From: the human T2T-CHM13v2.0 reference genome, Homo sapiens
Direction: 5' to 3' (one strand)
NCBI RefSeq assembly: GCF_009914755.1
Contig: NC_060939.1
DNA: 64,000 nucleotides
How positions within the stretch are numbered: the first letter of the stretch is position 1; the number at the start of each line of letters is the position of its first letter. The notes under the pieces were generated by a model that worked only from the letters and a program-made list of their open reading frames with translations, did not search any database and was not told the origin of the DNA. This document shows positions 1 through 64,000 of this stretch, in pieces. A program made the position numbers and the translations under genes.

Positions 1-920
1 ATGTCTTCTTTGTGGGAAAAACAAAACTAACCTTTTGCCTATTTTTGAATAGGTTATCATCATTATTGTTTTGCTTTGAATTGCAGAAGTTTCTTACACA
101 TTTTGGATATTAACTATCAGATATATGGCTTGCAAATATTTTTCTATTGTGTAGGATTTTTTAAAATTTTGGTTTTTTCCTTTACTGTACAGAAGCTGTA
201 CACTTTGATGCAGTCCCACTCTTTTGTATTTTCTTCTGTTGCTGTGTTTTTGATGACATACCAAATTGCCAAGACCAATATCAACAAGGTTTTTCCATAT
301 GTTTTATTCAGGAGTTTTAAGCTTTTATGTCTTACATTTAAGTCTTTTATTTTGAGTTAATTTTGGGGTATGGTATAAGAAAATTTTATTTATGGTATAG
401 TCTAATTTTATTCTTTTGCTTGTGGATATCCAGTTTTTCTGGTACCATGTATTGACAAGACTATACTTTCTGCATTGTATATTATTGGTGGCCTTGTCAA
501 AGATTAGTTGACCTTGTATGCATGAATATGTTTCTGGGCTCCCTATTCTGTTGCATTGGTTTTTGTATCTGTTTTTATGCACATACTATACTCTTTTGAT
601 TACCATGACCTTTAAGTAAAGTTTGAAATTAGAAAGTATGATGTCCCCAGCCTTGTTCTTTCTCAAGATTGCTCAGGTTATTTTAAGTTATTTAAGATAA
701 CACTTAAATTTTACAATTGTGTTTTCTATTACTGTGAAAAATGCCACTCAAATTTTGATAGGGATGACATTGAATCTCCATATCACTTTGGATAATATTC
801 CTTGACAATATTAGTTATCCTAATGGAATATGTTTTCATTTATTTTTACCTACTTCAATTTCTGTCATCAATATCTTAACTGTGTTAGTGTATACATTTT
901 TATCTCATCCTTTACATTTT
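1..920 (-). mobile_element. Old LINE-1 ORF2 fragment (degenerate)
   Basis: Minus-strand translation at 325..582 (QCNRIGSPET..QGQLIFDKATNNIQCRKYSLVNTWYQKNWIS..KRIKLD) resembles the L1 ORF2 C-terminal half; many stops. Confidence 0.85.
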
Positions 921-1133
<213 letters not shown>

Positions 1134-1399
1134 TGACCCAGCAGCACCCTTGTGACCCAGCTATGACCTTTCTTCTCAGCAACCCCAGAGGTAATCTTAT
1201 CAGCCTGGGGACCCAATAAAAGGAGATCTTTACTTGCCAAAGATAGTTTTTTTTAGTGGAGATGGGGTTTTGCCATAGTTTATAGAAACTGTTAAGAGTT
1301 GTTAGATCCTTCAAATATACAGACATGGGGCTGTTTCAGGGACCAAAGCTGAGGCCAAGATCCACAAGCATGCCTCCAGGGCCACAGCTTCTACCTTAA

Positions 1400-1865
1400 C
1401 ATATTACTGAAAGTTTGTATCAGAACAATTAGACAAGGAAAATAACAAAGCTTTCCAGCTTGGAATAAAAGTAAAAATGTTACTGTTTGTAGATAATATA
1501 ATTATGCGTATATACAAAACCCTAGAGTGAAACAACAAAAACTGAACTAATAAATGCATTCATTAAGGTATCAGGATACATGACCAACATAAAAATACTT
1601 GTGGGGTTTTTTTGTTTGTTTGAGATAGGGTCTCACTCTGTTGCCCAGGCTCATCTCAAACTCCTGTGCTCAAGTGATCCACCTTCCTTGGCCTCTAGCC
1701 TCTGAAAGTGTGCAGGGACTACAGAAATGAGGCACTGCACCTGACCCTACATACAAATATTTGTTGCATTTCCATATAGTAACAACAAACTTTCCAAAAA
1801 AGAGAGAAAGTTTCCAATTGCAATAGTATAAAAATAAGGAACTTAATCAAAATAAATGTAAAGTG
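1400..1865 (+). mobile_element. Old LINE-1 ORF2 RT-region fragment, opposite orientation to 1-920, interrupted by a FLAM
   Basis: cagaacaattagacaaggaaaa...ctgtttgtagataatataatt...aaaaccctaga...gaactaataaatg matches a degenerate RAIRQEKEIK..LFADDMI..ENP..ELINEFSKV stretch. Confidence 0.75.
1605..1746 (-). mobile_element. Alu monomer (FLAM-like)
   Basis: ttttgagatagggtctcactctgttgcccaggct-catctcaaactcctgtgctcaagtgatccacc...gcactgcacctgacc: single-arm structure. Confidence 0.75.
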
Positions 1866-1961
1866 ACCGAGCATAGTGGCTCACACCTGTAATGCCAGCA
1901 CATTGGGATGCCAAGGTGGGGAGATCACTTGAGGCCAGGAGTTCCAGACTAGCCTGGCCAT
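1865..1961 (+). mobile_element. Alu, 5' ~95 bp only
   Basis: gaccgagcatagtggctcacacctgtaatgccagcac...gatcacttgaggccaggagttccagactagcctggcca, then an abrupt break. Confidence 0.88.
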
Positions 1962-2939
1962 TGTGTCACAAGGGTGCTGCTAGGTCTGTTGTTTAAATGG
2001 CATATAGCAGCATTGTTTCATTTAAAGATGCAGTTTTCAAGAACCTATTTTGAACATTAAGTGAGAACTTACCATACATCTGTGTTTGAGTGATATGGGG
2101 TCTGCCTTTGATGGTTGTATTACCAGAGATTTGGACAGTCATGGATTCTTTCTGGGCCATGGAAAGATTAAATATCCTTGAGGACATTAATCTATATGGC
2201 AGGCAGTAGGGTAGGGTTTTACAGTTTGTCTGCATATGATGGCCCAAATACCATGTGTATGAATGGGATTGGCTTCTACTAACTACCTGGGAACAGGTTT
2301 CACAAGTCTCCATGTGGGTCCCTGAGTGTGTACAACTGGCCATGGACTGTGGCTGTGAGAGCTAGAACTGAGTCACAGGGCTGCTTCAAGGACCACAGTT
2401 GAGGCCAAGATCTGCAGGCCTGCCTCCAGGGCCATGGCTGGGTGTGTTTCCCTGCAAGTCACTTGATGGGAAGGACCACTTTTGGACTATAGCTGAAGGA
2501 GTTTGAGAGAGGTTGCAGAACTGCTTTGTAATCTTCAGTAAGACCAAGCTCGGTGCCCCATTTCCTTGTCTGTAGCCTTGTCTGTGGGCCCTTGAGTTGG
2601 CCACCTGGGTGAGGGCCTGCTTTTCCCAAATAACCCTTTTTGATCTTTGGCACCACTGAGGTTTCACAACCCTAACCATAGGCAAGCACTTTTCTACTTC
2701 CGTTTTCCAGGAGTTTACTATTTAAAATATCTTATATACATGGAATCATACACTGTCACTTTGTTGGTGTCTTATCTCACTTAAAATAATGGCTTTAAGA
2801 TTTATCCTTATTGTAGCATCTGACAAGATATTTTCATTTGATGCTAAAGAATATTTCATTGTATGTATAAGCCACATCTTTTTAAATCATTCATCTATTG
2901 AAGGGTGTTTGAGTTTTTTCACTTTTTGGCTTTTGTAAG

Positions 2940-3358
2940 TGATATAGTTTGGATCTGGGTCCCCATTCAAATCTCATGTCAAGTTGCAGTCCCTAGTGTT
3001 GGAGGTGGGCCTGGTGGGAGGTGATGGGATCGTAGGGTTGGCTTCTCACGAATGGTTTAGCAGCAGCCCCTTTGGTACTGTCTTTGCCATAGTGAGTGAC
3101 TTCTTCTGAGATCTCATTTTTCAAAAGCATGTGGCACCTTCCCTCTCGTGCTCTCTTGTTCCTGCTCCCACCATGTGAGATGACTCTCTGTCCCTTTTCT
3201 TTCTGCCATGACTGGAAGCTTTTCAAGGCCTCCCCTAAGCAGAAGCTGCTATGCTTGCCGTACAGCCTGCAGAACCATAAGCCAATTAAACCTCTTTTTA
3301 AAATAAATTACCAAGTCTCAGGAATTTTCTTATAGCACTGCAAGAATAAACTAATACA
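2940..3358 (+). mobile_element. MaLR solo LTR (MST/THE1 family, probably MST)
   Basis: Starts tgatatagtttggatctgggtcccc..aaatctcatg; ends ttatagcactgcaagaataaactaataca; ~420 bp with TG..CA ends. Confidence 0.85.
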
Positions 3359-4530
3359 GTGAATAAGGATGTGCAAATACTTCTTTCAGGTATACATTGC
3401 ATACTTTAAATAGATGCTCAGAAGTGGAATTACTGGGTCATACAGTAACTTTATTTTTAATTTTTGGAGGAACCTCCATACATTTTTCAGGTGGCTGCAT
3501 CACGTTTTTCCCACCAACAGTGTACAAGGGTTTCAATTTCTCTACATTGTTGACAATATATATTATTTTTTGTTTGCTTGATATTGGCCATCTTAATACA
3601 CAGTAATACCTCATTGTGGTTTTTCTTTACATTTTTCTAAAGATTAGAATTTTTTTTTCAATAATTGTGTATTTCATCTTTGGAGAAACATTTTCATCTC
3701 TTGTCTATTAGTCATGTAACTTTTTGTTTTTTTTTTGGAGTTGTTCTGGATGTTATCTTCTGTCAAATATATGTATATTTTGGCTTTTCTGCTGCTTAGG
3801 TGGGACTCTTACTAAAACTTTAATGTGGAGAGATAAATTTAATGTAGTCTTACTTTTCTGTGCTTTTGAATTTTTTGCTCATGTGTTTGATGTTACATGC
3901 AAGAAAACATTGCTGGGATCAATGTCATAATCTTCCTATATTTTCTTCTAAAGATTGTATAATTATAATTCTTACATTTAAATATTTAACTCATTCAAGA
4001 CAGTTTTTGTATATGATTCAGGGGAAGGATCCAACCTCAGTTTTTTCATATGGATATAGAGTTTTCCAACACCATCTATTGAAGAGACTGTCTTTCTCTT
4101 ATTGTGTGGTTATAGCAACCTTGTTGAAGATCATTTGAACATATACACAGTGGTTGGTTTTTGAGTTCTGTGTTCTGTTCCATCATCTATTTGTCTTCTG
4201 GCAAGTACCACACTGTTTTTATTTAGCTTTGTTATCTGTTCTAAAAACAGGAAACGTTGTGCCTGTAACTTTGTTCTTGTTTTCTAAGAATGTTTGGGCT
4301 ATCAGTGGTCCTTTGAAATTCAATGTAAAAGTTAAGAATTGTAAAAAATACTTTTTCACAAAGTATTATTTTTATTTTCATTAGGCTTACGTTGAATTTG
4401 AATATCACTGTGTAGTATGGTCATTTAACAATATCAAATCAACTGACACAGATAAGAATATGTTCAAGAGTGTGTTGAGTTTCACAGGTTTTTGGATTTG
4501 GCAATTTTGCTTCTGCTTTTGATTTCCAGT
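3359..4530 (-). mobile_element. Old LINE-1 (L1M-type) fragments; similar sequence at ~2690-2939 and ~4760-5270
   Basis: T-rich antisense L1 motifs (agaagtggaattactgggtcata, ttcccaccaacagtgtacaaggg, caacaccatctattgaagagactgtc). Boundaries approximate. Confidence 0.7.
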
Positions 4531-4574
4531 TTTATTACAGGTGGTATGAAAGGATGTGTTGTATAATTCAGTGT

Positions 4575-4700
4575 TGTATGATGAGAACTACGCTCAATAC
4601 TTTGATGACCAAATAATCTGTACAACAAACCTCCATGACAGAAGTTTGCCAGTATAAGAAACCTGCACATATACTCTGATCTTAAAGTTTAAAAAAAAAG
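4575..4700 (+). mobile_element. Short L1PA/L1PB 3' end with A tail
   Basis: aaataatctgtacaacaaacctccatgaca..agtttgcc..ataagaaacctgcacatatactctga..ttaaaaaaaaag. Confidence 0.75.
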
Positions 4701-5284
4701 GGTGGGGGGGTTGTTTTGCATTCTAACAGGTTGTCCATGAAACAACAGTTACTCATTTTCTTCTCCACTTAACCCCGACACAGTTTAGTCTTCTTTCTGT
4801 TTCTATGAGTTTAACTACTTTAGGTATCTTACATAAGTGGAATTATATCGTTTCTGTCCTTTTGTGCCTGGGCTTCTTCCACATAAATAAAGCCTTAAAA
4901 ATGTATCCTTATTGTGGATTTAACAAAATTTTCTGCTTTTAAGAAGCTGAGTAATATTTAATTATTTATATATTTGAAATTGTCTTTATTCATTTATTTA
5001 TTAAGAAAAGTTCTTTTCACTTACTTGCTTTTGTAGATAATGCTACCGTGAATATGGATGTGTAAATTACTCTTCATTTGATAATATATGCAAGGGACTA
5101 TTTGTGTTCTTTATTCTGTTTCACTGGTATTTTAAAATTGAGTTATAAAGTATTTCAATTACTATAACTTTATAATAGGTGTTTAAAATCAGGAGGTATG
5201 GTGCTTATGATGTTGTTTCTCTTTTTGACAGTTGTTCAGCACTTCTGGTCTCTTCAGTTCTGATATGATTTTAGGATTGCTTCT

Positions 5285-5555
<271 letters not shown>

Positions 5556-5984
5556 AGGATTGCGTCTTATGTTAATGCGAAATATGCATAGCTGTCATCC
5601 GAAGTATACCACCATTCCCTTCAGCACTCTACGTCAGAGGAGGCACGTCAGGGGAGACAAAATTCCTCTTCGGACAGTCCCTCAAAAGACAGGAATGTGG
5701 ACATATATTCCACATTTCTCTTTGTCTCCTGAGGAAGAAGCATAGAGTTGGGAGTTTCTCCTGGATTGCACCATGCTGTATTGGGAGGAGGTCAGGCTGC
5801 GCTGGGCATATCTAATAAGCTTTTTCTTCTCTTCTACATGTTTTTGGCATTGTGCTCAACTGAAGTAGTACAAATTCTTAACTATGTTCAGGAATTCTCA
5901 CAAAGGCAATGTGATCAGCGTGGTGTTAAGTTCATATATCTTTGAAGAAACGAGGACCAGTGGTGTTTGTTTTTACGCTTTTCA

Positions 5985-6209
5985 TTTTAAATTTATATTT
6001 TATTTTTTATTTTAATTTTTGTGAGTACGTAGTACCTATATGTATCTATGGATTATATCACTGATTTTGATGAAGGCATGAAATGCACAAAAATAACATC
6101 AGATAAATGGTTATTCATTGCCTCAACTATTTGTTCTTTATTTTACGAACAATCTAATAACATTCTTTTAGTTACTTAAAAATGTACAATTAAATTGCTT
6201 TGACTATAG
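5985..6209 (-). mobile_element. L1MA-type 3' end fragment, truncated by the array boundary
   Basis: T-rich tail, then ttttgtgagtacgtagt...ttttagttacttaaaaatgtacaattaaattg..tgactatagtcac. Confidence 0.65.
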
Positions 6210-6492
6210 TCACTCCCGACCAGAGAAAAACCCTGTAGACATTAGTCACTCCTCATTCTGTCTCAAACCCTCTCCCTGACCCTCAGCCCTAGGTAGCAAC
6301 TACCTAGTGCGATCAATCCCATATGCATAGATTACCATATTGTGGACATTTCCTATAAGCGGAATTGCACAATAGGGGAGCTGTTATGACTGACATAACA
6401 CGTAGCACAATATTTTCAAGATTCGTCCACATTGTAGGCTTACCCACAGGGGGAAACCATTTTATTGGGGGCTTTTAGTAACACCGGTGTTT

Positions 6493-6572
6493 TCTCCTTC
6501 CTTACGTCCTTCTTTCCTTCCTTCCTTCCTTCCTTCCTTCCTGATTTCCTTCTTTCCTTCCCTCCTTCCTCC
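6493..6572 (+). repeat. (CCTT)n microsatellite, present and length-variable in every unit
   Basis: ccttccttccttcc tracts at ~6495, 12790, 19100, 27135, 34270, 40955, 47665, 54955 and 62385. Confidence 0.95.
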
Positions 6573-6795
6573 TATTTCTCTCTTACTCCTTCTGCCCTCT
6601 CTCTTTCCTATGCCTTAGGTGCATCCCACATTCTGCGTTTTTTTGGGGAAATCCTCGACAGGTGCAGGAAAATTGTGTTATTGTAACAATTTACCGTTAT
6701 CTCTCTTTCACGGCTCTCCATCAGTTGTGAACATCTATTGGTTTATCCCAAGTCACTAAGCATATTTTCATTAGGTAAACCTGTTTTTCCTTCTA

Positions 6796-6927
6796 CAGCT
6801 GTTTCTGGAGTATAGGGTCGCATACTCATAAACCCAGTGTAACTCAGAAACGCATCTAATATTCCAGTAAACCCATCATAACGTTGAAAAATCGTAAATC
6901 AAACCATCATAAGTCACGGTTTGTCCG
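6796..6927. mobile_element. Internally deleted MER47/Tigger-like DNA transposon relic (each unit)
   Basis: ta|cag...ataaacccagtgtaa...aaacccatcataacgttgaaaaatcgtaaatcaaaccatcataagtc..gg..tgtccg resembles MER47 termini, from memory. Confidence 0.55.
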
Positions 6928-7314
6928 TGGATATGGGCGTCATCAATTCCATTGTATTCAGTAATGCTGTACACCATTAACAATGGCAGACTGATTGGGA
7001 GTGGATATTGATAGCATTATAAAAGTCAGTTATTAGAGGGATACTTCTTTAACCTGACTGAAGAACTGATCTAATGGCTTTAGTACAGTGCATGATTATG
7101 TGCGATGTTTTGAGACAGAGTAGTACATTTGTGAATGAAATTTTATGGCTTTTTTTTCACTTAGTAGGAACCATTGTGTGTGGAAAAGTGAGAAAATGGC
7201 TTTCTGCTGTAGGGTCTGGCATTCATTGTAGATGTAAGCTTATTTTTCTGTGAGCAAATCTTATTCAATAAAATACTACTCTTTATACTAAAAAACAAAA
7301 ACAGTGGCGATGTG

Positions 7315-7645
7315 TGGTCATTATCCTCAGCAAACTTATCCAGGGAAAGAAAACCAAACGCCACAACTCACTTATAATGGGAGCTGAAAAATGAGATCCC
7401 ATGGACACAGGAAGGGGAACAACACACACTGGGGCCTTCCGGGAGACAGAGCGTTAAGAAAAACAGCTACTGCATGCTGGGCCTAATACCTAGGTGATGG
7501 GTTGACAGGTGCAGCAAACCACCATGGCACACGTTTACCTTAGTAACAAATCTGCACATCCTGCACATATACCCCAGAACTTAGGAACGAAATGAAACAA
7601 AAGACAACGAAAAAGCAACAGCAAAACGCTAAAGGCAAAATAAAG
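7315..7645 (+). mobile_element. L1PA 3' end with decayed A-rich tail (each unit)
   Basis: cattatcctcagcaaact..ctcacttataa..ggacacaggaaggggaacaacacacactggggcct..ttgacaggtgcagcaaaccaccatggcacacgtttacct..ccccagaactta. Confidence 0.9.
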
Positions 7646-7789
7646 TTTCAAACTGAGAAAGTGACAGACCAACGTCTGGTTCAAATCATGGTTCTCAACC
7701 CAGGTGCCATAAGGTCAGGATAAAGGATGTGATTACATATTGTCAATAAGACATGCAGCAAATGACCAGAATGATTATTCTCAACATAT

Positions 7790-8250
7790 GTGTGTCTTCT
7801 AATTCAATGGTGACGCTATCTACCGGGACATAGCATTAGATTCCAAAGGGCCGAGTCCCGCCAGACAGGCCTCCCACACTAATAACAATGGGAAGCCCTA
7901 CGTTGCTTTACCTGTGCTTCTCAGCCACTGGCTATAAATCAGGTTGCCACCACTCCCAGATTTAGTTGCATTCATTTGCTGGAAGAGCTCACAGCACGCA
8001 GGGAAACACTTACATTTGCCGTTGTATTTTAGCGGACATTGCACAAAGTTCAGAAATAAATGTGGGGCCCGGCATGTGGGGAGGGGCGCACTACCTTCCA
8101 GGAAGTGTTATCCAGAAGCTCTCTGAACCCAGTCCTTTTGGGTTTTGATGGAGACCTCATTCTATAGGCATGATGGGTTAAACCATAAGCTATTGGTGAT
8201 CAACTCCACATGGGGCTCTCCACCCTCCCTGGAAATTGGGGTTGAGGCTT
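7790..8250 (-). mobile_element. MER21-like ERV LTR fragment (each unit)
   Basis: actggctataaatc..tttgctggaagagctcacag..cagggaaacacttac..gaagctctctgaacccagtccttttgggtttt..taggcatgat..ttggtgatcaactc resembles antisense MER21; boundaries approximate. Confidence 0.65.
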
Positions 8251-8802
8251 TGCCATTCTCAGTCTGACTAAAAGAATTTACCCAAACGGAATTTTAAAAC
8301 AGATGAGCATAACTGGAATCTTAATTAGATGATTGGATTATCTGGAGCCACACCTTGATATTCCTAACCCAAGCACCCTCATCCAACGAATGCTCCACCC
8401 AACTGGCTCCCAAGTCTCTACGTGGTTCCAGAGCAAAAGGATGTTGATACAACGCATATCTCCACCTTTTCTTCCAAGTCTTTTCGCTTACACGGAAAGA
8501 CTTCTTCAACTGCCATGCATCAGGGTCATGGGGAGGTCTTGTTACAACACAGATCTGCGGATCTCCGGCGTTTGACAGTGGCAAGGATGCTGCTGGTGTC
8601 AAAACCACAACGTGGGAACCACAGAACCACTAGTGGGTTTTCAGTGTTTCAGTGCATACAATTCCTAATATTTCTGGCCAAGAAAACTTGTAAGTTCTTA
8701 GATTGTCCCAAAGGTGGCGCATGAAATCAAAGCAGGAGAACAGTTTCCTACGAGGTGTAGCCTGGGAAAGTTGGGGTTGACTGATGGAAAGGAGGAGTGA
8801 AG

Positions 8803-8873
8803 CTCCGCCCTTTCCGCTGCTAGGCTGCGCCCGAGGCTATTTAAACCCACCCTGGCTGGCCTGTACTCAGATC
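8803..8873 (+). promoter_or_regulatory. Putative Pol II core promoter, copy 1 (GC box, TATA, Inr)
   Basis: ctccgccc at 8803-8810; TATTTAAA at 8838-8845; TCAGATC (YYANWYY) with its A at 8869, 31 nt after the first TATA base; locally CpG-rich. Confidence 0.7.
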
Positions 8874-8993
8874 TTCGCGGAGCGGATCAGCGGCAGGAGC
8901 GTTTGGCGGACTCTGCGTGGACTTGGAGCTCACAGCGTCTTGCGACTTGGAAGCGGGTTCAGAGGACAGGACAGAACACTTGGGCAAGTGAAT

Positions 8994-9146
8994 CTCTGTC
9001 TGTCTGTCTGTCTGTCTGTCTCATTGGTTGTTTGATTTCCATTTTCTTAAGGAGCACATACCTCACACCGCACACACACAAACACACACACGCACACACA
9101 CACGCACACGCACACGCACACACACGCACACACGCACACGCACACT
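8994..9146 (+). repeat. (TCTG)n and (CA)n/(CACG)n microsatellites in the leader or first intron (each unit)
   Basis: tctgtctgtctg at 8994-9021; cacacacaaacacacacacgcacacacacacgcacacg at 9063-9146. Confidence 0.95.
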
Positions 9147-9206
9147 CCTTCCTTCTGCGAGTTAGAACATTAGTAGGGGCCCCTGGGAGCTGCAGGTTTC
9201 CTAATC

Positions 9207-12188
9207 ATGTCTGCACCTAAGAACAGTAGGGTCTTGTCTGGCTCTTCTTATGAACGGTCCCCCAGCCCGGACTCCCCAAGGTCCATGCGAACCTCACCCA
9301 GCTTCCCCCTCTCCCCTCTCAGAAACTCAGGCTTAAGGGGAAGCTACTCACCAGGGATCCGGAGCTACCATTCACCATCCCCTAGGGCTTCACCACACTC
9401 ACCTCTGTCATCACCAGAATCCCACAAGCTCCCATTTCCCTGTCCTCACCGTGATGGGCAATCAACGAAGCCATTGGGCTCTCCCGTGTCCTCCTCTGAG
9501 GATTCCTCAGAGTCCCCACGTTCATCAATAATATACCACATGTTCTTACTGCCATCACCCAGCAGCTCACCCCCAGCTCTCGGGGGGTCTCCTGTGTCTC
9601 CCAGCTACTCTCCAAACAACCCCAGATTTCAGCTGCGGTCAGCCCCCCACACCCAGGAATCACCTACAAACTCACGAGCCTCACTTTGCTCCACCCCCGT
9701 GTCTTTCATCTCTTCACCCCCAGGCCTCAGGGACTCTCCTGTGGCCCCCAGTTACTCTCCAGCCATCCCCAGGTTCCTGCGGGAGTCAGCGCCATGTGCC
9801 CAGTAGTCCCCCAGAGACTCACAGGTCTCGGGAGATTATGAGCGGACCCCCAGCCCTGACTCCCCAAGATTCATGCCTGCCTCACCCAGCTTCTCCCTCT
9901 CCCCTCCCAGAAACTCAGACCCAAGGGGCAGCTCCTCACCAGGGGTGTGGAAGTGCTCTACATCATCCCGCAGGGCTTCACCACTCTCACATCCGTCATC
10001 AACAGAATTCCACAACTTTACGTTTCCCTTTCCTTACCAAGCAGGACAGTCACTCATGTCATTGTGTTCTCCCGTGACCTCCTCTGGAGACTCTTCACAG
10101 TCACCTCATTCATCAATAATATACCATATGTTCTTACTGCCATCATCCAGCAGCTCACCCCCAGCCACCCATGACTCTCCTGTCTGTCCCAGATACTCTC
10201 CAACTACGCCCAGATTTCAGCGGGAGTCTGTACCCCACACCCCAGAAACACCTACAAACTCACAGACCTCAGTGAGATCCTCGCCAGTCTCTCTGACGTC
10301 TTCACCCACAGCCTTTACGGACCCTCCAGTCTGTCCCAGCTACTCTCCAACCACGCCCACATTTCAGCGCGGGTCAGTTCCAGGAACCCAGGGATCACCA
10401 CCAAGCCCACCGCTTTCACTGAGTTACTCCCCAGTCTCTAGCACGTCTTTATCTCCAACCCTCAGGGACTCGCCTGTCTGTCCCAGCTACTCTCCAAACA
10501 CGCCCACACTTCAGCGGGAGTCCGTTGCAGGCACCCAGAAGTCACCACCAAACTCACCAATTTCACTGCGTTACTCCCCAGTCTCTCTCATGTCTTCACC
10601 ATCCCTCAGGGACTCTCCCGTCTGTCCCAGCTACTCTCCAACCACGCCCACATTTCAGCTGGAGTCAGTTCCAGGCACCCCGGAATCACCACCAAACTCA
10701 CCAATTTCACTCAGTTACTCCTCAGTCTCTGGCACGTCTTTATCTCCAACCCTCAGGGACTCTCCTGTGTGTCCCAGCTACTCTCCAACCACGCCCACAC
10801 TTCAGCGGGAGTCAGTTCCAGGCACCCAGGAATCACCACCAAACTCACCAATTTCACTCAATTACTCTCCAGTCTCTCTCGTGTCTTCACCAGCCCTCAG
10901 GGACTCTCCTGTCTGTCCCAGTTACTCTCCAACCACGCCCACATTTCAGCTGGAGTCAGTTCCAGGCACCCCGGAGTCACCACCAAACTCACCAGTTTCA
11001 CTCAGTTACTCCCCGGTCTCTCTCATGTCTTCACCCCCAGCCCTCAGGGACTCTCCTGTGTGTCCCAGCTACTCTCCAACCATGCCCAGATTTCAGCGGG
11101 AGTCTGTTCCAGGCACCCATGTATCACCACCAAACTCAGCAGTTTCACTGAGTTACTCCCCAGTCTCTCTCATGTCTTCACCCCCACACCCCTGGGACTC
11201 TCCTGTCTGTCCCAGCTACTCTCCCACCACGCCCAGATTTCAGCGGGAGTCAGCCTCCCACACTCCGGAATCAGATACAGACTCACAGACTTCACTGAGC
11301 TCCTCCCTGGTCTCTCTCAGGTCTTTGCCCTCATCCCACAGGGACTCTTGTGTCTCTTTCAGCTACTCTCAAAACTTCTCTAGATTCCAGCTGGAGTCAG
11401 TTCCAGGCACCCACGATACACCACCGAACTCACGAATTTCACTGACTTACTCCCCTGTCTCCCTCATGTTCTCACCCCCAGCCCTCAGGGACTCTTCTGT
11501 CTCTCTCAGCTACTCTCCAACCATCTCCAGATTTCACCTGGAGTCAGCTTCCCACACCCTGGAATCACCTGCAAACTCACGGACCTTACTGCAACCATCC
11601 CCCATTTCTTTCACCTCTTCACCCCCTGCCTTCAGGGACTCTCCTGGGTCTCCCAGCTTCTCTCCAGCCTTCCCCAGATTTCTGCCACAGCCAGCCCCAG
11701 GCACCCAGGACAACCCTAGACACTCACAGGCCTCACCAGACTATCTCCCTATGACCTTTACCTATACAGGGATGGCTCCCACGCATCCCTCAGTGACCCC
11801 AAACCCATCTCCACTTACACTCAGGCACTCCCAGGGCCTGACAGCTACTCCCCGTTATTGTCCTTCAGTTCGAAGCCCTGGCCAATCTACTAGCCCACAT
11901 GACGCAGTTACCTGGCCATTTCTCCACGGTTCCCGGGAGGGCCCCACACCCAGCCGCACAAGAGCCCCTCCTGCATTCCGTCCTCACACGCAGGCCTGTC
12001 CATCTACTTGCTACTGTCACACTCTTGCCAGCAGAAGAGGCCCCTGTAATGGCCGATATCACCACCCAGTCTATCCTCACCCCACAGCTGTGCAGCGGGA
12101 AGCCCCTGCTGGCCCACGTGGCTGCCACAGCCCATGCTGGCACGACGCTCCAGCAGGTCGGCGTCCCTGCGGGCCAAACTACCGGTGA
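9207..12188 (+). pseudogene. CTD-like Ser/Pro-rich repeat ORF, copy 1, disrupted by a nonsense codon
   Basis: Same length and frame as copy 2, but GAG>TAG at 9804-9806. The downstream in-frame ORF 9873..12188 (771 aa) stays open. Confidence 0.7.
10173..11745 (+). repeat. 144/147/150-bp satellite (ACRO1-like), ~11 monomers, inside ORF copy 1
   Basis: Recurring ctcagggactctcctgtctgtcccagctactctccaaccacgcccacatttcagctggagtcagttccaggcacc. Equivalent blocks at ~16489-18061, 22794-26094, 30794-33227, 37915-39913, 44625-46623, 51335-53914 and 58618-61342. Confidence 0.9.
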
Positions 12189-12397
12189 CATGTCTAGCGT
12201 GACCCTCCTTCCTGGCAGTGACACTGTTGATGTGAACCCCAATTTCACATCTGTCATTTGTAAATAGGACCATTTTCCCTTTTCGCTCTCCCTTCCATTC
12301 ACAGGGCTTTTCATTTTCTCTGTTACTGCCTCCGTTTCAGATATTTACTCACCTTTTTCTCTCTCACTATGTCTGCCGTGGGCTCCATGAGAGTGCG

Positions 12398-12735
12398 CCA
12401 CATAAGATTCCCCCATTAAAAGTCATGAATTGAGTGGCTTTTAGTATACCTGTGGTTGTGTACATTCAAATTTAATTCGCAATTCATTGTAGAACGTCTT
12501 ATCACTCCCGGCCAGAGAAAAACCCTGTAGACATTAGTCACTCCTCATTCTGTCTCAAACCCTCTCCCTGACCCTCAGCCCTAGGTAGCAACTACCTAGT
12601 GCGATCAATCCCATATGCATAGATTACCATATTGTGGACATTTCCTATAAGCGGAATTGCACAATAGGTGAGCTGTTATGACTGACATAACACGTAGCAC
12701 AATATTTTCAAGATTCGTCCACATTGTAGGCTTAC
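12398..12735 (-). mobile_element. L1MB-type 3' end fragment (each unit; truncated to 6210-6440 in unit 1)
   Basis: cataagattcccccattaaaag..aattgagtggcttttagtata..atcactccc..aaaccctgta..cattagtcactcctcattc..cagccctagg..ggacatttc.tataa..ggaat..tttcaagattc.tccac. Confidence 0.75.
12415..12420 (+). terminator. Candidate poly(A) signal ATTAAA ~230 nt after the ORF stop (all units)
   Basis: ccccATTAAAagtcatg followed by GT-rich cctgtggttgtg; lies at the edge of an antisense L1 fragment. Confidence 0.4.
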
Positions 12736-15110
12736 CCACAGGGGGAAACCATTTTTTTGGGGGCTTTTAGTAACACCGGTGTTTTCTCCTTCCTTACGTC
12801 CTTCTTTCCTTCCTTCCTTCCTTCCTTCCTTTCTTCCTTCCTTCCTTCCTGACTTCCTTCTTTCCTTCCCTCCTTCCTCCTATTTCTCTCTTACTCCTTC
12901 TGCCCTCTCTCTTTCCTATGCCTTAGGTGCATCCCACATTCTGCGTTTTTTTGGGGAAATCCTCGACAGGTGCAGGAAAATTGTGTTATTGTAACAATTT
13001 ACCGTTATCTCTCTTTCACGGCTCTCCATCAGTTGTGAACATCTATTGGTTTATCCCAAGTCACTAAGCATATTTTCATTAGGTAAACCTGCTTTTCCTT
13101 ATACAGCTGTTTCTGGAGTATAGGGTCGCATACTCATAAACCCAGTGTAACTCAGAAACGCATCTAATATTCCAGTAAACCCATCATAACGTTGAAAAAT
13201 CGTAAATCAAACCATCATAAGTCACGGTTTGTCCGTGGATATGGGCGTCATCAATTCCATTGTATTCAGTAATGCTGTACACCATTAACAATGGCAGACT
13301 GATTGGGAGTGGATATTGATAGCATTATAAAAGTCAGTTATTAGAGGGATACTTCTTTAACCTGACTGAAGAACTGATCTAATGGCTTTAGTACAGTGCA
13401 TGATTATGTGCGATGTTTTGAGACAGAGTAGTACATTTGTGAATGAAATTTTATGGCTTTTTTTTCACTTAGTAGGAACCATTGTGTGTGGAAAAGTGAG
13501 AAAATGGCTTTCTGCTGTAGGGTCTGGCATTCATTGTAGATGTAAGCTTATTTTTCTGTGAGCAAATCTTATTCAATAAAATACTACTCTTTATACTAAA
13601 AAACAAAAACAGTGGCGATGTGTGGTCATTATCCTCAGCAAACTTATCCAGGGAAAGAAAACCAAACGCCACAACTCACTTATAATGGGAGCTGAAAAAT
13701 GAGATCCCATGGACACAGGAAGGGGAACAACACACACTGGGGCCTTCCGGGAGACAGAGCGTTAAGAAAAACAGCTACTGCATGCTGGGCCTAATACCTA
13801 GGTGATGGGTTGACAGGTGCAGCAAACCACCATGGCACACGTTTACCTTAGTAACAAATCTGCACATCCTGCACATATACCCCAGAACTTAGGAACGAAA
13901 TGAAACAAAAGACAACGAAAAAGCAACAGCAAAACGCTAAAGGCAAAATAAAGTTTCAAACTGAGAAAGTGACAGACCAACATCTGGTTCAAATCATGGT
14001 TCTCAACCCAGGTGCCATAAGGTCAGGATAAAGGATGTGATTACATATTGTCAATAAGACATGCAGCAAATGACCAGAATGATTATTCTCAACATATGTG
14101 TGTCTTCTAATTCAATGGTGACGCTATCTACCGGGACATAGCATTAGATTCCAAAGGGCCGAGTCCCGCCAGACAGGCCTCCCACACTAATAACAATGGG
14201 AAGCCCTACGTTGCTTTACCTGTGCTTCTCAGCCACTGGCTATAAATCAGGTTGCCACCACTCCCAGATTTAGTTGCATTCATTTGCTGGAAGAGCTCAC
14301 AGCACGCAGGGAAACACTTACATTTGCCGTTGTATTTTAGCGGACATTGCACAAAGTTCAGAAATAAATGTGGGGCCCGGCATGTGGGGAGGGGCGCACT
14401 ACCTTCCAGGAAGTGTTATCCAGAAGCTCTCTGAACCCAGTCCTTTTGGGTTTTGATGGAGACCTCATTCTATAGGCATGATGGGTTAAACCATAAGCTA
14501 TTGGTGATCAACTCCACATGGGGCTCTCCACCCTCCCTGGAAATTGGGGTTGAGGCTTTGCCATTCTCAGTCTGACTAAAAGAATTTACCCAAACGGAAT
14601 TTTAAAACAGATGAGCATAACTGGAATCTTAATTAGATGATTGGATTATCTGGAGCCACACCTTGATATTCCTAACCCAAGCACCCTCATCCAACGAATG
14701 CTCCACCCAACTGGCTCCCAAGTCTCTACGTGGTTCCAGAGCAAAAGGATGTTGATACAACGCATATCTCCACCTTTTCTTCCAAGTCTTTTCGCTTACA
14801 CGGAAAGACTTCTTCAACTGCCATGCATCAGGGTCATGGGGAGGTCTTGTTACAACACAGATCTGCGGATCTCCGGCGTTTGACAGTGGCAAGGATGCTG
14901 CTGGTGTCAAAACCACAACGTGGGAACCACAGAACCACTAGTGGGTTTTCAGTGTTTCAGTGCATACAATTCCTAATATTTCTGGCCAAGAAAACTTGTA
15001 AGTTCTTAGATTGTCCCAAAGGTGGCGCATGAAATCAAAGCAGGAGAACAGTTTCCTACGAGGTGTAGCCTGGGAAAGTTGGGGTTGACTGATGGAAAGG
15101 AGGAGTGAAG

Positions 15111-15181
15111 CTCCGCCCTTTCCGCTGCTAGGCTGCGCCCGAGGCTATTTAAACCCACCCTGGCTGGCCTGTACTCAGATC
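15111..15181 (+). promoter_or_regulatory. Putative core promoter, copy 2
   Basis: GC box, TATTTAAA at 15146, Inr TCAGATC. Confidence 0.7.
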
Positions 15182-15302
15182 TTCGCGGAGCGGATCAGCG
15201 GCAGGAGCGTTTGGCGGACTCTGTGTGGACTTGGAGCTCACAGCGTCTTGCGACTTGGAAGCGGGTTCAGAGGACAGGACAGAACACTTGGGCAAGTGAA
15301 TC

Positions 15303-15337
<35 letters not shown>

Positions 15338-15522
15338 CATTGGTTGGTTGATTTCCATTTTCTTAAGGGGCACATACCTCACACCGCACACACACAAACA
15401 CACACACGCACACACACACGCACACGCACACGCACACACACGCACACACGCACACGCACACTCCTTCCTTCTGCGAGTTAGAACATTAGTAGGGGCCCCT
15501 GGGAGCTGCAGGTTTCCTAATC

Positions 15523-18504
15523 ATGTCTGCACCTAAGAACAGTAGGGTCTTGTCTGGCTCTTCTTATGAACGGTCCCCCAGCCCGGACTCCCCAAGGTCC
15601 ATGCGAACCTCACCCAGCTTCCCCCTCTCCCCTCTCAGAAACTCAGGCTTAAGGGGAAGCTCCTCACCAGGGATCCGGAGCTACCATTCACCATCCCCTA
15701 GGGCTTCACCACACTCACCTCTGTCATCACCAGAATCCCACAAGCTCCCATTTCCCTGTCCTCACCGTGATGGGCAATCAACGAAGCCATTGGGCTCTCC
15801 CGTGTCCTCCTCTGAGGATTCCTCAGAGTCCCCACGTTCATCAATAATATACCACATGTTCTTACTGCCATCACCCAGCAGCTCACCCCCAGCTCTCGGG
15901 GGGTCTCCTGTGTCTCCCAGCTACTCTCCAAACAACCCCAGATTTCAGCTGCGGTCAGCCCCCCACACCCAGGAATCACCTACAAACTCACGAGCCTCAC
16001 TTTGCTCCACCCCCGTGTCTTTCATCTCTTCACCCCCAGGCCTCAGGGACTCTCCTGTGGCCCCCAGTTACTCTCCAGCCATCCCCAGGTTCCTGCGGGA
16101 GTCAGCCCCATGCGCCCAGGAGTCCCCCAGAGACTCACAGGTCTCGGGAGATTATGAGCGGTCCCCCAGCCCTGACTCCTCAAGATTCATGCCTTCCTCA
16201 CCCAGCTTCTCCCTCTACCCTCCCAGAAACTCAGACCCAAGGGGCAGCTCCTCACCAGGGATGTGGAAGTCCTCTACATCATCCCGCAGGGCTTCACCAC
16301 TCTCACATCCGTCATCAACAGAACTCCACAACTTTACGTTTCCCATTCCTAACCAAGCAGGACAGTCACTCATGTCATTGTGTTCTCCCGTGACCTCCTC
16401 TGGAGATTCTTCACAGTCACCTCATTCATCAATAATATACCATATGTTCTTACTGCCATCATCCAGCAGCTCACCCCCAGCCACCCATGACTCTCCTGTC
16501 TGTCCCAGCTACTCTCCAACTACGCCCAGATTTCAGCGGGAGTCTGTACCCCACACCCCAGAAACACCTACAAACTCACAGACCTCAGTGAGATCCTCGC
16601 CAGTCTCTCTCACGTCTTCACCCCCAGCCCTTACGGACCCTCCAGTCTGTCCCAGCTACTCTCCAACCACGCCCACATTTCAGCGCGGGTCAGTTCCAGG
16701 AACCCAGGGATCACCACCAAGCCCACCGCTTTCACTGAGTTACTCCCCAGTCTCTAGCACGTCTTTATCTCCAACCCTCATGGACTCGCCTGTCTGTCCC
16801 AGCTACTCTCCAAACACGCCCACACTTCAGCGGGAGTCCGTTGCAGGCACCCAGAAGTCACCACCAAACTCACCAATTTCACCGCGTTACTCCCCAGTCT
16901 CTCTCATGTCTTCACCATCCCTCAGGGACTCTCCCGTCTGTCCCAGCTACTCTCCAACCACGCCCACATTTCAGCTGGAGTCAGTTCCAGGCACCCCGGA
17001 ATCACCACCAAACTCACCAATTTCACTCAGTTACTCCTCAGTCTCTAGCACGTCTTTATCGCCAACCCTCAGGGACTCTCCTGTGTGTCCCAGCTACTCT
17101 CCAACCAAGCCCACACTTCAGCGGGCGTCAGTTCCAGGCACCCAGGAATCACCACCAAACTCACCAATTTCACTCAATTACTCTCCAGTCTCTCTCGTGT
17201 CTTCACCAGCCCTCAGGGACTCTCCTGTCTGTCCCAGTTACTCTCCAACCACGCCCACATTTCAGCTGGAGTCAGTTCCAGGCACCCCGGAGTCACCACC
17301 AAACTCACCAGTTTCACTCAGTTACTCCCCGGTCTCTCTCACGTCTTCACCCCCAGCCCTCAGGGACTCTCCTGTGTGTCCCAGCTACTCTCCAACCATG
17401 CCCAGATTTCAGCGGGAGTCTGTTCCAGGCACCCATGTATCACCACCAAACTCAGCAGTTTCACTGAGTTACTCCCCAGTCTCTCTCATGTCTTCACCCC
17501 CACACCCCTGGGACTCTCCTGTCTGTCCCAGCTACTCTCCCACCACGCCCAGATTTCAGCGGGAGTCAGCCTCCCACACTCCGGAATCAGATACAGACTC
17601 ACAGACTTCACTGAGCTCCTCCCTGGTCTCTCTCAGGTCTTTGCCCTCATCCCACAGGGACTCTTGTGTCTCTTTCAGCTACTCTCAAAACTTCTCTAGA
17701 TTCCAGCTGGAGTCAGTTCCAGGCACCCACGATACACCACCGAACTCACGAATTTCACTGACTTACTCCCCTGTCTCCCTCATGTTCTCACCCCCAGCCC
17801 TCAGGGACTCTTCTGTCTCTCTCAGCTACTCTCCAACCATCTCCAGATTTCACCTGGAGTCAGCTTCCCACACCCTGGAATCACCTGCAAACTCACGGAC
17901 CTTACTGCAACCATCCCCCATTTCTTTCACCTCTTCATCCCCTGCCTTCAGGGACTCTCCTGGGTCTCCCAGCTTCTCTCCAGCCTTCCCCAGATTTCTG
18001 CCACAGCCAGCCCCAGGCACCCAGCACAACCCTAGACACTCACAGGCCTCACCAGACTATCTCCCTATGACCTGTACCTATACAGGGATGGCTCCCACGC
18101 ATCCCTCAGTGACCCCAAACCCATCTCCACTTACACTCAGGCACTCCCAGGGCCTGACAGCTACTCCCCGTTATTGTCCTTCAGTTCGAAGCCCTGGCCA
18201 ATCTACTAGCCCACATGACGCAGTTACCTGGCCATTTCTCCACGGTTCCCGGGAGGGCCCCACACCCAGCCGCACAAGAGCCCCTCCTGCATTCCATCCT
18301 CACACGCAGGCCTGTCCATCTACTTGCTACTGTCACACTCTTGCCAGCAGAAGAGGCCCCTGTAATGGCCGATATCACCACCCAGTCTATCCTCACCCCA
18401 CAGCTGTGCAGCGGGAAGCCCCTGCTGGCCCACGTGGCTGCCACAGCCCATGCTGGCACGACGCTCCAGCAGGTCGGCGTCCCTGCGGGCCAAACTACCG
18501 GTGA
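15523..18504 (+). CDS. Putative Pol II CTD-like Ser/Pro-rich repeat protein, copy 2 (993 aa, intact)
   Basis: Uninterrupted ATG-to-TGA ORF; atcATG has A at -3; YSPTTP/YSPVS heptads; Cys/His/Arg-rich C-terminus. Translation unproven. Confidence 0.55.
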   Translation: MSAPKNSRVLSGSSYERSPSPDSPRSMRTSPSFPLSPLRNSGLRGSSSPGIRSYHSPSPRASPHSPLSSPESHKLPFPCPHRDGQSTKPLGSPVSSSEDSSESPRSSIIYHMFLLPSPSSSPPALGGSPVSPSYSPNNPRFQLRSAPHTQESPTNSRASLCSTPVSFISSPPGLRDSPVAPSYSPAIPRFLRESAPCAQESPRDSQVSGDYERSPSPDSSRFMPSSPSFSLYPPRNSDPRGSSSPGMWKSSTSSRRASPLSHPSSTELHNFTFPIPNQAGQSLMSLCSPVTSSGDSSQSPHSSIIYHMFLLPSSSSSPPATHDSPVCPSYSPTTPRFQRESVPHTPETPTNSQTSVRSSPVSLTSSPPALTDPPVCPSYSPTTPTFQRGSVPGTQGSPPSPPLSLSYSPVSSTSLSPTLMDSPVCPSYSPNTPTLQRESVAGTQKSPPNSPISPRYSPVSLMSSPSLRDSPVCPSYSPTTPTFQLESVPGTPESPPNSPISLSYSSVSSTSLSPTLRDSPVCPSYSPTKPTLQRASVPGTQESPPNSPISLNYSPVSLVSSPALRDSPVCPSYSPTTPTFQLESVPGTPESPPNSPVSLSYSPVSLTSSPPALRDSPVCPSYSPTMPRFQRESVPGTHVSPPNSAVSLSYSPVSLMSSPPHPWDSPVCPSYSPTTPRFQRESASHTPESDTDSQTSLSSSLVSLRSLPSSHRDSCVSFSYSQNFSRFQLESVPGTHDTPPNSRISLTYSPVSLMFSPPALRDSSVSLSYSPTISRFHLESASHTLESPANSRTLLQPSPISFTSSSPAFRDSPGSPSFSPAFPRFLPQPAPGTQHNPRHSQASPDYLPMTCTYTGMAPTHPSVTPNPSPLTLRHSQGLTATPRYCPSVRSPGQSTSPHDAVTWPFLHGSREGPTPSRTRAPPAFHPHTQACPSTCYCHTLASRRGPCNGRYHHPVYPHPTAVQREAPAGPRGCHSPCWHDAPAGRRPCGPNYR

Positions 18505-21419
18505 CATGTCTAGCATGACCCTCCTTCCTGGCAGTGACACTGTTGATGTGAACCCCAATTTCACATCTGTCATTTGTAAATAGGACCATTTTCCCTTTTC
18601 GCTCTCCCTTCCATTCACAGGGCTTTTCATTCTCTCTGTTACTGCCTCCGTTTCAGATATTTACTCACCTTTTTCTCTCTCACTATGTCTGCCGTGGGCT
18701 CCATGAGAGTGCGCCACATAAGATTCCCCCATTAAAAGTCATGAATTGAGTGGCTTTTAGTATACCTGTGGTTGTGCACATTCAAATTTAATTCGCAATT
18801 CATTGTAGAACGTCTTATCACTCCCGGCCAGAGAAAAACCCTGTAGACATTAGACACTCCTCATTCTGTCTCAAACCCTCTCCCTGACCCTCAGCCCTAG
18901 GTAGCAACTACCTAGTGCGATCAATCCCATATGCATAGATTACCATATTGTGGACATTTCCTTTAAGCGGAATTGCACAATAGGTGAGCTGTTATGACTG
19001 ACATAACACGTAGCACAATATTTTCAAGATTCGTCCACATTGTAGGCTTACCCACAGGGGGAAACCATTTTTTTGGGGGCTTTTAGTAACACCGGTGTTT
19101 TCTCCTTCCTTACGTCCTTCTTTCCTTCTTTCCTTCCTTCCTTCCTGACTTCCTTCCTGACTTCCTTCTTTCCTTCCCTCCTTCCTCCTATTTCTCTCTT
19201 ACTCCTTCTGCCCTCTCTCTTTCCTATGCCTTAGGTGCATCCCACATTCTGCGTTTTTTTGGGGAAATCCTCGACAGGTGCAGGAAAATTGTGTTATTGT
19301 AACAATTTACCGTTATCTCTCTTTCACGGCTCTCCATCAGTTGTGAACATCTATTGGTTTATCCCAAGTCACTAAGCATATTTTCATTAGGTAAACCTGT
19401 TTTTCCTTCTACAGCTGTTTCTGGAGTATAGGGTCGCATACTCATAAACCCAGTGTAACTCAGAAACGCATCTAATATTCCAGTAAACCCATCATAACGT
19501 TGAAAAATCGTAAATCAAACCATCATAAGTCACGGTTTGTCCGTGGATATGGGCGTCATCAATTCCATTGTATTCAGTAATGCTGTACACCATTAACAAT
19601 GGCAGACTGATTGGGAGTGGATATTGATAGCATTATAAAAGTCAGTTATTAGAGGGATACTTCTTTAACCTGACTGAAGAACTGATCTAATGGCTTTAGT
19701 ACAGTGCATGATTATGTGCGATGTTTTGAGACAGAGTAGTACATTTGTGAATGAAATTTTATGGCTTTTTTTTCACTTAGTAGGAACCATTGTGTGTGGA
19801 AAAGTGAGAAAATGGCTTTCTGCTGTAGGGTCTGGCATTCATTGTAGATGTAAGCTTATTTTTCTGTGAGCAAATCTTATTCAATAAAATACTACTCTTT
19901 ATACTAAAAAACAAAAACAGTGGTGATGTGTGGTCATTACCCTCAGCAAACTTATCCAGGGAAAAGAAAACCAAACGCCACAACTCACTTATAATGGGAG
20001 CTGAAAAATGAGATCCCATGGACACAGGAAGGGGAACAACACACACTGGGGCCTTCCGGGAGACAGAGCGTTAAGAAAAACAGCTACTGCATGCTGGGCC
20101 TAATACCTAGGTGATGGGTTGACAGATGCAGCAAACCACCATGGCACACGTTAACCTTAATAACAAATCTGCACATCCTGCACATGTACCCCAGAACTTA
20201 GGAACGAAACGAAACAAAAGACAACGAAAAAGCAATAGCAAAACGCTAAAGGCAAAATAAAGTTTCAAACTGAGAAAGTGACAGACCAACGTCTGGTTCA
20301 AATCATGGTTCTCAACCCAGGTGCCATAAGGTCAGGATAAAGGATGTGATTACATATTGTCAATAAGACATGCAGCAAATGACCAGAATGATTATTCTCA
20401 ACATATGTGTGTCTTCTAATTCAATGGTGACGCTATCTACCGGGACATAGCATTAGATTCCAAAGGGCCGAGTCCCGCCAGACAGGCCTCCCACACTAAT
20501 AACAATGGGAAGCCCTACGTTGCTTTACCTGTGCTTCTCAGCCACTGGCTATAAATCAGGTTGCCACCACTCCCAGATTTAGTTGCATTCATTAGCTGGA
20601 AGAGCTCACAGCACGCAGGGAAACACTTACATTTGCCGTTGTATTTTAGCGGACATTGCACAAAGTTCAGAAATAAATGTGGGGCAAGGCATGTGGGGAG
20701 GGGGGCACTACCTTCCAGGAAGTGTTATCCAGAAGCTCTCTGAACCCAGTCCTTTTGGGTTTTGATGGAGACCTCATTCTATAGGCATGATGGGTTAAAC
20801 CATAAGCTATTGGTGATCAACTCCACCTGGGGCTCTCCACCCTCCCTGGAAATTGGGGTTGAGGCTTTGCCATTCTCAGTCTGACTAAAAGAATTTACCC
20901 AAACGGAACTTTAAAACAGATGAGCATAACTGGAATCTTAATTAGATGATTGGATTATTTGGAGCCACACCTTGATATTCCTAACCCGAGCACCCTCATC
21001 CAACGAATGCTCCACCCAACTGGCTCCCAAGTCTCTACGTGGTTCCAGAGCAAAAGGATGTTGATACAACGCATATCTCCACCTTTTCTTCCAAGTCTTT
21101 TCGCTTACACGGAAAGACTTCTTCAACTGCCATGCATCAGGGTCAGGGGGAGGTCTTGTTACAACACAGATCTGCGGATCTCCGGCGTTTGACAGTGGCA
21201 AGGATGCTGCTGGTGTCAAAACCACAACGTGGGAACCACAGAACCACTAGTGGGTTTTCAGTGTTTCAGTGCATACAATTCCTAATATTTCTGGCCAAGA
21301 AAACTTGTAAGTTCTTAGATTGTCCCAAAGGTGGCGCATGAAATCAAAGCAGGAGAACAGTTTCCTACGAGGTGTAGCCTGGGAAAGTTGGGGGTGACTG
21401 ATGGAAAGGAGGAGTGAAG

Positions 21420-21490
21420 CTCCGCCCTTTCCGCTGCTAGGCTGCGCCCGAGGCTATTTAAACCCACCCTGGCTGGCCTGTACTCAGATG
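21420..21490 (+). promoter_or_regulatory. Putative core promoter, copy 3
   Basis: GC box, TATTTAAA at 21455; Inr variant TCAGATG. Confidence 0.65.
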
Positions 21491-21827
21491 TTCGCGGAGC
21501 GGATCAGCGGCCGGAGCGTTTGGCGGACTCTGCGTGGACTCGGAGCTCACAGCGTCTTGCGACTTGGAAGCGGGTTCAGAGGACAGGACAGAACACTTGG
21601 GCAAGTGAATCTCTGTCTGTCTCTCTGTCTGACTGTCTGTCCCATTGGTTGGTTGATTTCCATTTTCTTAAGGGGCACATTCCTCACACCGCACACACAC
21701 AAACACACACACGCACACACACACGCACACGCACACACACGCACACGCACACACACGCACACACACTCGTTCCTTCAGCGAGTTAGAACATTAGTAGGGG
21801 CCCCTGGGAGCTGCAGGTTTCCTAAAC

Positions 21828-24800
21828 ATGTCTGCACCTAAGAACAGTAGGGTCTTGTCTGGCTCTTCTTATGAACCGTCCCCCAGCCCGTTCTCCCCAA
21901 GGTCCATGCGAGCCTCACCCAGCTTCCCCCTCTCCCCTCTCAGAAACTCAGGCTTAAGGGGAAGCTCCTCACCAGGGATCCGGAGCTACCATTCACCATC
22001 CCCTAGGGCTTCACCACACTCACCTCTGTCATCACCAGTATCCCACAATCTCCCATTTCCCTGTCCTATCCGTGATGGGCAATCAATGAAGCCATTGGGC
22101 TCTCCCGTGTCCTCCTCTGAGGATTCCTCAGAGTCCCCACGTTCATCAATAATATACCACATGTTCTTACTGCCATCACCCAGCAGCTCACCCCCAGCTC
22201 TCCGGGGGTCTCCTGGGTCTCCCAGCTACTCTCCAAACAACCCCAGATATCAGCTGGAGTCAGCCCCCCACACCCAGGAATCACCTGCAAACTCACGAGC
22301 CTCACGGTGCTCCTCCCCTATGTCTTTCATCTCTTCACCCCCAGGCCTCAGGGACTCTCCTGTGGCTCCCAGTTACTCTCAAGCCATCCCCATGTTCCTG
22401 CGGGAGTCAGCCCCATGCACTCAGGAGTCCCCCAGAGACTCACAGGTCTCGGGAGATTATGAGCGGTCCCCCAGCCCTGACTCCTCAAGATTCATGCCTT
22501 CCTCACCCAGCTTCTCCCTCTCCCCTCCCAGAAACTCAGACCCAAGGGGCAGCTTCTCACAAGGGATGTGGAAGTACTCTACATCATCCCGCAGGGCTTC
22601 ACCACTCTCACATCCGTCATTGGCAGAATTCCACAACTTTACATTTCCCTTTCCTAACCAAGCAGGACAATCACTCATGTCATTGTGTTCTCCCGTGTCC
22701 TCCTCTGGAGATTCCTCACAGTCACCCCATTCATCAATAATATACCATGTGTTCTTACTGCCATCATCCAGCAGCTCACCCCCAGCCACCAATGACTCTC
22801 CTGTCTGTCCCAGCTACTCTCCAACTATGCCCAGATTTCAGCGGGCGTCGGTATCCAACACCCCAGAAACACCTACAAACTCACAGACCTCAGTGAGATC
22901 CTCGCCAGTCTCTCTCACGTCTTCACCCCCAGGCCTTACGGACCCTCCAGTCTCTCCCAGCTACTATCCAACCACGCGCACATTTCAGCGCGGGTCAGAT
23001 CCAGGAACCCAGGGATCACCACCAAGCCCACCACTTTCACTGTGTTACTCCCCAGTCTCAAGCAGGTCTTTATCTCCAACCCTCAGGGACTCTCCTGTCT
23101 GTCCCAGCTATTCTCCAACCACGCCCACGTTTCAGCGGGAGTCCGTTGCAGGCACCCAGCAATCACCAGCAAACTCACCAATTTCACTGCGTTACTCCCC
23201 AGTCTCTCTCATGTCTTCACCAGCCCTGAGGGAGTCTCCCGTCTGTCCCAGCTACTCTCCAACCACACCCACTTTTCAGCTGGAGTCCGTTCGAGGCACC
23301 CCGGAGTCACCACCAAACTCACCAATTACACTCAATTACTCTCCAGTCTCTCTCATGTCTTCACCAGCCCTCAGGGACTCTCCCGTCTGTCCCAGCTACT
23401 ATCCAACCACCCCCAGATTTCAGCTGCAAGCAGTTCCTTGCTCCCCGGAATCAACACCAAACTCACCAATTTCACTCAATTACTCTCCAGTCTCTCTCAT
23501 GTCTTCACCAGCCCTCAGGGACTCTCCCATCTGTCCCAGCTACTCTCCAACCACGCCCAGATTTCAGCTGGAAGCAGTTCCTTGCACCCAGGAATCACCG
23601 CCAAACTCACCAATTTCACTCAATTACTCCCCAGTCTCTCTCATGTCTTCACCATCCCTCAGGGACTCTCCCGTCTGTCTCAGCTACTCTCCAACCACGC
23701 CCACATTTCAGCTGGAGTACCTTCGAGGCACCCCGGAGTCACCACCAAACTCACCAATTTCACTCAATTACTCTCCAGTCTCTCTCATGTCTTCACCAGC
23801 CCTCAGGGACTCTACTGTCTGTCCCAGCTACTCTCCAACCACGCCCAGATTTCAGCTGGAAGCAGTTCCTTGCACCCCAGAATCACCTCCAAACTCACCA
23901 ATTTCACTCAATTACTCTCTAGTCTCTCTCATGTCTTCACCAGTCCTCAGGGACCCTCCTGTCTGTCCCAGCTACTCTCCAACCACCCCCAGATTTCAGC
24001 TGCAAGCAGTTCCTTGCTCCCCGGAATCAACACCAAACTCACCAATTTCACTCAGTTACTCTCCAGTCTCTCTCATGTCTTCACCAGCCCTCAGGGTCTC
24101 TCCCATCTGTCCCAGCTACTCTCCAACCACGCCCAGATTTCAGCTGGAAGCAGTTCCTTGCACCCAGGAATCACCGCCAAACTCACCAATTTCACTCAAT
24201 TACTCCCCAGTCTCTCTCATGTCTTCACCATCCCTCAGGGACTCTCCCGTCTGTCTCAGCTACTCTCCAACCACGCCCACATTTCAGCTGGAGTACCTTC
24301 GAGGCACCCCGGAGTCACCACCAAACTCACCAATTTCACTCAATTACTCTCCAGTCTCTCTCATGTCTTCACCAGCCCTCAGGGACTCTCCCGACTGTCC
24401 CAGCTACTCTCCAACAACGTCCAGATTTCAGCTGGAAGCAGTTCCTTGCTCCCCAGAATCAACACCAAACTCACCAATTTCACTCAATTACTCTCCAGTC
24501 TCTCTCATGTCTTCACCAGCCATCAGGGACTCTCCCGTCTGTCCCAGCTACTCTCCAACCACGCCCACATGTCAGCTGGAGTCCGTTCGAGACACCCCGG
24601 AGTCACCACCAAACTCACCAATTTCACTCAATTACACTCCAGTGTCTCTCATGTCTTCACCAGCCATCAGGGACTCTCCCGTCTGTCCCAGCTACTCTCC
24701 AAAGACGCCCACATTTCAGCTGGAGTCTGTTCCAGGCACACTGGAGTCACCACCAAACTCACCAATTTCACTCAATTACTCTCCAGTCTCTCTCATGTCT

Positions 24801-26537
24801 TCACCAGCCCTCAGGGACCCTCCTGTCTGTCCCAGCTACTCTCCAACCACCCCCAGATTTCAGCTGGCGTCAGTTCCAGGCACCCCGGAGTCACCACCAA
24901 ACTCACCAGTTTCACTGAGTTACTCCCCGGTCTCTCTCATGTCTTCACCGCCAGCCCTCAGGGACTCTCCTGTGTGTCCCAGCTACTCTCCAACCACGCC
25001 CACATTTCAGCTGGAGTCAGTTCCAGGCACCCCGGAGTCACCACCAAACTCACCAATTTCACTCAATTACTCTCCAGTCTCTCTCATGTCTTCACCAGCC
25101 CTCAGGGACTCTCCTGTCTGTCCCAGCTACTCTCCAACCACGCCCAGATTTCAGCTGGAAGCAGTTCCTTGCACCCCAGAATCACCTCCAAACTCACCAA
25201 TTTCACTCAATTACTCTCTAGTCTCTCTCATGTCTTCACCAGTCCTCAGGGACCCTCCTGTCTGTCCCAGCTACTCTCCAACCACACCCAGATTTCAGTT
25301 GGAGTCAGTTCCAGGCACCGCGGAGTCACCACCAAACTCACCAGTTTCACTGAGTTACTCCCCGTTCTCTCTCATGTCTTCACCGCCAGCCCTCAGGGAC
25401 TCTCCTGTTTGTCCCCGCTACTCTCCAACCACGCCCACATTCCAGCTGGAGTCACTTGCAGGCACCCAGGAATTACCTACAAACTCAGCAGTTTCACTGA
25501 GTTACTCCCCAGTCTCTCTCATGTCTTCACCCCCAGCCCCCTGGGACTCTCCTGTCTGTCCCAGCTCCCCTCCCAACACGCCCAGATTTCAGAGGGAGTC
25601 AGCCTCCCACACTCCGGAATCACCTACAGACTCACAGACTTCACGGAGGTCCTCCCTGGTCTCTCTCAGGTCTTTGCCCTCAGCCCACAGGGACTCTTGT
25701 GTCTCTTTCAGCTACTCTCGAAACTTCTCTAGATTCCAGCTGGACTCAGTTCCAGGCACCCACGACACACCACCAAACTCACGAATTTCACTGACTTACT
25801 CCCCAGTCTCTCTCATGTTCTCACCCCCAGCCCTCAGGGACTCTTCTGTCTCTCTCAGCTACTCTCCAGCCATCTCCACATCACACCTGGGGTCAGCTTC
25901 CCACACCCAGGAATCACCTACAAACTCACGGACCTTACTGCAACCCTCCCCCATTTCTTTCACCTCTTCACCCCCTGCTTTCAGGGACTCTCCTGTGTCT
26001 CCCAGCTTCTCTCCAGCCTTCCCCAGATTTCTGCCACAGTCAGCCCCAGGCACCCAGGGTTACCCTGGACACTCACAGGCCTCACGAGACTATTTCCCAA
26101 TGACTTGTATCTATAGAGGGATGGCTCCCATACTTCCCTCAGTGACCTCAAACCCATCTCCACTTACACTCAGACACTCCCAGGGCCTGACAGCTACTCC
26201 CCGTTATTGTCCTTCAGCTCGAAGCCCTGGCCCATCTACTAGCCAACATGATGCAGCTACCTGGCCATGTCTCCACATTTCTGGGGAGGGCCCCACACCC
26301 AGCCGCAGAAGAGCCCCTCCTGCATTCCGTCCTCACACACAGGCCTGTCCATCCACTTGCTACTGTCACCCTCTTGCCAGCAGAAGAGGCCCCTGTAATG
26401 GCCGATATCACCGCCCAGTCTATCCTCACCCCACAGCTGTGCAGCGGGACCCTCCTGCTGGCCCACGTGGCTGCCACAGCCCATGCTGGCACGACGCTCC
26501 AGCATGTCGGCGTCCCTGCGGGCCACGCTACCGCTGA
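21828..26537 (+). CDS. Putative CTD-like repeat protein, copy 3 (1569 aa, intact, longest)
   Basis: Open 4.7-kb frame with ~23 core monomers; net 576 aa (12 x 48) longer than copy 2. Confidence 0.55.
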   Translation: MSAPKNSRVLSGSSYEPSPSPFSPRSMRASPSFPLSPLRNSGLRGSSSPGIRSYHSPSPRASPHSPLSSPVSHNLPFPCPIRDGQSMKPLGSPVSSSEDSSESPRSSIIYHMFLLPSPSSSPPALRGSPGSPSYSPNNPRYQLESAPHTQESPANSRASRCSSPMSFISSPPGLRDSPVAPSYSQAIPMFLRESAPCTQESPRDSQVSGDYERSPSPDSSRFMPSSPSFSLSPPRNSDPRGSFSQGMWKYSTSSRRASPLSHPSLAEFHNFTFPFPNQAGQSLMSLCSPVSSSGDSSQSPHSSIIYHVFLLPSSSSSPPATNDSPVCPSYSPTMPRFQRASVSNTPETPTNSQTSVRSSPVSLTSSPPGLTDPPVSPSYYPTTRTFQRGSDPGTQGSPPSPPLSLCYSPVSSRSLSPTLRDSPVCPSYSPTTPTFQRESVAGTQQSPANSPISLRYSPVSLMSSPALRESPVCPSYSPTTPTFQLESVRGTPESPPNSPITLNYSPVSLMSSPALRDSPVCPSYYPTTPRFQLQAVPCSPESTPNSPISLNYSPVSLMSSPALRDSPICPSYSPTTPRFQLEAVPCTQESPPNSPISLNYSPVSLMSSPSLRDSPVCLSYSPTTPTFQLEYLRGTPESPPNSPISLNYSPVSLMSSPALRDSTVCPSYSPTTPRFQLEAVPCTPESPPNSPISLNYSLVSLMSSPVLRDPPVCPSYSPTTPRFQLQAVPCSPESTPNSPISLSYSPVSLMSSPALRVSPICPSYSPTTPRFQLEAVPCTQESPPNSPISLNYSPVSLMSSPSLRDSPVCLSYSPTTPTFQLEYLRGTPESPPNSPISLNYSPVSLMSSPALRDSPDCPSYSPTTSRFQLEAVPCSPESTPNSPISLNYSPVSLMSSPAIRDSPVCPSYSPTTPTCQLESVRDTPESPPNSPISLNYTPVSLMSSPAIRDSPVCPSYSPKTPTFQLESVPGTLESPPNSPISLNYSPVSLMSSPALRDPPVCPSYSPTTPRFQLASVPGTPESPPNSPVSLSYSPVSLMSSPPALRDSPVCPSYSPTTPTFQLESVPGTPESPPNSPISLNYSPVSLMSSPALRDSPVCPSYSPTTPRFQLEAVPCTPESPPNSPISLNYSLVSLMSSPVLRDPPVCPSYSPTTPRFQLESVPGTAESPPNSPVSLSYSPFSLMSSPPALRDSPVCPRYSPTTPTFQLESLAGTQELPTNSAVSLSYSPVSLMSSPPAPWDSPVCPSSPPNTPRFQRESASHTPESPTDSQTSRRSSLVSLRSLPSAHRDSCVSFSYSRNFSRFQLDSVPGTHDTPPNSRISLTYSPVSLMFSPPALRDSSVSLSYSPAISTSHLGSASHTQESPTNSRTLLQPSPISFTSSPPAFRDSPVSPSFSPAFPRFLPQSAPGTQGYPGHSQASRDYFPMTCIYRGMAPILPSVTSNPSPLTLRHSQGLTATPRYCPSARSPGPSTSQHDAATWPCLHISGEGPTPSRRRAPPAFRPHTQACPSTCYCHPLASRRGPCNGRYHRPVYPHPTAVQRDPPAGPRGCHSPCWHDAPACRRPCGPRYR

Positions 26538-29441
26538 CATGGCTAGCATCACCCTCCTTCCTGACAGTGACACTGCTGATTTGAACCCCAGTTTCACAGC
26601 TGTCATTTGTAAATAGGACCATTTTCCCTTTTCTCTCTCCCTTCCATTCACAGGGCTTCTCATTCCCTCTGTTTCTGCCTCCGTTTCAGAGATTTACTCA
26701 CCTTTTTCTCTCTCACTATGTCTGCCGTGGTCTCCATAAGAGTGTGCCACATACAATTGCCCCATTAAAAGTCATGAATTGAGTGGATTTTAGTATACCT
26801 GTGGTTGTGCACATTCAATTTTAATTCGCAATCCATTTTAGAAGGTTTTATCACCCCCGACCAGAGAAACACCCTGTGGACATTAGTCACTCCTCATTCT
26901 GTCTCAAACCCTCTCCCTGACCCTCAGCCCTAGGTAACAACTGCATAGAGCGATCAACCCCATATGCATAGATTTCCATATTGTGGACATTTCCTATAAA
27001 CGGAATTGCACAATACGTGAGCTTTTGTGACTGACATAACACTTTTAGCACAATATTTTCAAGATTCATCCACATTGCAGCCTTACCCACAGGGGGAAAC
27101 CGCATTTTGTGGTTTCAGTAACACCGGGTGTTTTCTCCTTCCTTCCGTCTTTCCTTCCTTCCTTCCTTCCTTCCTTCCTTCCTCCCTTCCTCCCTTCCTT
27201 CCTCCCTTCCTCCCATTTCTCTCTTATTCCTTCTGCCCTCTCTCTTTCATATGCCTTAGGTGCATCCTACGTCCTGCGTCTTTTTGGGGAATCCTCGACA
27301 GGTGCTGGAAAATTGTGTTATTGTAATTATTTACCGGTATCTCTCTTTCATGGTTCTCCATCAGTTGTAAGCATCTATTGGTTTATCCCAGGTCACTAAG
27401 TATATTTTAATTAGCTACACCTGTTTTTCTTTATACACCTGTTTCTGGAGTATAGGGTCGCATACTCATAAACCCAGTGTAACTCAGAAACGCATCTAAT
27501 ATTCCAATAGACCCATCATAACGTTGAAAAATCATAAATCAAACCAACTTAAGTCACGATTTGGCGCTGGATATGGGCTCCATCAATTCCATTGTATTCA
27601 ATAATGCTGTACACCATTAACAATGGCAGACTGATTGGGCGTGGATGTGGATAACATTATAAAAATCAGTTATTAGAGGGATACTTTAACCTGACGGAAG
27701 AGCTGATCTAATGGTATTAGTACAGTGATGATTATGTGAGATGTTTTGAGACAGAGTAGTACATTTGTGTATGAGATTCTGTGGCTTTTTTCACTTAGTA
27801 GGAACCTTTGTGTGTGGAAAACTGAGAAAATTGCTTTGTGCTGTAGAGTCTGGCATTCGTTGTAGATTAAAGCTTATTTTTCTGGATGTAAATCTTATTC
27901 AATAAAATACTACTCTTTATAATAAAAAACAAAGACACTGGTGATGTGAAGTCATTATCCTCAGCAAACTAATCCAGGAACAGAAAACCAAGCGCCACAT
28001 TCTCACTTATAATGGGAGCTGAAAAATGGGATCACGTGGACACAGGAAGGGGAACAACACACACTGGGGCCTTTCGGGAGGCAGAGCGTTAAGAAAAACA
28101 GCTACCGCATGCTGGGCTTAATACCTAGGTGATGGGTTGACAGGTGCAGCAAACCACCGTGGCACACGTTTACCTTAGTAACAAATCTGCACAGCCTGCC
28201 CATATATTCCAGAACTTAGAAACGAAACGAAAGCAAAGAAAACGAGAAAGCGATAGCAAAACGCTAACGGCGAAACAGAGTTTCAAACTCAGAAAGTGAG
28301 AGACCAATGTTTGGTTCAAATCATGGTTCTCAACCCAGGTGCCATAAGGTCAGGATAAAGAATTTGATGACGTATTGTAAATAAGACATGCAGCGGAGGA
28401 CCAGAAAAATCGTTCTCAACATACGTGTGGCTTCGAGTTCAACGGTGACGCTATCTACAGTGACATAGCATTAGATTCCAAAGGGCCGAGTCCCGCAAGA
28501 CTGGCCTCCCACACTAATCATAATGGGAAGCGCTACGTTGCTTTACCTGTGCTTCTCAGCAACTGGCTATAAATCAGGTTTCCACCACTCCCAGTTTTAG
28601 TTGCATTCATTTGCTGGAAGAGCTCACAGCACGCAGGGAAACACTGACATTTCCCATTTTTTGTATTTTAGCAGATATTGCAAAAACTTCAGAAAAAACT
28701 TTTGGGCCCGGCATGTGGGGAGGGGCTCACTGCCTTCCAGGAAGTGTTATCCAGAAGCTCTCTAAACCCAGTCCTTTTGGGTTTTTATGGAGACCTCATT
28801 CTATAGGCATGATGGGTTAAACCATAGGCTATTGGTGATCAACTCAACCTGGGGCTCTCAACCCTCCCTGGAAATTGGGGTTGAGGCTTTGCCATTCTCA
28901 GTCTGAGTAAAAGAATTTACGCAAACGGAATTTTAAAACAGATTAGCATATCTGGAAACTTAACTAGATGACGGAATTATCTGGAGCCACACCTTGATAT
29001 TCCTAACCCGAGCACCCTCATCCAAAGAATGCTCCACCCAACTGGCTCCCAAGTCTCTACGGGGTTCCAGAGCAAAAGAATGTTTATACAGCGCATATCT
29101 CCACCTTTTCTTCAAAGTCTTTTCGCTTACACGGAAAGACTTCTTCAACTGCCATGCATCAGGGTCAGGGGGAGGTCTTGTTACAACACAGATCTGCGGA
29201 TCTCCGGGGTTTGATTGTGGCAAGGATGCTGCTGGTGTCAAAACCACAACGTGGGAACCACAGAACCACTAGTTGGTTTTCAGTGTTTCAGTGCATACAA
29301 TTCCTAATATATCTGGCCAAGAAAACTTGTAAGTTCTTAGATTGTCCCAAAGGTGGCGCATGAAATCAAATCAGGAGAACAGTTTCCTACGAGGTGTAGC
29401 CTGGGAACCTTGGGGGTGACTGATGGAAAGGAGGAGTGAAG

Positions 29442-29512
29442 CTCCGCCCTTTCCGCTGCGAGGCTGCGCCCGAGGCTATTTAAACCCACCCTGGCTGGCC
29501 TGTACTCAGATC
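29442..29512 (+). promoter_or_regulatory. Putative core promoter, copy 4
   Basis: GC box, TATTTAAA at 29477, Inr. Confidence 0.7.
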
Positions 29513-29827
29513 TTCGCAGAGCGGAGCAGCGGCCGGAGCGTTTGGCGGACTCTGCGTGGACTTGGAGCTCACAGCGTCTTGCGACTTGGAAGCGGATTCA
29601 GAGGACAGGACAGAACACTTGGGCAAGTGAATCTCTGTCTGTCTGTCTGTCTCATTGGTTGGTTTATTTCCATTTTCTTAAGGAGCACATACCTCACACC
29701 ACACACACACAAACACACACACACACACGCACGCACTCACGCACACACACACGCACACACACACACTAATTCATTCTGCGGGTTAGGAAATTAGTAGGGG
29801 TCTCTGGGAGCTGCAGGTTTCCTAATC

Positions 29828-32800
29828 ATGTCTGCACCTAAGAACACTAGGGTCTTGTCCGGCTCTTCTTATGAACGGTCCCCCAGCCCGGACTCCCCAA
29901 GATCCATGCTAGCCTCACCCAGCTTCTCCCTCTCCCCTCTCAGAAACTCAGACTTAAGAGGAAGCTCCTCACCAGGGATCCGGAGCTACCATTCACCATC
30001 CCCTAGGGCTTCACCACACTCACCTCTGTCATCACCAGTATCCCACAATCTCCCATTTCCCTGTCCTATCCGTGATGGGCAATCCATGAAGCCATTGGGC
30101 TCTCCGGTGTCCTCCTCTGAGGATTCTACAGAGTCACCACGTTCATCAGTAATATACCACATGTTCCTACTGCCATCACCCAGCAGCTCACCCCCAGCTC
30201 TCGGGGAGTCTCCTGGGTCTCCCAGCTACTCTCCAAACAACCCCAGATTTCAGCTGGAGTCAGCCCCCCACACCCAGGAATCACCTGCAAACTCACGAGC
30301 CTCACGGTGCTCCTCCCCTATGTCTTTCATCTCTTCACCCCCAGGCCTCAGGGACTCTCCTGTGGCTCCCAGTTACTCTCAAGCCATCCCCATGTTCCTG
30401 CGGGAGTCAGCCCCATGCACTCAGGAGTCCCCCAGAGACTCACAGGTCTCGGGAGAATATGAGCGGTCCCCCAGCCCTGACTCCTCAAGATTCATGCCTG
30501 CCTCACCCAGCATCTACCTCTCCCCTCCCAGGAACTCAGACCCAAGGGGCAGCTCCTCACAAGGGATGTGGAAGTACTCTACATCATCCCGCAGGGCTTC
30601 ACCACTCTCACATCCGTCATCGGCAGAATTCCACAACTTTACATTTCCCTTTCCTAACCAAGCAGGACAATCACTCATGTCATTGTGTTCTCCCGTGTCC
30701 TCCTCTGGAGATTCCTCACAGTCACCCCATTCATCAATAATATACCATGTGTTCTTACTGCCATCATCCAGCAGCTCACCCCCAGCCACCAATGACTCTC
30801 CTGTCTGTCCCAGCTACTCTCCAACTACGCCCAGATTTCAGCGGGCGTCGGTATCCAACACCCCAGAAACACCTACAAACTCACAGACCTCAGTGAGATC
30901 CTCGCCAGTCTCTCTCACGTCTTCACCCCCAGGCCTTACGGACCCTCCAGTCTCTCCCAGCTACTATCCAACCACGCGCACATTTCAGCGCGGGTCAGAT
31001 CCAGGAACCCAGGGATCACCACCAAGCCCACCACTTTCACTGTGTTACTCCCCAGTCTCAAGCACGTCTTTATCTCCAACCCTCAGGGACTCTCCTGTCT
31101 GTCCCAGCTATTCTCCAACCACGCCCACGTTTCAGCGGGAGTCCGTTGCAGGCACCCAGCAATCACCAGCAAACTCACCAATTTCACTCAATTACTCTCC
31201 AGTCTCTCTCATGTCTTCACCAGCCCTCAGGGACTCTCCCATCTGTCCCAGCTACTCTCCAACCACGCCCAGATTTCAGCTGGAAGCAGTTCCTTGCACC
31301 CAGGAATCACCACCAAACTCACCAATTTCACTCAATTACTTCCCAGTCTCTCTCATGTCTTCACCATCCCTCAGGGACTCTCCCGTCTGTCTCAGCTACT
31401 CTCCAACCACGCCCACATTTCAGCTGGAGTACCTTCGAGGCACCCCGGAGTCACCACCAAACTCACCAATTTCACTCAATTACTCTCCAGTCTCTCTCAT
31501 GTCTTCACCAGCCCTCAGGGACTCTCCCGACTGTCCCAGCTACTCTCCAACAACGCCCAGATTTCAGCTGGAAGCAGTTCCTTGCTCCCCGGAATCAACA
31601 CCAAACTCACCAATTTCACTCAATTACTCTCCAGTCTCTCTCATGTCTTCACCAGCCATCAGGGACTCTCCCGTCTGTCCCAGCTACTCTCCAACCACGC
31701 CCACATTTCAGCTGGAGTCCGTTCGAGGCACCCCGGAGTCACCACCAAACTCACCAATTTCACTCAATTACACTCCAGTCTCTCTCATGTCTTCACCAGC
31801 CGTCAGGGACTCTCCCGTCTGTCCCAGCTACTCTCCAAAGACGCCCACATTTCAGCTGGAGTCTGTTCCAGGCACCCTGGAGTCACCACCAAACTCACCA
31901 ATTTCACTCAATTACACTCCAGTCTCTCTCATGTCTTCACCAGCCCTCAGGGACTCTACTGTCTGTCCCAGCTACTCTCCAACCACGCCCAGATTTCAGC
32001 TGGAAGCAGTTCCTTGCACCCCAGAATCACCACCAAACTCACCAATTTCACTCAATTACTCTCTAGTCTCTCTCATGTCTTCACCAGCCCTCAGGGACCC
32101 TCCTGTCTGTCCCAGCTACTCTCCAACCACCCCCAGATTTCAGCTGGAGTCAGTTCCAGGCACCCCGGAGTCACCACCAAACTCACCAGTTTCACTGAGT
32201 TACTCCCCGGTCTCTCTCATGTCTTCACCGCCAGCCCTCAGGGACTCTCCTGTGTGTCCCAGCTACTCTCCAACCACGCCCACATTTCAGCTGGAGTCAG
32301 TTCCAGGCACCCCGGAGTCACCACCAAACTCACCAATTTCACTCAATTACTCTCCAGTCTCTCTCATGTCTTCACCAGCCCTCAGGGACTCTCCTGTCTG
32401 TCCCAGCTACTCTCCAACCACGCCCAGATTTCAGCTGGAAGCAGTTCCTTGCACCCCAGAATCACCTCCAAACTCACCAATTTCACTCAATTACTCTCTA
32501 GTCTCTCTCATGTCTTCACCAGTCCTCAGGGACCCTCCTGTCTGTCCCAGCTACTCTCCAACCACACCCAGATTTCAGTTGGAGTCAGTTCCAGGCACCG
32601 CGGAGTCACCACCAAACTCACCAGTTTCACTGAGTTACTCCCCGTTCTCTCTCATGTCTTCACCGCCAGCCCTCAGGGACTCTCCTGTTTGTCCCCGCTA
32701 CTCTCCAACCACGCCCACATTCCAGCTGGAGTCACTTGCAGGCACCCAGGAATTACCTACAAACTCAGCAGTTTCACTGAGTTACTCCCCAGTCTCTCTC

Positions 32801-33670
32801 ATGTCTTCACCCCCAGCCCCCTGGGACTCTCCTGTCTGTCCCAGCTCCTCTCCCAACACGCCCAGATTTCAGAGGGAGTCAGCCTCCCACACTCCGGAAT
32901 CACCTACAGACTCACAGACTTCACGGAGGTCCTCCCTGGTCTCTCTCAGGTCTTTGCCCTCAGCCCACAGGGACTCTTGTGTCTCTCTCAGCTACTCTCC
33001 AGCCATCTCCACATCACACCTGGGGTCAGCTTCCCACACCCAGGAATCACCTACAAACTCACGGACCTTACTGCAACCCTCCCCCATTTCTTTCACCTCT
33101 TCACCCCCTGCTTTCAGGGACTCTCCTGTGTCTCCCAGCTTCTCTCCAGCCTTCCCCAGATTTCTGTCACACTCAGCCCCAGGCACCCAGGGTTACCCTG
33201 GACACTCACAGGCCTCACGAGACTATTTCCCAATGACTTGTATCTATAGAGGGATGGCTCCCATACTTCCCTCAGTGACCTCAAACCCATCTCCACTTAC
33301 ACTCAGACACTCCCAGGGCCTGACAGCTACTCCCCGTTATTGTCCTTCAGCTCGAAGTCCTGGCCCATCTACTAGCCAACATGATGCAGCTACCTGGCCA
33401 TGTCTCCACATTTCTGGGGAGGGCCCCACACCCAGCCGCAGAAGAGCCCCTCCTGCATTCCGTCCTCACACACAGGCCTGTCCATCCACTTGCTACTGTC
33501 ACACTCTTGCCAGCAGAAGAGGCCCCTGTAATGGCCGATATCACCGCCCAGTCTATCCTCACCCCACAGCTGTGCAGCGGGACCCTCCTGCTGGCCCACG
33601 TGGCTGCCACAGCCCATGCTGGCACGACGCTCCAGCATGTCGGCGTCCCTGCGGGCCACGCTACCGCTGA
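29828..33670 (+). CDS. Putative CTD-like repeat protein, copy 4 (1280 aa, intact)
   Basis: Open frame; lacks one 49-aa degenerate monomer near 32980. Confidence 0.55.
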   Translation: MSAPKNTRVLSGSSYERSPSPDSPRSMLASPSFSLSPLRNSDLRGSSSPGIRSYHSPSPRASPHSPLSSPVSHNLPFPCPIRDGQSMKPLGSPVSSSEDSTESPRSSVIYHMFLLPSPSSSPPALGESPGSPSYSPNNPRFQLESAPHTQESPANSRASRCSSPMSFISSPPGLRDSPVAPSYSQAIPMFLRESAPCTQESPRDSQVSGEYERSPSPDSSRFMPASPSIYLSPPRNSDPRGSSSQGMWKYSTSSRRASPLSHPSSAEFHNFTFPFPNQAGQSLMSLCSPVSSSGDSSQSPHSSIIYHVFLLPSSSSSPPATNDSPVCPSYSPTTPRFQRASVSNTPETPTNSQTSVRSSPVSLTSSPPGLTDPPVSPSYYPTTRTFQRGSDPGTQGSPPSPPLSLCYSPVSSTSLSPTLRDSPVCPSYSPTTPTFQRESVAGTQQSPANSPISLNYSPVSLMSSPALRDSPICPSYSPTTPRFQLEAVPCTQESPPNSPISLNYFPVSLMSSPSLRDSPVCLSYSPTTPTFQLEYLRGTPESPPNSPISLNYSPVSLMSSPALRDSPDCPSYSPTTPRFQLEAVPCSPESTPNSPISLNYSPVSLMSSPAIRDSPVCPSYSPTTPTFQLESVRGTPESPPNSPISLNYTPVSLMSSPAVRDSPVCPSYSPKTPTFQLESVPGTLESPPNSPISLNYTPVSLMSSPALRDSTVCPSYSPTTPRFQLEAVPCTPESPPNSPISLNYSLVSLMSSPALRDPPVCPSYSPTTPRFQLESVPGTPESPPNSPVSLSYSPVSLMSSPPALRDSPVCPSYSPTTPTFQLESVPGTPESPPNSPISLNYSPVSLMSSPALRDSPVCPSYSPTTPRFQLEAVPCTPESPPNSPISLNYSLVSLMSSPVLRDPPVCPSYSPTTPRFQLESVPGTAESPPNSPVSLSYSPFSLMSSPPALRDSPVCPRYSPTTPTFQLESLAGTQELPTNSAVSLSYSPVSLMSSPPAPWDSPVCPSSSPNTPRFQRESASHTPESPTDSQTSRRSSLVSLRSLPSAHRDSCVSLSYSPAISTSHLGSASHTQESPTNSRTLLQPSPISFTSSPPAFRDSPVSPSFSPAFPRFLSHSAPGTQGYPGHSQASRDYFPMTCIYRGMAPILPSVTSNPSPLTLRHSQGLTATPRYCPSARSPGPSTSQHDAATWPCLHISGEGPTPSRRRAPPAFRPHTQACPSTCYCHTLASRRGPCNGRYHRPVYPHPTAVQRDPPAGPRGCHSPCWHDAPACRRPCGPRYR

Positions 33671-36562
33671 CATGGCTAGCATCACCCTCCTTCCTGGCAG
33701 TGACACTGCTGATTTGAACCCCAGTTTCACAGCTGTCATTTGTAAATAGGACCATTTTCCCTTTTCTCTCTCCCTTCCATTCACAGGGCTTCTCATTCCC
33801 TCTGTTTCTGCCTCCGTTTCAGAGATTTACTCACCTTTTTCTCTCTCACTATGTCTGCCGTGGTCTCCATAAGAGTGTGCCACATAAAATTGCCCCATTA
33901 AAAGTCATGAATTGAGTGGATTTTAGTATACCTGTGGTTGTGCACATTCAATTTTAATTCGCAATCCATTTTAGAAGGTTTTATCACCCCCGACCAGAGA
34001 AACACCCTGTGGACATTAGTCACTCCTCATTCTGTCTCAAACCCTCTCCCTGACCCTCAGCCCTAGGTAACAACTGCATAGAGCGATCAACCCCATATGC
34101 ATAGATTTCCATATTGTGGACAGTTCCTATAAACGGAATTGCACAATACGTGAGCTTTTGTGACTGACATAACACTTTTAGCACAATATTTTCAAGATTC
34201 ATCCACATTGCAGCCTTACCCACAGGGGGAAACCGCATTTTGTGGTTTCAGTAACACCGGGTGTTTTCTCCTTCCTTCCGTCTCTCCTTCCTTCCTTCCT
34301 TCCTTCCTTCCTCCCTTCCTTCCTCCCTTCCTCCCATTTCTCTCTTATTCCTTCTGCCCTCTCTCTTTCATATGCCTTAGGTGCATCCTACGTCCTGCGT
34401 CTTTTTGGGGAATCCTCGACAGGTGCTGGAAAACTGTGTTATTGTAATTATTTACCGGTATCTCTCTTTCATGGTTCTCCATCAGTTGTAAGCATCTATT
34501 GGTTTATCCCAGGTCACTAAGTATATTTTAATTAGCTACACCTGTTTTTCTTTATACACCTGTTTCTGGAGTATAGGGTCGCATACTCATAAACCCAGTG
34601 TAACTCAGAAACGCATCTAATATTCCAATAGACCCATCATAACGTTGAAAAATCATAAATCAAACCAACTTAAGTCACGATTTGTCGCTGGATATGGGCT
34701 CCATCAATTCCATTGTATTCAATAATGCTGTACACCATTAACAATGGCAGACTGATTGGGCGTGGATGTGGATAACATTATAAAAATCAGTTATTAGAGG
34801 GATACTTTAACCTGACGGAAGAGCTGATCTAATGGTATTAGTACAGTGATGATTATGTGAGATGTTTTGAGACAGAGTAGTACATTTGTGTATGAGATTC
34901 TGTGGCTTTTTTCACTTAGTAGGAACCTTTGTGTGTGGAAAACTGAGAAAATTGCTTTGTGCTGTAGAGTCTGGCATTCGTTGTAGATTAAAGCTTATTT
35001 TTCTGGAAGTAAATCTTATTCAATAAAATACTACTCTTTATAATAAAAAACAAAGACACTGGTGATGTGAAGTCATTATCCTCAGCAAACTAATCCAGGA
35101 ACAGAAAACCAAACGCCACATTCTCACTTATAATGGGAGCTGAAAAATGGGATCATGTGGACACAGGAAGGGGAACAACACACACTGGGGCCTTTCGGGA
35201 GGCAGAGCGTTAAGAAAAACAGCTACCGCATGCTGGGCTTAATACCTAGGTGATGGGTTGACAGGTGCAGCAAACCACCGTGGCACACGTTTACCTTAGT
35301 AACAAATCTGCACAGCCTGCCCATATATTGCAGAACTTAGAAACGAAACGAAAGCAAAGAAAACGAGAAAGCGATAGCAAAACGCTAACTGCGAAACAGA
35401 GTTTCAAACTGAGAAAGTGAGAGACCAATGTTTGGTTCAAATCATGGTTCTCAACCCAGGTGCCATAAGGTCAGGATAAAGAATTTGATGACGTATTGTA
35501 AATAAGACATGCAGCGGAGGACCAGAAAAATCGTTCTCAACATACGTGTGGCTTCGAGTTCAACGGTGACACTATGTACAGTGACATAGCATTAGATTCC
35601 AAAGGGCCGAGTCCCGCAAGACTGGCCTCCCACACTAATAATAATGGGAAGCGCTACGTTGCTTTACCTGTGCTTCTCAGCAACTGGCTATAAATCAGGT
35701 TTCCACCACTCCCAGTTTTAGTTGCATTCATTTGCTGGAAGAGCTCACAGCACGCAGGGAAACACTGACATTTCCCATTTTTTGTATTTTAGCAGATATT
35801 GCAAAAACTTCAGAAAAAACTTTTGGGCCCGGCATGTGGGGAGGGGCTCACTGCCTTCCAGGAAGTGTTATCCAGAAGCTCTCTAAACCCAGTCCTTTTG
35901 GGTTTTTATGGAGACCTCATTCTATAGGCATGATGGGTTAAACCATAGGCTATTGGTGATCAACTCAACCTGGGGCTCTCAACCCTCCCTGGAAATTGGG
36001 GTTGAGGCTTTGCCATTCTCAGTCTGAGTAAAAGAATTTACGCAAACGGAATTTTAAAACAGATTAGCATATCTGGAAACTTAACTAGATGACGGAATTA
36101 TCTGGAGCCACACCTTGATATTCCTAACCCGAGCACCCTCATCCAACGAATGCTCCACCCAACTGGCTCCCAAGTCTCTACGGGGTTCCAGAGCAAAAGA
36201 ATGTTTATACAACGCATATCTCCACCTTTTCTTCAAAGTCTTTTCGCTTACACGGAAAGACTTCTTCAACTGCCATGCATCAGGGTCAGGGGGAGGTCTT
36301 GTTACAACACAGATCTGCGGATCTCCGGGGTTTGATTGTGGCAAGGATGCTGCTGGTGTCAAAACCACAACGTGGGAACCACAGAACCACTAGTTGGTTT
36401 TCAGTGTTTCAGTGCATACAATTCCTAATATATCTGGCCAAGAAAACTTGTAAGTTCTTAGATTGTCCCAAAGGTGGCGCATGAAATCAAATCAGGAGAA
36501 CAGTTTCCTACGAGGTGTAGCCTGGGAACCTTGGGGGTGACTGATGGAAAGGAGGAGTGAAG

Positions 36563-36633
36563 CTCCGCCCTTTCCGCTGCGAGGCTGCGCCCGAGGCTAT
36601 TTAAACCCACCCTGGCTGGCCTGTACTCAGATC
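36563..36633 (+). promoter_or_regulatory. Putative core promoter, copy 5
   Basis: GC box, TATTTAAA at 36598, Inr. Confidence 0.7.
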
Positions 36634-36948
36634 TTCGCAGAGCGGAGCAGCGGCCGGAGCGTTTGGCGGACTCTGCGTGGACTTGGAGCTCACAGCGTCT
36701 TGCGACTTGGAAGCGGATTCAGAGGACAGGACAGAACACTTGGGCAAGTGAATCTCTGTCTGTCTGTCTGTCTCATTGGTTGGTTTATTTCCATTTTCTT
36801 AAGGAGCACATACCTCACACCACACACACACAAACACACACACACACACGCACGCACGCACGCACACACACACGCACACACACACACTAATTCATTCTGC
36901 GGGTTAGGAAATTAGTAGGGGTCTCTGGGAGCTGCAGGTTTCCTAATC

Positions 36949-39900
36949 ATGTCTGCACCTAAGAACACTAGGGTCTTGTCTGGCTCTTCTTATGAACGGT
37001 CCCCCAGCCCGGACTCCCCAAGATCCATGCTAGCCTCACCCAGCTTCTCCCTCTCCCCTCTCAGAAACTCAGACTTAAGAGGAAGCTCCTCACCAGGGAT
37101 CCGGAGCTACCATTCACCATCCCCTAGGGCTTCACCACACTCACCTCTGTCATCACCAGTATCCCACAATCTCCCATTTGCCTGTCCTCTCCGTGATGGG
37201 CAATCAATGAAGCCATTGGGCTCTCCCGTGTCCTCCTCTGAGGATTCTTCAGAGTCACCACGTTTATCAGTAATATACCACATGTTCCTACTGCCATCAC
37301 CCAGCAGCTCACCCCCAGCTGCTTGGGAGTCTCCTGGGTCTCCCAGCTACTCTCCAAACAACCCCAGATTTCAGCTGGAGTCAGCCCCCCACACCCAGGA
37401 ATCACCTGCAAACTCACGAGCCTCACGGTGCTCCTCCCCTATGTCTTTCATCTCTTCACCCCCAGGCCTCAGGGACTCTCCTGTGGCTCCCAGTTACTCT
37501 CAAGCCATCCCCATGTTCCTGCGGGAGTCAGCCCCATGCACTCAGGAGTCCCCCAGAGACTCACAGGTCTCGGGAGAATATGAGCGGTCCCCCAGCCCTG
37601 ACTCCTCAAGATTCATGCCTGCCTCACCCAGCATCTACCTCTCCCCTCCCAGGAACTCAGACCCAAGGGGCAGCTCCTCACAAGGGATGTGGAAGTACTC
37701 TACATCATCCCGCAGGGCTTCACCACTCTCACATCCGTCATCGGCAGAATTCCACAACTTTACATTTCCCTTTCCTAACCAAGCAGGACAATCACTCATG
37801 TCATTGTGTTCTCCCGTGTCCTCCTCTGGAGATTCCTCACAGTCACCCCATTCATCAATAATATACCATGTGTTCTTACTGCCATCATCCAGCAGCTCAC
37901 CCCCAGCCACCAATGACTCTCCTGTCTGTCCCAGCTACTCTCCAACTACGCCCAGATTTCAGCGGGCGTCGGTATCCAACACCCCAGAAACACCTACAAA
38001 CTCACAGACCTCAGTGAGATCCTCGCCAGTCTCTCTCACGTCTTCACCCCCAGGCCTTACGGACCCTCCAGTCTCTCCCAGCTACTATCCAACCACGCGC
38101 ACATTTCAGCGCGGGTCAGATCCAGGAACCCAGGGATCACCAGCAAGCCCACCACTTTCACTGTGTTACTCCCCAGTCTCAAGCACGTCTTTATCTCCAA
38201 CCCTCAGGGACTCTCCTGTCTGTCCCAGCTATTCTCCAACCACGCCCACGTTTCAGCGGGAGTCCGTTGCAGGCACCCAGCAATCACCAGCAAACTCACC
38301 AATTTCACTGCGTTACTCCCCAGTCTCTCTCATGTCTTCACCAGCCCTGAGGGACTCTCCCGTCTGTCCCAGCTACTCTCCAACAACACCCACATTTCAG
38401 CTGGAGTCCGTTCGAGGCACCCCGGAGTCACCACCAAACTCACCAATTACACTCAATTACTCTCCAGTCTCTCTCATGTCTTCACCAGCCCTCAGGGACT
38501 ATCACGTCTGTCCCAGCTACTCTCCAACCACCCCCAGATTTCAGCTGGAAGCAGTTCCTTGCTCCCCGGAATCAACACCAAACTCACCAATTTCACTCAA
38601 TTACTCTCCAGTCTCTCTCATGTCTTCACCAGCCCCCAGGGACTCTCCCATCTGTCCCAGCTACTCTCCAACCACGCCCAGATTTCAGCTGGAAGCAGTT
38701 CCTTGCACCCAGGAATCACCACCAAACTCACCAATTTCACTCAATTACTCCCCAGTCTCTCTCATGTCTTCACCATCCCTCAGGGACTCTCCCGTCTGTC
38801 TCAGCTACTCTCCAACCACGCCCACATTTCAGCTGGAGAACCTTCGAGGCACCCCGGAGTCACCACCAAACTCACCAATTTCACTCAATTACTCTCCAGT
38901 CTCTCTCATGTCTTCACCAGCCCTCAGGGACTCTCCCGACTGTCCCAGCTACTCTCCAACAACGCCCAGATTTCAGCTGGAAGCAGTTCCTTGCTCCCGA
39001 GAATCAACACCAAACTCACCAATTTCACTCAATTACTCTCCAGTCTCTCTCATGTCTTCACCAGCCATCAGGGACTCTCCCGTCTGTCCCAGCTACTCTC
39101 CAAAGACGCCCACATTTCAGCTGGAGTCTGTTCCAGGCACCCTGGAGTCACCACCAAACTCACCAATTTCACTCAATTACTCTCCAGTCTCTCTCATGTC
39201 TTCACCAGCCCTCAGGGACCCTCCTGTCTGTCCCAGCTACTCTCCAACCACCCCCAGATTTCAGCTGGAGTCAGTTCCAGGCACCCTGGAGTCACCACCA
39301 AACTCACCAGTTTCGCTGAGTTACTCCCCGGTCTCTCTCATGTCTTCACCGACAGCCCTCAGGGACTCTCCTGTGTGTCCCAGCTCCTCTCCCAACACGC
39401 CCAGATTTCAGAGGGAGTCAGCCTCCCACACTCCGGAATCACCTACAGACTCACAGACTTCACGGAGGTCCTCCCTGGTCTCTCTCAGGTCTTTGCCCTC
39501 AGCCCACAGGGACTCTTGTGTCTCTTTCAGCTACTCTCGAAACTTCTCTAGATTCCAGCTGGACTCAGTTCCAGGCACCCACGACACACCACCAAACTCA
39601 CGAATTTCACTGACTTACTCCCCAGTCTCTCTCATATTCTCACCCCCAGCCCTCAGGGACTCTTCTGTCTCTCTCAGGTACTCTCCAGCCATCTCCACAT
39701 CACACCTGGGGTCAGCTTCCCACACCCAGGAATCACCTACAAACTCACGGACCTTACTGCAACCCTCCCCCATTTCTTTCACCTCTTCACCCCCTGCTTT
39801 CAGGGACTCTCCTGTGTCTCCCAGCTTCTCTCCAGCCTTCCCCAGATTTCTGCCACAGTCAGCCCCAGGCACCCAGGGTTACCCTGGACACTCACAGGCC

Positions 39901-40356
39901 TCACGAGACTATTTCCCAATGACTTGTATCTATAGAGGGATGGCTCCCATACTTCCCTCGGTGACCTCAAACCCATCTCCACTTACACTCAGACACTCCC
40001 AGGGCCTGACAGCTACTCCCCGTTATTGTCCTTCAGCTCGAAGCCCTGGCCCATCTACTAGCCAACATGATGCAGCTACCTGGCCATGTCTCCACATTTC
40101 TGGGGAGGGCCCCACACCCAGCCGCAGAAGAGCCCCTCCTGCATTCCGTCCTCACACACAGGCCTGTCCATCCACTTGCTACTGTCACACTCTTGCCAGC
40201 AGAAGAGGCCCCTGTAATGGCCGATATCACCGCCCAGTCTATCCTCACCCCACAGCTGTGCAGCGGGACCCTCCTGCTGGCCCACGTGGCTGCCACAGCC
40301 CATGCTGGCACGACGCTCCAGCATGTCGGCGTCCCTGCGGGCCACGCTACCGCTGA
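36949..40356 (+). CDS. Putative CTD-like repeat protein, copy 5 (1135 aa, intact)
   Basis: Open frame with the same termini as the other type-B copies. Confidence 0.55.
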   Translation: MSAPKNTRVLSGSSYERSPSPDSPRSMLASPSFSLSPLRNSDLRGSSSPGIRSYHSPSPRASPHSPLSSPVSHNLPFACPLRDGQSMKPLGSPVSSSEDSSESPRLSVIYHMFLLPSPSSSPPAAWESPGSPSYSPNNPRFQLESAPHTQESPANSRASRCSSPMSFISSPPGLRDSPVAPSYSQAIPMFLRESAPCTQESPRDSQVSGEYERSPSPDSSRFMPASPSIYLSPPRNSDPRGSSSQGMWKYSTSSRRASPLSHPSSAEFHNFTFPFPNQAGQSLMSLCSPVSSSGDSSQSPHSSIIYHVFLLPSSSSSPPATNDSPVCPSYSPTTPRFQRASVSNTPETPTNSQTSVRSSPVSLTSSPPGLTDPPVSPSYYPTTRTFQRGSDPGTQGSPASPPLSLCYSPVSSTSLSPTLRDSPVCPSYSPTTPTFQRESVAGTQQSPANSPISLRYSPVSLMSSPALRDSPVCPSYSPTTPTFQLESVRGTPESPPNSPITLNYSPVSLMSSPALRDYHVCPSYSPTTPRFQLEAVPCSPESTPNSPISLNYSPVSLMSSPAPRDSPICPSYSPTTPRFQLEAVPCTQESPPNSPISLNYSPVSLMSSPSLRDSPVCLSYSPTTPTFQLENLRGTPESPPNSPISLNYSPVSLMSSPALRDSPDCPSYSPTTPRFQLEAVPCSRESTPNSPISLNYSPVSLMSSPAIRDSPVCPSYSPKTPTFQLESVPGTLESPPNSPISLNYSPVSLMSSPALRDPPVCPSYSPTTPRFQLESVPGTLESPPNSPVSLSYSPVSLMSSPTALRDSPVCPSSSPNTPRFQRESASHTPESPTDSQTSRRSSLVSLRSLPSAHRDSCVSFSYSRNFSRFQLDSVPGTHDTPPNSRISLTYSPVSLIFSPPALRDSSVSLRYSPAISTSHLGSASHTQESPTNSRTLLQPSPISFTSSPPAFRDSPVSPSFSPAFPRFLPQSAPGTQGYPGHSQASRDYFPMTCIYRGMAPILPSVTSNPSPLTLRHSQGLTATPRYCPSARSPGPSTSQHDAATWPCLHISGEGPTPSRRRAPPAFRPHTQACPSTCYCHTLASRRGPCNGRYHRPVYPHPTAVQRDPPAGPRGCHSPCWHDAPACRRPCGPRYR

Positions 40357-43272
40357 CATGGCTAGCATCACCCTCCTTCCTGGCAGTGACACTGCTGATT
40401 TGAACCCCAGTTTCACAGCTGTCATTTGTAAATAGGACCATTTTCCCTTTTCTCTCTCCCTTCCATTCACAGGGCTTCTCATTCCCTCTGTTTCTGCCTC
40501 CGTTTCAGAGATTTACTCACCTTTTTCTCTCTCACTATGTCTGCCGTGGTCTCCATAAGAGTGTGCCACATAAAATTGCCCCATTAAAAGTCATGAATTG
40601 AGTGGATTTTAGTATACCTGTGGTTGTGCACATTCAATTTTAATTCGCAATCCATTTTAGAAGGTTTTATCACCCCCGACCAGAGAAACACCCTGTGGAC
40701 ATTAGTCACTCCTCATTCTGTCTCAAACCCTCTCCCTGACCCTCAGCCCTAGGTAACAACTGCATAGAGCGATCAACCCCATATGCATAGATTTCCATAT
40801 TGTGGACATTTCCTATAAACGGAATTGCACAATACGTGAGCTTTTGTGACTGACATAACACTTTTAGCACAATATTTTCAAGATTCATCCACATTGCAGC
40901 CTTACCCACAGGGGGAAACCGCATTTTGTGGTTTCAGTAACACCGGGTGTTTTCTCCTTCCTTCCGTCTTTCCTTCCTTCCTTCCTTCCTTCCTTCCTTC
41001 CTTCCTTCCTTCCTCCCTTCCTCCCTTCCTTCCTCCCTTCCTCCCATTTCTCTCTTATTCCTTCTGCCCTCTCTCTTTCATATGCCTTAGGTGCATCCTA
41101 CGTCCTGCGTCTTTTTGGGGAATCCTCGACAGGTGCTGGAAAATTGTGTTATTGTAATTATTTACCGGTATCTCTCTTTCATGGTTCTCCATCAGTTGTA
41201 AGCATCTATTGGTTTATCCCAGGTCACTAAGTATATTTTAATTAGCTACACCTGTTTTTCTTTATACACCTGTTTCTGGAGTATAGGGTCGCATACTCAT
41301 AAACCCAGTGTAACTCAGAAACGCATCTAATATTCCAATAGACCCATCATAACGTTGAAAAATCATAAATCAAACCAACTTAAGTCACGATTTGGCGCTG
41401 GATATGGGCTCCATCAATTCCATTGTATTCAATAATGCTGTACACCATTAACAATGGCAGACTGATTGGGCGTGGATGTGGATAACATTATAAAAATCAG
41501 TTATTAGAGGGATACTTTAACCTGACGGAAGAGCTGATCTAATGGTATTAGTACAGTGATGATTATGTGAGATATTTTGAGACAGAGTAGTACATTTGTG
41601 TATGAGATTCTGTGGCTTTTTTCACTTAGTAGGAACCTTTGTGTGTGGAAAACTGAGAAAATTGCTTTGTGCTGTAGAGTCTGGCATTCGTTGTAGATTA
41701 AAGCTTATTTTTCTGGATGTAAATCTTATTCAATAAAATACTACTCTTTATAATAAAAAACAAAGACACTGGTGATGTGAAGTCATTATCCTCAGCAAAC
41801 TAATCCAGGAACAGAAAACCAAGCGCCACATTCTCACTTATAATGGGAGCTGAAAAATGGGATCACGTGGACACAGGAAGGGGAACAACACACACTGGGG
41901 CCTTTCGGGAGGCAGAGCGTTAAGAAAAACAGCTACCGCATGCTGGGCTTAATACCTAGGTGATGGGTTGACAGGTGCAGCAAACCACCGTGGCACACGT
42001 TTACCTTAGTAACAAATCTGCACAGCCTGCCCATATATTCCAGAACTTAGAAACGAAACGAAAGCAAAGAAAACGAGAAAGCGATAGCAAAACGCTAACG
42101 GCGAAACAGAGTTTCAAACTCAGAAAGTGAGAGACCAATGTTTGGTTCAAATCATGGTTCTCAACCCAGGTGCCATAAGGTCAGGATAAAGAATTTGATG
42201 ACGTATTGTAAATAAGACATGCAGCGGAGGACCAGAAAAATCGTTCTCAACATACGTGTGGCTTCGAGTTCAACGGTGACACTATGTACAGTGACATAGC
42301 ATTAGATTCCAAAGGGCCGAGTCCCGCAAGACTGGCCTCCCACACTAATAATAATGGGAAGCGCTACGTTGCTTTACCTGTGCTTCTCAGCAACTGGCTA
42401 TAAATCAGGTTTCCACCACTCCCAGTTTTAGTTGCATTCATTTGCTGGAAGAGCTCACAGCACGCAGGGAAACACTGACATTTCCCATTTTCTGTATTTT
42501 AGCAGATATTGCAAAAACTTCAGAAAAAACTTTTGGGCCCGGCATGTGGGGAGGGGCTCACTGCCTTCCAGGAAGTGTTATCCAGAAGCTCTCTAAACCC
42601 AGTCCTTTTGGGTTTTTATGGAGACCTCATTCTATAGGCATGATGGGTTAAACCATAGGCTATTGGTGATCAACTCAACCTGGGGCTCTCAACCCTCCCT
42701 GGAAATTGGGGTTGAGGCTTTGCCATTCTCAGTCTGAGTAAAAGAATTTACGCAAACGGAATTTTAAAACAGATTAGCATATCTGGAAACTTAACTAGAT
42801 GACGGAATTATCTGGAGCCACACCTTGATATTCCTAACCCGAGCACCCTCATCCAACGAATGCTCCACCCAACTGGCTCCCAAGTCTCTACGGGGTTCCA
42901 GAGCAAAAGAATGTTTATACAACGCATATCTCCACCTTTTCTTCAAAGTCTTTTCGCTTACACGGAAAGACTTCTTCAACTGCCATGCATCAGGGTCAGG
43001 GGGAGGTCTTGTTACAACACAGATCTGCGGATCTCCGGGGTTTGATTGTGGCAAGGATGCTGCTGGTGTCAAAACCACAACGTGGGAACCACAGAACCAC
43101 TAGTTGGTTTTCAGTGTTTCAGTGCATACAATTCCTAATATATCTGGCCAAGAAAACTTGTAAGTTCTTAGATTGTCCCAAAGGTGGCGCATGAAATCAA
43201 ATCAGGAGAACAGTTTCCTACGAGGTGTAGCCTGGGAACCTTGGGGGTGACTGATGGAAAGGAGGAGTGAAG

Positions 43273-43343
43273 CTCCGCCCTTTCCGCTGCGAGGCTGCGC
43301 CCGAGGCTATTTAAACCCACCCTGGCTGGCCTGTACTCAGATC
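43273..43343 (+). promoter_or_regulatory. Putative core promoter, copy 6
   Basis: GC box, TATTTAAA at 43308, Inr. Confidence 0.7.
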
Positions 43344-43658
43344 TTCGCAGAGCGGAGCAGCGGCCGGAGCGTTTGGCGGACTCTGCGTGGACTTGGAGCT
43401 CACAGCGTCTTGCGACTTGGAAGCGGATTCAGAGGACAGGACAGAACACTTGGGCAAGTGAATCTCTGTCTGTCTGTCTGTCTCATTGGTTGGTTTATTT
43501 CCATTTTCTTAAGGAGCACATACCTCACACCACACACACACAAACACACACACACACACGCACGCACGCACGCACACACACACGCACACACACACACTAA
43601 TTCATTCTGCGGGTTAGGAAATTAGTAGGGGTCTCTGGGAGCTGCAGGTTTCCTAATC

Positions 43659-46600
43659 ATGTCTGCACCTAAGAACACTAGGGTCTTGTCTGGCTCTTCT
43701 TATGAACGGTCCCCCAGCCCGGACTCCCCAAGATCCATGCTAGCCTCACCCAGCTTCTCCCTCTCCCCTCTCAGAAACTCAGACTTAAGAGGAAGCTCCT
43801 CACCAGGGATCCGGAGCTACCATTCACCATCCCCTAGGGCTTCACCACACTCACCTCTGTCATCACCAGTATCCCACAATCTCCCATTTGCCTGTCCTCT
43901 CCGTGATGGGCAATCAATGAAGCCATTGGGCTCTCCCGTGTCCTCCTCTGAGGATTCTTCAGAGTCACCACGTTTATCAGTAATATACCACATGTTCCTA
44001 CTGCCATCACCCAGCAGCTCACCCCCAGCTGCTTGGGAGTCTCCTGGGTCTCCCAGCTACTCTCCAAACAACCCCAGATTTCAGCTGGAGTCAGCCCCCC
44101 ACACCCAGGAATCACCTGCAAACTCACGAGCCTCACGGTGCTCCTCCCCTATGTCTTTCATCTCTTCACCCCCAGGCCTCAGGGACTCTCCTGTGGCTCC
44201 CAGTTACTCTCAAGCCATCCCCATGTTCCTGCGGGAGTCAGCCCCATGCACTCAGGAGTCCCCCAGAGACTCACAGGTCTCGGGAGAATATGAGCGGTCC
44301 CCCAGCCCTGACTCCTCAAGATTCATGCCTGCCTCACCCAGCATCTACCTCTCCCCTCCCAGGAACTCAGACCCAAGGGGCAGCTCCTCACAAGGGATGT
44401 GGAAGTACTCTACATCATCCCGCAGGGCTTCACCACTCTCACATCCGTCATCGGCAGAATTCCACAACTTTACATTTCCCTTTCCTAACCAAGCAGGACA
44501 ATCACTCATGTCATTGTGTTCTCCCGTGTCCTCCTCTGGAGATTCCTCACAGTCACCCCATTCATCAATAATATACCATGTGTTCTTACTGCCATCATCC
44601 AGCAGCTCACCCCCAGCCACCAATGACTCTCCTGTCTGTCCCAGCTACTCTCCAACTACGCCCAGATTTCAGCGGGCGTCGGTATCCAACACCCCAGAAA
44701 CACCTACAAACTCACAGACCTCAGTGAGATCCTCGCCAGTCTCTCTCACGTCTTCACCCCCAGGCCTTACGGACCCTCCAGTCTCTCCCAGCTACTATCC
44801 AACCACGCGCACATTTCAGCGCGGGTCAGATCCAGGAACCCAGGGATCACCAGCAAGCCCACCACTTTCACTGTGTTACTCCCCAGTCTCAAGCACGTCT
44901 TTATCTCCAACCCTCAGGGACTCTCCTGTCTGTCCCAGCTATTCTCCAACCACGCCCACGTTTCAGCGGGAGTCCGTTGCAGGCACCCAGCAATCACCAG
45001 CAAACTCACCAATTTCACTGCGTTACTCCCCAGTCTCTCTCATGTCTTCACCAGCCCTGAGGGACTCTCCCGTCTGTCCCAGCTACTCTCCAACAACACC
45101 CACATTTCAGCTGGAGTCCGTTCGAGGCACCCCGGAGTCACCACCAAACTCACCAATTACACTCAATTACTCTCCAGTCTCTCTCATGTCTTCACCAGCC
45201 CTCAGGGACTATCACGTCTGTCCCAGCTACTCTCCAACCACCCCCAGATTTCAGCTGGAAGCAGTTCCTTGCTCCCCGGAATCAACACCAAACTCACCAA
45301 TTTCACTCAATTACTCTCCAGTCTCTCTCATGTCTTCACCAGCCCCCAGGGACTCTCCCATCTGTCCCAGCTACTCTCCAACCACGCCCAGATTTCAGCT
45401 GGAAGCAGTTCCTTGCACCCAGGAATCACCACCAAACTCACCAATTTCACTCAATTACTCCCCAGTCTCTCTCATGTCTTCACCATCCCTCAGGGACTCT
45501 CCCGTCTGTCTCAGCTACTCTCCAACCACGCCCACATTTCAGCTGGAGAACCTTCGAGGCACCCCGGAGTCACCACCAAACTCACCAATTTCACTCAATT
45601 ACTCTCCAGTCTCTCTCATGTCTTCACCAGCCCTCAGGGACTCTCCCGACTGTCCCAGCTACTCTCCAACAACGCCCAGATTTCAGCTGGAAGCAGTTCC
45701 TTGCTCCCGAGAATCAACACCAAACTCACCAATTTCACTCAATTACTCTCCAGTCTCTCTCATGTCTTCACCAGCCATCAGGGACTCTCCCGTCTGTCCC
45801 AGCTACTCTCCAAAGACGCCCACATTTCAGCTGGAGTCTGTTCCAGGCACCCTGGAGTCACCACCAAACTCACCAATTTCACTCAATTACTCTCCAGTCT
45901 CTCTCATGTCTTCACCAGCCCTCAGGGACCCTCCTGTCTGTCCCAGCTACTCTCCAACCACCCCCAGATTTCAGCTGGAGTCAGTTCCAGGCACCCTGGA
46001 GTCACCACCAAACTCACCAGTTTCGCTGAGTTACTCCCCGGTCTCTCTCATGTCTTCACCGACAGCCCTCAGGGACTCTCCTGTGTGTCCCAGCTCCTCT
46101 CCCAACACGCCCAGATTTCAGAGGGAGTCAGCCTCCCACACTCCGGAATCACCTACAGACTCACAGACTTCACGGAGGTCCTCCCTGGTCTCTCTCAGGT
46201 CTTTGCCCTCAGCCCACAGGGACTCTTGTGTCTCTTTCAGCTACTCTCGAAACTTCTCTAGATTCCAGCTGGACTCAGTTCCAGGCACCCACGACACACC
46301 ACCAAACTCACGAATTTCACTGACTTACTCCCCAGTCTCTCTCATATTCTCACCCCCAGCCCTCAGGGACTCTTCTGTCTCTCTCAGGTACTCTCCAGCC
46401 ATCTCCACATCACACCTGGGGTCAGCTTCCCACACCCAGGAATCACCTACAAACTCACGGACCTTACTGCAACCCTCCCCCATTTCTTTCACCTCTTCAC
46501 CCCCTGCTTTCAGGGACTCTCCTGTGTCTCCCAGCTTCTCTCCAGCCTTCCCCAGATTTCTGCCACAGTCAGCCCCAGGCACCCAGGGTTACCCTGGACA

Positions 46601-47066
46601 CTCACAGGCCTCACGAGACTATTTCCCAATGACTTGTATCTATAGAGGGATGGCTCCCATACTTCCCTCGGTGACCTCAAACCCATCTCCACTTACACTC
46701 AGACACTCCCAGGGCCTGACAGCTACTCCCCGTTATTGTCCTTCAGCTCGAAGCCCTGGCCCATCTACTAGCCAACATGATGCAGCTACCTGGCCATGTC
46801 TCCACATTTCTGGGGAGGGCCCCACACCCAGCCGCAGAAGAGCCCCTCCTGCATTCCGTCCTCACACACAGGCCTGTCCATCCACTTGCTACTGTCACAC
46901 TCTTGCCAGCAGAAGAGGCCCCTGTAATGGCCGATATCACCGCCCAGTCTATCCTCACCCCACAGCTGTGCAGCGGGACCCTCCTGCTGGCCCACGTGGC
47001 TGCCACAGCCCATGCTGGCACGACGCTCCAGCATGTCGGCGTCCCTGCGGGCCACGCTACCGCTGA
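43659..47066 (+). CDS. Putative CTD-like repeat protein, copy 6 (1135 aa, intact, apparently identical to copy 5)
   Basis: Translation matches copy 5 by eye; offset 6710 bp. Confidence 0.55.
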   Translation: MSAPKNTRVLSGSSYERSPSPDSPRSMLASPSFSLSPLRNSDLRGSSSPGIRSYHSPSPRASPHSPLSSPVSHNLPFACPLRDGQSMKPLGSPVSSSEDSSESPRLSVIYHMFLLPSPSSSPPAAWESPGSPSYSPNNPRFQLESAPHTQESPANSRASRCSSPMSFISSPPGLRDSPVAPSYSQAIPMFLRESAPCTQESPRDSQVSGEYERSPSPDSSRFMPASPSIYLSPPRNSDPRGSSSQGMWKYSTSSRRASPLSHPSSAEFHNFTFPFPNQAGQSLMSLCSPVSSSGDSSQSPHSSIIYHVFLLPSSSSSPPATNDSPVCPSYSPTTPRFQRASVSNTPETPTNSQTSVRSSPVSLTSSPPGLTDPPVSPSYYPTTRTFQRGSDPGTQGSPASPPLSLCYSPVSSTSLSPTLRDSPVCPSYSPTTPTFQRESVAGTQQSPANSPISLRYSPVSLMSSPALRDSPVCPSYSPTTPTFQLESVRGTPESPPNSPITLNYSPVSLMSSPALRDYHVCPSYSPTTPRFQLEAVPCSPESTPNSPISLNYSPVSLMSSPAPRDSPICPSYSPTTPRFQLEAVPCTQESPPNSPISLNYSPVSLMSSPSLRDSPVCLSYSPTTPTFQLENLRGTPESPPNSPISLNYSPVSLMSSPALRDSPDCPSYSPTTPRFQLEAVPCSRESTPNSPISLNYSPVSLMSSPAIRDSPVCPSYSPKTPTFQLESVPGTLESPPNSPISLNYSPVSLMSSPALRDPPVCPSYSPTTPRFQLESVPGTLESPPNSPVSLSYSPVSLMSSPTALRDSPVCPSSSPNTPRFQRESASHTPESPTDSQTSRRSSLVSLRSLPSAHRDSCVSFSYSRNFSRFQLDSVPGTHDTPPNSRISLTYSPVSLIFSPPALRDSSVSLRYSPAISTSHLGSASHTQESPTNSRTLLQPSPISFTSSPPAFRDSPVSPSFSPAFPRFLPQSAPGTQGYPGHSQASRDYFPMTCIYRGMAPILPSVTSNPSPLTLRHSQGLTATPRYCPSARSPGPSTSQHDAATWPCLHISGEGPTPSRRRAPPAFRPHTQACPSTCYCHTLASRRGPCNGRYHRPVYPHPTAVQRDPPAGPRGCHSPCWHDAPACRRPCGPRYR

Positions 47067-49982
47067 CATGGCTAGCATCACCCTCCTTCCTGGCAGTGAC
47101 ACTGCTGATTTGAACCCCAGTTTCACAGCTGTCATTTGTAAATAGGACCATTTTCCCTTTTCTCTCTCCCTTCCATTCACAGGGCTTCTCATTCCCTCTG
47201 TTTCTGCCTCCGTTTCAGAGATTTACTCACCTTTTTCTCTCTCACTATGTCTGCCGTGGTCTCCATAAGAGTGTGCCACATAAAATTGCCCCATTAAAAG
47301 TCATGAATTGAGTGGATTTTAGTATACCTGTGGTTGTGCACATTCAATTTTAATTCGCAATCCATTTTAGAAGGTTTTATCACCCCCGACCAGAGAAACA
47401 CCCTGTGGACATTAGTCACTCCTCATTCTGTCTCAAACCCTCTCCCTGACCCTCAGCCCTAGGTAACAACTGCATAGAGCGATCAACCCCATATGCATAG
47501 ATTTCCATATTGTGGACATTTCCTATAAACGGAATTGCACAATACGTGAGCTTTTGTGACTGACATAACACTTTTAGCACAATATTTTCAAGATTCATCC
47601 ACATTGCAGCCTTACCCACAGGGGGAAACCGCATTTTGTGGTTTCAGTAACACCGGGTGTTTTCTCCTTCCTTCCGTCTTTCCTTCCTTCCTTCCTTCCT
47701 TCCTTCCTTCCTTCCTTCCTTCCTCCCTTCCTCCCTTCCTTCCTCCCTTCCTCCCATTTCTCTCTTATTCCTTCTGCCCTCTCTCTTTCATATGCCTTAG
47801 GTGCATCCTACGTCCTGCGTCTTTTTGGGGAATCCTCGACAGGTGCTGGAAAATTGTGTTATTGTAATTATTTACCGGTATCTCTCTTTCATGGTTCTCC
47901 ATCAGTTGTAAGCATCTATTGGTTTATCCCAGGTCACTAAGTATATTTTAATTAGCTACACCTGTTTTTCTTTATACACCTGTTTCTGGAGTATAGGGTC
48001 GCATACTCATAAACCCAGTGTAACTCAGAAACGCATCTAATATTCCAATAGACCCATCATAACGTTGAAAAATCATAAATCAAACCAACTTAAGTCACGA
48101 TTTGGCGCTGGATATGGGCTCCATCAATTCCATTGTATTCAATAATGCTGTACACCATTAACAATGGCAGACTGATTGGGCGTGGATGTGGATAACATTA
48201 TAAAAATCAGTTATTAGAGGGATACTTTAACCTGACGGAAGAGCTGATCTAATGGTATTAGTACAGTGATGATTATGTGAGATGTTTTGAGACAGAGTAG
48301 TACATTTGTGTATGAGATTCTGTGGCTTTTTTCACTTAGTAGGAACCTTTGTGTGTGGAAAACTGAGAAAATTGCTTTGTGCTGTAGAGTCTGGCATTCG
48401 TTGTAGATTAAAGCTTATTTTTCTGGATGTAAATCTTATTCAATAAAATACTACTCTTTATAATAAAAAACAAAGACACTGGTGATGTGAAGTCATTATC
48501 CTCAGCAAACTAATCCAGGAACAGAAAACCAAGCGCCACATTCTCACTTATAATGGGAGCTGAAAAATGGGATCACGTGGACACAGGAAGGGGAACAACA
48601 CACACTGGGGCCTTTCGGGAGGCAGAGCGTTAAGAAAAACAGCTACCGCATGCTGGGCTTAATACCTAGGTGATGGGTTGACAGGTGCAGCAAACCACCG
48701 TGGCACACGTTTACCTTAGTAACAAATCTGCACAGCCTGCCCATATATTCCAGAACTTAGAAACGAAACGAAAGCAAAGAAAACGAGAAAGCGATAGCAA
48801 AACGCTAACGGCGAAACAGAGTTTCAAACTCAGAAAGTGAGAGACCAATGTTTGGTTCAAATCATGGTTCTCAACCCAGGTGCCATAAGGTCAGGATAAA
48901 GAATTTGATGACGTATTGTAAATAAGACATGCAGCGGAGGACCAGAAAAATCGTTCTCAACATACGTGTGGCTTCGAGTTCAACGGTGACACTATGTACA
49001 GTGACATAGCATTAGATTCCAAAGGGCCGAGTCCCGCAAGACTGGCCTCCCACACTAATAATAATGGGAAGCGCTACGTTGCTTTACCTGTGCTTCTCAG
49101 CAACTGGCTATAAATCAGGTTTCCACCACTCCCAGTTTTAGTTGCATTCATTTGCTGGAAGAGCTCACAGCACGCAGGGAAACACTGACATTTCCCATTT
49201 TCTGTATTTTAGCAGATATTGCAAAAACTTCAGAAAAAACTTTTGGGCCCGGCATGTGGGGAGGGGCTCACTGCCTTCCAGGAAGTGTTATCCAGAAGCT
49301 CTCTAAACCCAGTCCTTTTGGGTTTTTATGGAGACCTCATTCTATAGGCATGATGGGTTAAACCATAGGCTATTGGTGATCAACTCAACCTGGGGCTCTC
49401 AACCCTCCCTGGAAATTGGGGTTGAGGCTTTGCCATTCTCAGTCTGAGTAAAAGAATTTACGCAAACGGAATTTTAAAACAGATTAGCATATCTGGAAAC
49501 TTAACTAGATGACGGAATTATCTGGAGCCACACCTTGATATTCCTAACCCGAGCACCCTCATCCAACGAATGCTCCACCCAACTGGCTCCCAAGTCTCTA
49601 CGGGGTTCCAGAGCAAAAGAATGTTTATACAACGCATATCTCCACCTTTTCTTCAAAGTCTTTTCGCTTACACGGAAAGACTTCTTCAACTGCCATGCAT
49701 CAGGGTCAGGGGGAGGTCTTGTTACAACACAGATCTGCGGATCTCCGGGGTTTGATTGTGGCAAGGATGCTGCTGGTGTCAAAACCACAACGTGGGAACC
49801 ACAGAACCACTAGTTGGTTTTCAGTGTTTCAGTGCATACAATTCCTAATATATCTGGCCAAGAAAACTTGTAAGTTCTTAGATTGTCCCAAAGGTGGCGC
49901 ATGAAATCAAATCAGGAGAACAGTTTCCTACGAGGTGTAGCCTGGGAACCTTGGGGGTGACTGATGGAAAGGAGGAGTGAAG

Positions 49983-50053
49983 CTCCGCCCTTTCCGCTGC
50001 GAGGCTGCGCCCGAGGCTATTTAAACCCACCCTGGCTGGCCTGTACTCAGATC
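49983..50053 (+). promoter_or_regulatory. Putative core promoter, copy 7
   Basis: GC box, TATTTAAA at 50018, Inr. Confidence 0.7.
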
Positions 50054-50368
50054 TTCGCAGAGCGGAGCAGCGGCCGGAGCGTTTGGCGGACTCTGCGTGG
50101 ACTTGGAGCTCACAGCGTCTTGCGACTTGGAAGCGGATTCAGAGGACAGGACAGAACACTTGGGCAAGTGAATCTCTGTCTGTCTGTCTGTCTCATTGGT
50201 TGGCTTATTTCCATTTTCTTAAGGAGCACATACCTCACACCACACACACACAAACACACACACACACACGCACGCACGCACGCACACACACACGCACACA
50301 CACACACTAATTCATTCTGCGGGTTAGGAAATTAGTAGGGGTCTCTGGGAGCTGCAGGTTTCCTAATC

Positions 50369-53300
50369 ATGTCTGCACCTAAGAACACTAGGGTCTTGTC
50401 TGGCTCTTCTTATAAACGGTCCCCCAGCCCGGACTCCCCAAGATCCATGCTAGCCTCACCCAGCTTCTCCCTCTCCCCTCTCAGAAACTCAGACTTAAGA
50501 GGAAGCTCCTCACCAGGGATCCGGAGCTACCATTCACCATCCCCTAGGGCTTCACCACACTCACCTCTGTCATCACCAGTATCCCACAATCTCCCATTTC
50601 CCTGTCCTATCCGTGATGGGCAATCAATGAAGCCATTGGGCTCTCCCGTGTCCTCCTCTGAGGATTCTACAGAGTCACCACGTTCATCAGTAATATACCA
50701 CATGTTCCTACTGCCATCACCCAGCAGCTCACCCCCAGCTCTCTGGGAGTCTCCTGGGTCTCCCAGCTACTCTCCAAACAACCCCAGATTTCAGCTGGAG
50801 TCAGCCCCCCACACCCAGGAATCACCTGCAAACTCACGAGCCTCACGGTGCTCCTCCCCTATGTCTTTCATCTCTTCACCCCCAGGCCTCAGGGACTCTC
50901 CTGTGGCTCCCAGTTACTCTCAAGCCATCCCCATGTTCCTGCGGGAGTCAGCCCCATGCACTCAGGAGTCCCCCAGAGACTCACAGGTCTCGGGAGAATA
51001 TGAGCGGTACCCCAGTCCTGACTCCTCAAGATTCATGCCTGCCTCACCCAGCATCTACCTCTCCCCTCCCAGGAACTCAGACCCAAGGGGCACCTCCTCA
51101 CAAGGGATGTGGAAGTGCTCTACATCATCCCGCAGGGCTTCACCACTCTCACATCCGTCATCGGCAGAATTCCACAACTTTACATTTCCCTTTCCTAACC
51201 AAGCAGGAAAATCACTCATGTCATTGTGTTCTCCCGTGTCCTCCTCTGGAGATTCCTCACTGTCACCCCATTCATCAATAATATACCATGTGTTCTTACT
51301 GCCATCATCCAGCAGCTCACCCCCAGCCACCAATGACTCTCCTGTCTGTCCCAGCTACTCTCCAACTACGCCCAGATTTCAGCGGGCGTCGGTATCCAAC
51401 ACCCCAGAAACACCTACAAACTCACAGACCTCAGTGAGATCCTCGCCAGTCTCTCTCACGTCTTCACCCCCAGGCCTTACGGACCCTCCAGTCTCTCCCA
51501 GCTACTATCCAACCACGCGCACATTTCAGCGCGGGTCAGATCCAGGAACCCAGGGATCACCAGCAAGCCCACCACTTTCACTGTGTTACTCCCCAGTCTC
51601 AAGCACGTCTTTCTCTCCAACCCTCAGGGACTCTCCTGTCTGTCCCAGCTATTCTCCAACCACGCCCACGTTTCAGCGGGAGTCCGTTGCAGGCTCCCAG
51701 CAATCACCAGCAAACTCACCAATTTCACTCAATTACTCTCCAGTCTCTCTCATGTCTTCACCAGCCCTCAGGGACTCTCCCATCTGTCCCAGCTACTCTC
51801 CAACCACGCCCAGATTTCAGCTGGAAGCAGTTCCTTGCACCCAGGAATCACCACCAAACTCACCAATTTCACTCAATTACTCCCCAGTCTCTCTCATGTC
51901 TTCACCATCCCTCAGGGACTCTCCCGTCTGTCTCAGCTACTCTCCAACCACGCCCACATTTCAGCTGGAGTACCTTCGAGGCACCCCGGAGTCACCACCA
52001 AACTCACCAATTTCACTCAATTACTCTCCAGTCTCTCTCATGTCTTCACCAGCCCTCAGGGACTCTCCCGACTGTCCCAGCTACTCTCCAACAACGCCCA
52101 GATTTCAGCTGGAAGCAGTTCCTTGCTCCCCGGAATCAACACCAAACTCACCAATTTCACTCAATTACTCTCCAGTCTCTCTCATGTCTTCACCAGCCAT
52201 CAGGGACTCTCCCGTCTGTCCCAGCTACTCTCCAACCACGCCCACATTCAGCTGGAGTCCGTTCGAGGCACCCCGGAGTCACCACCAAACTCACCAATTT
52301 CACTCAATTACACTCCAGTCTCTCTCATGTCTTCACCAGCCATCAGGGACTCTCCCGTCTGTCCCAGCTACTCTCCAAAGACGCCCACATTTCAGCTGGA
52401 GTCTGTTGCAGGCACCCTGGAGTCACCACCAAACTCACCAATTACACTCAATTACTCTCCAGTCTCTCTCATGTCTTCACCAGCCCTCAGGGACTCTACT
52501 GTCTGTCCCAGCTACTCTCCAACCACGCCCAGATTTCAGCTGGAAGCAGTTCCTTGCACCCCAGAATCACCACCAAACTCACCAATTTCACTCAATTACT
52601 CTCTAGTCTCTCTCATGTCTTCACCAGCCCTCAGGGACCCTCCTGTCTGTCCCAGCTACTCTCCAACCACCCCCAGATTTCAGCTGGAAGCAGTTCCAGG
52701 CACCCCGGAGTCACCACCAAACTCACCAGTTTCACTGAGTTACTCCCCGGTCTTTCTCATGTCTTCACCGCCAGCCCTCAGGGACTCTCCTGTGTGTCCC
52801 AGCTACTCTCCAACCACGCCCACATTTCAGCTGGAGTCAGTTCCAGGCACCCCGGAGTCACCACCAAACTCACCAATTTCACTCAATTACTCTCCAGTCT
52901 CTCTCATGTCTTCACCAGCCCTCAGGGACTCTCCTGTCTGTCCCAGCTACTCTCCAACCACGCCCAGATTTCAGCTGGAAGCAGTTCCTTGCACCCCAGA
53001 ATCACCTCCAAACTCACCAATTTCACTCAATTACTCTCTAGTCTCTCTCATGTCTTCACCAGTCCTCAGGGACCCTCCTGTCTGTCCCAGCTACTCTCCA
53101 ACCACACCCAGATTTCAGTTGGAGTCAGTTCCAGGCACCGCGGAGTCACCACCAAACTCACCAGTTTCACTGAGTTACTCCCCGTTCTCTCTCATGTCTT
53201 CACCGCCAGCCCTCAGGGACTCTCCTGTTTGTCCCCGCTACTCTCCAACCACGCCCACATTCCAGCTGGAGTCACTTGCAGGCACCCAGGAATTACCTAC

Positions 53301-54357
53301 AAACTCAGCAGTTTCACTGAGTTACTCCCCAGTCTCTCTCATGTCTTCACCCCCAGCCCCCTGGGACTCTCCTGTCTGTCCCAGCTCCTCTCCCAACACG
53401 CCCAGATTTCAGAGGGAGTCAGCCTCCCACACTCCGGAATCACCTACAGACTCACAGACTTCACGGAGGTCCTCCCTGGTCTCTCTCAGGTCTTTGCCCT
53501 CAGCCCACAGGGACTCTTGTGTCTCTTTCAGCTACTCTCGAAACTTCTCTAGATTCCAGCTGGACTCAGTTCCAGGCACCCACGACACACCACCAAACTC
53601 ACGAATTTCACTGACTTACTCCCCAGTCTCTCTCATATTCTCACCCCCAGCCCTCAGGGACTCTTCTGTCTCTCTCAGCTACTCTCCAGCCATCTCCACA
53701 TCACACCTGGGGTCAGCTTCCCACACCCAGGAATCACCTACAAACTCACGGACCTTACTGCAACCCTCCCCCATTTCTTTCACCTCTTCACCCCCTGCTT
53801 TCAGGGACTCTCCTGTGTCTCCCAGCTTCTCTCCAGCCTTCCCCAGATTTCTGTCACACTCAGCCCCAGGCACCCAGGGTTACCCTGGACACTCACAGGC
53901 CTCACGAGACTATTTCCCAATGACTTGTATCTATAGAGGGATGGCTCCCATACTTCCCTCAGTGACCTCAAACCCATCTCCACTTACACTCAGACACTCC
54001 CAGGGCCTGACAGCTACTCCCCGTTATTGTCCTTCAGCTCGAAGCCCTGGCCCATCTACTAGCCAACATGATGCAGCTACCTGGCCATGTCTCCACATTT
54101 CTGGGGAGGGCCCCACACCCAGCCGCAGAAGAGCCCCTCCTGCATTCCGTCCTCACACACAGGCCTGTCCATCCACTTGCTACTGTCACACTCTTGCCAG
54201 CAGAAGAGGCCCCTGTAATGGCCGATATCACCGCCCAGTCTATCCTCACCCCACAGCTGTGCAGCGGGACCCTCCTGCTGGCCCACGTGGCTGCCACAGC
54301 CCATGCTGGCACGACGCTCCAGCATGTCGGCGTCCCTGCGGGCCACGCTACCGCTGA
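50369..54357 (+). pseudogene. CTD-like repeat ORF, copy 7, with a 1-bp frameshift (1329 aa if repaired)
   Basis: cccacaTTcagctgg at 52241-52255 versus cccacaTTTcagctgg in other monomers. The frame switch is visible in ORFs 50369..52606 and 51583..54357. Confidence 0.65.
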
Positions 54358-57265
54358 CATGGCTAGCATCACCCTCCTTCCTGGCAGTGACACTGCTGAT
54401 TTGAACCCCAGTTTCACAGCTGTCATTTGTAAATAGGACCATTTTCCCTTTTCTCTCTCCCTTCCATTCACAGGGCTTCTCATTCCCTCTGTTTCTGCCT
54501 CCGTTTCAGAGATTTACTCACCTTTTTCTCTCTCACTATGTCTGCCGTGGTCTCCATAAGAGTGTGCCACATAAAATTGCCCCATTAAAAGTCATGAATT
54601 GAGTGGATTTTAGTATACCTGTGGTTGTGCACATTCAATTTTAATTCGCAATCCATTTTAGAAGGTTTTATCACCCCCGACCAGAGAAACACCCTGTGGA
54701 CATTAGTCACTCCTCATTCTGTCTCAAACCCTCTCCCTGACCCTCAGCCCTAGGTAACAACTGCATAGAGCGATCAACCCCATATGCATAGATTTCCATA
54801 TTGTGGACATTTCCTATAAACGGAATTGCACAATACGTGAGCTTTTGTGACTGACATAACACTTTTAGCACAATATTTTCAAGATTCATCCACATTGCAG
54901 CCTTACCCACAGGGGGAAACCGCATTTTGTGGTTTCAGTAACACCGGGTGTTTTCTCCTTCCTTCCGTCTTTCCTTCCTTCCTTCCTTCCTTCCTTCCTT
55001 CCTTCCTTCCTTCCTTCCTTCCTTCCTCCCTTCCTCCCATTTCTCTCTTATTCCTTCTGCCCTCTCTCTTTCATATGCCTTAGGTGCATCCTACGTCCTG
55101 CGTCTTTTTGGGGAATCCTCGACAGGTGCTGGAAAACTGTGTTATTGTAATTATTTACCGGTATCTCTCTTTCATGGTTCTCCATCAGTTGTAAGCATCT
55201 ATTGGTTTATCCCAGGTCACTAAGTATATTTTAATTAGCTACACCTGTTTTTCTTTATACACCTGTTTCTGGAGTATAGGGTCGCATACTCATAAACCCA
55301 GTGTAACTCAGAAACGCATCTAATATTCCAATAGACCCATCATAACGTTGAAAAATCATAAATCAAACCAACTTAAGTCACGATTTGGCGCTGGATATGG
55401 GCTCCATCAATTCCATTGTATTCAATAATGCTGTACACCATTAACAATGGCAGACTGATTGGGCGTGGATGTGGATAACATTATAAAAATCAGTTATTAG
55501 AGGGATACTTTAACCTGACGGAAGAGCTGATCTAATGGTATTAGTACAGTGATGATTATGTGAGATGTTTTGAGACAGAGTAGTACATTTGTGTATGAGA
55601 TTCTGTGGCTTTTTTCACTTAGTAGGAACCTTTGTGTGTGGAAAACTGAGAAAATTGCTTTGTGCTGTAGAGTCTGGCATTCGTTGTAGATTAAAGCTTA
55701 TTTTTCTGGAAGTAAATCTTATTCAATAAAATACTACTCTTTATAATAAAAAACAAAGACACTGGTGATGTGAAGTCATTATCCTCAGCAAACTAATCCA
55801 GGAACAGAAAACCAAACGCCACATTCTCACTTATAATGGGAGCTGAAAAATGGGATCATGTGGACACAGGAAGGGGAACAACACACACTGGGGCCTTTCG
55901 GGAGGCAGAGCGTTAAGAAAAACAGCTACCGCATGCTGGGCTTAATACCTAGGTGATGGGTTGACAGGTGCAGCAAACCACCGTGGCACACGTTTACCTT
56001 AGTAACAAATCTGCACAGCCTGCCCATATATTGCAGAACTTAGAAACGAAACGAAAGCAAAGAAAACGAGAAAGCGATAGCAAAACGCTAACTGCGAAAC
56101 AGAGTTTCAAACTGAGAAAGTGAGAGACCAATGTTTGGTTCAAATCATGGTTCTCAACCCAGGTGCCATAAGGTCAGGATAAAGAATTTGATGACGTATT
56201 GTAAATAAGACATGCAGCGGAGGACCAGAAAAATCGTTCTCAACATACGTGTGGCTTCGAGTTCAACGGTGACACTATGTACAGTGACATAGCATTAGAT
56301 TCCAAAGGGCCGAGTCCCGCAAGACTGGCCTCCCACACTAATAATAATGGGAAGCGCTACGTTGCTTTACCTGTGCTTCTCAGCAACTGGCTATAAATCA
56401 GGTTTCCACCACTCCCAGTTTTAGTTGCATTCATTTGCTGGAAGAGCTCACAGCACGCAGGGAAACACTGACATTTCCCATTTTTTGTATTTTAGCAGAT
56501 ATTGCAAAAACTTCAGAAAAAACTTTTGGGCCCGGCATGTGGGGAGGGGCTCACTGCCTTCCAGGAAGTGTTATCCAGAAGCTCTCTAAACCCAGTCCTT
56601 TTGGGTTTTTATGGAGACCTCATTCTATAGGCATGATGGGTTAAACCATAGGCTATTGGTGATCAACTCAACCTGGGGCTCTCAACCCTCCCTGGAAATT
56701 GGGGTTGAGGCTTTGCCATTCTCAGTCTGAGTAAAAGAATTTACGCAAACGGAATTTTAAAACAGATTAGCATATCTGGAAACTTAACTAGATGACGGAA
56801 TTATCTGGAGCCACACCTTGATATTCCTAACCCGAGCACCCTCATCCAACGAATGCTCCACCCAACTGGCTCCCAAGTCTCTACGGGGTTCCAGAGCAAA
56901 AGAATGTTTATACAACGCATATCTCCACCTTTTCTTCAAAGTCTTTTCGCTTACACGGAAAGACTTCTTCAACTGCCATGCATCAGGGTCAGGGGGAGGT
57001 CTTGTTACAACACAGATCTGCGGATCTCCGGGGTTTGATTGTGGCAAGGATGCTGCTGGTGTCAAAACCACAACGTGGGAACCACAGAACCACTAGTTGG
57101 TTTTCAGTGTTTCAGTGCATACAATTCCTAATATATCTGGCCAAGAAAACTTGTAAGTTCTTAGATTGTCCCAAAGGTGGCGCATGAAATCAAATCAGGA
57201 GAACAGTTTCCTACGAGGTGTAGCCTGGGAACCTTGGGGGTGACTGATGGAAAGGAGGAGTGAAG

Positions 57266-57336
57266 CTCCGCCCTTTCCGCTGCGAGGCTGCGCCCGAGGC
57301 TATTTAAACCCACCCTGGCTGGCCTGTACTCAGATC
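57266..57336 (+). promoter_or_regulatory. Putative core promoter, copy 8
   Basis: GC box, TATTTAAA at 57301, Inr. Confidence 0.7.
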
Positions 57337-57651
57337 TTCGCAGAGCGGAGCAGCGGCCGGAGCGTTTGGCGGACTCTGCGTGGACTTGGAGCTCACAGCG
57401 TCTTGCGACTTGGAAGCGGATTCAGAGGACAGGACAGAACACTTGGGCAAGTGAATCTCTGTCTGTCTGTCTGTCTCATTGGTTGGTTTATTTCCATTTT
57501 CTTAAGGAGCACATACCTCACACCACACACACACAAACACACACACACACACGCACGCACGCACGCACACACACACGCACACACACACACTAATTCATTC
57601 TGCGGGTTAGGAAATTAGTAGGGGTCTCTGGGAGCTGCAGGTTTCCTAATC

Positions 57652-60600
57652 ATGTCTGCACCTAAGAACACTAGGGTCTTGTCTGGCTCTTCTTATGAAC
57701 GGTCCCCCAGCCCGGACTCCCCAAGATCCATGCTAGCCTCACCCAGCTTCTCCCTCTCCCCTCTCAGAAACTCAGACTTAAGAGGAAGCTCCTCACCAGG
57801 GATCCGGAGCTACCATTCACCATCCCCTAGGGCTTCACCACACTCACCTCTGTCATCACCAGTATCCCACAATCTCCCATTTGCCTGTCCTCTCCGTGAT
57901 GGGCAATCAATGAAGCCATTGGGCTCTCCCGTGTCCTCCTCTGAGGATTCTTCAGAGTCACCACGTTTATCAGTAATATACCACATGTTCCTACTGCCAT
58001 CACCCAGCAGCTCACCCCCAGCTGCTTGGGAGTCTCCTGGGTCTCCCAGCTACTCTCCAAACAACCCCAGATTTCAGCTGGAGTCAGCCCCCCACACCCA
58101 GGAATCACCTGCAAACTCACGAGCCTCACGGTGCTCCTCCCCTATGTCTTTCATCTCTTCACCCCCAGGCCTCAGGGACTCTCCTGTGGCTCCCAGTTAC
58201 TCTCAAGCCATCCCCATGTTCCTGCGGGAGTCAGCCCCATGCACTCAGGAGTCCCCCAGAGACTCACAGGTCTCGGGAGAATATGAGCGGTCCCCCAGCC
58301 CTGACTCCTCAAGATTCATGCCTGCCTCACCCAGCATCTACCTCTCCCCTCCCAGGAACTCAGACCCAAGGGGCAGCTCCTCACAAGGGATGTGGAAGTA
58401 CTCTACATCATCCCGCAGGGCTTCACCACTCTCACATCCGTCATCGGCAGAATTCCACAACTTTACATTTCCCTTTCCTAACCAAGCAGGACAATCACTC
58501 ATGTCATTGTGTTCTCCCGTGTCCTCCTCTGGAGATTCCTCACAGTCACCCCATTCATCAATAATATACCATGTGTTCTTACTGCCATCATCCAGCAGCT
58601 CACCCCCAGCCACCAATGACTCTCCTGTCTGTCCCAGCTACTCTCCAACTACGCCCAGATTTCAGCGGGCGTCGGTATCCAACACCCCAGAAACACCTAC
58701 AAACTCACAGACCTCAGTGAGATCCTCGCCAGTCTCTCTCACGTCTTCACCCCCAGGCCTTACGGACCCTCCAGTCTCTCCCAGCTACTATCCAACCACG
58801 CGCACATTTCAGCGCGGGTCAGATCCAGGAACCCAGGGATCACCAGCAAGCCCACCACTTTCACTGTGTTACTCCCCAGTCTCAAGCACGTCTTTATCTC
58901 CAACCCTCAGGGACTCTCCTGTCTGTCCCAGCTATTCTCCAACCACGCCCACGTTTCAGCGGGAGTCCGTTGCAGGCACCCAGCAATCACCAGCAAACTC
59001 ACCAATTTCACTGCGTTACTCCCCAGTCTCTCTCATGTCTTCACCAGCCCTGAGGGACTCTCCCGTCTGTCCCAGCTACTCTCCAACAACACCCACATTT
59101 CAGCTGGAGTCCGTTCGAGGCACCCCGGAGTCACCACCAAACTCACCAATTACACTCAATTACTCTCCAGTCTCTCTCATGTCTTCACCAGCCCTCAGGG
59201 ACTATCACGTCTGTCCCAGCTACTCTCCAACCACCCCCAGATTTCAGCTGGAAGCAGTTCCTTGCTCCCCGGAATCAACACCAAACTCACCAATTTCACT
59301 CAATTACTCTCCAGTCTCTCTCATGTCTTCACCAGCCCCCAGGGACTCTCCCATCTGTCCCAGCTACTCTCCAACCACGCCCAGATTTCAGCTGGAAGCA
59401 GTTCCTTGCACCCAGGAATCACCACCAAACTCACCAATTTCACTCAATTACTCCCCAGTCTCTCTCATGTCTTCACCATCCCTCAGGGACTCTCCCGTCT
59501 GTCTCAGCTACTCTCCAACCACGCCCACATTTCAGCTGGAGAACCTTCGAGGCACCCCGGAGTCACCACCAAACTCACCAATTTCACTCAATTACTCTCC
59601 AGTCTCTCTCATGTCTTCACCAGCCCTCAGGGACTCTCCCGACTGTCCCAGCTACTCTCCAACAACGCCCAGATTTCAGCTGAAAGCAGTTCCTTGCTCC
59701 CGAGAATCAACACCAAACTCACCAATTTCACTCAATTACTCTCCAGTCTCTCTCATGTCTTCACCAGCCATCAGGGACTCTCCCGTCTGTCCCAGCTACT
59801 CTCCAAAGACGCCCACATTTCAGCTGGAGTCTGTTCCAGGCACCCTGGAGTCACCACCAAACTCACCAATTTCACTCAATTACTCTCCAGTCTCTCTCAT
59901 GTCTTCACCAGCCCTCAGGGACCCTCCTGTCTGTCCCAGCTACTCTCCAACCACGCCCAGATTTCAGCTGGAAGCAGTTCCTTGCACCCCAGAATCACCA
60001 CCAAACTCACCAATTTCACTCAATTACTCTCTAGTCTCTCTCATGTCTTCACCAGCCCTCAGGGACCCTCCTGTCTGTCCCAGCTACTCTCCAAGCACCC
60101 CCAGATTTCAGCTGGAGTCAGTTCCAGGCACCCCGGAGTCACCACCAAACTCACCAGTTTCACTGAGTTACTCCCCGGTCTCTCTCATGTCTTCACCGCC
60201 AGCCCTCAGGGACTCTCCTGTGTGTCCCAGCTACTCTCCAACCACGCCCACATTTCAGCTGGAGTCAGTTCCAGGCACCCCGGAGTCACCACCAAACTCA
60301 CCAATTTCACTCAATTACTCTCCAGTCTCTCTCATGTCTTCACCAGCCCTCAGGGACTCTCCTGTCTGTCCCAGCTACTCTCCAACCACGCCCAGATTTC
60401 AGCTGGAAGCAGTTCCTTGCACCCCAGAATCACCTCCAAACTCACCAATTTCACTCAATTACTCTCTAGTCTCTCTCATGTCTTCACCAGTCCTCAGGGA
60501 CCCTCCTGTCTGTCCCAGCTACTCTCCAACCACGCCCAGATTTCAGTTGGAGTCAGTTCCAGGCACCGCGGAGTCACCACCAAACTCACCAGTTTCACTG

Positions 60601-61785
60601 AGTTACTCCCCGTTCTCTCTCATGTCTTCACCGCCAGCCCTCAGGGACTCTCCTGTTTGTCCCCGCTACTCTCCAACCACGCCCACATTCCAGCTGGAGT
60701 CACTTGCAGGCACCCAGGAATTACCTACAAACTCAGCAGTTTCACTGAGTTACTCCCCAGTCTCTCTCATGTCTTCACCCCCAGCCCCCTGGGACTCTCC
60801 TGTCTGTCCCAGCTCCTCTCCCAACACGCCCAGATTTCAGAGGGAGTCAGCCTCCCACACTCCGGAATCACCTACAGACTCACAGACTTCACGGAGGTCC
60901 TCCCTGGTCTCTCTCAGGTCTTTGCCCTCAGCCCACAGGGACTCTTGTGTCTCTTTCAGCTACTCTCGAAACTTCTCTAGATTCCAGCTGGACTCAGTTC
61001 CAGGCACCCACGACACACCACCAAACTCACGAATTTCACTGACTTACTCCCCAGTCTCTCTCATATTCTCACCCCCAGCCCTCAGGGACTCTTCTGTCTC
61101 TCTCAGCTACTCTCCAGCCATCTCCACATCACACCTGGGGTCAGCTTCCCACACCCAGGAATCACCTACAAACTCACGGACCTTACTGCAACCCTCCCCC
61201 ATTTCTTTCACCTCTTCACCCCCTGCTTTCAGGGACTCTCCTGTGTCTCCCAGCTTCTCTCCAGCCTTCCCCAGATTTCTGTCACACTCAGCCCCAGGCA
61301 CCCAGGGTTACCCTGGACACTCACAGGCCTCACGAGACTATTTCCCAATGACTTGTATCTATAGAGGGATGGCTCCCATACTTCCCTCAGTGACCTCAAA
61401 CCCATCTCCACTTACACTCAGACACTCCCAGGGCCTGACAGCTACTCCCCGTTATTGTCCTTCAGCTCGAAGCCCTGGCCCATCTACTAGCCAACATGAT
61501 GCAGCTACCTGGCCATGTCTCCACATTTCTGGGGAGGGCCCCACACCCAGCCGCAGAAGAGCCCCTCCTGCATTCCGTCCTCACACACAGGCCTGTCCAT
61601 CCACTTGCTACTGTCACACTCTTGCCAGCAGAAGAGGCCCCTGTAATGGCCGATATCACCGCCCAGTCTATCCTCACCCCACAGCTGTGCAGCGGGACCC
61701 TCCTGCTGGCCCACGTGGCTGCCACAGCCCATGCTGGCACGACGCTCCAGCATGTCGGCGTCCCTGCGGGCCACGCTACCGGTGA
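57652..61785 (+). CDS. Putative CTD-like repeat protein, copy 8 (1377 aa, intact)
   Basis: Open 4.1-kb frame with conserved start and stop. Confidence 0.55.
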   Translation: MSAPKNTRVLSGSSYERSPSPDSPRSMLASPSFSLSPLRNSDLRGSSSPGIRSYHSPSPRASPHSPLSSPVSHNLPFACPLRDGQSMKPLGSPVSSSEDSSESPRLSVIYHMFLLPSPSSSPPAAWESPGSPSYSPNNPRFQLESAPHTQESPANSRASRCSSPMSFISSPPGLRDSPVAPSYSQAIPMFLRESAPCTQESPRDSQVSGEYERSPSPDSSRFMPASPSIYLSPPRNSDPRGSSSQGMWKYSTSSRRASPLSHPSSAEFHNFTFPFPNQAGQSLMSLCSPVSSSGDSSQSPHSSIIYHVFLLPSSSSSPPATNDSPVCPSYSPTTPRFQRASVSNTPETPTNSQTSVRSSPVSLTSSPPGLTDPPVSPSYYPTTRTFQRGSDPGTQGSPASPPLSLCYSPVSSTSLSPTLRDSPVCPSYSPTTPTFQRESVAGTQQSPANSPISLRYSPVSLMSSPALRDSPVCPSYSPTTPTFQLESVRGTPESPPNSPITLNYSPVSLMSSPALRDYHVCPSYSPTTPRFQLEAVPCSPESTPNSPISLNYSPVSLMSSPAPRDSPICPSYSPTTPRFQLEAVPCTQESPPNSPISLNYSPVSLMSSPSLRDSPVCLSYSPTTPTFQLENLRGTPESPPNSPISLNYSPVSLMSSPALRDSPDCPSYSPTTPRFQLKAVPCSRESTPNSPISLNYSPVSLMSSPAIRDSPVCPSYSPKTPTFQLESVPGTLESPPNSPISLNYSPVSLMSSPALRDPPVCPSYSPTTPRFQLEAVPCTPESPPNSPISLNYSLVSLMSSPALRDPPVCPSYSPSTPRFQLESVPGTPESPPNSPVSLSYSPVSLMSSPPALRDSPVCPSYSPTTPTFQLESVPGTPESPPNSPISLNYSPVSLMSSPALRDSPVCPSYSPTTPRFQLEAVPCTPESPPNSPISLNYSLVSLMSSPVLRDPPVCPSYSPTTPRFQLESVPGTAESPPNSPVSLSYSPFSLMSSPPALRDSPVCPRYSPTTPTFQLESLAGTQELPTNSAVSLSYSPVSLMSSPPAPWDSPVCPSSSPNTPRFQRESASHTPESPTDSQTSRRSSLVSLRSLPSAHRDSCVSFSYSRNFSRFQLDSVPGTHDTPPNSRISLTYSPVSLIFSPPALRDSSVSLSYSPAISTSHLGSASHTQESPTNSRTLLQPSPISFTSSPPAFRDSPVSPSFSPAFPRFLSHSAPGTQGYPGHSQASRDYFPMTCIYRGMAPILPSVTSNPSPLTLRHSQGLTATPRYCPSARSPGPSTSQHDAATWPCLHISGEGPTPSRRRAPPAFRPHTQACPSTCYCHTLASRRGPCNGRYHRPVYPHPTAVQRDPPAGPRGCHSPCWHDAPACRRPCGPRYR

Positions 61786-64000
61786 CATGGCTAGCATCAC
61801 CCTCCTTCCTGGCAGTGACACTGCTGATTTGAACCCCAGTTTCACAGCTGTCATTTGTAAATAGGACCATTTTCCCTTTTCTCTCTCCCTTCCATTCACA
61901 GGGCTTCTCATTCCCTCTGTTTCTGCCTCCGTTTCAGAGATTTACTCACCTTTTTCTCTCTCACTATGTCTGCCGTGGTCTCCATAAGAGTGTGCCACAT
62001 AAAATTGCCCCATTAAAAGTCATGAATTGAGTGGATTTTAGTATACCTGTGGTTGTGCACATTCAATTTTAATTCGCAATCCATTTTAGAAGGTTTTATC
62101 ACCCCCGACCAGAGAAACACCCTGTGGACATTAGTCACTCCTCATTCTGTCTCAAACCCTCTCCCTGACCCTCAGCCCTAGGTAACAACTGCATAGAGCG
62201 ATCAACCCCATATGCATAGATTTCCATATTGTGGACATTTCCTATAAACGGAATTGCACAATACGTGAGCTTTTGTGACTGACATAACACTTTTAGCACA
62301 ATATTTTCAAGATTCATCCACATTGCAGCCTTACCCACAGGGGGAAACCGCATTTTGTGGTTTCAGTAACACCGGGTGTTTTCTCCTTCCTTCCGTCTTT
62401 CCTTCCTTCCTTCCTTCCTTCCTTCCTTCCTTCCTTCCTTCCTTCCTTCCTTCCTCCCTTCCTCCCATTTCTCTCTTATTCCTTCTGCCCTCTCTCTTTC
62501 ATATGCCTTAGGTGCATCCTACGTCCTGCGTCTTTTTGGGGAATCCTCGACAGGTGCTGGAAAACTGTGTTATTGTAATTATTTACCGGTATCTCTCTTT
62601 CATGGTTCTCCATCAGTTGTAAGCATCTATTGGTTTATCCCAGGTCACTAAGTATATTTTAATTAGCTACACCTGTTTTTCTTTATACACCTGTTTCTGG
62701 AGTATAGGGTCGCATACTCATAAACCCAGTGTAACTCAGAAACGCATCTAATATTCCAATAGACCCATCATAACGTTGAAAAATCATAAATCAAACCAAC
62801 TTAAGTCACGATTTGGCGCTGGATATGGGCTCCATCAATTCCATTGTATTCAATAATGCTGTACACCATTAACAATGGCAGACTGATTGGGCGTGGATGT
62901 GGATAACATTATAAAAATCAGTTATTAGAGGGATACTTTAACCTGACGGAAGAGCTGATCTAATGGTATTAGTACAGTGATGATTATGTGAGATGTTTTG
63001 AGACAGAGTAGTACATTTGTGTATGAGATTCTGTGGCTTTTTTCACTTAGTAGGAACCTTTGTGTGTGGAAAACTGAGAAAATTGCTTTGTGCTGTAGAG
63101 TCTGGCATTCGTTGTAGATTAAAGCTTATTTTTCTGGAAGTAAATCTTATTCAATAAAATACTACTCTTTATAATAAAAAACAAAGACACTGGTGATGTG
63201 AAGTCATTATCCTCAGCAAACTAATCCAGGAACAGAAAACCAAACGCCACATTCTCACTTATAATGGGAGCTGAAAAATGGGATCATGTGGACACAGGAA
63301 GGGGAACAACACACACTGGGGCCTTTCGGGAGGCAGAGCGTTAAGAAAAACAGCTACCGCATGCTGGGCTTAATACCTAGGTGATGGGTTGACAGGTGCA
63401 GCAAACCACCGTGGCACACGTTTACCTTAGTAACAAATCTGCACAGCCTGCCCATATATTGCAGAACTTAGAAACGAAACGAAAGCAAAGAAAACGAGAA
63501 AGCGATAGCAAAACGCTAACTGCGAAACAGAGTTTCAAACTGAGAAAGTGAGAGACCAATGTTTGGTTCAAATCATGGTTCTCAACCCAGGTGCCATAAG
63601 GTCAGGATAAAGAATTTGATGACGTATTGTAAATAAGACATGCAGCGGAGGACCAGAAAAATCGTTCTCAACATACGTGTGGCTTCGAGTTCAACGGTGA
63701 CACTATGTACAGTGACATAGCATTAGATTCCAAAGGGCCGAGTCCCGCAAGACTGGCCTCCCACACTAATAATAATGGGAAGCGCTACGTTGCTTTACCT
63801 GTGCTTCTCAGCAACTGGCTATAAATCAGGTTTCCACCACTCCCAGTTTTAGTTGCATTCATTTGCTGGAAGAGCTCACAGCACGCAGGGAAACACTGAC
63901 ATTTCCCATTTTTTGTATTTTAGCAGATATTGCAAAAACTTCAGAAAAAACTTTTGGGCCCGGCATGTGGGGAGGGGCTCACTGCCTTCCAGGAAGTGTT

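What the first reader, a model, noticed from the sequence alone, without database searches (positions are those of the whole stretch)
8803..61785. Tandem multicopy gene family hidden in satellite DNA, encoding RNA Pol II CTD-like proteins
Seen: each of 8 units has GC box/TATA/Inr, an ATG with A at -3, a 3.0-4.7 kb ORF passing through the satellite, a shared stop and a downstream ATTAAA. Six of eight ORFs are intact despite many substitutions between subtypes. The product is a low-complexity Ser/Pro/Thr/Tyr protein with dozens of YSP motifs (PSYSPTTP, NYSPVS). Known: the POLR2A/RPB1 CTD is tandem YSPTSPS, includes variants such as YSPTTPK, is phosphorylated by CDK7/CDK9/CDK12, and binds capping, splicing and 3'-end factors. 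Inference: these may be free-standing CTD mimics (kinase or reader decoys, or condensate scaffolds), amplified like other macrosatellite-borne genes (DUX4 in D4Z4, USP17 in RS447) and overlooked because of repeat masking.
Basis: partly seen in the sequence, partly recalled or inferred. Interest (0 to 1): 0.93.

Follow-up and report, generated by a model that had tools for sequence, protein, structure and literature searches.

The report
ACRO satellite hides CTD-like gene family
Each unit of the known ACRO1 repeat arrays on human acrocentric chromosome arms is a gene-shaped cassette with a long open reading frame for a protein resembling the tail of RNA polymerase II, apparently inherited from an older mammalian gene, but whether it is still translated is unproven.

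Summary
The window holds 8 units (6.3-8.0 kb) of the known ACRO1 composite macrosatellite (ACRE / ACRO_Comp). Each carries CTCCGCCC, TATTTAAA, an Inr-like CTCAGAT, an ATG with A at -3, an ORF, a shared TGA, and ATTAAA at +227. Six ORFs are intact (993-1569 aa). Unit 1 has a TAG; unit 7 has a 1-bp deletion.

Much is already in print. The CTD likeness of translated ACRO1 is in Boots 2020. [quoted passage not shown] A December 2025 preprint gives one sentence calling it a "putative protein coding gene".

New here:
- The 49-aa monomer is seven CTD-register heptads. Their similarity sits at codon positions 1-2, not 3, which is a coding signature.
- Nonsense variants are about 3-fold depleted in the ORF frame only.
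- An old in-frame internal duplication gives omega about 0.67.
- 123 of 150 scored genomic copies keep frames of at least 950 aa, while dispersed copies are broken.
- Homologous predicted proteins exist in marmoset, Old World monkeys and rabbit, plus single-repeat forms from unnamed species. The family is therefore not primate-specific.

Against a working protein: recent amino-acid evolution is near neutral (omega 0.8-0.93). No translation evidence exists. Sense ACRO1 RNA is reported to block Pol II elongation.

My odds: derived from a real coding gene 0.9, still translated 0.45, CTD decoy 0.12.

The parts
6210..9206 (+). First, 5'-truncated spacer of the ACRO composite array (array boundary at about 6210). 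It overlaps the last exon of the annotated ZNF195-like pseudogene.
   Evidence: blastn of the unit-5 spacer: positions 314-3302 match 6210-9206 at 91%.
8803..12420 (+). Unit 1 cassette (type A): GC box 8803, TATTTAAA 8838, Inr 8866, ATG 9207, TAG nonsense 9804-9806, internal-ATG ORF 9873-12188, ATTAAA 12415.
15111..18736 (+). Unit 2 cassette (type A): promoter motifs 15111/15146/15174, intact ORF 15523-18504 (993 aa), ATTAAA 18731.
21420..26769 (+). Unit 3 cassette (type-A spacer joined to a type-B-like ORF): intact ORF 21828-26537 (1569 aa), ATTAAA 26764. It has one upstream ATG in the 5'UTR.
29442..33902 (+). Unit 4 cassette (type B): intact ORF 29828-33670 (1280 aa).
36563..40588 (+). Unit 5 cassette (type B): intact ORF 36949-40356 (1135 aa). 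Head1 occupies codons 1-125, an old ACRO1 dimer lies at about 37308-37581, head2 follows, the main array is 37915-39876, and the tail is 39877-40356.
43273..47298 (+). Unit 6 cassette (type B): ORF 43659-47066, identical to the unit 5 ORF. The whole 6710-bp units differ at 2 bases.
49983..54589 (+). Unit 7 cassette (type B): the ORF is split (50369-52606 and 52327-54357) by a 1-bp deletion in the 143-bp monomer starting at 52205.
57266..62017 (+). Unit 8 cassette (type B): intact ORF 57652-61785 (1377 aa), ATTAAA 62012. The array runs on past the window end.
22794..26057 (+). Longest main ACRO1 array (about 22 monomers of 144/147 bp, in frame). The arrays of the other units are 10170-11712, 16486-18028, 30794-33190, 37915-39876, 44625-46586, 51335-53877 and 58618-61305.
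   Evidence: 127 monomer spacings: 59 of 144 bp, 67 of 147 bp, 1 of 143 bp
8330..8340 (-). TAATCCAATCA, a match to the DUX4 consensus as I recall it, about 870 bp upstream of the ATG. It recurs at 14638-14648 and 20947-20957 (type-A spacers only). It is absent from type-B spacers even with 1 mismatch allowed.
   Evidence: 3 matches against 0.62 expected, but they are one site repeated

Best explanation
What it is. This is the known ACRO1 satellite inside the 6-8 kb ACRO composite macrosatellite (ACRE / ACRO_Comp).

Shown:
- Each unit is a complete intronless gene cassette: GC box, TATTTAAA, Inr, a 5'UTR of about 320-350 nt, ATG, an ORF of 993-1569 codons, TGA, and ATTAAA.
- The ORF is a true reading frame, not a by-product of composition.
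- The family has a head of about 125 aa, a 48/49-aa unit built of seven CTD-register heptads, and a basic Cys/His-rich tail of about 160 aa.
- Related predicted proteins with only one such unit exist in other mammals.

Inferred history. In primates the internal unit expanded in frame into the ACRO1 satellite. The head plus two units was duplicated in frame before the human-marmoset split. The whole gene was then amplified into arrays on the acrocentric arms.

Inferred working. The arrays are silent in soma. [quoted passage not shown] The sense mRNA is translated into a basic, disordered protein of 105-170 kDa with 100-180 Ser/Thr-Pro sites in CTD register. Selection keeps the frame open and the composition, not the individual residues. 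A role as competitor or scaffold for CTD kinases and CTD readers is speculation.

Odds: coding origin 0.9; translated in human embryos 0.45; CTD decoy 0.12.
For: Cassette motifs are present in 8 of 8 units. The core promoter is conserved in 9 of 9 copies compared, including the old dispersed ones. The 5'UTR has no upstream ATG in 7 of 8 units.

Heptad structure:
- Identity at lag 7 is 17 of 49; 0 of 20000 shuffles reached this.
- [ST]P sites fall in heptad phases 2,2,5,2,5,2,2,2.
- DNA identity at lags 21/42/63 is .55/.53/.57 at codon position 1 and .51/.45/.45 at position 2, but .31/.22/.20 at position 3. Control lags give .21/.33/.26.

Nonsense-creating variants in the ORF frame:
- Monomers: 2 seen against 7.8 expected.
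- 5' part (N5, 47 copies): 4 seen against 9.8 expected.
- Combined P = 0.0013.
- The off-frames show 10 against 12.8 and 10 against 10.0.

Internal duplication. Head1 versus head2 gives omega .67-.68 in frame, against .86-1.43 off frame (Fisher P = .042). There are only 4 gap columns at 25% nucleotide divergence.

Census. 123 of 150 scored copies (308 candidates) have open frames of at least 950 aa. Intact ORFs are present on chr3 and chr22.

Homologs:
- Marmoset P0058: 832 aa, collinear, 66% identity over 593 aa with 5 gaps.
- Rabbit P0057: 35% identity over 563 aa, E = 6e-37.
- Single-repeat forms P0066, P0082 and P0062 share the tail motif CPSTxYCHTLA.RR.
- Lag-7 periodicity is present in all five homologs tested.

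Literature. I read passages only, in PMC6545021, PMC8990217, PMC11467316 and PMC5832720. These report expression at the 4-cell stage, expression after DUX4, and hypomethylation in the male germline.
Against: - Type A versus type B gives omega .82 (5' part) and .81 (tail), no lower than the off-frames. Differences are spread evenly over codon positions: 19/18/17.
- Unique-variant omega is about .93 in monomers and about 1 in the 5' part.
- SP-motif codons are not significantly protected today (25 of 68 against 108 of 233, P = .17).
- The 5' part is broken in 6 of 45 array copies.
- A neutral simulation leaves both subtypes stop-free in head plus tail 4-11% of the time.
- The lack of indels in head and tail also holds in broken dispersed copies, so it is partly intrinsic.
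- The monomer test is partly circular, because the window was flagged for having open frames.
- The other species' proteins are pipeline models whose DNA I could not see.
- RefSeq has no gene model here (hub note).
- Boots 2020 found no stable transcript in HeLa. They also found that 1.1-1.4 kb of sense ACRO1 nearly abolishes a reporter RNA.
- The searches turned up no printed translation or proteomic evidence.
Confidence: 0.45

Rival explanations
1. Relic ORF. The frame descends from a once-coding gene but is no longer translated. What matters now, if anything, is the RNA or the chromatin. The RNA may act as a Pol II-binding aptamer that stops its own transcription. The arrays may be a nucleolus-associated satellite transcribed at genome activation. 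The frame stays open because the strand is G-poor, the period is a multiple of 3, and the arrays are young and homogenised.
For: - Recent omega is .8-1.0 and indistinguishable from the off-frames.
- Broken copies sit inside arrays: 6 of 45 in the 5' part, plus units 1 and 7 here.
- Units within an array are 99-100% identical, so intactness of many copies is not independent evidence.
- The satellite is also nearly open in the other + frames, with 1-9 stops per 1.5-3.3 kb.
- The POLR2A CTD exon itself is open for 425 aa in a wrong frame.
- Boots 2020 report SELEX enrichment (1029 sense against 1 antisense mappings) and cis-silencing by sense ACRO1.
- PMC12767296 points to a nucleolar association.
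Against: - Nonsense variants are depleted only in the ORF frame (P = .0013).
- An 832-aa collinear marmoset model and a 575-aa rabbit model exist.
- The old internal duplication gives omega .67 without frameshifts.
- The tail motif is conserved across proteins that are only 33-47% identical overall.
- The promoter, the 5'UTR free of upstream ATGs, and the poly(A) signal are kept in every unit.
Confidence: 0.4
2. Chance ORF. A stop-free 147-bp monomer was amplified, and the flanks happen to be open. There was never a coding history.
For: - A 49-codon monomer is open by composition with P = .27.
- A period that is a multiple of 3 keeps any such frame open along an array.
Against: - Head plus monomer plus tail is open with P = 1.3e-4 by composition.
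- The heptad similarity is confined to codon positions 1-2.
- Homologous proteins in the same frame exist in rabbit and other mammals.
- Nonsense depletion is specific to the ORF frame.
Confidence: 0.03
3. Origin rival (compatible with either function): the repeat was copied from POLR2A's CTD-coding sequence, as Boots 2020 suggested, rather than arising in an unrelated orphan gene.
For: - All 13 PDB sequences matched at E <= 10 are RPB1 CTDs, with E from 8e-9 to 2.9e-4.
- Composition-adjusted BLASTP gives E = 8e-8, with 37.5-42.5% identity to the distal CTD.
- The S2-P3 / S5-P6 register is the same.
Against: - DNA similarity to the CTD exon is weak: at best 69.6% over 92 bp, E = 1e-5.
- Head and tail match nothing in RPB1.
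- Single-repeat homologs in other mammals carry only about 2 good heptads.
- The family predates primates, contrary to the 'very recent acquisition' idea.
Confidence: 0.15

Closest known systems
ACRO1 satellite / ACRE (Boots 2020, PMC7714431) / ACRO_Comp (Hoyt et al. preprint 10.1101/2021.07.12.451456) / 'ACRO' composite (PMC12767296)
   Same: - A 147-bp monomer.
- A higher-order unit of about 6 kb holding one long and one short ACRO1 array.
- Arrays on acrocentric short arms, plus chr3, 4, 1, 2, 19 and 20.
- A translated monomer about half identical to CTD heptads.

It is the same object.
   Different: In the passages I read, print treats it as a satellite plus TE fragments (ACRO1, L1PA10, MER21B, L1MB8) and calls it primate-specific. 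[quoted passage not shown]

I did not find the following in print: the full ATG-to-stop cassette, the ORF census, the codon-phase signature, the head and tail domains, and the non-primate homologs.
C-terminal domain of RNA polymerase II subunit RPB1 (Pfam PF05001)
   Same: - Period of seven residues.
- Ser/Thr-Pro at heptad positions 2-3 and 5-6.
- YSPTTP-type heptads.
- 37-42% identity to the distal human CTD.
   Different: - No polymerase body.
- Tyr1 in only 2 of 7 heptads.
- One heptad (FQLESVP) is fully degenerate.
- A 48/49-aa super-period.
- Its own head and Cys/His-rich tail.
- The Pfam model is not matched.
Macrosatellite-embedded intronless genes such as DUX4 in D4Z4 (PMC12776069 introduction; USP17/RS447 from recall)
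   Same: - One ORF with its own promoter per tandem unit of several kb.
- Heterochromatic and methylated in soma.
- RNA appears at embryonic genome activation.
- Copy number varies between people (PMC12746033).
   Different: - Here the ORF itself contains a satellite and codes for a low-complexity protein.
- There are at least 300 copies on many chromosomes.
- No protein has been demonstrated.
- There is no RefSeq model in this window.
Coding minisatellites (mucin- or involucrin-type internal repeats; recalled, not tested)
   Same: In-frame expansion of an internal repeat whose length is a multiple of 3. The repeat number varies between copies (10 to 22 monomers here).
   Different: Here the whole gene was then amplified as a macrosatellite. 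The repeat unit has an internal heptad substructure.
Pol II-binding RNA aptamers (RAPs) of Boots 2020
   Same: Same strand and same sequence. The sense ACRO1 RNA is what would be the mRNA.
   Different: That reading needs no translation. It predicts self-limiting transcription through the array, which would work against making full-length mRNA.

Membership tests
ACRO1 satellite / ACRO composite | Tandem monomers of about 147 bp | tested here: met
   TRF periods are 147 and 144. Of 127 monomer spacings, 67 are 147 bp, 59 are 144 bp and 1 is 143 bp.
ACRO1 satellite / ACRO composite | Higher-order unit of about 6 kb with a long (1.3-2.4 kb) and a short (256 bp) ACRO1 array (Boots 2020, passage) | tested here: met
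   Units are 6305-8000 bp. Main arrays are 1.5-3.3 kb. Positions 360-633 of the 5' part match ACRO1 at 75-80%.
ACRO1 satellite / ACRO composite | Arrays on acrocentric short arms | tested here: met
   The window is on chr15p (hub note). Copies lie on chr13, 14, 15, 21 and 22 at low coordinates, and also on chr3, 4, 1, 2, 19 and 20.
ACRO1 satellite / ACRO composite | Match to the Dfam/Repbase ACRO1 consensus | not testable with these tools
   No repeat library is on hand. The identification rests on the printed descriptions.
RPB1 CTD heptad repeat (PF05001) | Match to the Pfam model RNA_pol_Rpb1_R | tested here: not met
   There was no hit at E <= 10 for the 1569-aa ORF. In the genome-wide scan only POLR2A (chr17), a chr16 locus and a chr1 locus matched, among 150 scored of 629 candidates.
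RPB1 CTD heptad repeat (PF05001) | Seven-residue period with S2-P3 and S5-P6 | tested here: met
   Lag-7 identity is 17 of 49. [ST]P sites fall only in phases 2 and 5. 22 of 49 positions match the YSPTSPS register, against a shuffle maximum of 20.
RPB1 CTD heptad repeat (PF05001) | Tyr at position 1 of most heptads | tested here: not met
   2 of 7 heptads in the consensus monomer have it.
RPB1 CTD heptad repeat (PF05001) | Attached to the RPB1 polymerase body | tested here: not met
   PDB matches cover only the CTD residues of RPB1 and only the repeat part of the ORF. Head and tail have no Pfam or PDB match.
Functional protein-coding gene | Frame kept open across diverged copies and species | tested here: met
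   Types A and B, 5.6-8.1% apart, are both open. 123 of 150 copies have frames of at least 950 aa. Marmoset and rabbit models exist. Caveats: the arrays are homogenised and the models are predictions.
Functional protein-coding gene | dN/dS below 1 | tested here: inconclusive
   Recent comparisons give .81-.93, like the off-frames. The old internal duplication gives .67, P = .042.
Functional protein-coding gene | Depletion of nonsense variants | tested here: met
   6 seen against 17.65 expected in frame, P = .0013. The off-frames are not depleted. The test is partly circular for the window's own monomers.
Functional protein-coding gene | Sense mRNA and protein observed | not testable with these tools
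   The passages I read report ACRO1 RNA in embryos and DUX4-expressing cells, without strand or extent. No protein evidence was found.
Macrosatellite-embedded gene (D4Z4/DUX4 type) | One promoter-ORF-poly(A) cassette per tandem unit | tested here: met
   Present in 8 of 8 units, as sequence motifs only.

The most novel reading that the evidence does not exclude
Hundreds of ACRO gene copies on the nucleolus-organising chromosome arms fire together at human genome activation. They make a large, basic, free-standing CTD-like protein with 100-180 Ser/Thr-Pro sites. This protein titrates or concentrates CTD kinases, phosphatases, prolyl isomerases and CTD readers, or seeds a condensate near nucleoli. 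In that way it would tune the first wave of Pol II transcription. The same RNA also binds Pol II, so RNA and protein would act on the same enzyme.
Probability: 0.12. Interest if true: 0.9.

Novelty: new member of a known kind. Interest (0 to 1): 0.55.

Why it matters
ACRO is described as the repeat class most specific to great-ape acrocentric arms after rDNA (PMC12767296, passage). Its RNA peaks at the 4-cell stage.

If the arrays are an amplified gene and not just a satellite, several things follow:
- A multicopy human gene family is missing from annotation.
- ACRO copy-number changes seen between generations (PMC12746033) become gene-dosage changes.
- Antibodies against the Pol II CTD could cross-react in embryos and in DUX4-expressing (FSHD) cells.
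- The 'primate-specific' label needs correcting.

Even if the frame is a relic, the case shows how a coding minisatellite can become a chromosome-scale satellite.

Tried and rejected
1. IGFL origin. P0050 fuses an IGFL domain (PF14653) to an ACRE-like head and three repeats. The human IGFL hits lie only at chr19:48.87-49.09 Mb. The two IGFL loci I fetched hold no ACRO-like DNA or protein match. I keep this as a lead only.

2. A separate single-copy human ortholog. P0066 searched against the genome finds only ACRE copies, at 46-48% identity (114 of 1505 candidates scored).

3. DUX4 sites as an explanation of induction. There is an exact motif only in the three type-A spacers, and none in type B even with 1 mismatch. 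The motif was typed from recall.

4. Indel depletion as proof of coding. There are no indels in head plus tail, against 13-17 events in the spacers. The same holds in broken dispersed copies, and the spacer indels cluster in a few windows.

5. 21-bp periodicity in bulk DNA is only borderline.403 against a shuffle 95th percentile of .389 and 99th of .417. The signal appears only when split by codon position.

6. Spacer ORFs. 14 of 34 ORFs of at least 45 aa were scanned and none has a Pfam domain. I could not confirm the printed L1/MER21B content.

7. The tail searched against the PDB gave nothing (best E = .52).

8. The ESM Atlas gave no usable hit.

9. Rfam finds nothing inside the units.

12. 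Hendrickson 2017 is not held. I know it only through papers that cite it.

Full report
THE OBSERVATION

The window holds an array that starts at about 6210 and runs past 64000. It is made of units of 6305-8000 bp. Each unit contains a tandem array of 144- or 147-bp monomers. Of 127 monomer spacings, 59 are 144 bp, 67 are 147 bp and 1 is 143 bp.

Nine ATG-ORFs of at least 400 aa lie on the + strand. They share the start MSAPKN... and the end ...CGP(R/N)YR*. Six units are intact, at 993, 1569, 1280, 1135, 1135 and 1377 aa. Unit 1 has TAG at 9804-9806 where unit 2 has GAG. Unit 7 carries one 143-bp monomer at 52205.

All 8 units carry the same signals:
- CTCCGCCC;
- TATTTAAA 35 bp later;
- CTCAGAT 28 bp after that;
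- an ATG with A at -3;
- TGA;
- ATTAAA 227 bp after the stop.

The 5'UTR of about 320-350 nt has no ATG in 7 of 8 units.

The ORF frame has no internal stops. The other + frames have 7-17 and the minus frames 36-142. Outside the satellite, the 963-bp 5' part has 0 stops against 4-5 and 8-9 in the off-frames. The 477-bp tail has 0 against 3 and 4. Composition alone would leave a founder of 333 codons open with P = 1.3e-4. In 1000 Markov resamples the longest frame was 540 aa.

WHAT IT IS

It is the ACRO1 satellite within the composite repeat called ACRE (Boots 2020, PMC7714431; passages). The same repeat is called ACRO_Comp in the Hoyt et al. preprint (passages) and ACRO in PMC12767296 (passages).

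Already in print:
- Boots 2020 state that the translated 147-bp consensus is identical to CTD heptads at 23 of 49 positions. They report that ACRO1 RNA binds Pol II, and that sense ACRO1 inserts block elongation in cis.
- ACRO1 RNA peaks at the 4-cell stage (PMC6545021).
- It rises after DUX4 expression (PMC8990217, PMC11467316 and PMC12776069, all citing Hendrickson 2017, which I could not read).
- It is hypomethylated in the male germline (PMC5832720).
[quoted passage not shown] 2020)'. It also reports copy-number changes between generations.

I found no printed account of the full cassette, of ORF integrity, or of selection.

ANATOMY OF THE ORF

The 5' non-array part (966 bp) is itself an in-frame duplication with an offset of 588 bp. 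It runs: head1 (about 125 aa), two old ACRO1-like units, head2, then the main array. A tail of 159 aa follows; it is basic and rich in Cys and His.

The four predicted proteins analysed (units 2, 3, 5, 8) are 106-168 kDa, with pI 8.5-9.1. They hold 101-182 [ST]P sites and only 4-6 Lys.

No Pfam family matches the ORF, head or tail. The tail has no relative in the PDB.

THE CTD LIKENESS IS REAL BUT IS NOT MEMBERSHIP

All 13 PDB sequences matched at E <= 10 are RPB1 CTDs, with E from 8e-9 to 2.9e-4 and a large bias term.

Against the genome's own POLR2A CTD exon (L041):
- Composition-adjusted BLASTP gives E = 8e-8, with 37.5-42.5% identity over 127-144 aa.
- The uncorrected score is 248 bits. 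100 shuffles gave 93 +/- 8.6, with a maximum of 116.

The consensus monomer reads as seven heptads: DSPVCPS YSPTTPR FQLESVP GTPESPP NSPISLN YSPVSLM SSPPALR. Lag-7 identity is 17 of 49; 0 of 20000 shuffles reached that. [ST]P sites fall only in heptad phases 2 and 5. 22 of 49 positions equal YSPTSPS in register, against a shuffle maximum of 20.

Against membership:
- Pfam PF05001 is not matched.
- Tyr1 is kept in only 2 of 7 heptads.
- Nothing else of RPB1 is present.

WAS IT EVER CODING? YES, VERY LIKELY

Codon-phase signature. The seven heptads are similar at codon positions 1 and 2 but not at position 3:

| Codon position | Identity at lags 21/42/63 | Control lags |
|---|---|---|
| 1 | .55/.53/.57 | .21 |
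| 2 | .51/.45/.45 | .33 |
| 3 | .31/.22/.20 | .26 |

Neutral DNA repeats would decay alike at all three positions.

Internal duplication. It is older than the human-marmoset split, since marmoset P0058 has it too. It gives omega .67-.68 in frame, against 1.27-1.43 and .86-.92 off frame (Fisher P = .042). There are only 4 gap columns at about 25% nucleotide divergence.

Homologs, found:
- Models named 'RPB1-like' exist in Piliocolobus and Papio (P0008, P0010).
- Marmoset P0058 has 832 aa and the same start. It is 66% identical over 593 aa with 5 gaps.
- Rabbit P0057 has 575 aa, 49-aa repeats and the tail. It is 35% identical over 563 aa, E = 6e-37.
- P0066, P0082 and P0062, from unnamed species, have head, one unit and tail, with the tail block CPSTxYCHTLA.RR..NGR kept.
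- Lag-7 periodicity is present in all five tested: z = 17 for human, 5.0, 2.9, 3.6 and 2.3 for the others.

So the family is not primate-specific, contrary to the passages. P0066 has no better human match than the ACRE copies themselves.

IS IT STILL UNDER SELECTION IN HUMANS? MIXED

For:
- Among 72 distinct monomers, 196 of 441 possible single-base variants are present. Of the 19 that would create a stop in frame, only 2 are present against 7.8 expected. Neither is a stop in its real context.
- Among 47 copies of the 5' part (24 distinct), 4 stop-creating variants are present against 9.8 expected.
- Together that is 6 against 17.65, P = .0013. The off-frames show 10 against 12.8 and 10 against 10.0.
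- Genome-wide, 123 of 150 scored copies (of 308 candidates) have open frames of at least 950 aa around the tail. Only 2 of 150 have a stop inside the tail.
- Copies on chr3 and chr22 are intact at 993 and 945 aa.
- Old dispersed copies are broken, as pseudogenes of a family would be. These are on chr19, chr4, chr2:132.7 Mb and chr20, and carry 2-7 stops or a frameshift.

Against:
- Missense change looks neutral. Types A and B, 5.6-8.1% apart, give omega .82 and .81, like the off-frames, with differences 19/18/17 by codon position.
- Variant counts in the ORF frame match expectation:

| Region | Nonsynonymous (seen / expected) | Synonymous (seen / expected) |
|---|---|---|
| Monomers | 133 / 132 | 61 / 56 |
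| 5' part | 160 / 157 | 65 / 62 |

- SP-motif codons are not protected (P = .17).
- 6 of 45 array copies of the 5' part are broken.
- A neutral simulation leaves head plus tail stop-free in both subtypes 4-11% of the time.
- The indel deficit also holds in broken copies.
- Arrays are 99-100% homogeneous, so the copies are not independent.
- The monomer test is partly circular, because the window was chosen for its open frames.

MECHANISM

Shown: a gene-shaped cassette in every unit; a reading frame with a coding history; family-level depletion of nonsense changes.

Inferred: translation into a large, basic, Ser/Thr-Pro-rich protein whose composition and length, not exact residues, are what selection sees.

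Speculative: action as a CTD decoy or scaffold.

The main rival is that the frame is a relic and the RNA, or the chromatin, is what acts. Boots' finding that 1.1-1.4 kb of sense ACRO1 nearly abolishes a reporter RNA argues that full-length mRNA would be scarce. They also report that transcripts which are completed are stable.

VERDICT

The object and its CTD likeness are known. The gene-family reading is barely in print and is strengthened here. The protein's existence and role remain open.

Noticed in passing
window 2537-2621 (+) and 950-1097 (-): Rfam matches in the left flank: a mir-571 precursor (93.8 bits) and an SRP/Alu-like element. Nothing from Rfam lies inside the ACRO units.
   Followed up: no
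window 5401-7301 versus 6210-9206: The last exon of the annotated ZNF195-like pseudogene runs about 1.1 kb into the first ACRO spacer, which starts at 6210. The model may be chimeric, or the spacer may share sequence with a ZNF 3' end. Other dispersed ACRE copies lie at chr19:47.23-47.28 Mb.
   Followed up: no
window 18505-26537: Unit 3 is a hybrid. Its upstream spacer is type A (1.35% from the spacer upstream of unit 2, 8.05% from type B). Its tail is type B (0.4% against 8.1%). Its 5' ORF part is intermediate (3.0% against 4.15%). This marks an A/B recombination junction in the array.
   Followed up: partly
window 36949-50368: Units 5 and 6 differ at 2 of 6710 bases, and their ORFs are identical.
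   Followed up: yes
protein P0050 (database, unnamed species): A 381-aa model joins an IGFL domain (PF14653, E = 2.6e-37) to an ACRE-like head and three repeats. The ancestral gene may lie next to an IGFL gene in that species. Two human IGFL loci show no trace of this.
   Followed up: partly
L031 (G000 chr2:161739833-161740909): A solitary copy keeps an in-frame 358-aa ORF (head, two old units, tail) but lacks the main array. It is 98% identical to type B over the first 360 bp. This looks like a recent dispersed copy with an in-frame deletion.
   Followed up: partly
L041 (G000 chr17:7416901-7419900): The POLR2A CTD exon is open for 425 aa in a wrong frame as well. C-rich heptad repeats therefore keep off-frames open, which is a caution for any ORF argument in such DNA.
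   Followed up: no
database proteins P0006, P0013: Near-identical ACRO ORF pieces are deposited as Plasmodium ovale wallikeri proteins ('RPB1, partial', 'PIR Superfamily Protein'). Many unnamed short-contig proteins match too. This fits the human contamination described in PMC6581058.
   Followed up: no
window 36755-36890 and the same place in each unit: The putative 5'UTR holds a (CTGT)n run and a (CA)n/(GCAC)n microsatellite just upstream of the ATG. A translated CA-repeat run-in is also seen in P0045, so the 5'UTR layout seems to be conserved.
   Followed up: no

What the first reader, a model, noticed from the sequence alone, without database searches (positions are those of the whole stretch)
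22794..26094. The 147-bp satellite monomer is exactly 7 x 21 bp: a heptad-of-heptads in CTD register
Seen: the 49-aa monomer parses as YSPTTPR|FQLESVP|GTPESPP|NSPISLN|YSPVSLM|SSPPALR|DSPVCPS. Six of seven heptads keep S/T2-P3, five keep S/T5, three keep P6, and three start with an aromatic residue. The 144-bp variant lacks one codon (SSPALR). Inference: the satellite is a higher-order repeat of a 21-bp CTD-like coding unit, possibly from a captured POLR2A CTD segment, so a satellite born from protein-coding sequence. 147 bp also equals nucleosome core DNA length, which may be coincidence.
Basis: partly seen in the sequence, partly recalled or inferred. Interest (0 to 1): 0.85.

Follow-up and report, generated by a model that had tools for sequence, protein, structure and literature searches.

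The report
ACRO1 satellite: amplified coding heptad repeat
The 147-bp repeat is the known human ACRO1 satellite, whose resemblance to the RNA polymerase II tail is already published; here it looks like the amplified 49-codon repeat of an old, unannotated Ser/Pro-rich gene rather than a captured piece of POLR2A.

Summary
It carries a strong 21-bp period (0 of 5000 shuffles reach it).

It is the known ACRO1 satellite inside the ~6-kb ACRO/ACRE macrosatellite; this window holds 8 units. Boots et al. 2020 (PMC7714431) already printed both the CTD-like heptad translation and the idea of descent from Pol II CTD mRNA.

New here:
- The 21-bp period exists only at codon positions 1 and 2 of one frame, not at position 3. 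It is therefore a protein-level signal.
- That frame is a 1000-1579-codon stop-free frame that runs through unique flanks and begins with an ATG. It is open in 6 of 8 window units and in 93 of 114 genomic copies.
- Distant protein homologues exist in marmoset, colobus, whales and unnamed records. They share the same N- and C-termini, and one has a 49-residue period.
- The match to POLR2A shows no synonymous-site signal, and more distant relatives are less CTD-like.
- Human copies evolve at pN/pS of about 1.

Verdict: a coding origin is supported, POLR2A capture is not, and the core finding is already known.

The parts
22794..26058 (+). ACRO1 tandem array of the finding (144/147-bp monomers, 22.5 copies)
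   Evidence: Tandem Repeats Finder. The name ACRO1 rests on descriptors in papers (147-bp unit, 6-kb higher-order unit, chromosomal spread), not on a Dfam match.
22815..26006 (+). 21 full monomers, all in the phase of the long frame (8 of 147 bp, 13 of 144 bp), each of 7 heptads or 7 minus one codon
   Evidence: nhmmer parse and translations
21798..26537 (+). Stop-free frame of 1579 codons plus its stop codon. It spans a unique N-terminal part, a short ACRO1 block, a second unique part, the long array and a unique C-terminal part.
21828..21830 (+). First ATG of the frame (MSAPKNSRV...). It is present in all 8 units and is the start of database homologues P0001, P0002, P0096 and P0097.
22126..22459 (+). 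Short block of about 2.3 degenerate ACRO1 monomers inside the N-terminal part
   Evidence: It matches the '256 bp' short array described by Boots et al..
26097..26534 (+). Non-repetitive Cys/His/Pro-rich C-terminal 146 codons (...CPSTCYCHPLASRRGPCNGR...), conserved in distant homologues
   Evidence: tblastn with P0037: 41% identity over 25695-26534, E 1e-47. Alignment and BLASTP. No Pfam family reaches its cut-off.
21455..21462 (+). TATA-like TATTTAAA, 373 bp before the ATG, found at the same relative place in all 8 units
   Evidence: A motif match only, with no evidence of use.
26764..26769 (+). First AATAAA/ATTAAA hexamer after the stop codon (about 227 bp downstream); a homologous one is present in all 8 units
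   Evidence: A motif match only.
20947..20957 (-). TAATCCAATCA, a match to the DUX4 binding consensus (motif recalled from memory), present in 3 of 8 units
   Evidence: 3 matches in the window against 0.14 expected
9177..62348 (+). Eight tandem macrosatellite units (frame starts 9177, 15493, 21798, 29798, 36919, 43629, 50339, 57622), each with an ACRO1 array of 10.5 to 22.5 copies

Best explanation
The array is the known ACRO1 satellite, and its 147-bp monomer is a 49-codon protein repeat made of seven Ser-Pro heptads. It belongs to the large exon-like reading frame of an old, fast-evolving, unannotated Ser/Pro-rich gene family found in primates, whales and other unnamed records.

The heptad period is a property of the encoded protein. 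It was shaped while the frame was translated, so only codon positions 1 and 2 carry it.

In primates the whole gene-like unit became a 6-8 kb macrosatellite on acrocentric short arms. The unit comprises a TATA-like box, an ATG, an N-terminal part, the repeats, a C-terminal part and a polyA hexamer, plus L1/LTR spacer. Inside each unit the 147/144-bp copy number drifts by unequal exchange (10.5 to 22.5 copies in this window).

The likeness to the Pol II CTD is real at protein level. It is best read as convergence on a [YF]-S-P-x-S-[PL]-x heptad, or as a relationship too old to trace. It is not a capture of POLR2A in primates.

Shown: the period, its codon phase, the frame, the homologues, the absence of synonymous-site signal and the near-neutral substitution pattern among human copies. 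Inferred: past translation, the order of events and amplification by unequal exchange.
For: Period and phase:
- The 21-bp period is real and is confined to codon positions 1 and 2. Observed sums over three lags are 81/69/36 against 37.5/51.0/37.5 expected, z 8.9/3.9/-0.3.
- The same holds in 61 real 147-bp monomers: 71.7/63.4/40.2 against baseline 32.5/49.1/38.3.

The frame:
- It is open for 1579 codons here, and from the same start to the same stop in 6 of 8 window units.
- 93 of 114 genomic matches to the C-terminal domain lie in open frames of 892 aa or more with no stop inside the match (counted by hand from the table).

Homologues in the same frame:
- Marmoset P0002: 71% identity over 319 aa at the N-terminus with 1 gap event, and 75% over 130 aa at the C-terminus with no gap.
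- Red colobus P0007 (83%).
- Unnamed P0037, P0043 and P0095, and whale P0086 and P0093.
- BLASTP with composition correction: P0096 against P0037, E 2e-36; P0037 against P0093, E 6e-6.
- In P0043 a 49-residue period is the top lag, and lag 7 is among the top lags in all members tested.

Indels:
- In the 8 window units the unique parts of the frame hold 121 distinct substitutions and 0 indels.
- The adjacent spacer holds 297 substitutions and 18 indels, 8 of them outside simple repeats. P(0) is 0.0007 or 0.038 accordingly.

Nonsense variants:
- No nonsense variant is shared by two or more of 22 copies: 0 of 134 shared variants, about 5 expected. The other two frames have 2 each.

Against POLR2A capture.
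Against: - Among human copies the frame evolves as neutral DNA would. pN/pS is 1.04 in the N-terminal part and 1.16 in the C-terminal part, and variants are evenly spread over codon positions (87/88/79 and 33/38/37).
- Among monomers pN/pS is 0.79, which is not significant (59/60/73).
- Observed nonsense variants are not clearly depleted: 8 of 362 against 13.5 expected.
- The coding strand is C-rich and G-poor, and a second forward frame is open for 978 codons. Openness inside the array alone therefore proves little.
- 14 of the 22 copies used for searches were picked from a protein-match list, which favours unbroken copies.
- Human-marmoset and human-colobus amino-acid identities are about what neutral drift would give (my estimate from recalled genome-wide divergences).
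- No DNA of non-human homologues was available, so no dN/dS between species could be computed.
- Most database homologues come from unnamed records or automatic gene models.
- RefSeq annotates no gene here in CHM13 (hub table).
- Boots et al. found no stable ACRO1 transcripts in HeLa cells, and sense-strand ACRO1 inserts of 1.1-1.4 kb nearly abolished reporter RNA.
Confidence: 0.68

Rival explanations
1. Capture of POLR2A. A stretch of seven CTD heptads from POLR2A mRNA or DNA was copied into a new place in early primates and then amplified as a satellite.
For: - The protein-level likeness is strong and in register. BLASTP of the 993-aa frame against the human CTD gives 232 bits and 41% identity over 377 aa without composition correction, and 38.9 bits, E 3.7e-7, with it.
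- Shuffles give 94 +/- 8 (global) and 108 +/- 8 (within 7-residue windows); 0 of 200 of each kind reach the observed score.
- 22 of 49 residues equal YSPTSPS repeated. Boots et al. report 23 of 49.
- Two RPB1 CTDs (P0088, P0089) are the only non-family proteins among the 29 of 89 representative-library hits that I inspected, at E 1.9e-4 and 4.3e-4.
- Sources label P0002, P0007 and P0093 as RPB1 or RPB1-like. These are automatic names.
Against: - There is no synonymous-site signal. Third positions match at 21 of 49 against 21.8 +/- 2.5. The best total is 85 against 81.7 +/- 2.0, reached by 14 of 200 shuffles.
- Positions 1 and 2 (35 and 29 of 49) are more alike than position 3. That is the reverse of neutral decay from a recent copy.
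- PF05001 scores 12.9 bits, below its 20.3 cut-off, on a monomer, and nothing on the whole frame.
- None of the 17 genome-wide PF05001 matches at E up to 10 lies in an ACRO1 array.
- The unique N- and C-terminal parts have no RPB1 domains.
- The family is present in whales, so it is not a primate novelty.
- Relatives are less CTD-like than the human frame. Z against shuffles: human 17.1, primate short form P0096 9.5, marmoset 7.1, more distant relatives (whales and unnamed records) 3.3-9.3.
Confidence: 0.07
2. Plain non-coding satellite. A 21-bp DNA unit was duplicated seven times, diverged, and the 147-bp unit was then amplified. The long open frame is a by-product of C-rich, G-poor composition and recent amplification.
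For: - pN/pS among human copies is about 1.
- Two forward frames are open over most of the array.
- Only about 3-4% of random substitutions give stops in any forward frame.
- Published work treats ACRO as a satellite or composite repeat without genes.
Against: - Neutral divergence of 21-bp copies cannot leave positions 1 and 2 periodic and position 3 at chance.
- The frame continues through 996 bp and 438 bp of unique sequence, with a conserved ATG and stop.
- Proteins of 30-48% identity in the same frame exist in other mammals, with conserved non-repetitive N- and C-terminal motifs.
- Indels are absent from the unique parts but present in the spacer.
Confidence: 0.07
3. RNA-level explanation (Boots et al. 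2020). ACRO1 is kept because its sense RNA is a Pol II-binding aptamer that stalls its own transcription. [quoted passage not shown]
For: From passages of PMC7714431 read:
- 1029 sense against 1 antisense SELEX mappings on ACRO1.
- Inserts of 1.1-1.4 kb nearly abolish reporter RNA.
- The reverse complement relieves the effect.
Against: - An RNA-binding constraint gives no reason for a period that skips every third base.
- It does not explain the conserved unique N- and C-terminal protein parts, the ATG, or the non-primate protein homologues.
- It can be true in addition to a coding origin.
Confidence: 0.1

Closest known systems
ACRO1 satellite within the ACRO / 'ACRE' 6-kb composite macrosatellite (Warburton et al. 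2008, PMC2588610; Boots et al. 2020, PMC7714431; acrocentric-origin preprint PMC12767296)
   Same: - 147-bp unit.
- A long and a short ACRO1 block inside a unit of about 6 kb with L1/LTR spacer.
- Copies on chromosomes 13, 14, 15, 21, 22, 3 and 4, plus dispersed copies on 1, 2, 19 and 20.
- The in-silico translation is about half identical to the CTD heptad.
   Different: Nothing in the sequence differs; this is that element. What differs is the reading. The papers call it primate-specific and gene-free and suggest a recent origin from CTD mRNA. Here I find a long frame with unique termini, protein homologues in whales and other records, and no DNA trace of POLR2A.
C-terminal heptad repeat domain of RNA polymerase II subunit RPB1 (Pfam PF05001; human exon read from chr17)
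   Same: - A seven-residue period.
- Ser-Pro at positions 2-3 in 6 of 7 heptads.
- Ser/Thr at position 5 in 5 of 7.
- Tyr/Phe at position 1 in 3 of 7.
- The best-kept stretch, SPSYSPTTPR, resembles two CTD heptads.
   Different: - The heptad consensus is YSPVSLR, not YSPTSPS.
- It scores below the Pfam cut-off.
- It is not attached to polymerase domains.
- Heptads are grouped in a 49-residue super-repeat.
- It shows no synonymous-site similarity to POLR2A.
Reading-frame-bearing macrosatellites such as D4Z4 with DUX4 (recalled from general knowledge)
   Same: - Tandem units of several kb, each with a complete long frame and promoter-like and polyA-like motifs.
- Located on acrocentric short arms and pericentromeres.
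[quoted passage not shown]
   Different: - No evidence of translation.
- No amino-acid-level constraint among human copies.
- The frame contains its own internal satellite whose copy number varies between neighbouring units.
Automatic gene models named 'DNA-directed RNA polymerase II subunit RPB1(-like)' in marmoset, red colobus and Rice's whale (P0002, P0007, P0093)
   Same: They share the start (MSA...), the YHMF...LRDSP...SYSP...PRF anchor and Ser/Pro repeats. In marmoset the C-terminus is shared too.
   Different: Whale proteins have a 20-residue rather than a 49-residue period and different C-termini. The names are labels from annotation pipelines, not tested functions.

Membership tests
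ACRO1 satellite / ACRO (ACRE) composite repeat | Tandem monomer of 147 bp | tested here: met
   Period 144/147 in 8 arrays. 61 of 121 full monomers are 147 bp and 59 are 144 bp.
ACRO1 satellite / ACRO (ACRE) composite repeat | A long (1.3-2.4 kb) and a short (about 256 bp) ACRO1 block inside a higher-order unit of about 6 kb | tested here: met
   Units of 6.3-8.0 kb. Long arrays of 1.5-3.3 kb. Short block at 22126-22459 and at its homologous places in the units listed. The array of the finding is longer than the published range.
ACRO1 satellite / ACRO (ACRE) composite repeat | Copies on acrocentric short arms and pericentromeric chromosomes 3 and 4 | tested here: met
   Genome searches list chr13, 14, 15, 21, 22, 3 and 4, plus dispersed copies on chr1, 2, 19 and 20.
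ACRO1 satellite / ACRO (ACRE) composite repeat | Sequence match to the Dfam/Repbase ACRO1 consensus and to L1PA10, MER21B and L1MB8 in the spacer | not testable with these tools
   No repeat library is on hand. The identification rests on the descriptors above and on the matching CTD-like translation (22 of 49 here against 23 of 49 in print).
RPB1 C-terminal repeat (Pfam PF05001) | Score at or above the curated cut-off of 20.3 bits | tested here: not met
   12.9 bits, E 0.15, on one monomer. Nothing on three monomers or on the 1579-aa frame. 0 of 17 genome-wide matches lie in ACRO1.
RPB1 C-terminal repeat (Pfam PF05001) | Seven-residue period with Y1 S2 P3 T4 S5 P6 S7 | tested here: inconclusive
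   Period and register are met. The consensus is YSPVSLR, with 22 of 49 residues equal to the CTD consensus.
RPB1 C-terminal repeat (Pfam PF05001) | Descent from POLR2A, visible at synonymous sites | tested here: not met
   Third-position matches are 21 of 49 against 21.8 +/- 2.5 in synonymous-codon shuffles.
Reading-frame-bearing macrosatellite (D4Z4/DUX4 kind) | Each tandem unit holds a complete long reading frame | tested here: met
   6 of 8 window units. 93 of 114 genomic C-terminal matches lie in frames of 892 aa or more.
Reading-frame-bearing macrosatellite (D4Z4/DUX4 kind) | Purifying selection on the frame | tested here: inconclusive
   pN/pS is 1.04 and 1.16, so there is none at amino-acid level. 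Against that, 0 indels where 3.3-7.3 are expected, and 0 of 134 shared variants are nonsense where about 5 are expected.
Reading-frame-bearing macrosatellite (D4Z4/DUX4 kind) | Transcript and protein product | not testable with these tools
   Only literature passages on ACRO1 RNA in early embryos and after DUX4 expression. Nothing is known about protein.

The most novel reading that the evidence does not exclude
The ACRO macrosatellite is not a gene-free satellite but a several-hundred-copy gene family. Each unit would encode a disordered protein of about 1000 residues made of CTD-like Ser-Pro heptads. It would be switched on by DUX4 at the 4-cell stage and act as a decoy or partner for CTD kinases, phosphatases or Pol II condensates. 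It would also descend from a gene that sits beside the DUXC homeobox gene in other mammals: a gray-whale gene model joins the homologous frame to the DUX4-like C-terminal exon.
Probability: 0.15. Interest if true: 0.85.

Novelty: already known. Interest (0 to 1): 0.45.

Why it matters
ACRO is described as the repeat class most strongly and universally enriched on great-ape acrocentric chromosomes apart from the rDNA (PMC12767296, passage). It is reported to be transcribed at the 4-cell stage and after DUX4 expression.

It does not count as a discovery.

What this check adds is a correction and a lead.
- Correction: the element is not demonstrably primate-specific at protein level, and there is no DNA evidence that it came from POLR2A.
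- Lead: its period carries the signature of past translation, and it sits in a long frame with conserved unique ends.

That makes two questions directly testable with T2T-mapped ribosome profiling and proteomics. Is a 'satellite' on the acrocentric arms a decayed gene or a live one? Does early-embryo ACRO RNA make protein?

Tried and rejected
- Pfam on the whole 1579-aa frame and on its unique parts: no family at its cut-off.
- Relic of a DUXC/DUX4 gene inside the human unit: tblastn of the whale DUX4-like protein P0094 against 17000-31000 gave nothing better than E 0.62. Pfam on 22 of the 56 spacer frames of 35 aa or more (those of 50 aa or more) gave no homeodomain or other family. The idea was dropped for lack of support; it was not disproved.
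- Parent gene elsewhere in the human genome: a search with the distant homologue P0037 returned only ACRO-type copies. The closest were the dispersed, mostly broken copies on chr2, 19, 13, 15, 20 and 1. Only 114 of 1521 candidates were scored, so a parent gene is not excluded.
- Third-position excess among monomers: 59/60/73, pN/pS 0.79, not significant.
- Fold of the C-terminal domain: the structure tool did not accept jobs, so the question of whether that domain folds stays open.
- One literature search was badly framed and returned nothing relevant.
Only shuffles and family relatives were used as controls.

Full report
WHAT IS THERE

Tandem Repeats Finder finds one array at 22794-26058: period 144, 22.5 copies, 84% matches. 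The same repeat forms eight arrays across the window. Each lies in a tandem unit of 6.3-8.0 kb.

I parsed monomers with an nhmmer model built from the window. The window holds 121 full monomers: 61 of 147 bp, 59 of 144 bp and 1 of 143 bp. The array of the finding holds 21 full monomers, 8 of 147 bp and 13 of 144 bp. One copy (25566-25712) was dropped because its match began at model position 5.

The 144-bp form lacks one Pro codon.

IS THE PERIOD REAL?

Yes.
- Circular autocorrelation of the consensus peaks at lag 21 (67 of 147). Lags 63 and 42 rank second and joint third.
- The three lags sum to 186, against 124.9 +/- 9.1 (dinucleotide shuffles) and 126.1 +/- 8.6 (codon shuffles). 0 of 5000 shuffles of each kind reach it.
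- At protein level, lags 7+14+21 give 42 identities against 17.1 +/- 3.3 (0 of 20000). All eight [ST]P dipeptides sit at heptad position 2 or 5.
- In the raw array, lag 21 is the strongest lag below the monomer length.

WHAT KIND OF PERIOD IS IT?

This is the most telling result. Split by codon position of the open frame, the periodic matches over the three lags are 81, 69 and 36. Shuffles that keep each position's composition give 37.5, 51.0 and 37.5, so z is 8.9, 3.9 and -0.3.

In 61 real 147-bp monomers the pattern is the same: 71.7/63.4/40.2 against baseline 32.5/49.1/38.3.

Third positions of the Ser and Pro codons use all four bases. A DNA repeat that decays neutrally loses similarity evenly, so this one lost it only where the amino acid is not at stake. 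The heptad pattern was therefore shaped or kept at protein level. It follows that the DNA period gives no separate evidence that a 21-bp unit was ever duplicated.

THE FRAME

The phase of the heptads is a stop-free frame of 1579 codons, 21798-26534. It does not stop at the array.
- It runs through 996 bp of mostly unique sequence upstream. That stretch contains a short block of about 2.3 degenerate monomers at 22126-22459 and an internal duplication of a unique segment.
- It runs through 438 bp of unique sequence downstream.
- An ATG lies at 21828.

The same frame, from the same start to the same stop, is open in 6 of 8 window units. One unit has a single nonsense codon and one has a frameshift.

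Each unit also carries three motifs at fixed places. These are motif matches only.
- TATTTAAA, 373 bp before the ATG.
- An AATAAA/ATTAAA hexamer about 227 bp after the stop.
- In 3 of 8 units, a match to the DUX4 binding consensus, which I recalled from memory.

Genome-wide, a search with the distant homologue P0037 scored 114 copies of the C-terminal domain. 93 of them lie in open frames of 892 aa or more with no stop in the match (hand count). The copies closest to the outgroup are the dispersed ones on chr2, 19, 13, 15, 20 and 1, and most of those are broken.

RELATIVES

A word-indexed search found a marmoset protein of 832 aa (P0002). It has the same start and a related C-terminus. Its source labels it RPB1.

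The exhaustive search of 1.84 billion representatives gave 89 hits at E up to 0.001. I read 29 of them across.
- 27 are family members, fragments or mixed-frame translations. Some are probably human contamination of other assemblies, a problem described for ACRO1 by PMC6581058 (passage).
- 2 are genuine RPB1 tails, P0088 and P0089, at E 1.9e-4 and 4.3e-4. Pfam confirms them.

Distant members match the window only in the phase of the long frame.
- P0037 (355 aa): 42% identity to the N-terminal part, E 2e-31, and 41% to the C-terminal part, E 1e-47.
- P0043 (575 aa): 34% identity, E 4e-70.
- P0086 (598 aa, gray whale): 31% identity, E 2e-41.

With composition correction, P0096 against P0037 gives E 2e-36 and P0037 against the Rice's whale protein P0093 gives E 6e-6.

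Shared non-repetitive anchors are MSA... at the start..IYHMF.L....SP..LRDSP..PSYSP..PRF.., and ..HTQGLTAT...CPSTCYCH.LA.RR..NGR.. near the end.

P0043 has 49 residues as its top period, and lag 7 is among the top lags in every member tested. The whale proteins have amplified a 20-residue unit instead.

So the 49-codon unit and the heptad spacing look older than the primate satellite. At protein level the element is not primate-specific, contrary to the DNA-based statement in PMC7714431 (section 7 read).

IS THE FRAME UNDER SELECTION NOW?

Mostly not, at the level of amino acids. I compared 22 copies: the 8 of the window plus 14 fetched from chr2, 3, 4, 13, 14, 15, 21 and 22. The 14 were picked from a protein-match list, which favours unbroken copies.
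- pN/pS is 1.04 in the N-terminal part and 1.16 in the C-terminal part.
- Variants are evenly spread over codon positions.
- Among monomers pN/pS is 0.79, which is not significant.
- Nonsense variants number 8 of 362, against 13.5 expected.

Two hints point the other way.
- None of the 134 variants shared by two or more copies is nonsense, where about 5 are expected. The two other frames have 2 each.
- In the unbiased set of 8 window units, the unique parts of the frame hold 121 substitutions and no indel. The adjacent spacer has the same substitution density and holds 297 substitutions and 18 indels, 8 of them outside simple repeats. P(0) is 0.0007 or 0.038.

Human and marmoset differ at 25-29% of residues but show only 1 gap event in 449 aligned residues.

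My reading is a frame that was translated for a long time and may still be kept open, with almost no constraint on individual residues in the human lineage.

THE POLR2A QUESTION

I located the human CTD exon in the same genome with Pfam PF05001 (chr17) and compared it with the monomer.

Protein level: the likeness is real.
- 22 of 49 residues equal the CTD consensus.
- BLASTP gives 232 bits, against 94 +/- 8 for global shuffles and 108 +/- 8 for shuffles within 7-residue windows (0 of 200 each).
- With composition correction the score is 38.9 bits, E 3.7e-7.

DNA level: the best in-frame alignment is 85 of 147, split 35/29/21 over codon positions.
- Shuffling synonymous codons in both sequences gives 81.7 +/- 2.0 (14 of 200 reach 85).
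- The same shuffles give 21.8 +/- 2.5 third-position matches (140 of 200 reach 21).
- So nothing beyond the protein likeness is shared.

Family membership and relatives:
- The Pfam repeat model stays below its cut-off, at 12.9 against 20.3 bits.
- None of its 17 genome-wide matches lies in ACRO1.
- Relatives are less CTD-like than the human frame. Z against shuffles: human 17.1, primate short form P0096 9.5, marmoset 7.1, more distant relatives (whales and unnamed records) 3.3-9.3.

A recent capture followed by neutral decay is contradicted: position 3 is less alike than positions 1 and 2. An ancient relationship cannot be excluded, but nothing positive supports it.

WHAT IS KNOWN

The element fits the printed descriptions of ACRO1.
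- A 147-bp 'Acro' satellite in blocks of about 1.6 kb inside a 6-kb unit on 4p11, 3p and all acrocentric short arms, classed among arrays without genes (PMC2588610, passages).
- 'ACREs' with long and 256-bp ACRO1 arrays (PMC7714431, section 7).
- A 6-kb composite of ACRO1, L1PA10, MER21B and L1MB8 (PMC12767296, passages).

I could not match it to Dfam, so the name rests on these descriptors.

Boots et al. state in the abstract and in sections 7 and 12 that the translated consensus shares 23 of 49 residues with the CTD and reflects the heptapeptide repeat. They add that ACRO1 may derive from CTD mRNA as 'a very recent acquisition'.

Searches for ACRO1 with 'open reading frame', 'heptad' and 'translated' found no paper that describes the long frame, its unique ends or non-primate homologues. 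The library lacks most subscription journals, and I could not see supplements.

Expression, from literature passages only:
- ACRO1 RNA peaks at the 4-cell stage (PMC6545021).
- It is low in germ cells and rises in the early embryo (PMC5832720).
- It is induced by DUX4 (PMC8990217 and PMC12776069).
- Against easy expression, sense ACRO1 RNA binds Pol II, and inserts of 1.1-1.4 kb nearly abolished reporter RNA in HeLa cells.

VERDICT

- A coding origin of the satellite is supported.
- Capture from POLR2A is not supported.
- The core finding is already known.
- The added value is the codon-phase result, the long frame with conserved ends, the wider family, and a negative synonymous-site test.
- Whether the frame is still translated is open; I put that at roughly one in six.

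Noticed in passing
P0086, P0093, P0094; window 17000-31000: The gray-whale gene model P0086 joins the homologue of this frame to the last ~90 residues of a whale 'double homeobox protein 4-like' protein (P0094; 94% identity over 15% of the query). The Rice's whale model P0093 ends in another piece of the same protein. In whales the Ser/Pro-rich frame therefore seems to lie just upstream of DUXC-type terminal exons. In human, DUX4 is reported to switch on ACRO1 RNA. No DUX remnant was found in the human unit.
   Followed up: partly
19500-27100: The unit that holds the finding is a hybrid. Its upstream spacer is 99% identical to the two units before it and about 92% to those after. Its downstream part is 99.5-99.7% identical to the units after it and about 92% to those before. 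It also has the longest array (22.5 copies), so it probably marks an unequal exchange between two unit subfamilies.
   Followed up: partly
23397-24404; 23829-23972 and 25128-25271: Inside the array, three successive monomers recur 576 bp (four monomers) later at 97%, 100% and 97% identity, and monomer 23829 recurs unchanged at 25128. Edge monomers are the most diverged, at 65-80%. Other units show 291-, 435- and 438-bp higher-order periods.
   Followed up: partly
20947-20957, 14638-14648, 8330-8340 (minus strand): Exact matches to the DUX4 binding consensus (motif recalled), about 870 bp before the ATG in the first three units only. There are 3 matches against 0.14 expected. The five later units have no match even with one mismatch.
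   Followed up: partly
22796-25732 (+), second forward frame: A second frame of the array is open for 978 codons (LSQLLSNHAQISAG...). Many database 'proteins' (for example P0020, P0039, P0049, P0056, P0062) are mixed-frame translations of ACRO1. They are probably spurious proteins from contaminating or frameshifted copies.
   Followed up: no
21685-21766: A (CA)n/(CACG)n microsatellite lies between the TATA-like box and the ATG, inside the putative 5' leader. Boots et al. list CA-type simple repeats as the strongest Pol II-binding RNAs.
   Followed up: no
G000 chr16:30912683-30912931 (minus) and chr1:215870425-215870460 (minus): These are the only matches to the Pfam CTD-repeat model outside POLR2A in the genome-wide scan. 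The chr16 one lies in a 536-aa open frame. Neither was identified.
   Followed up: no
G000 chr2:132.72 Mb, chr2:161.74 Mb, chr19:47.23 and 47.28 Mb, chr20:29.99 Mb, chr1:127.77 Mb, chr13:9.35 Mb, chr15:4.71 Mb: Dispersed single copies of the C-terminal domain are the closest human matches to the distant homologue P0037, and most carry stops or short frames. They look like older, decayed copies and could help to date the amplification.
   Followed up: no
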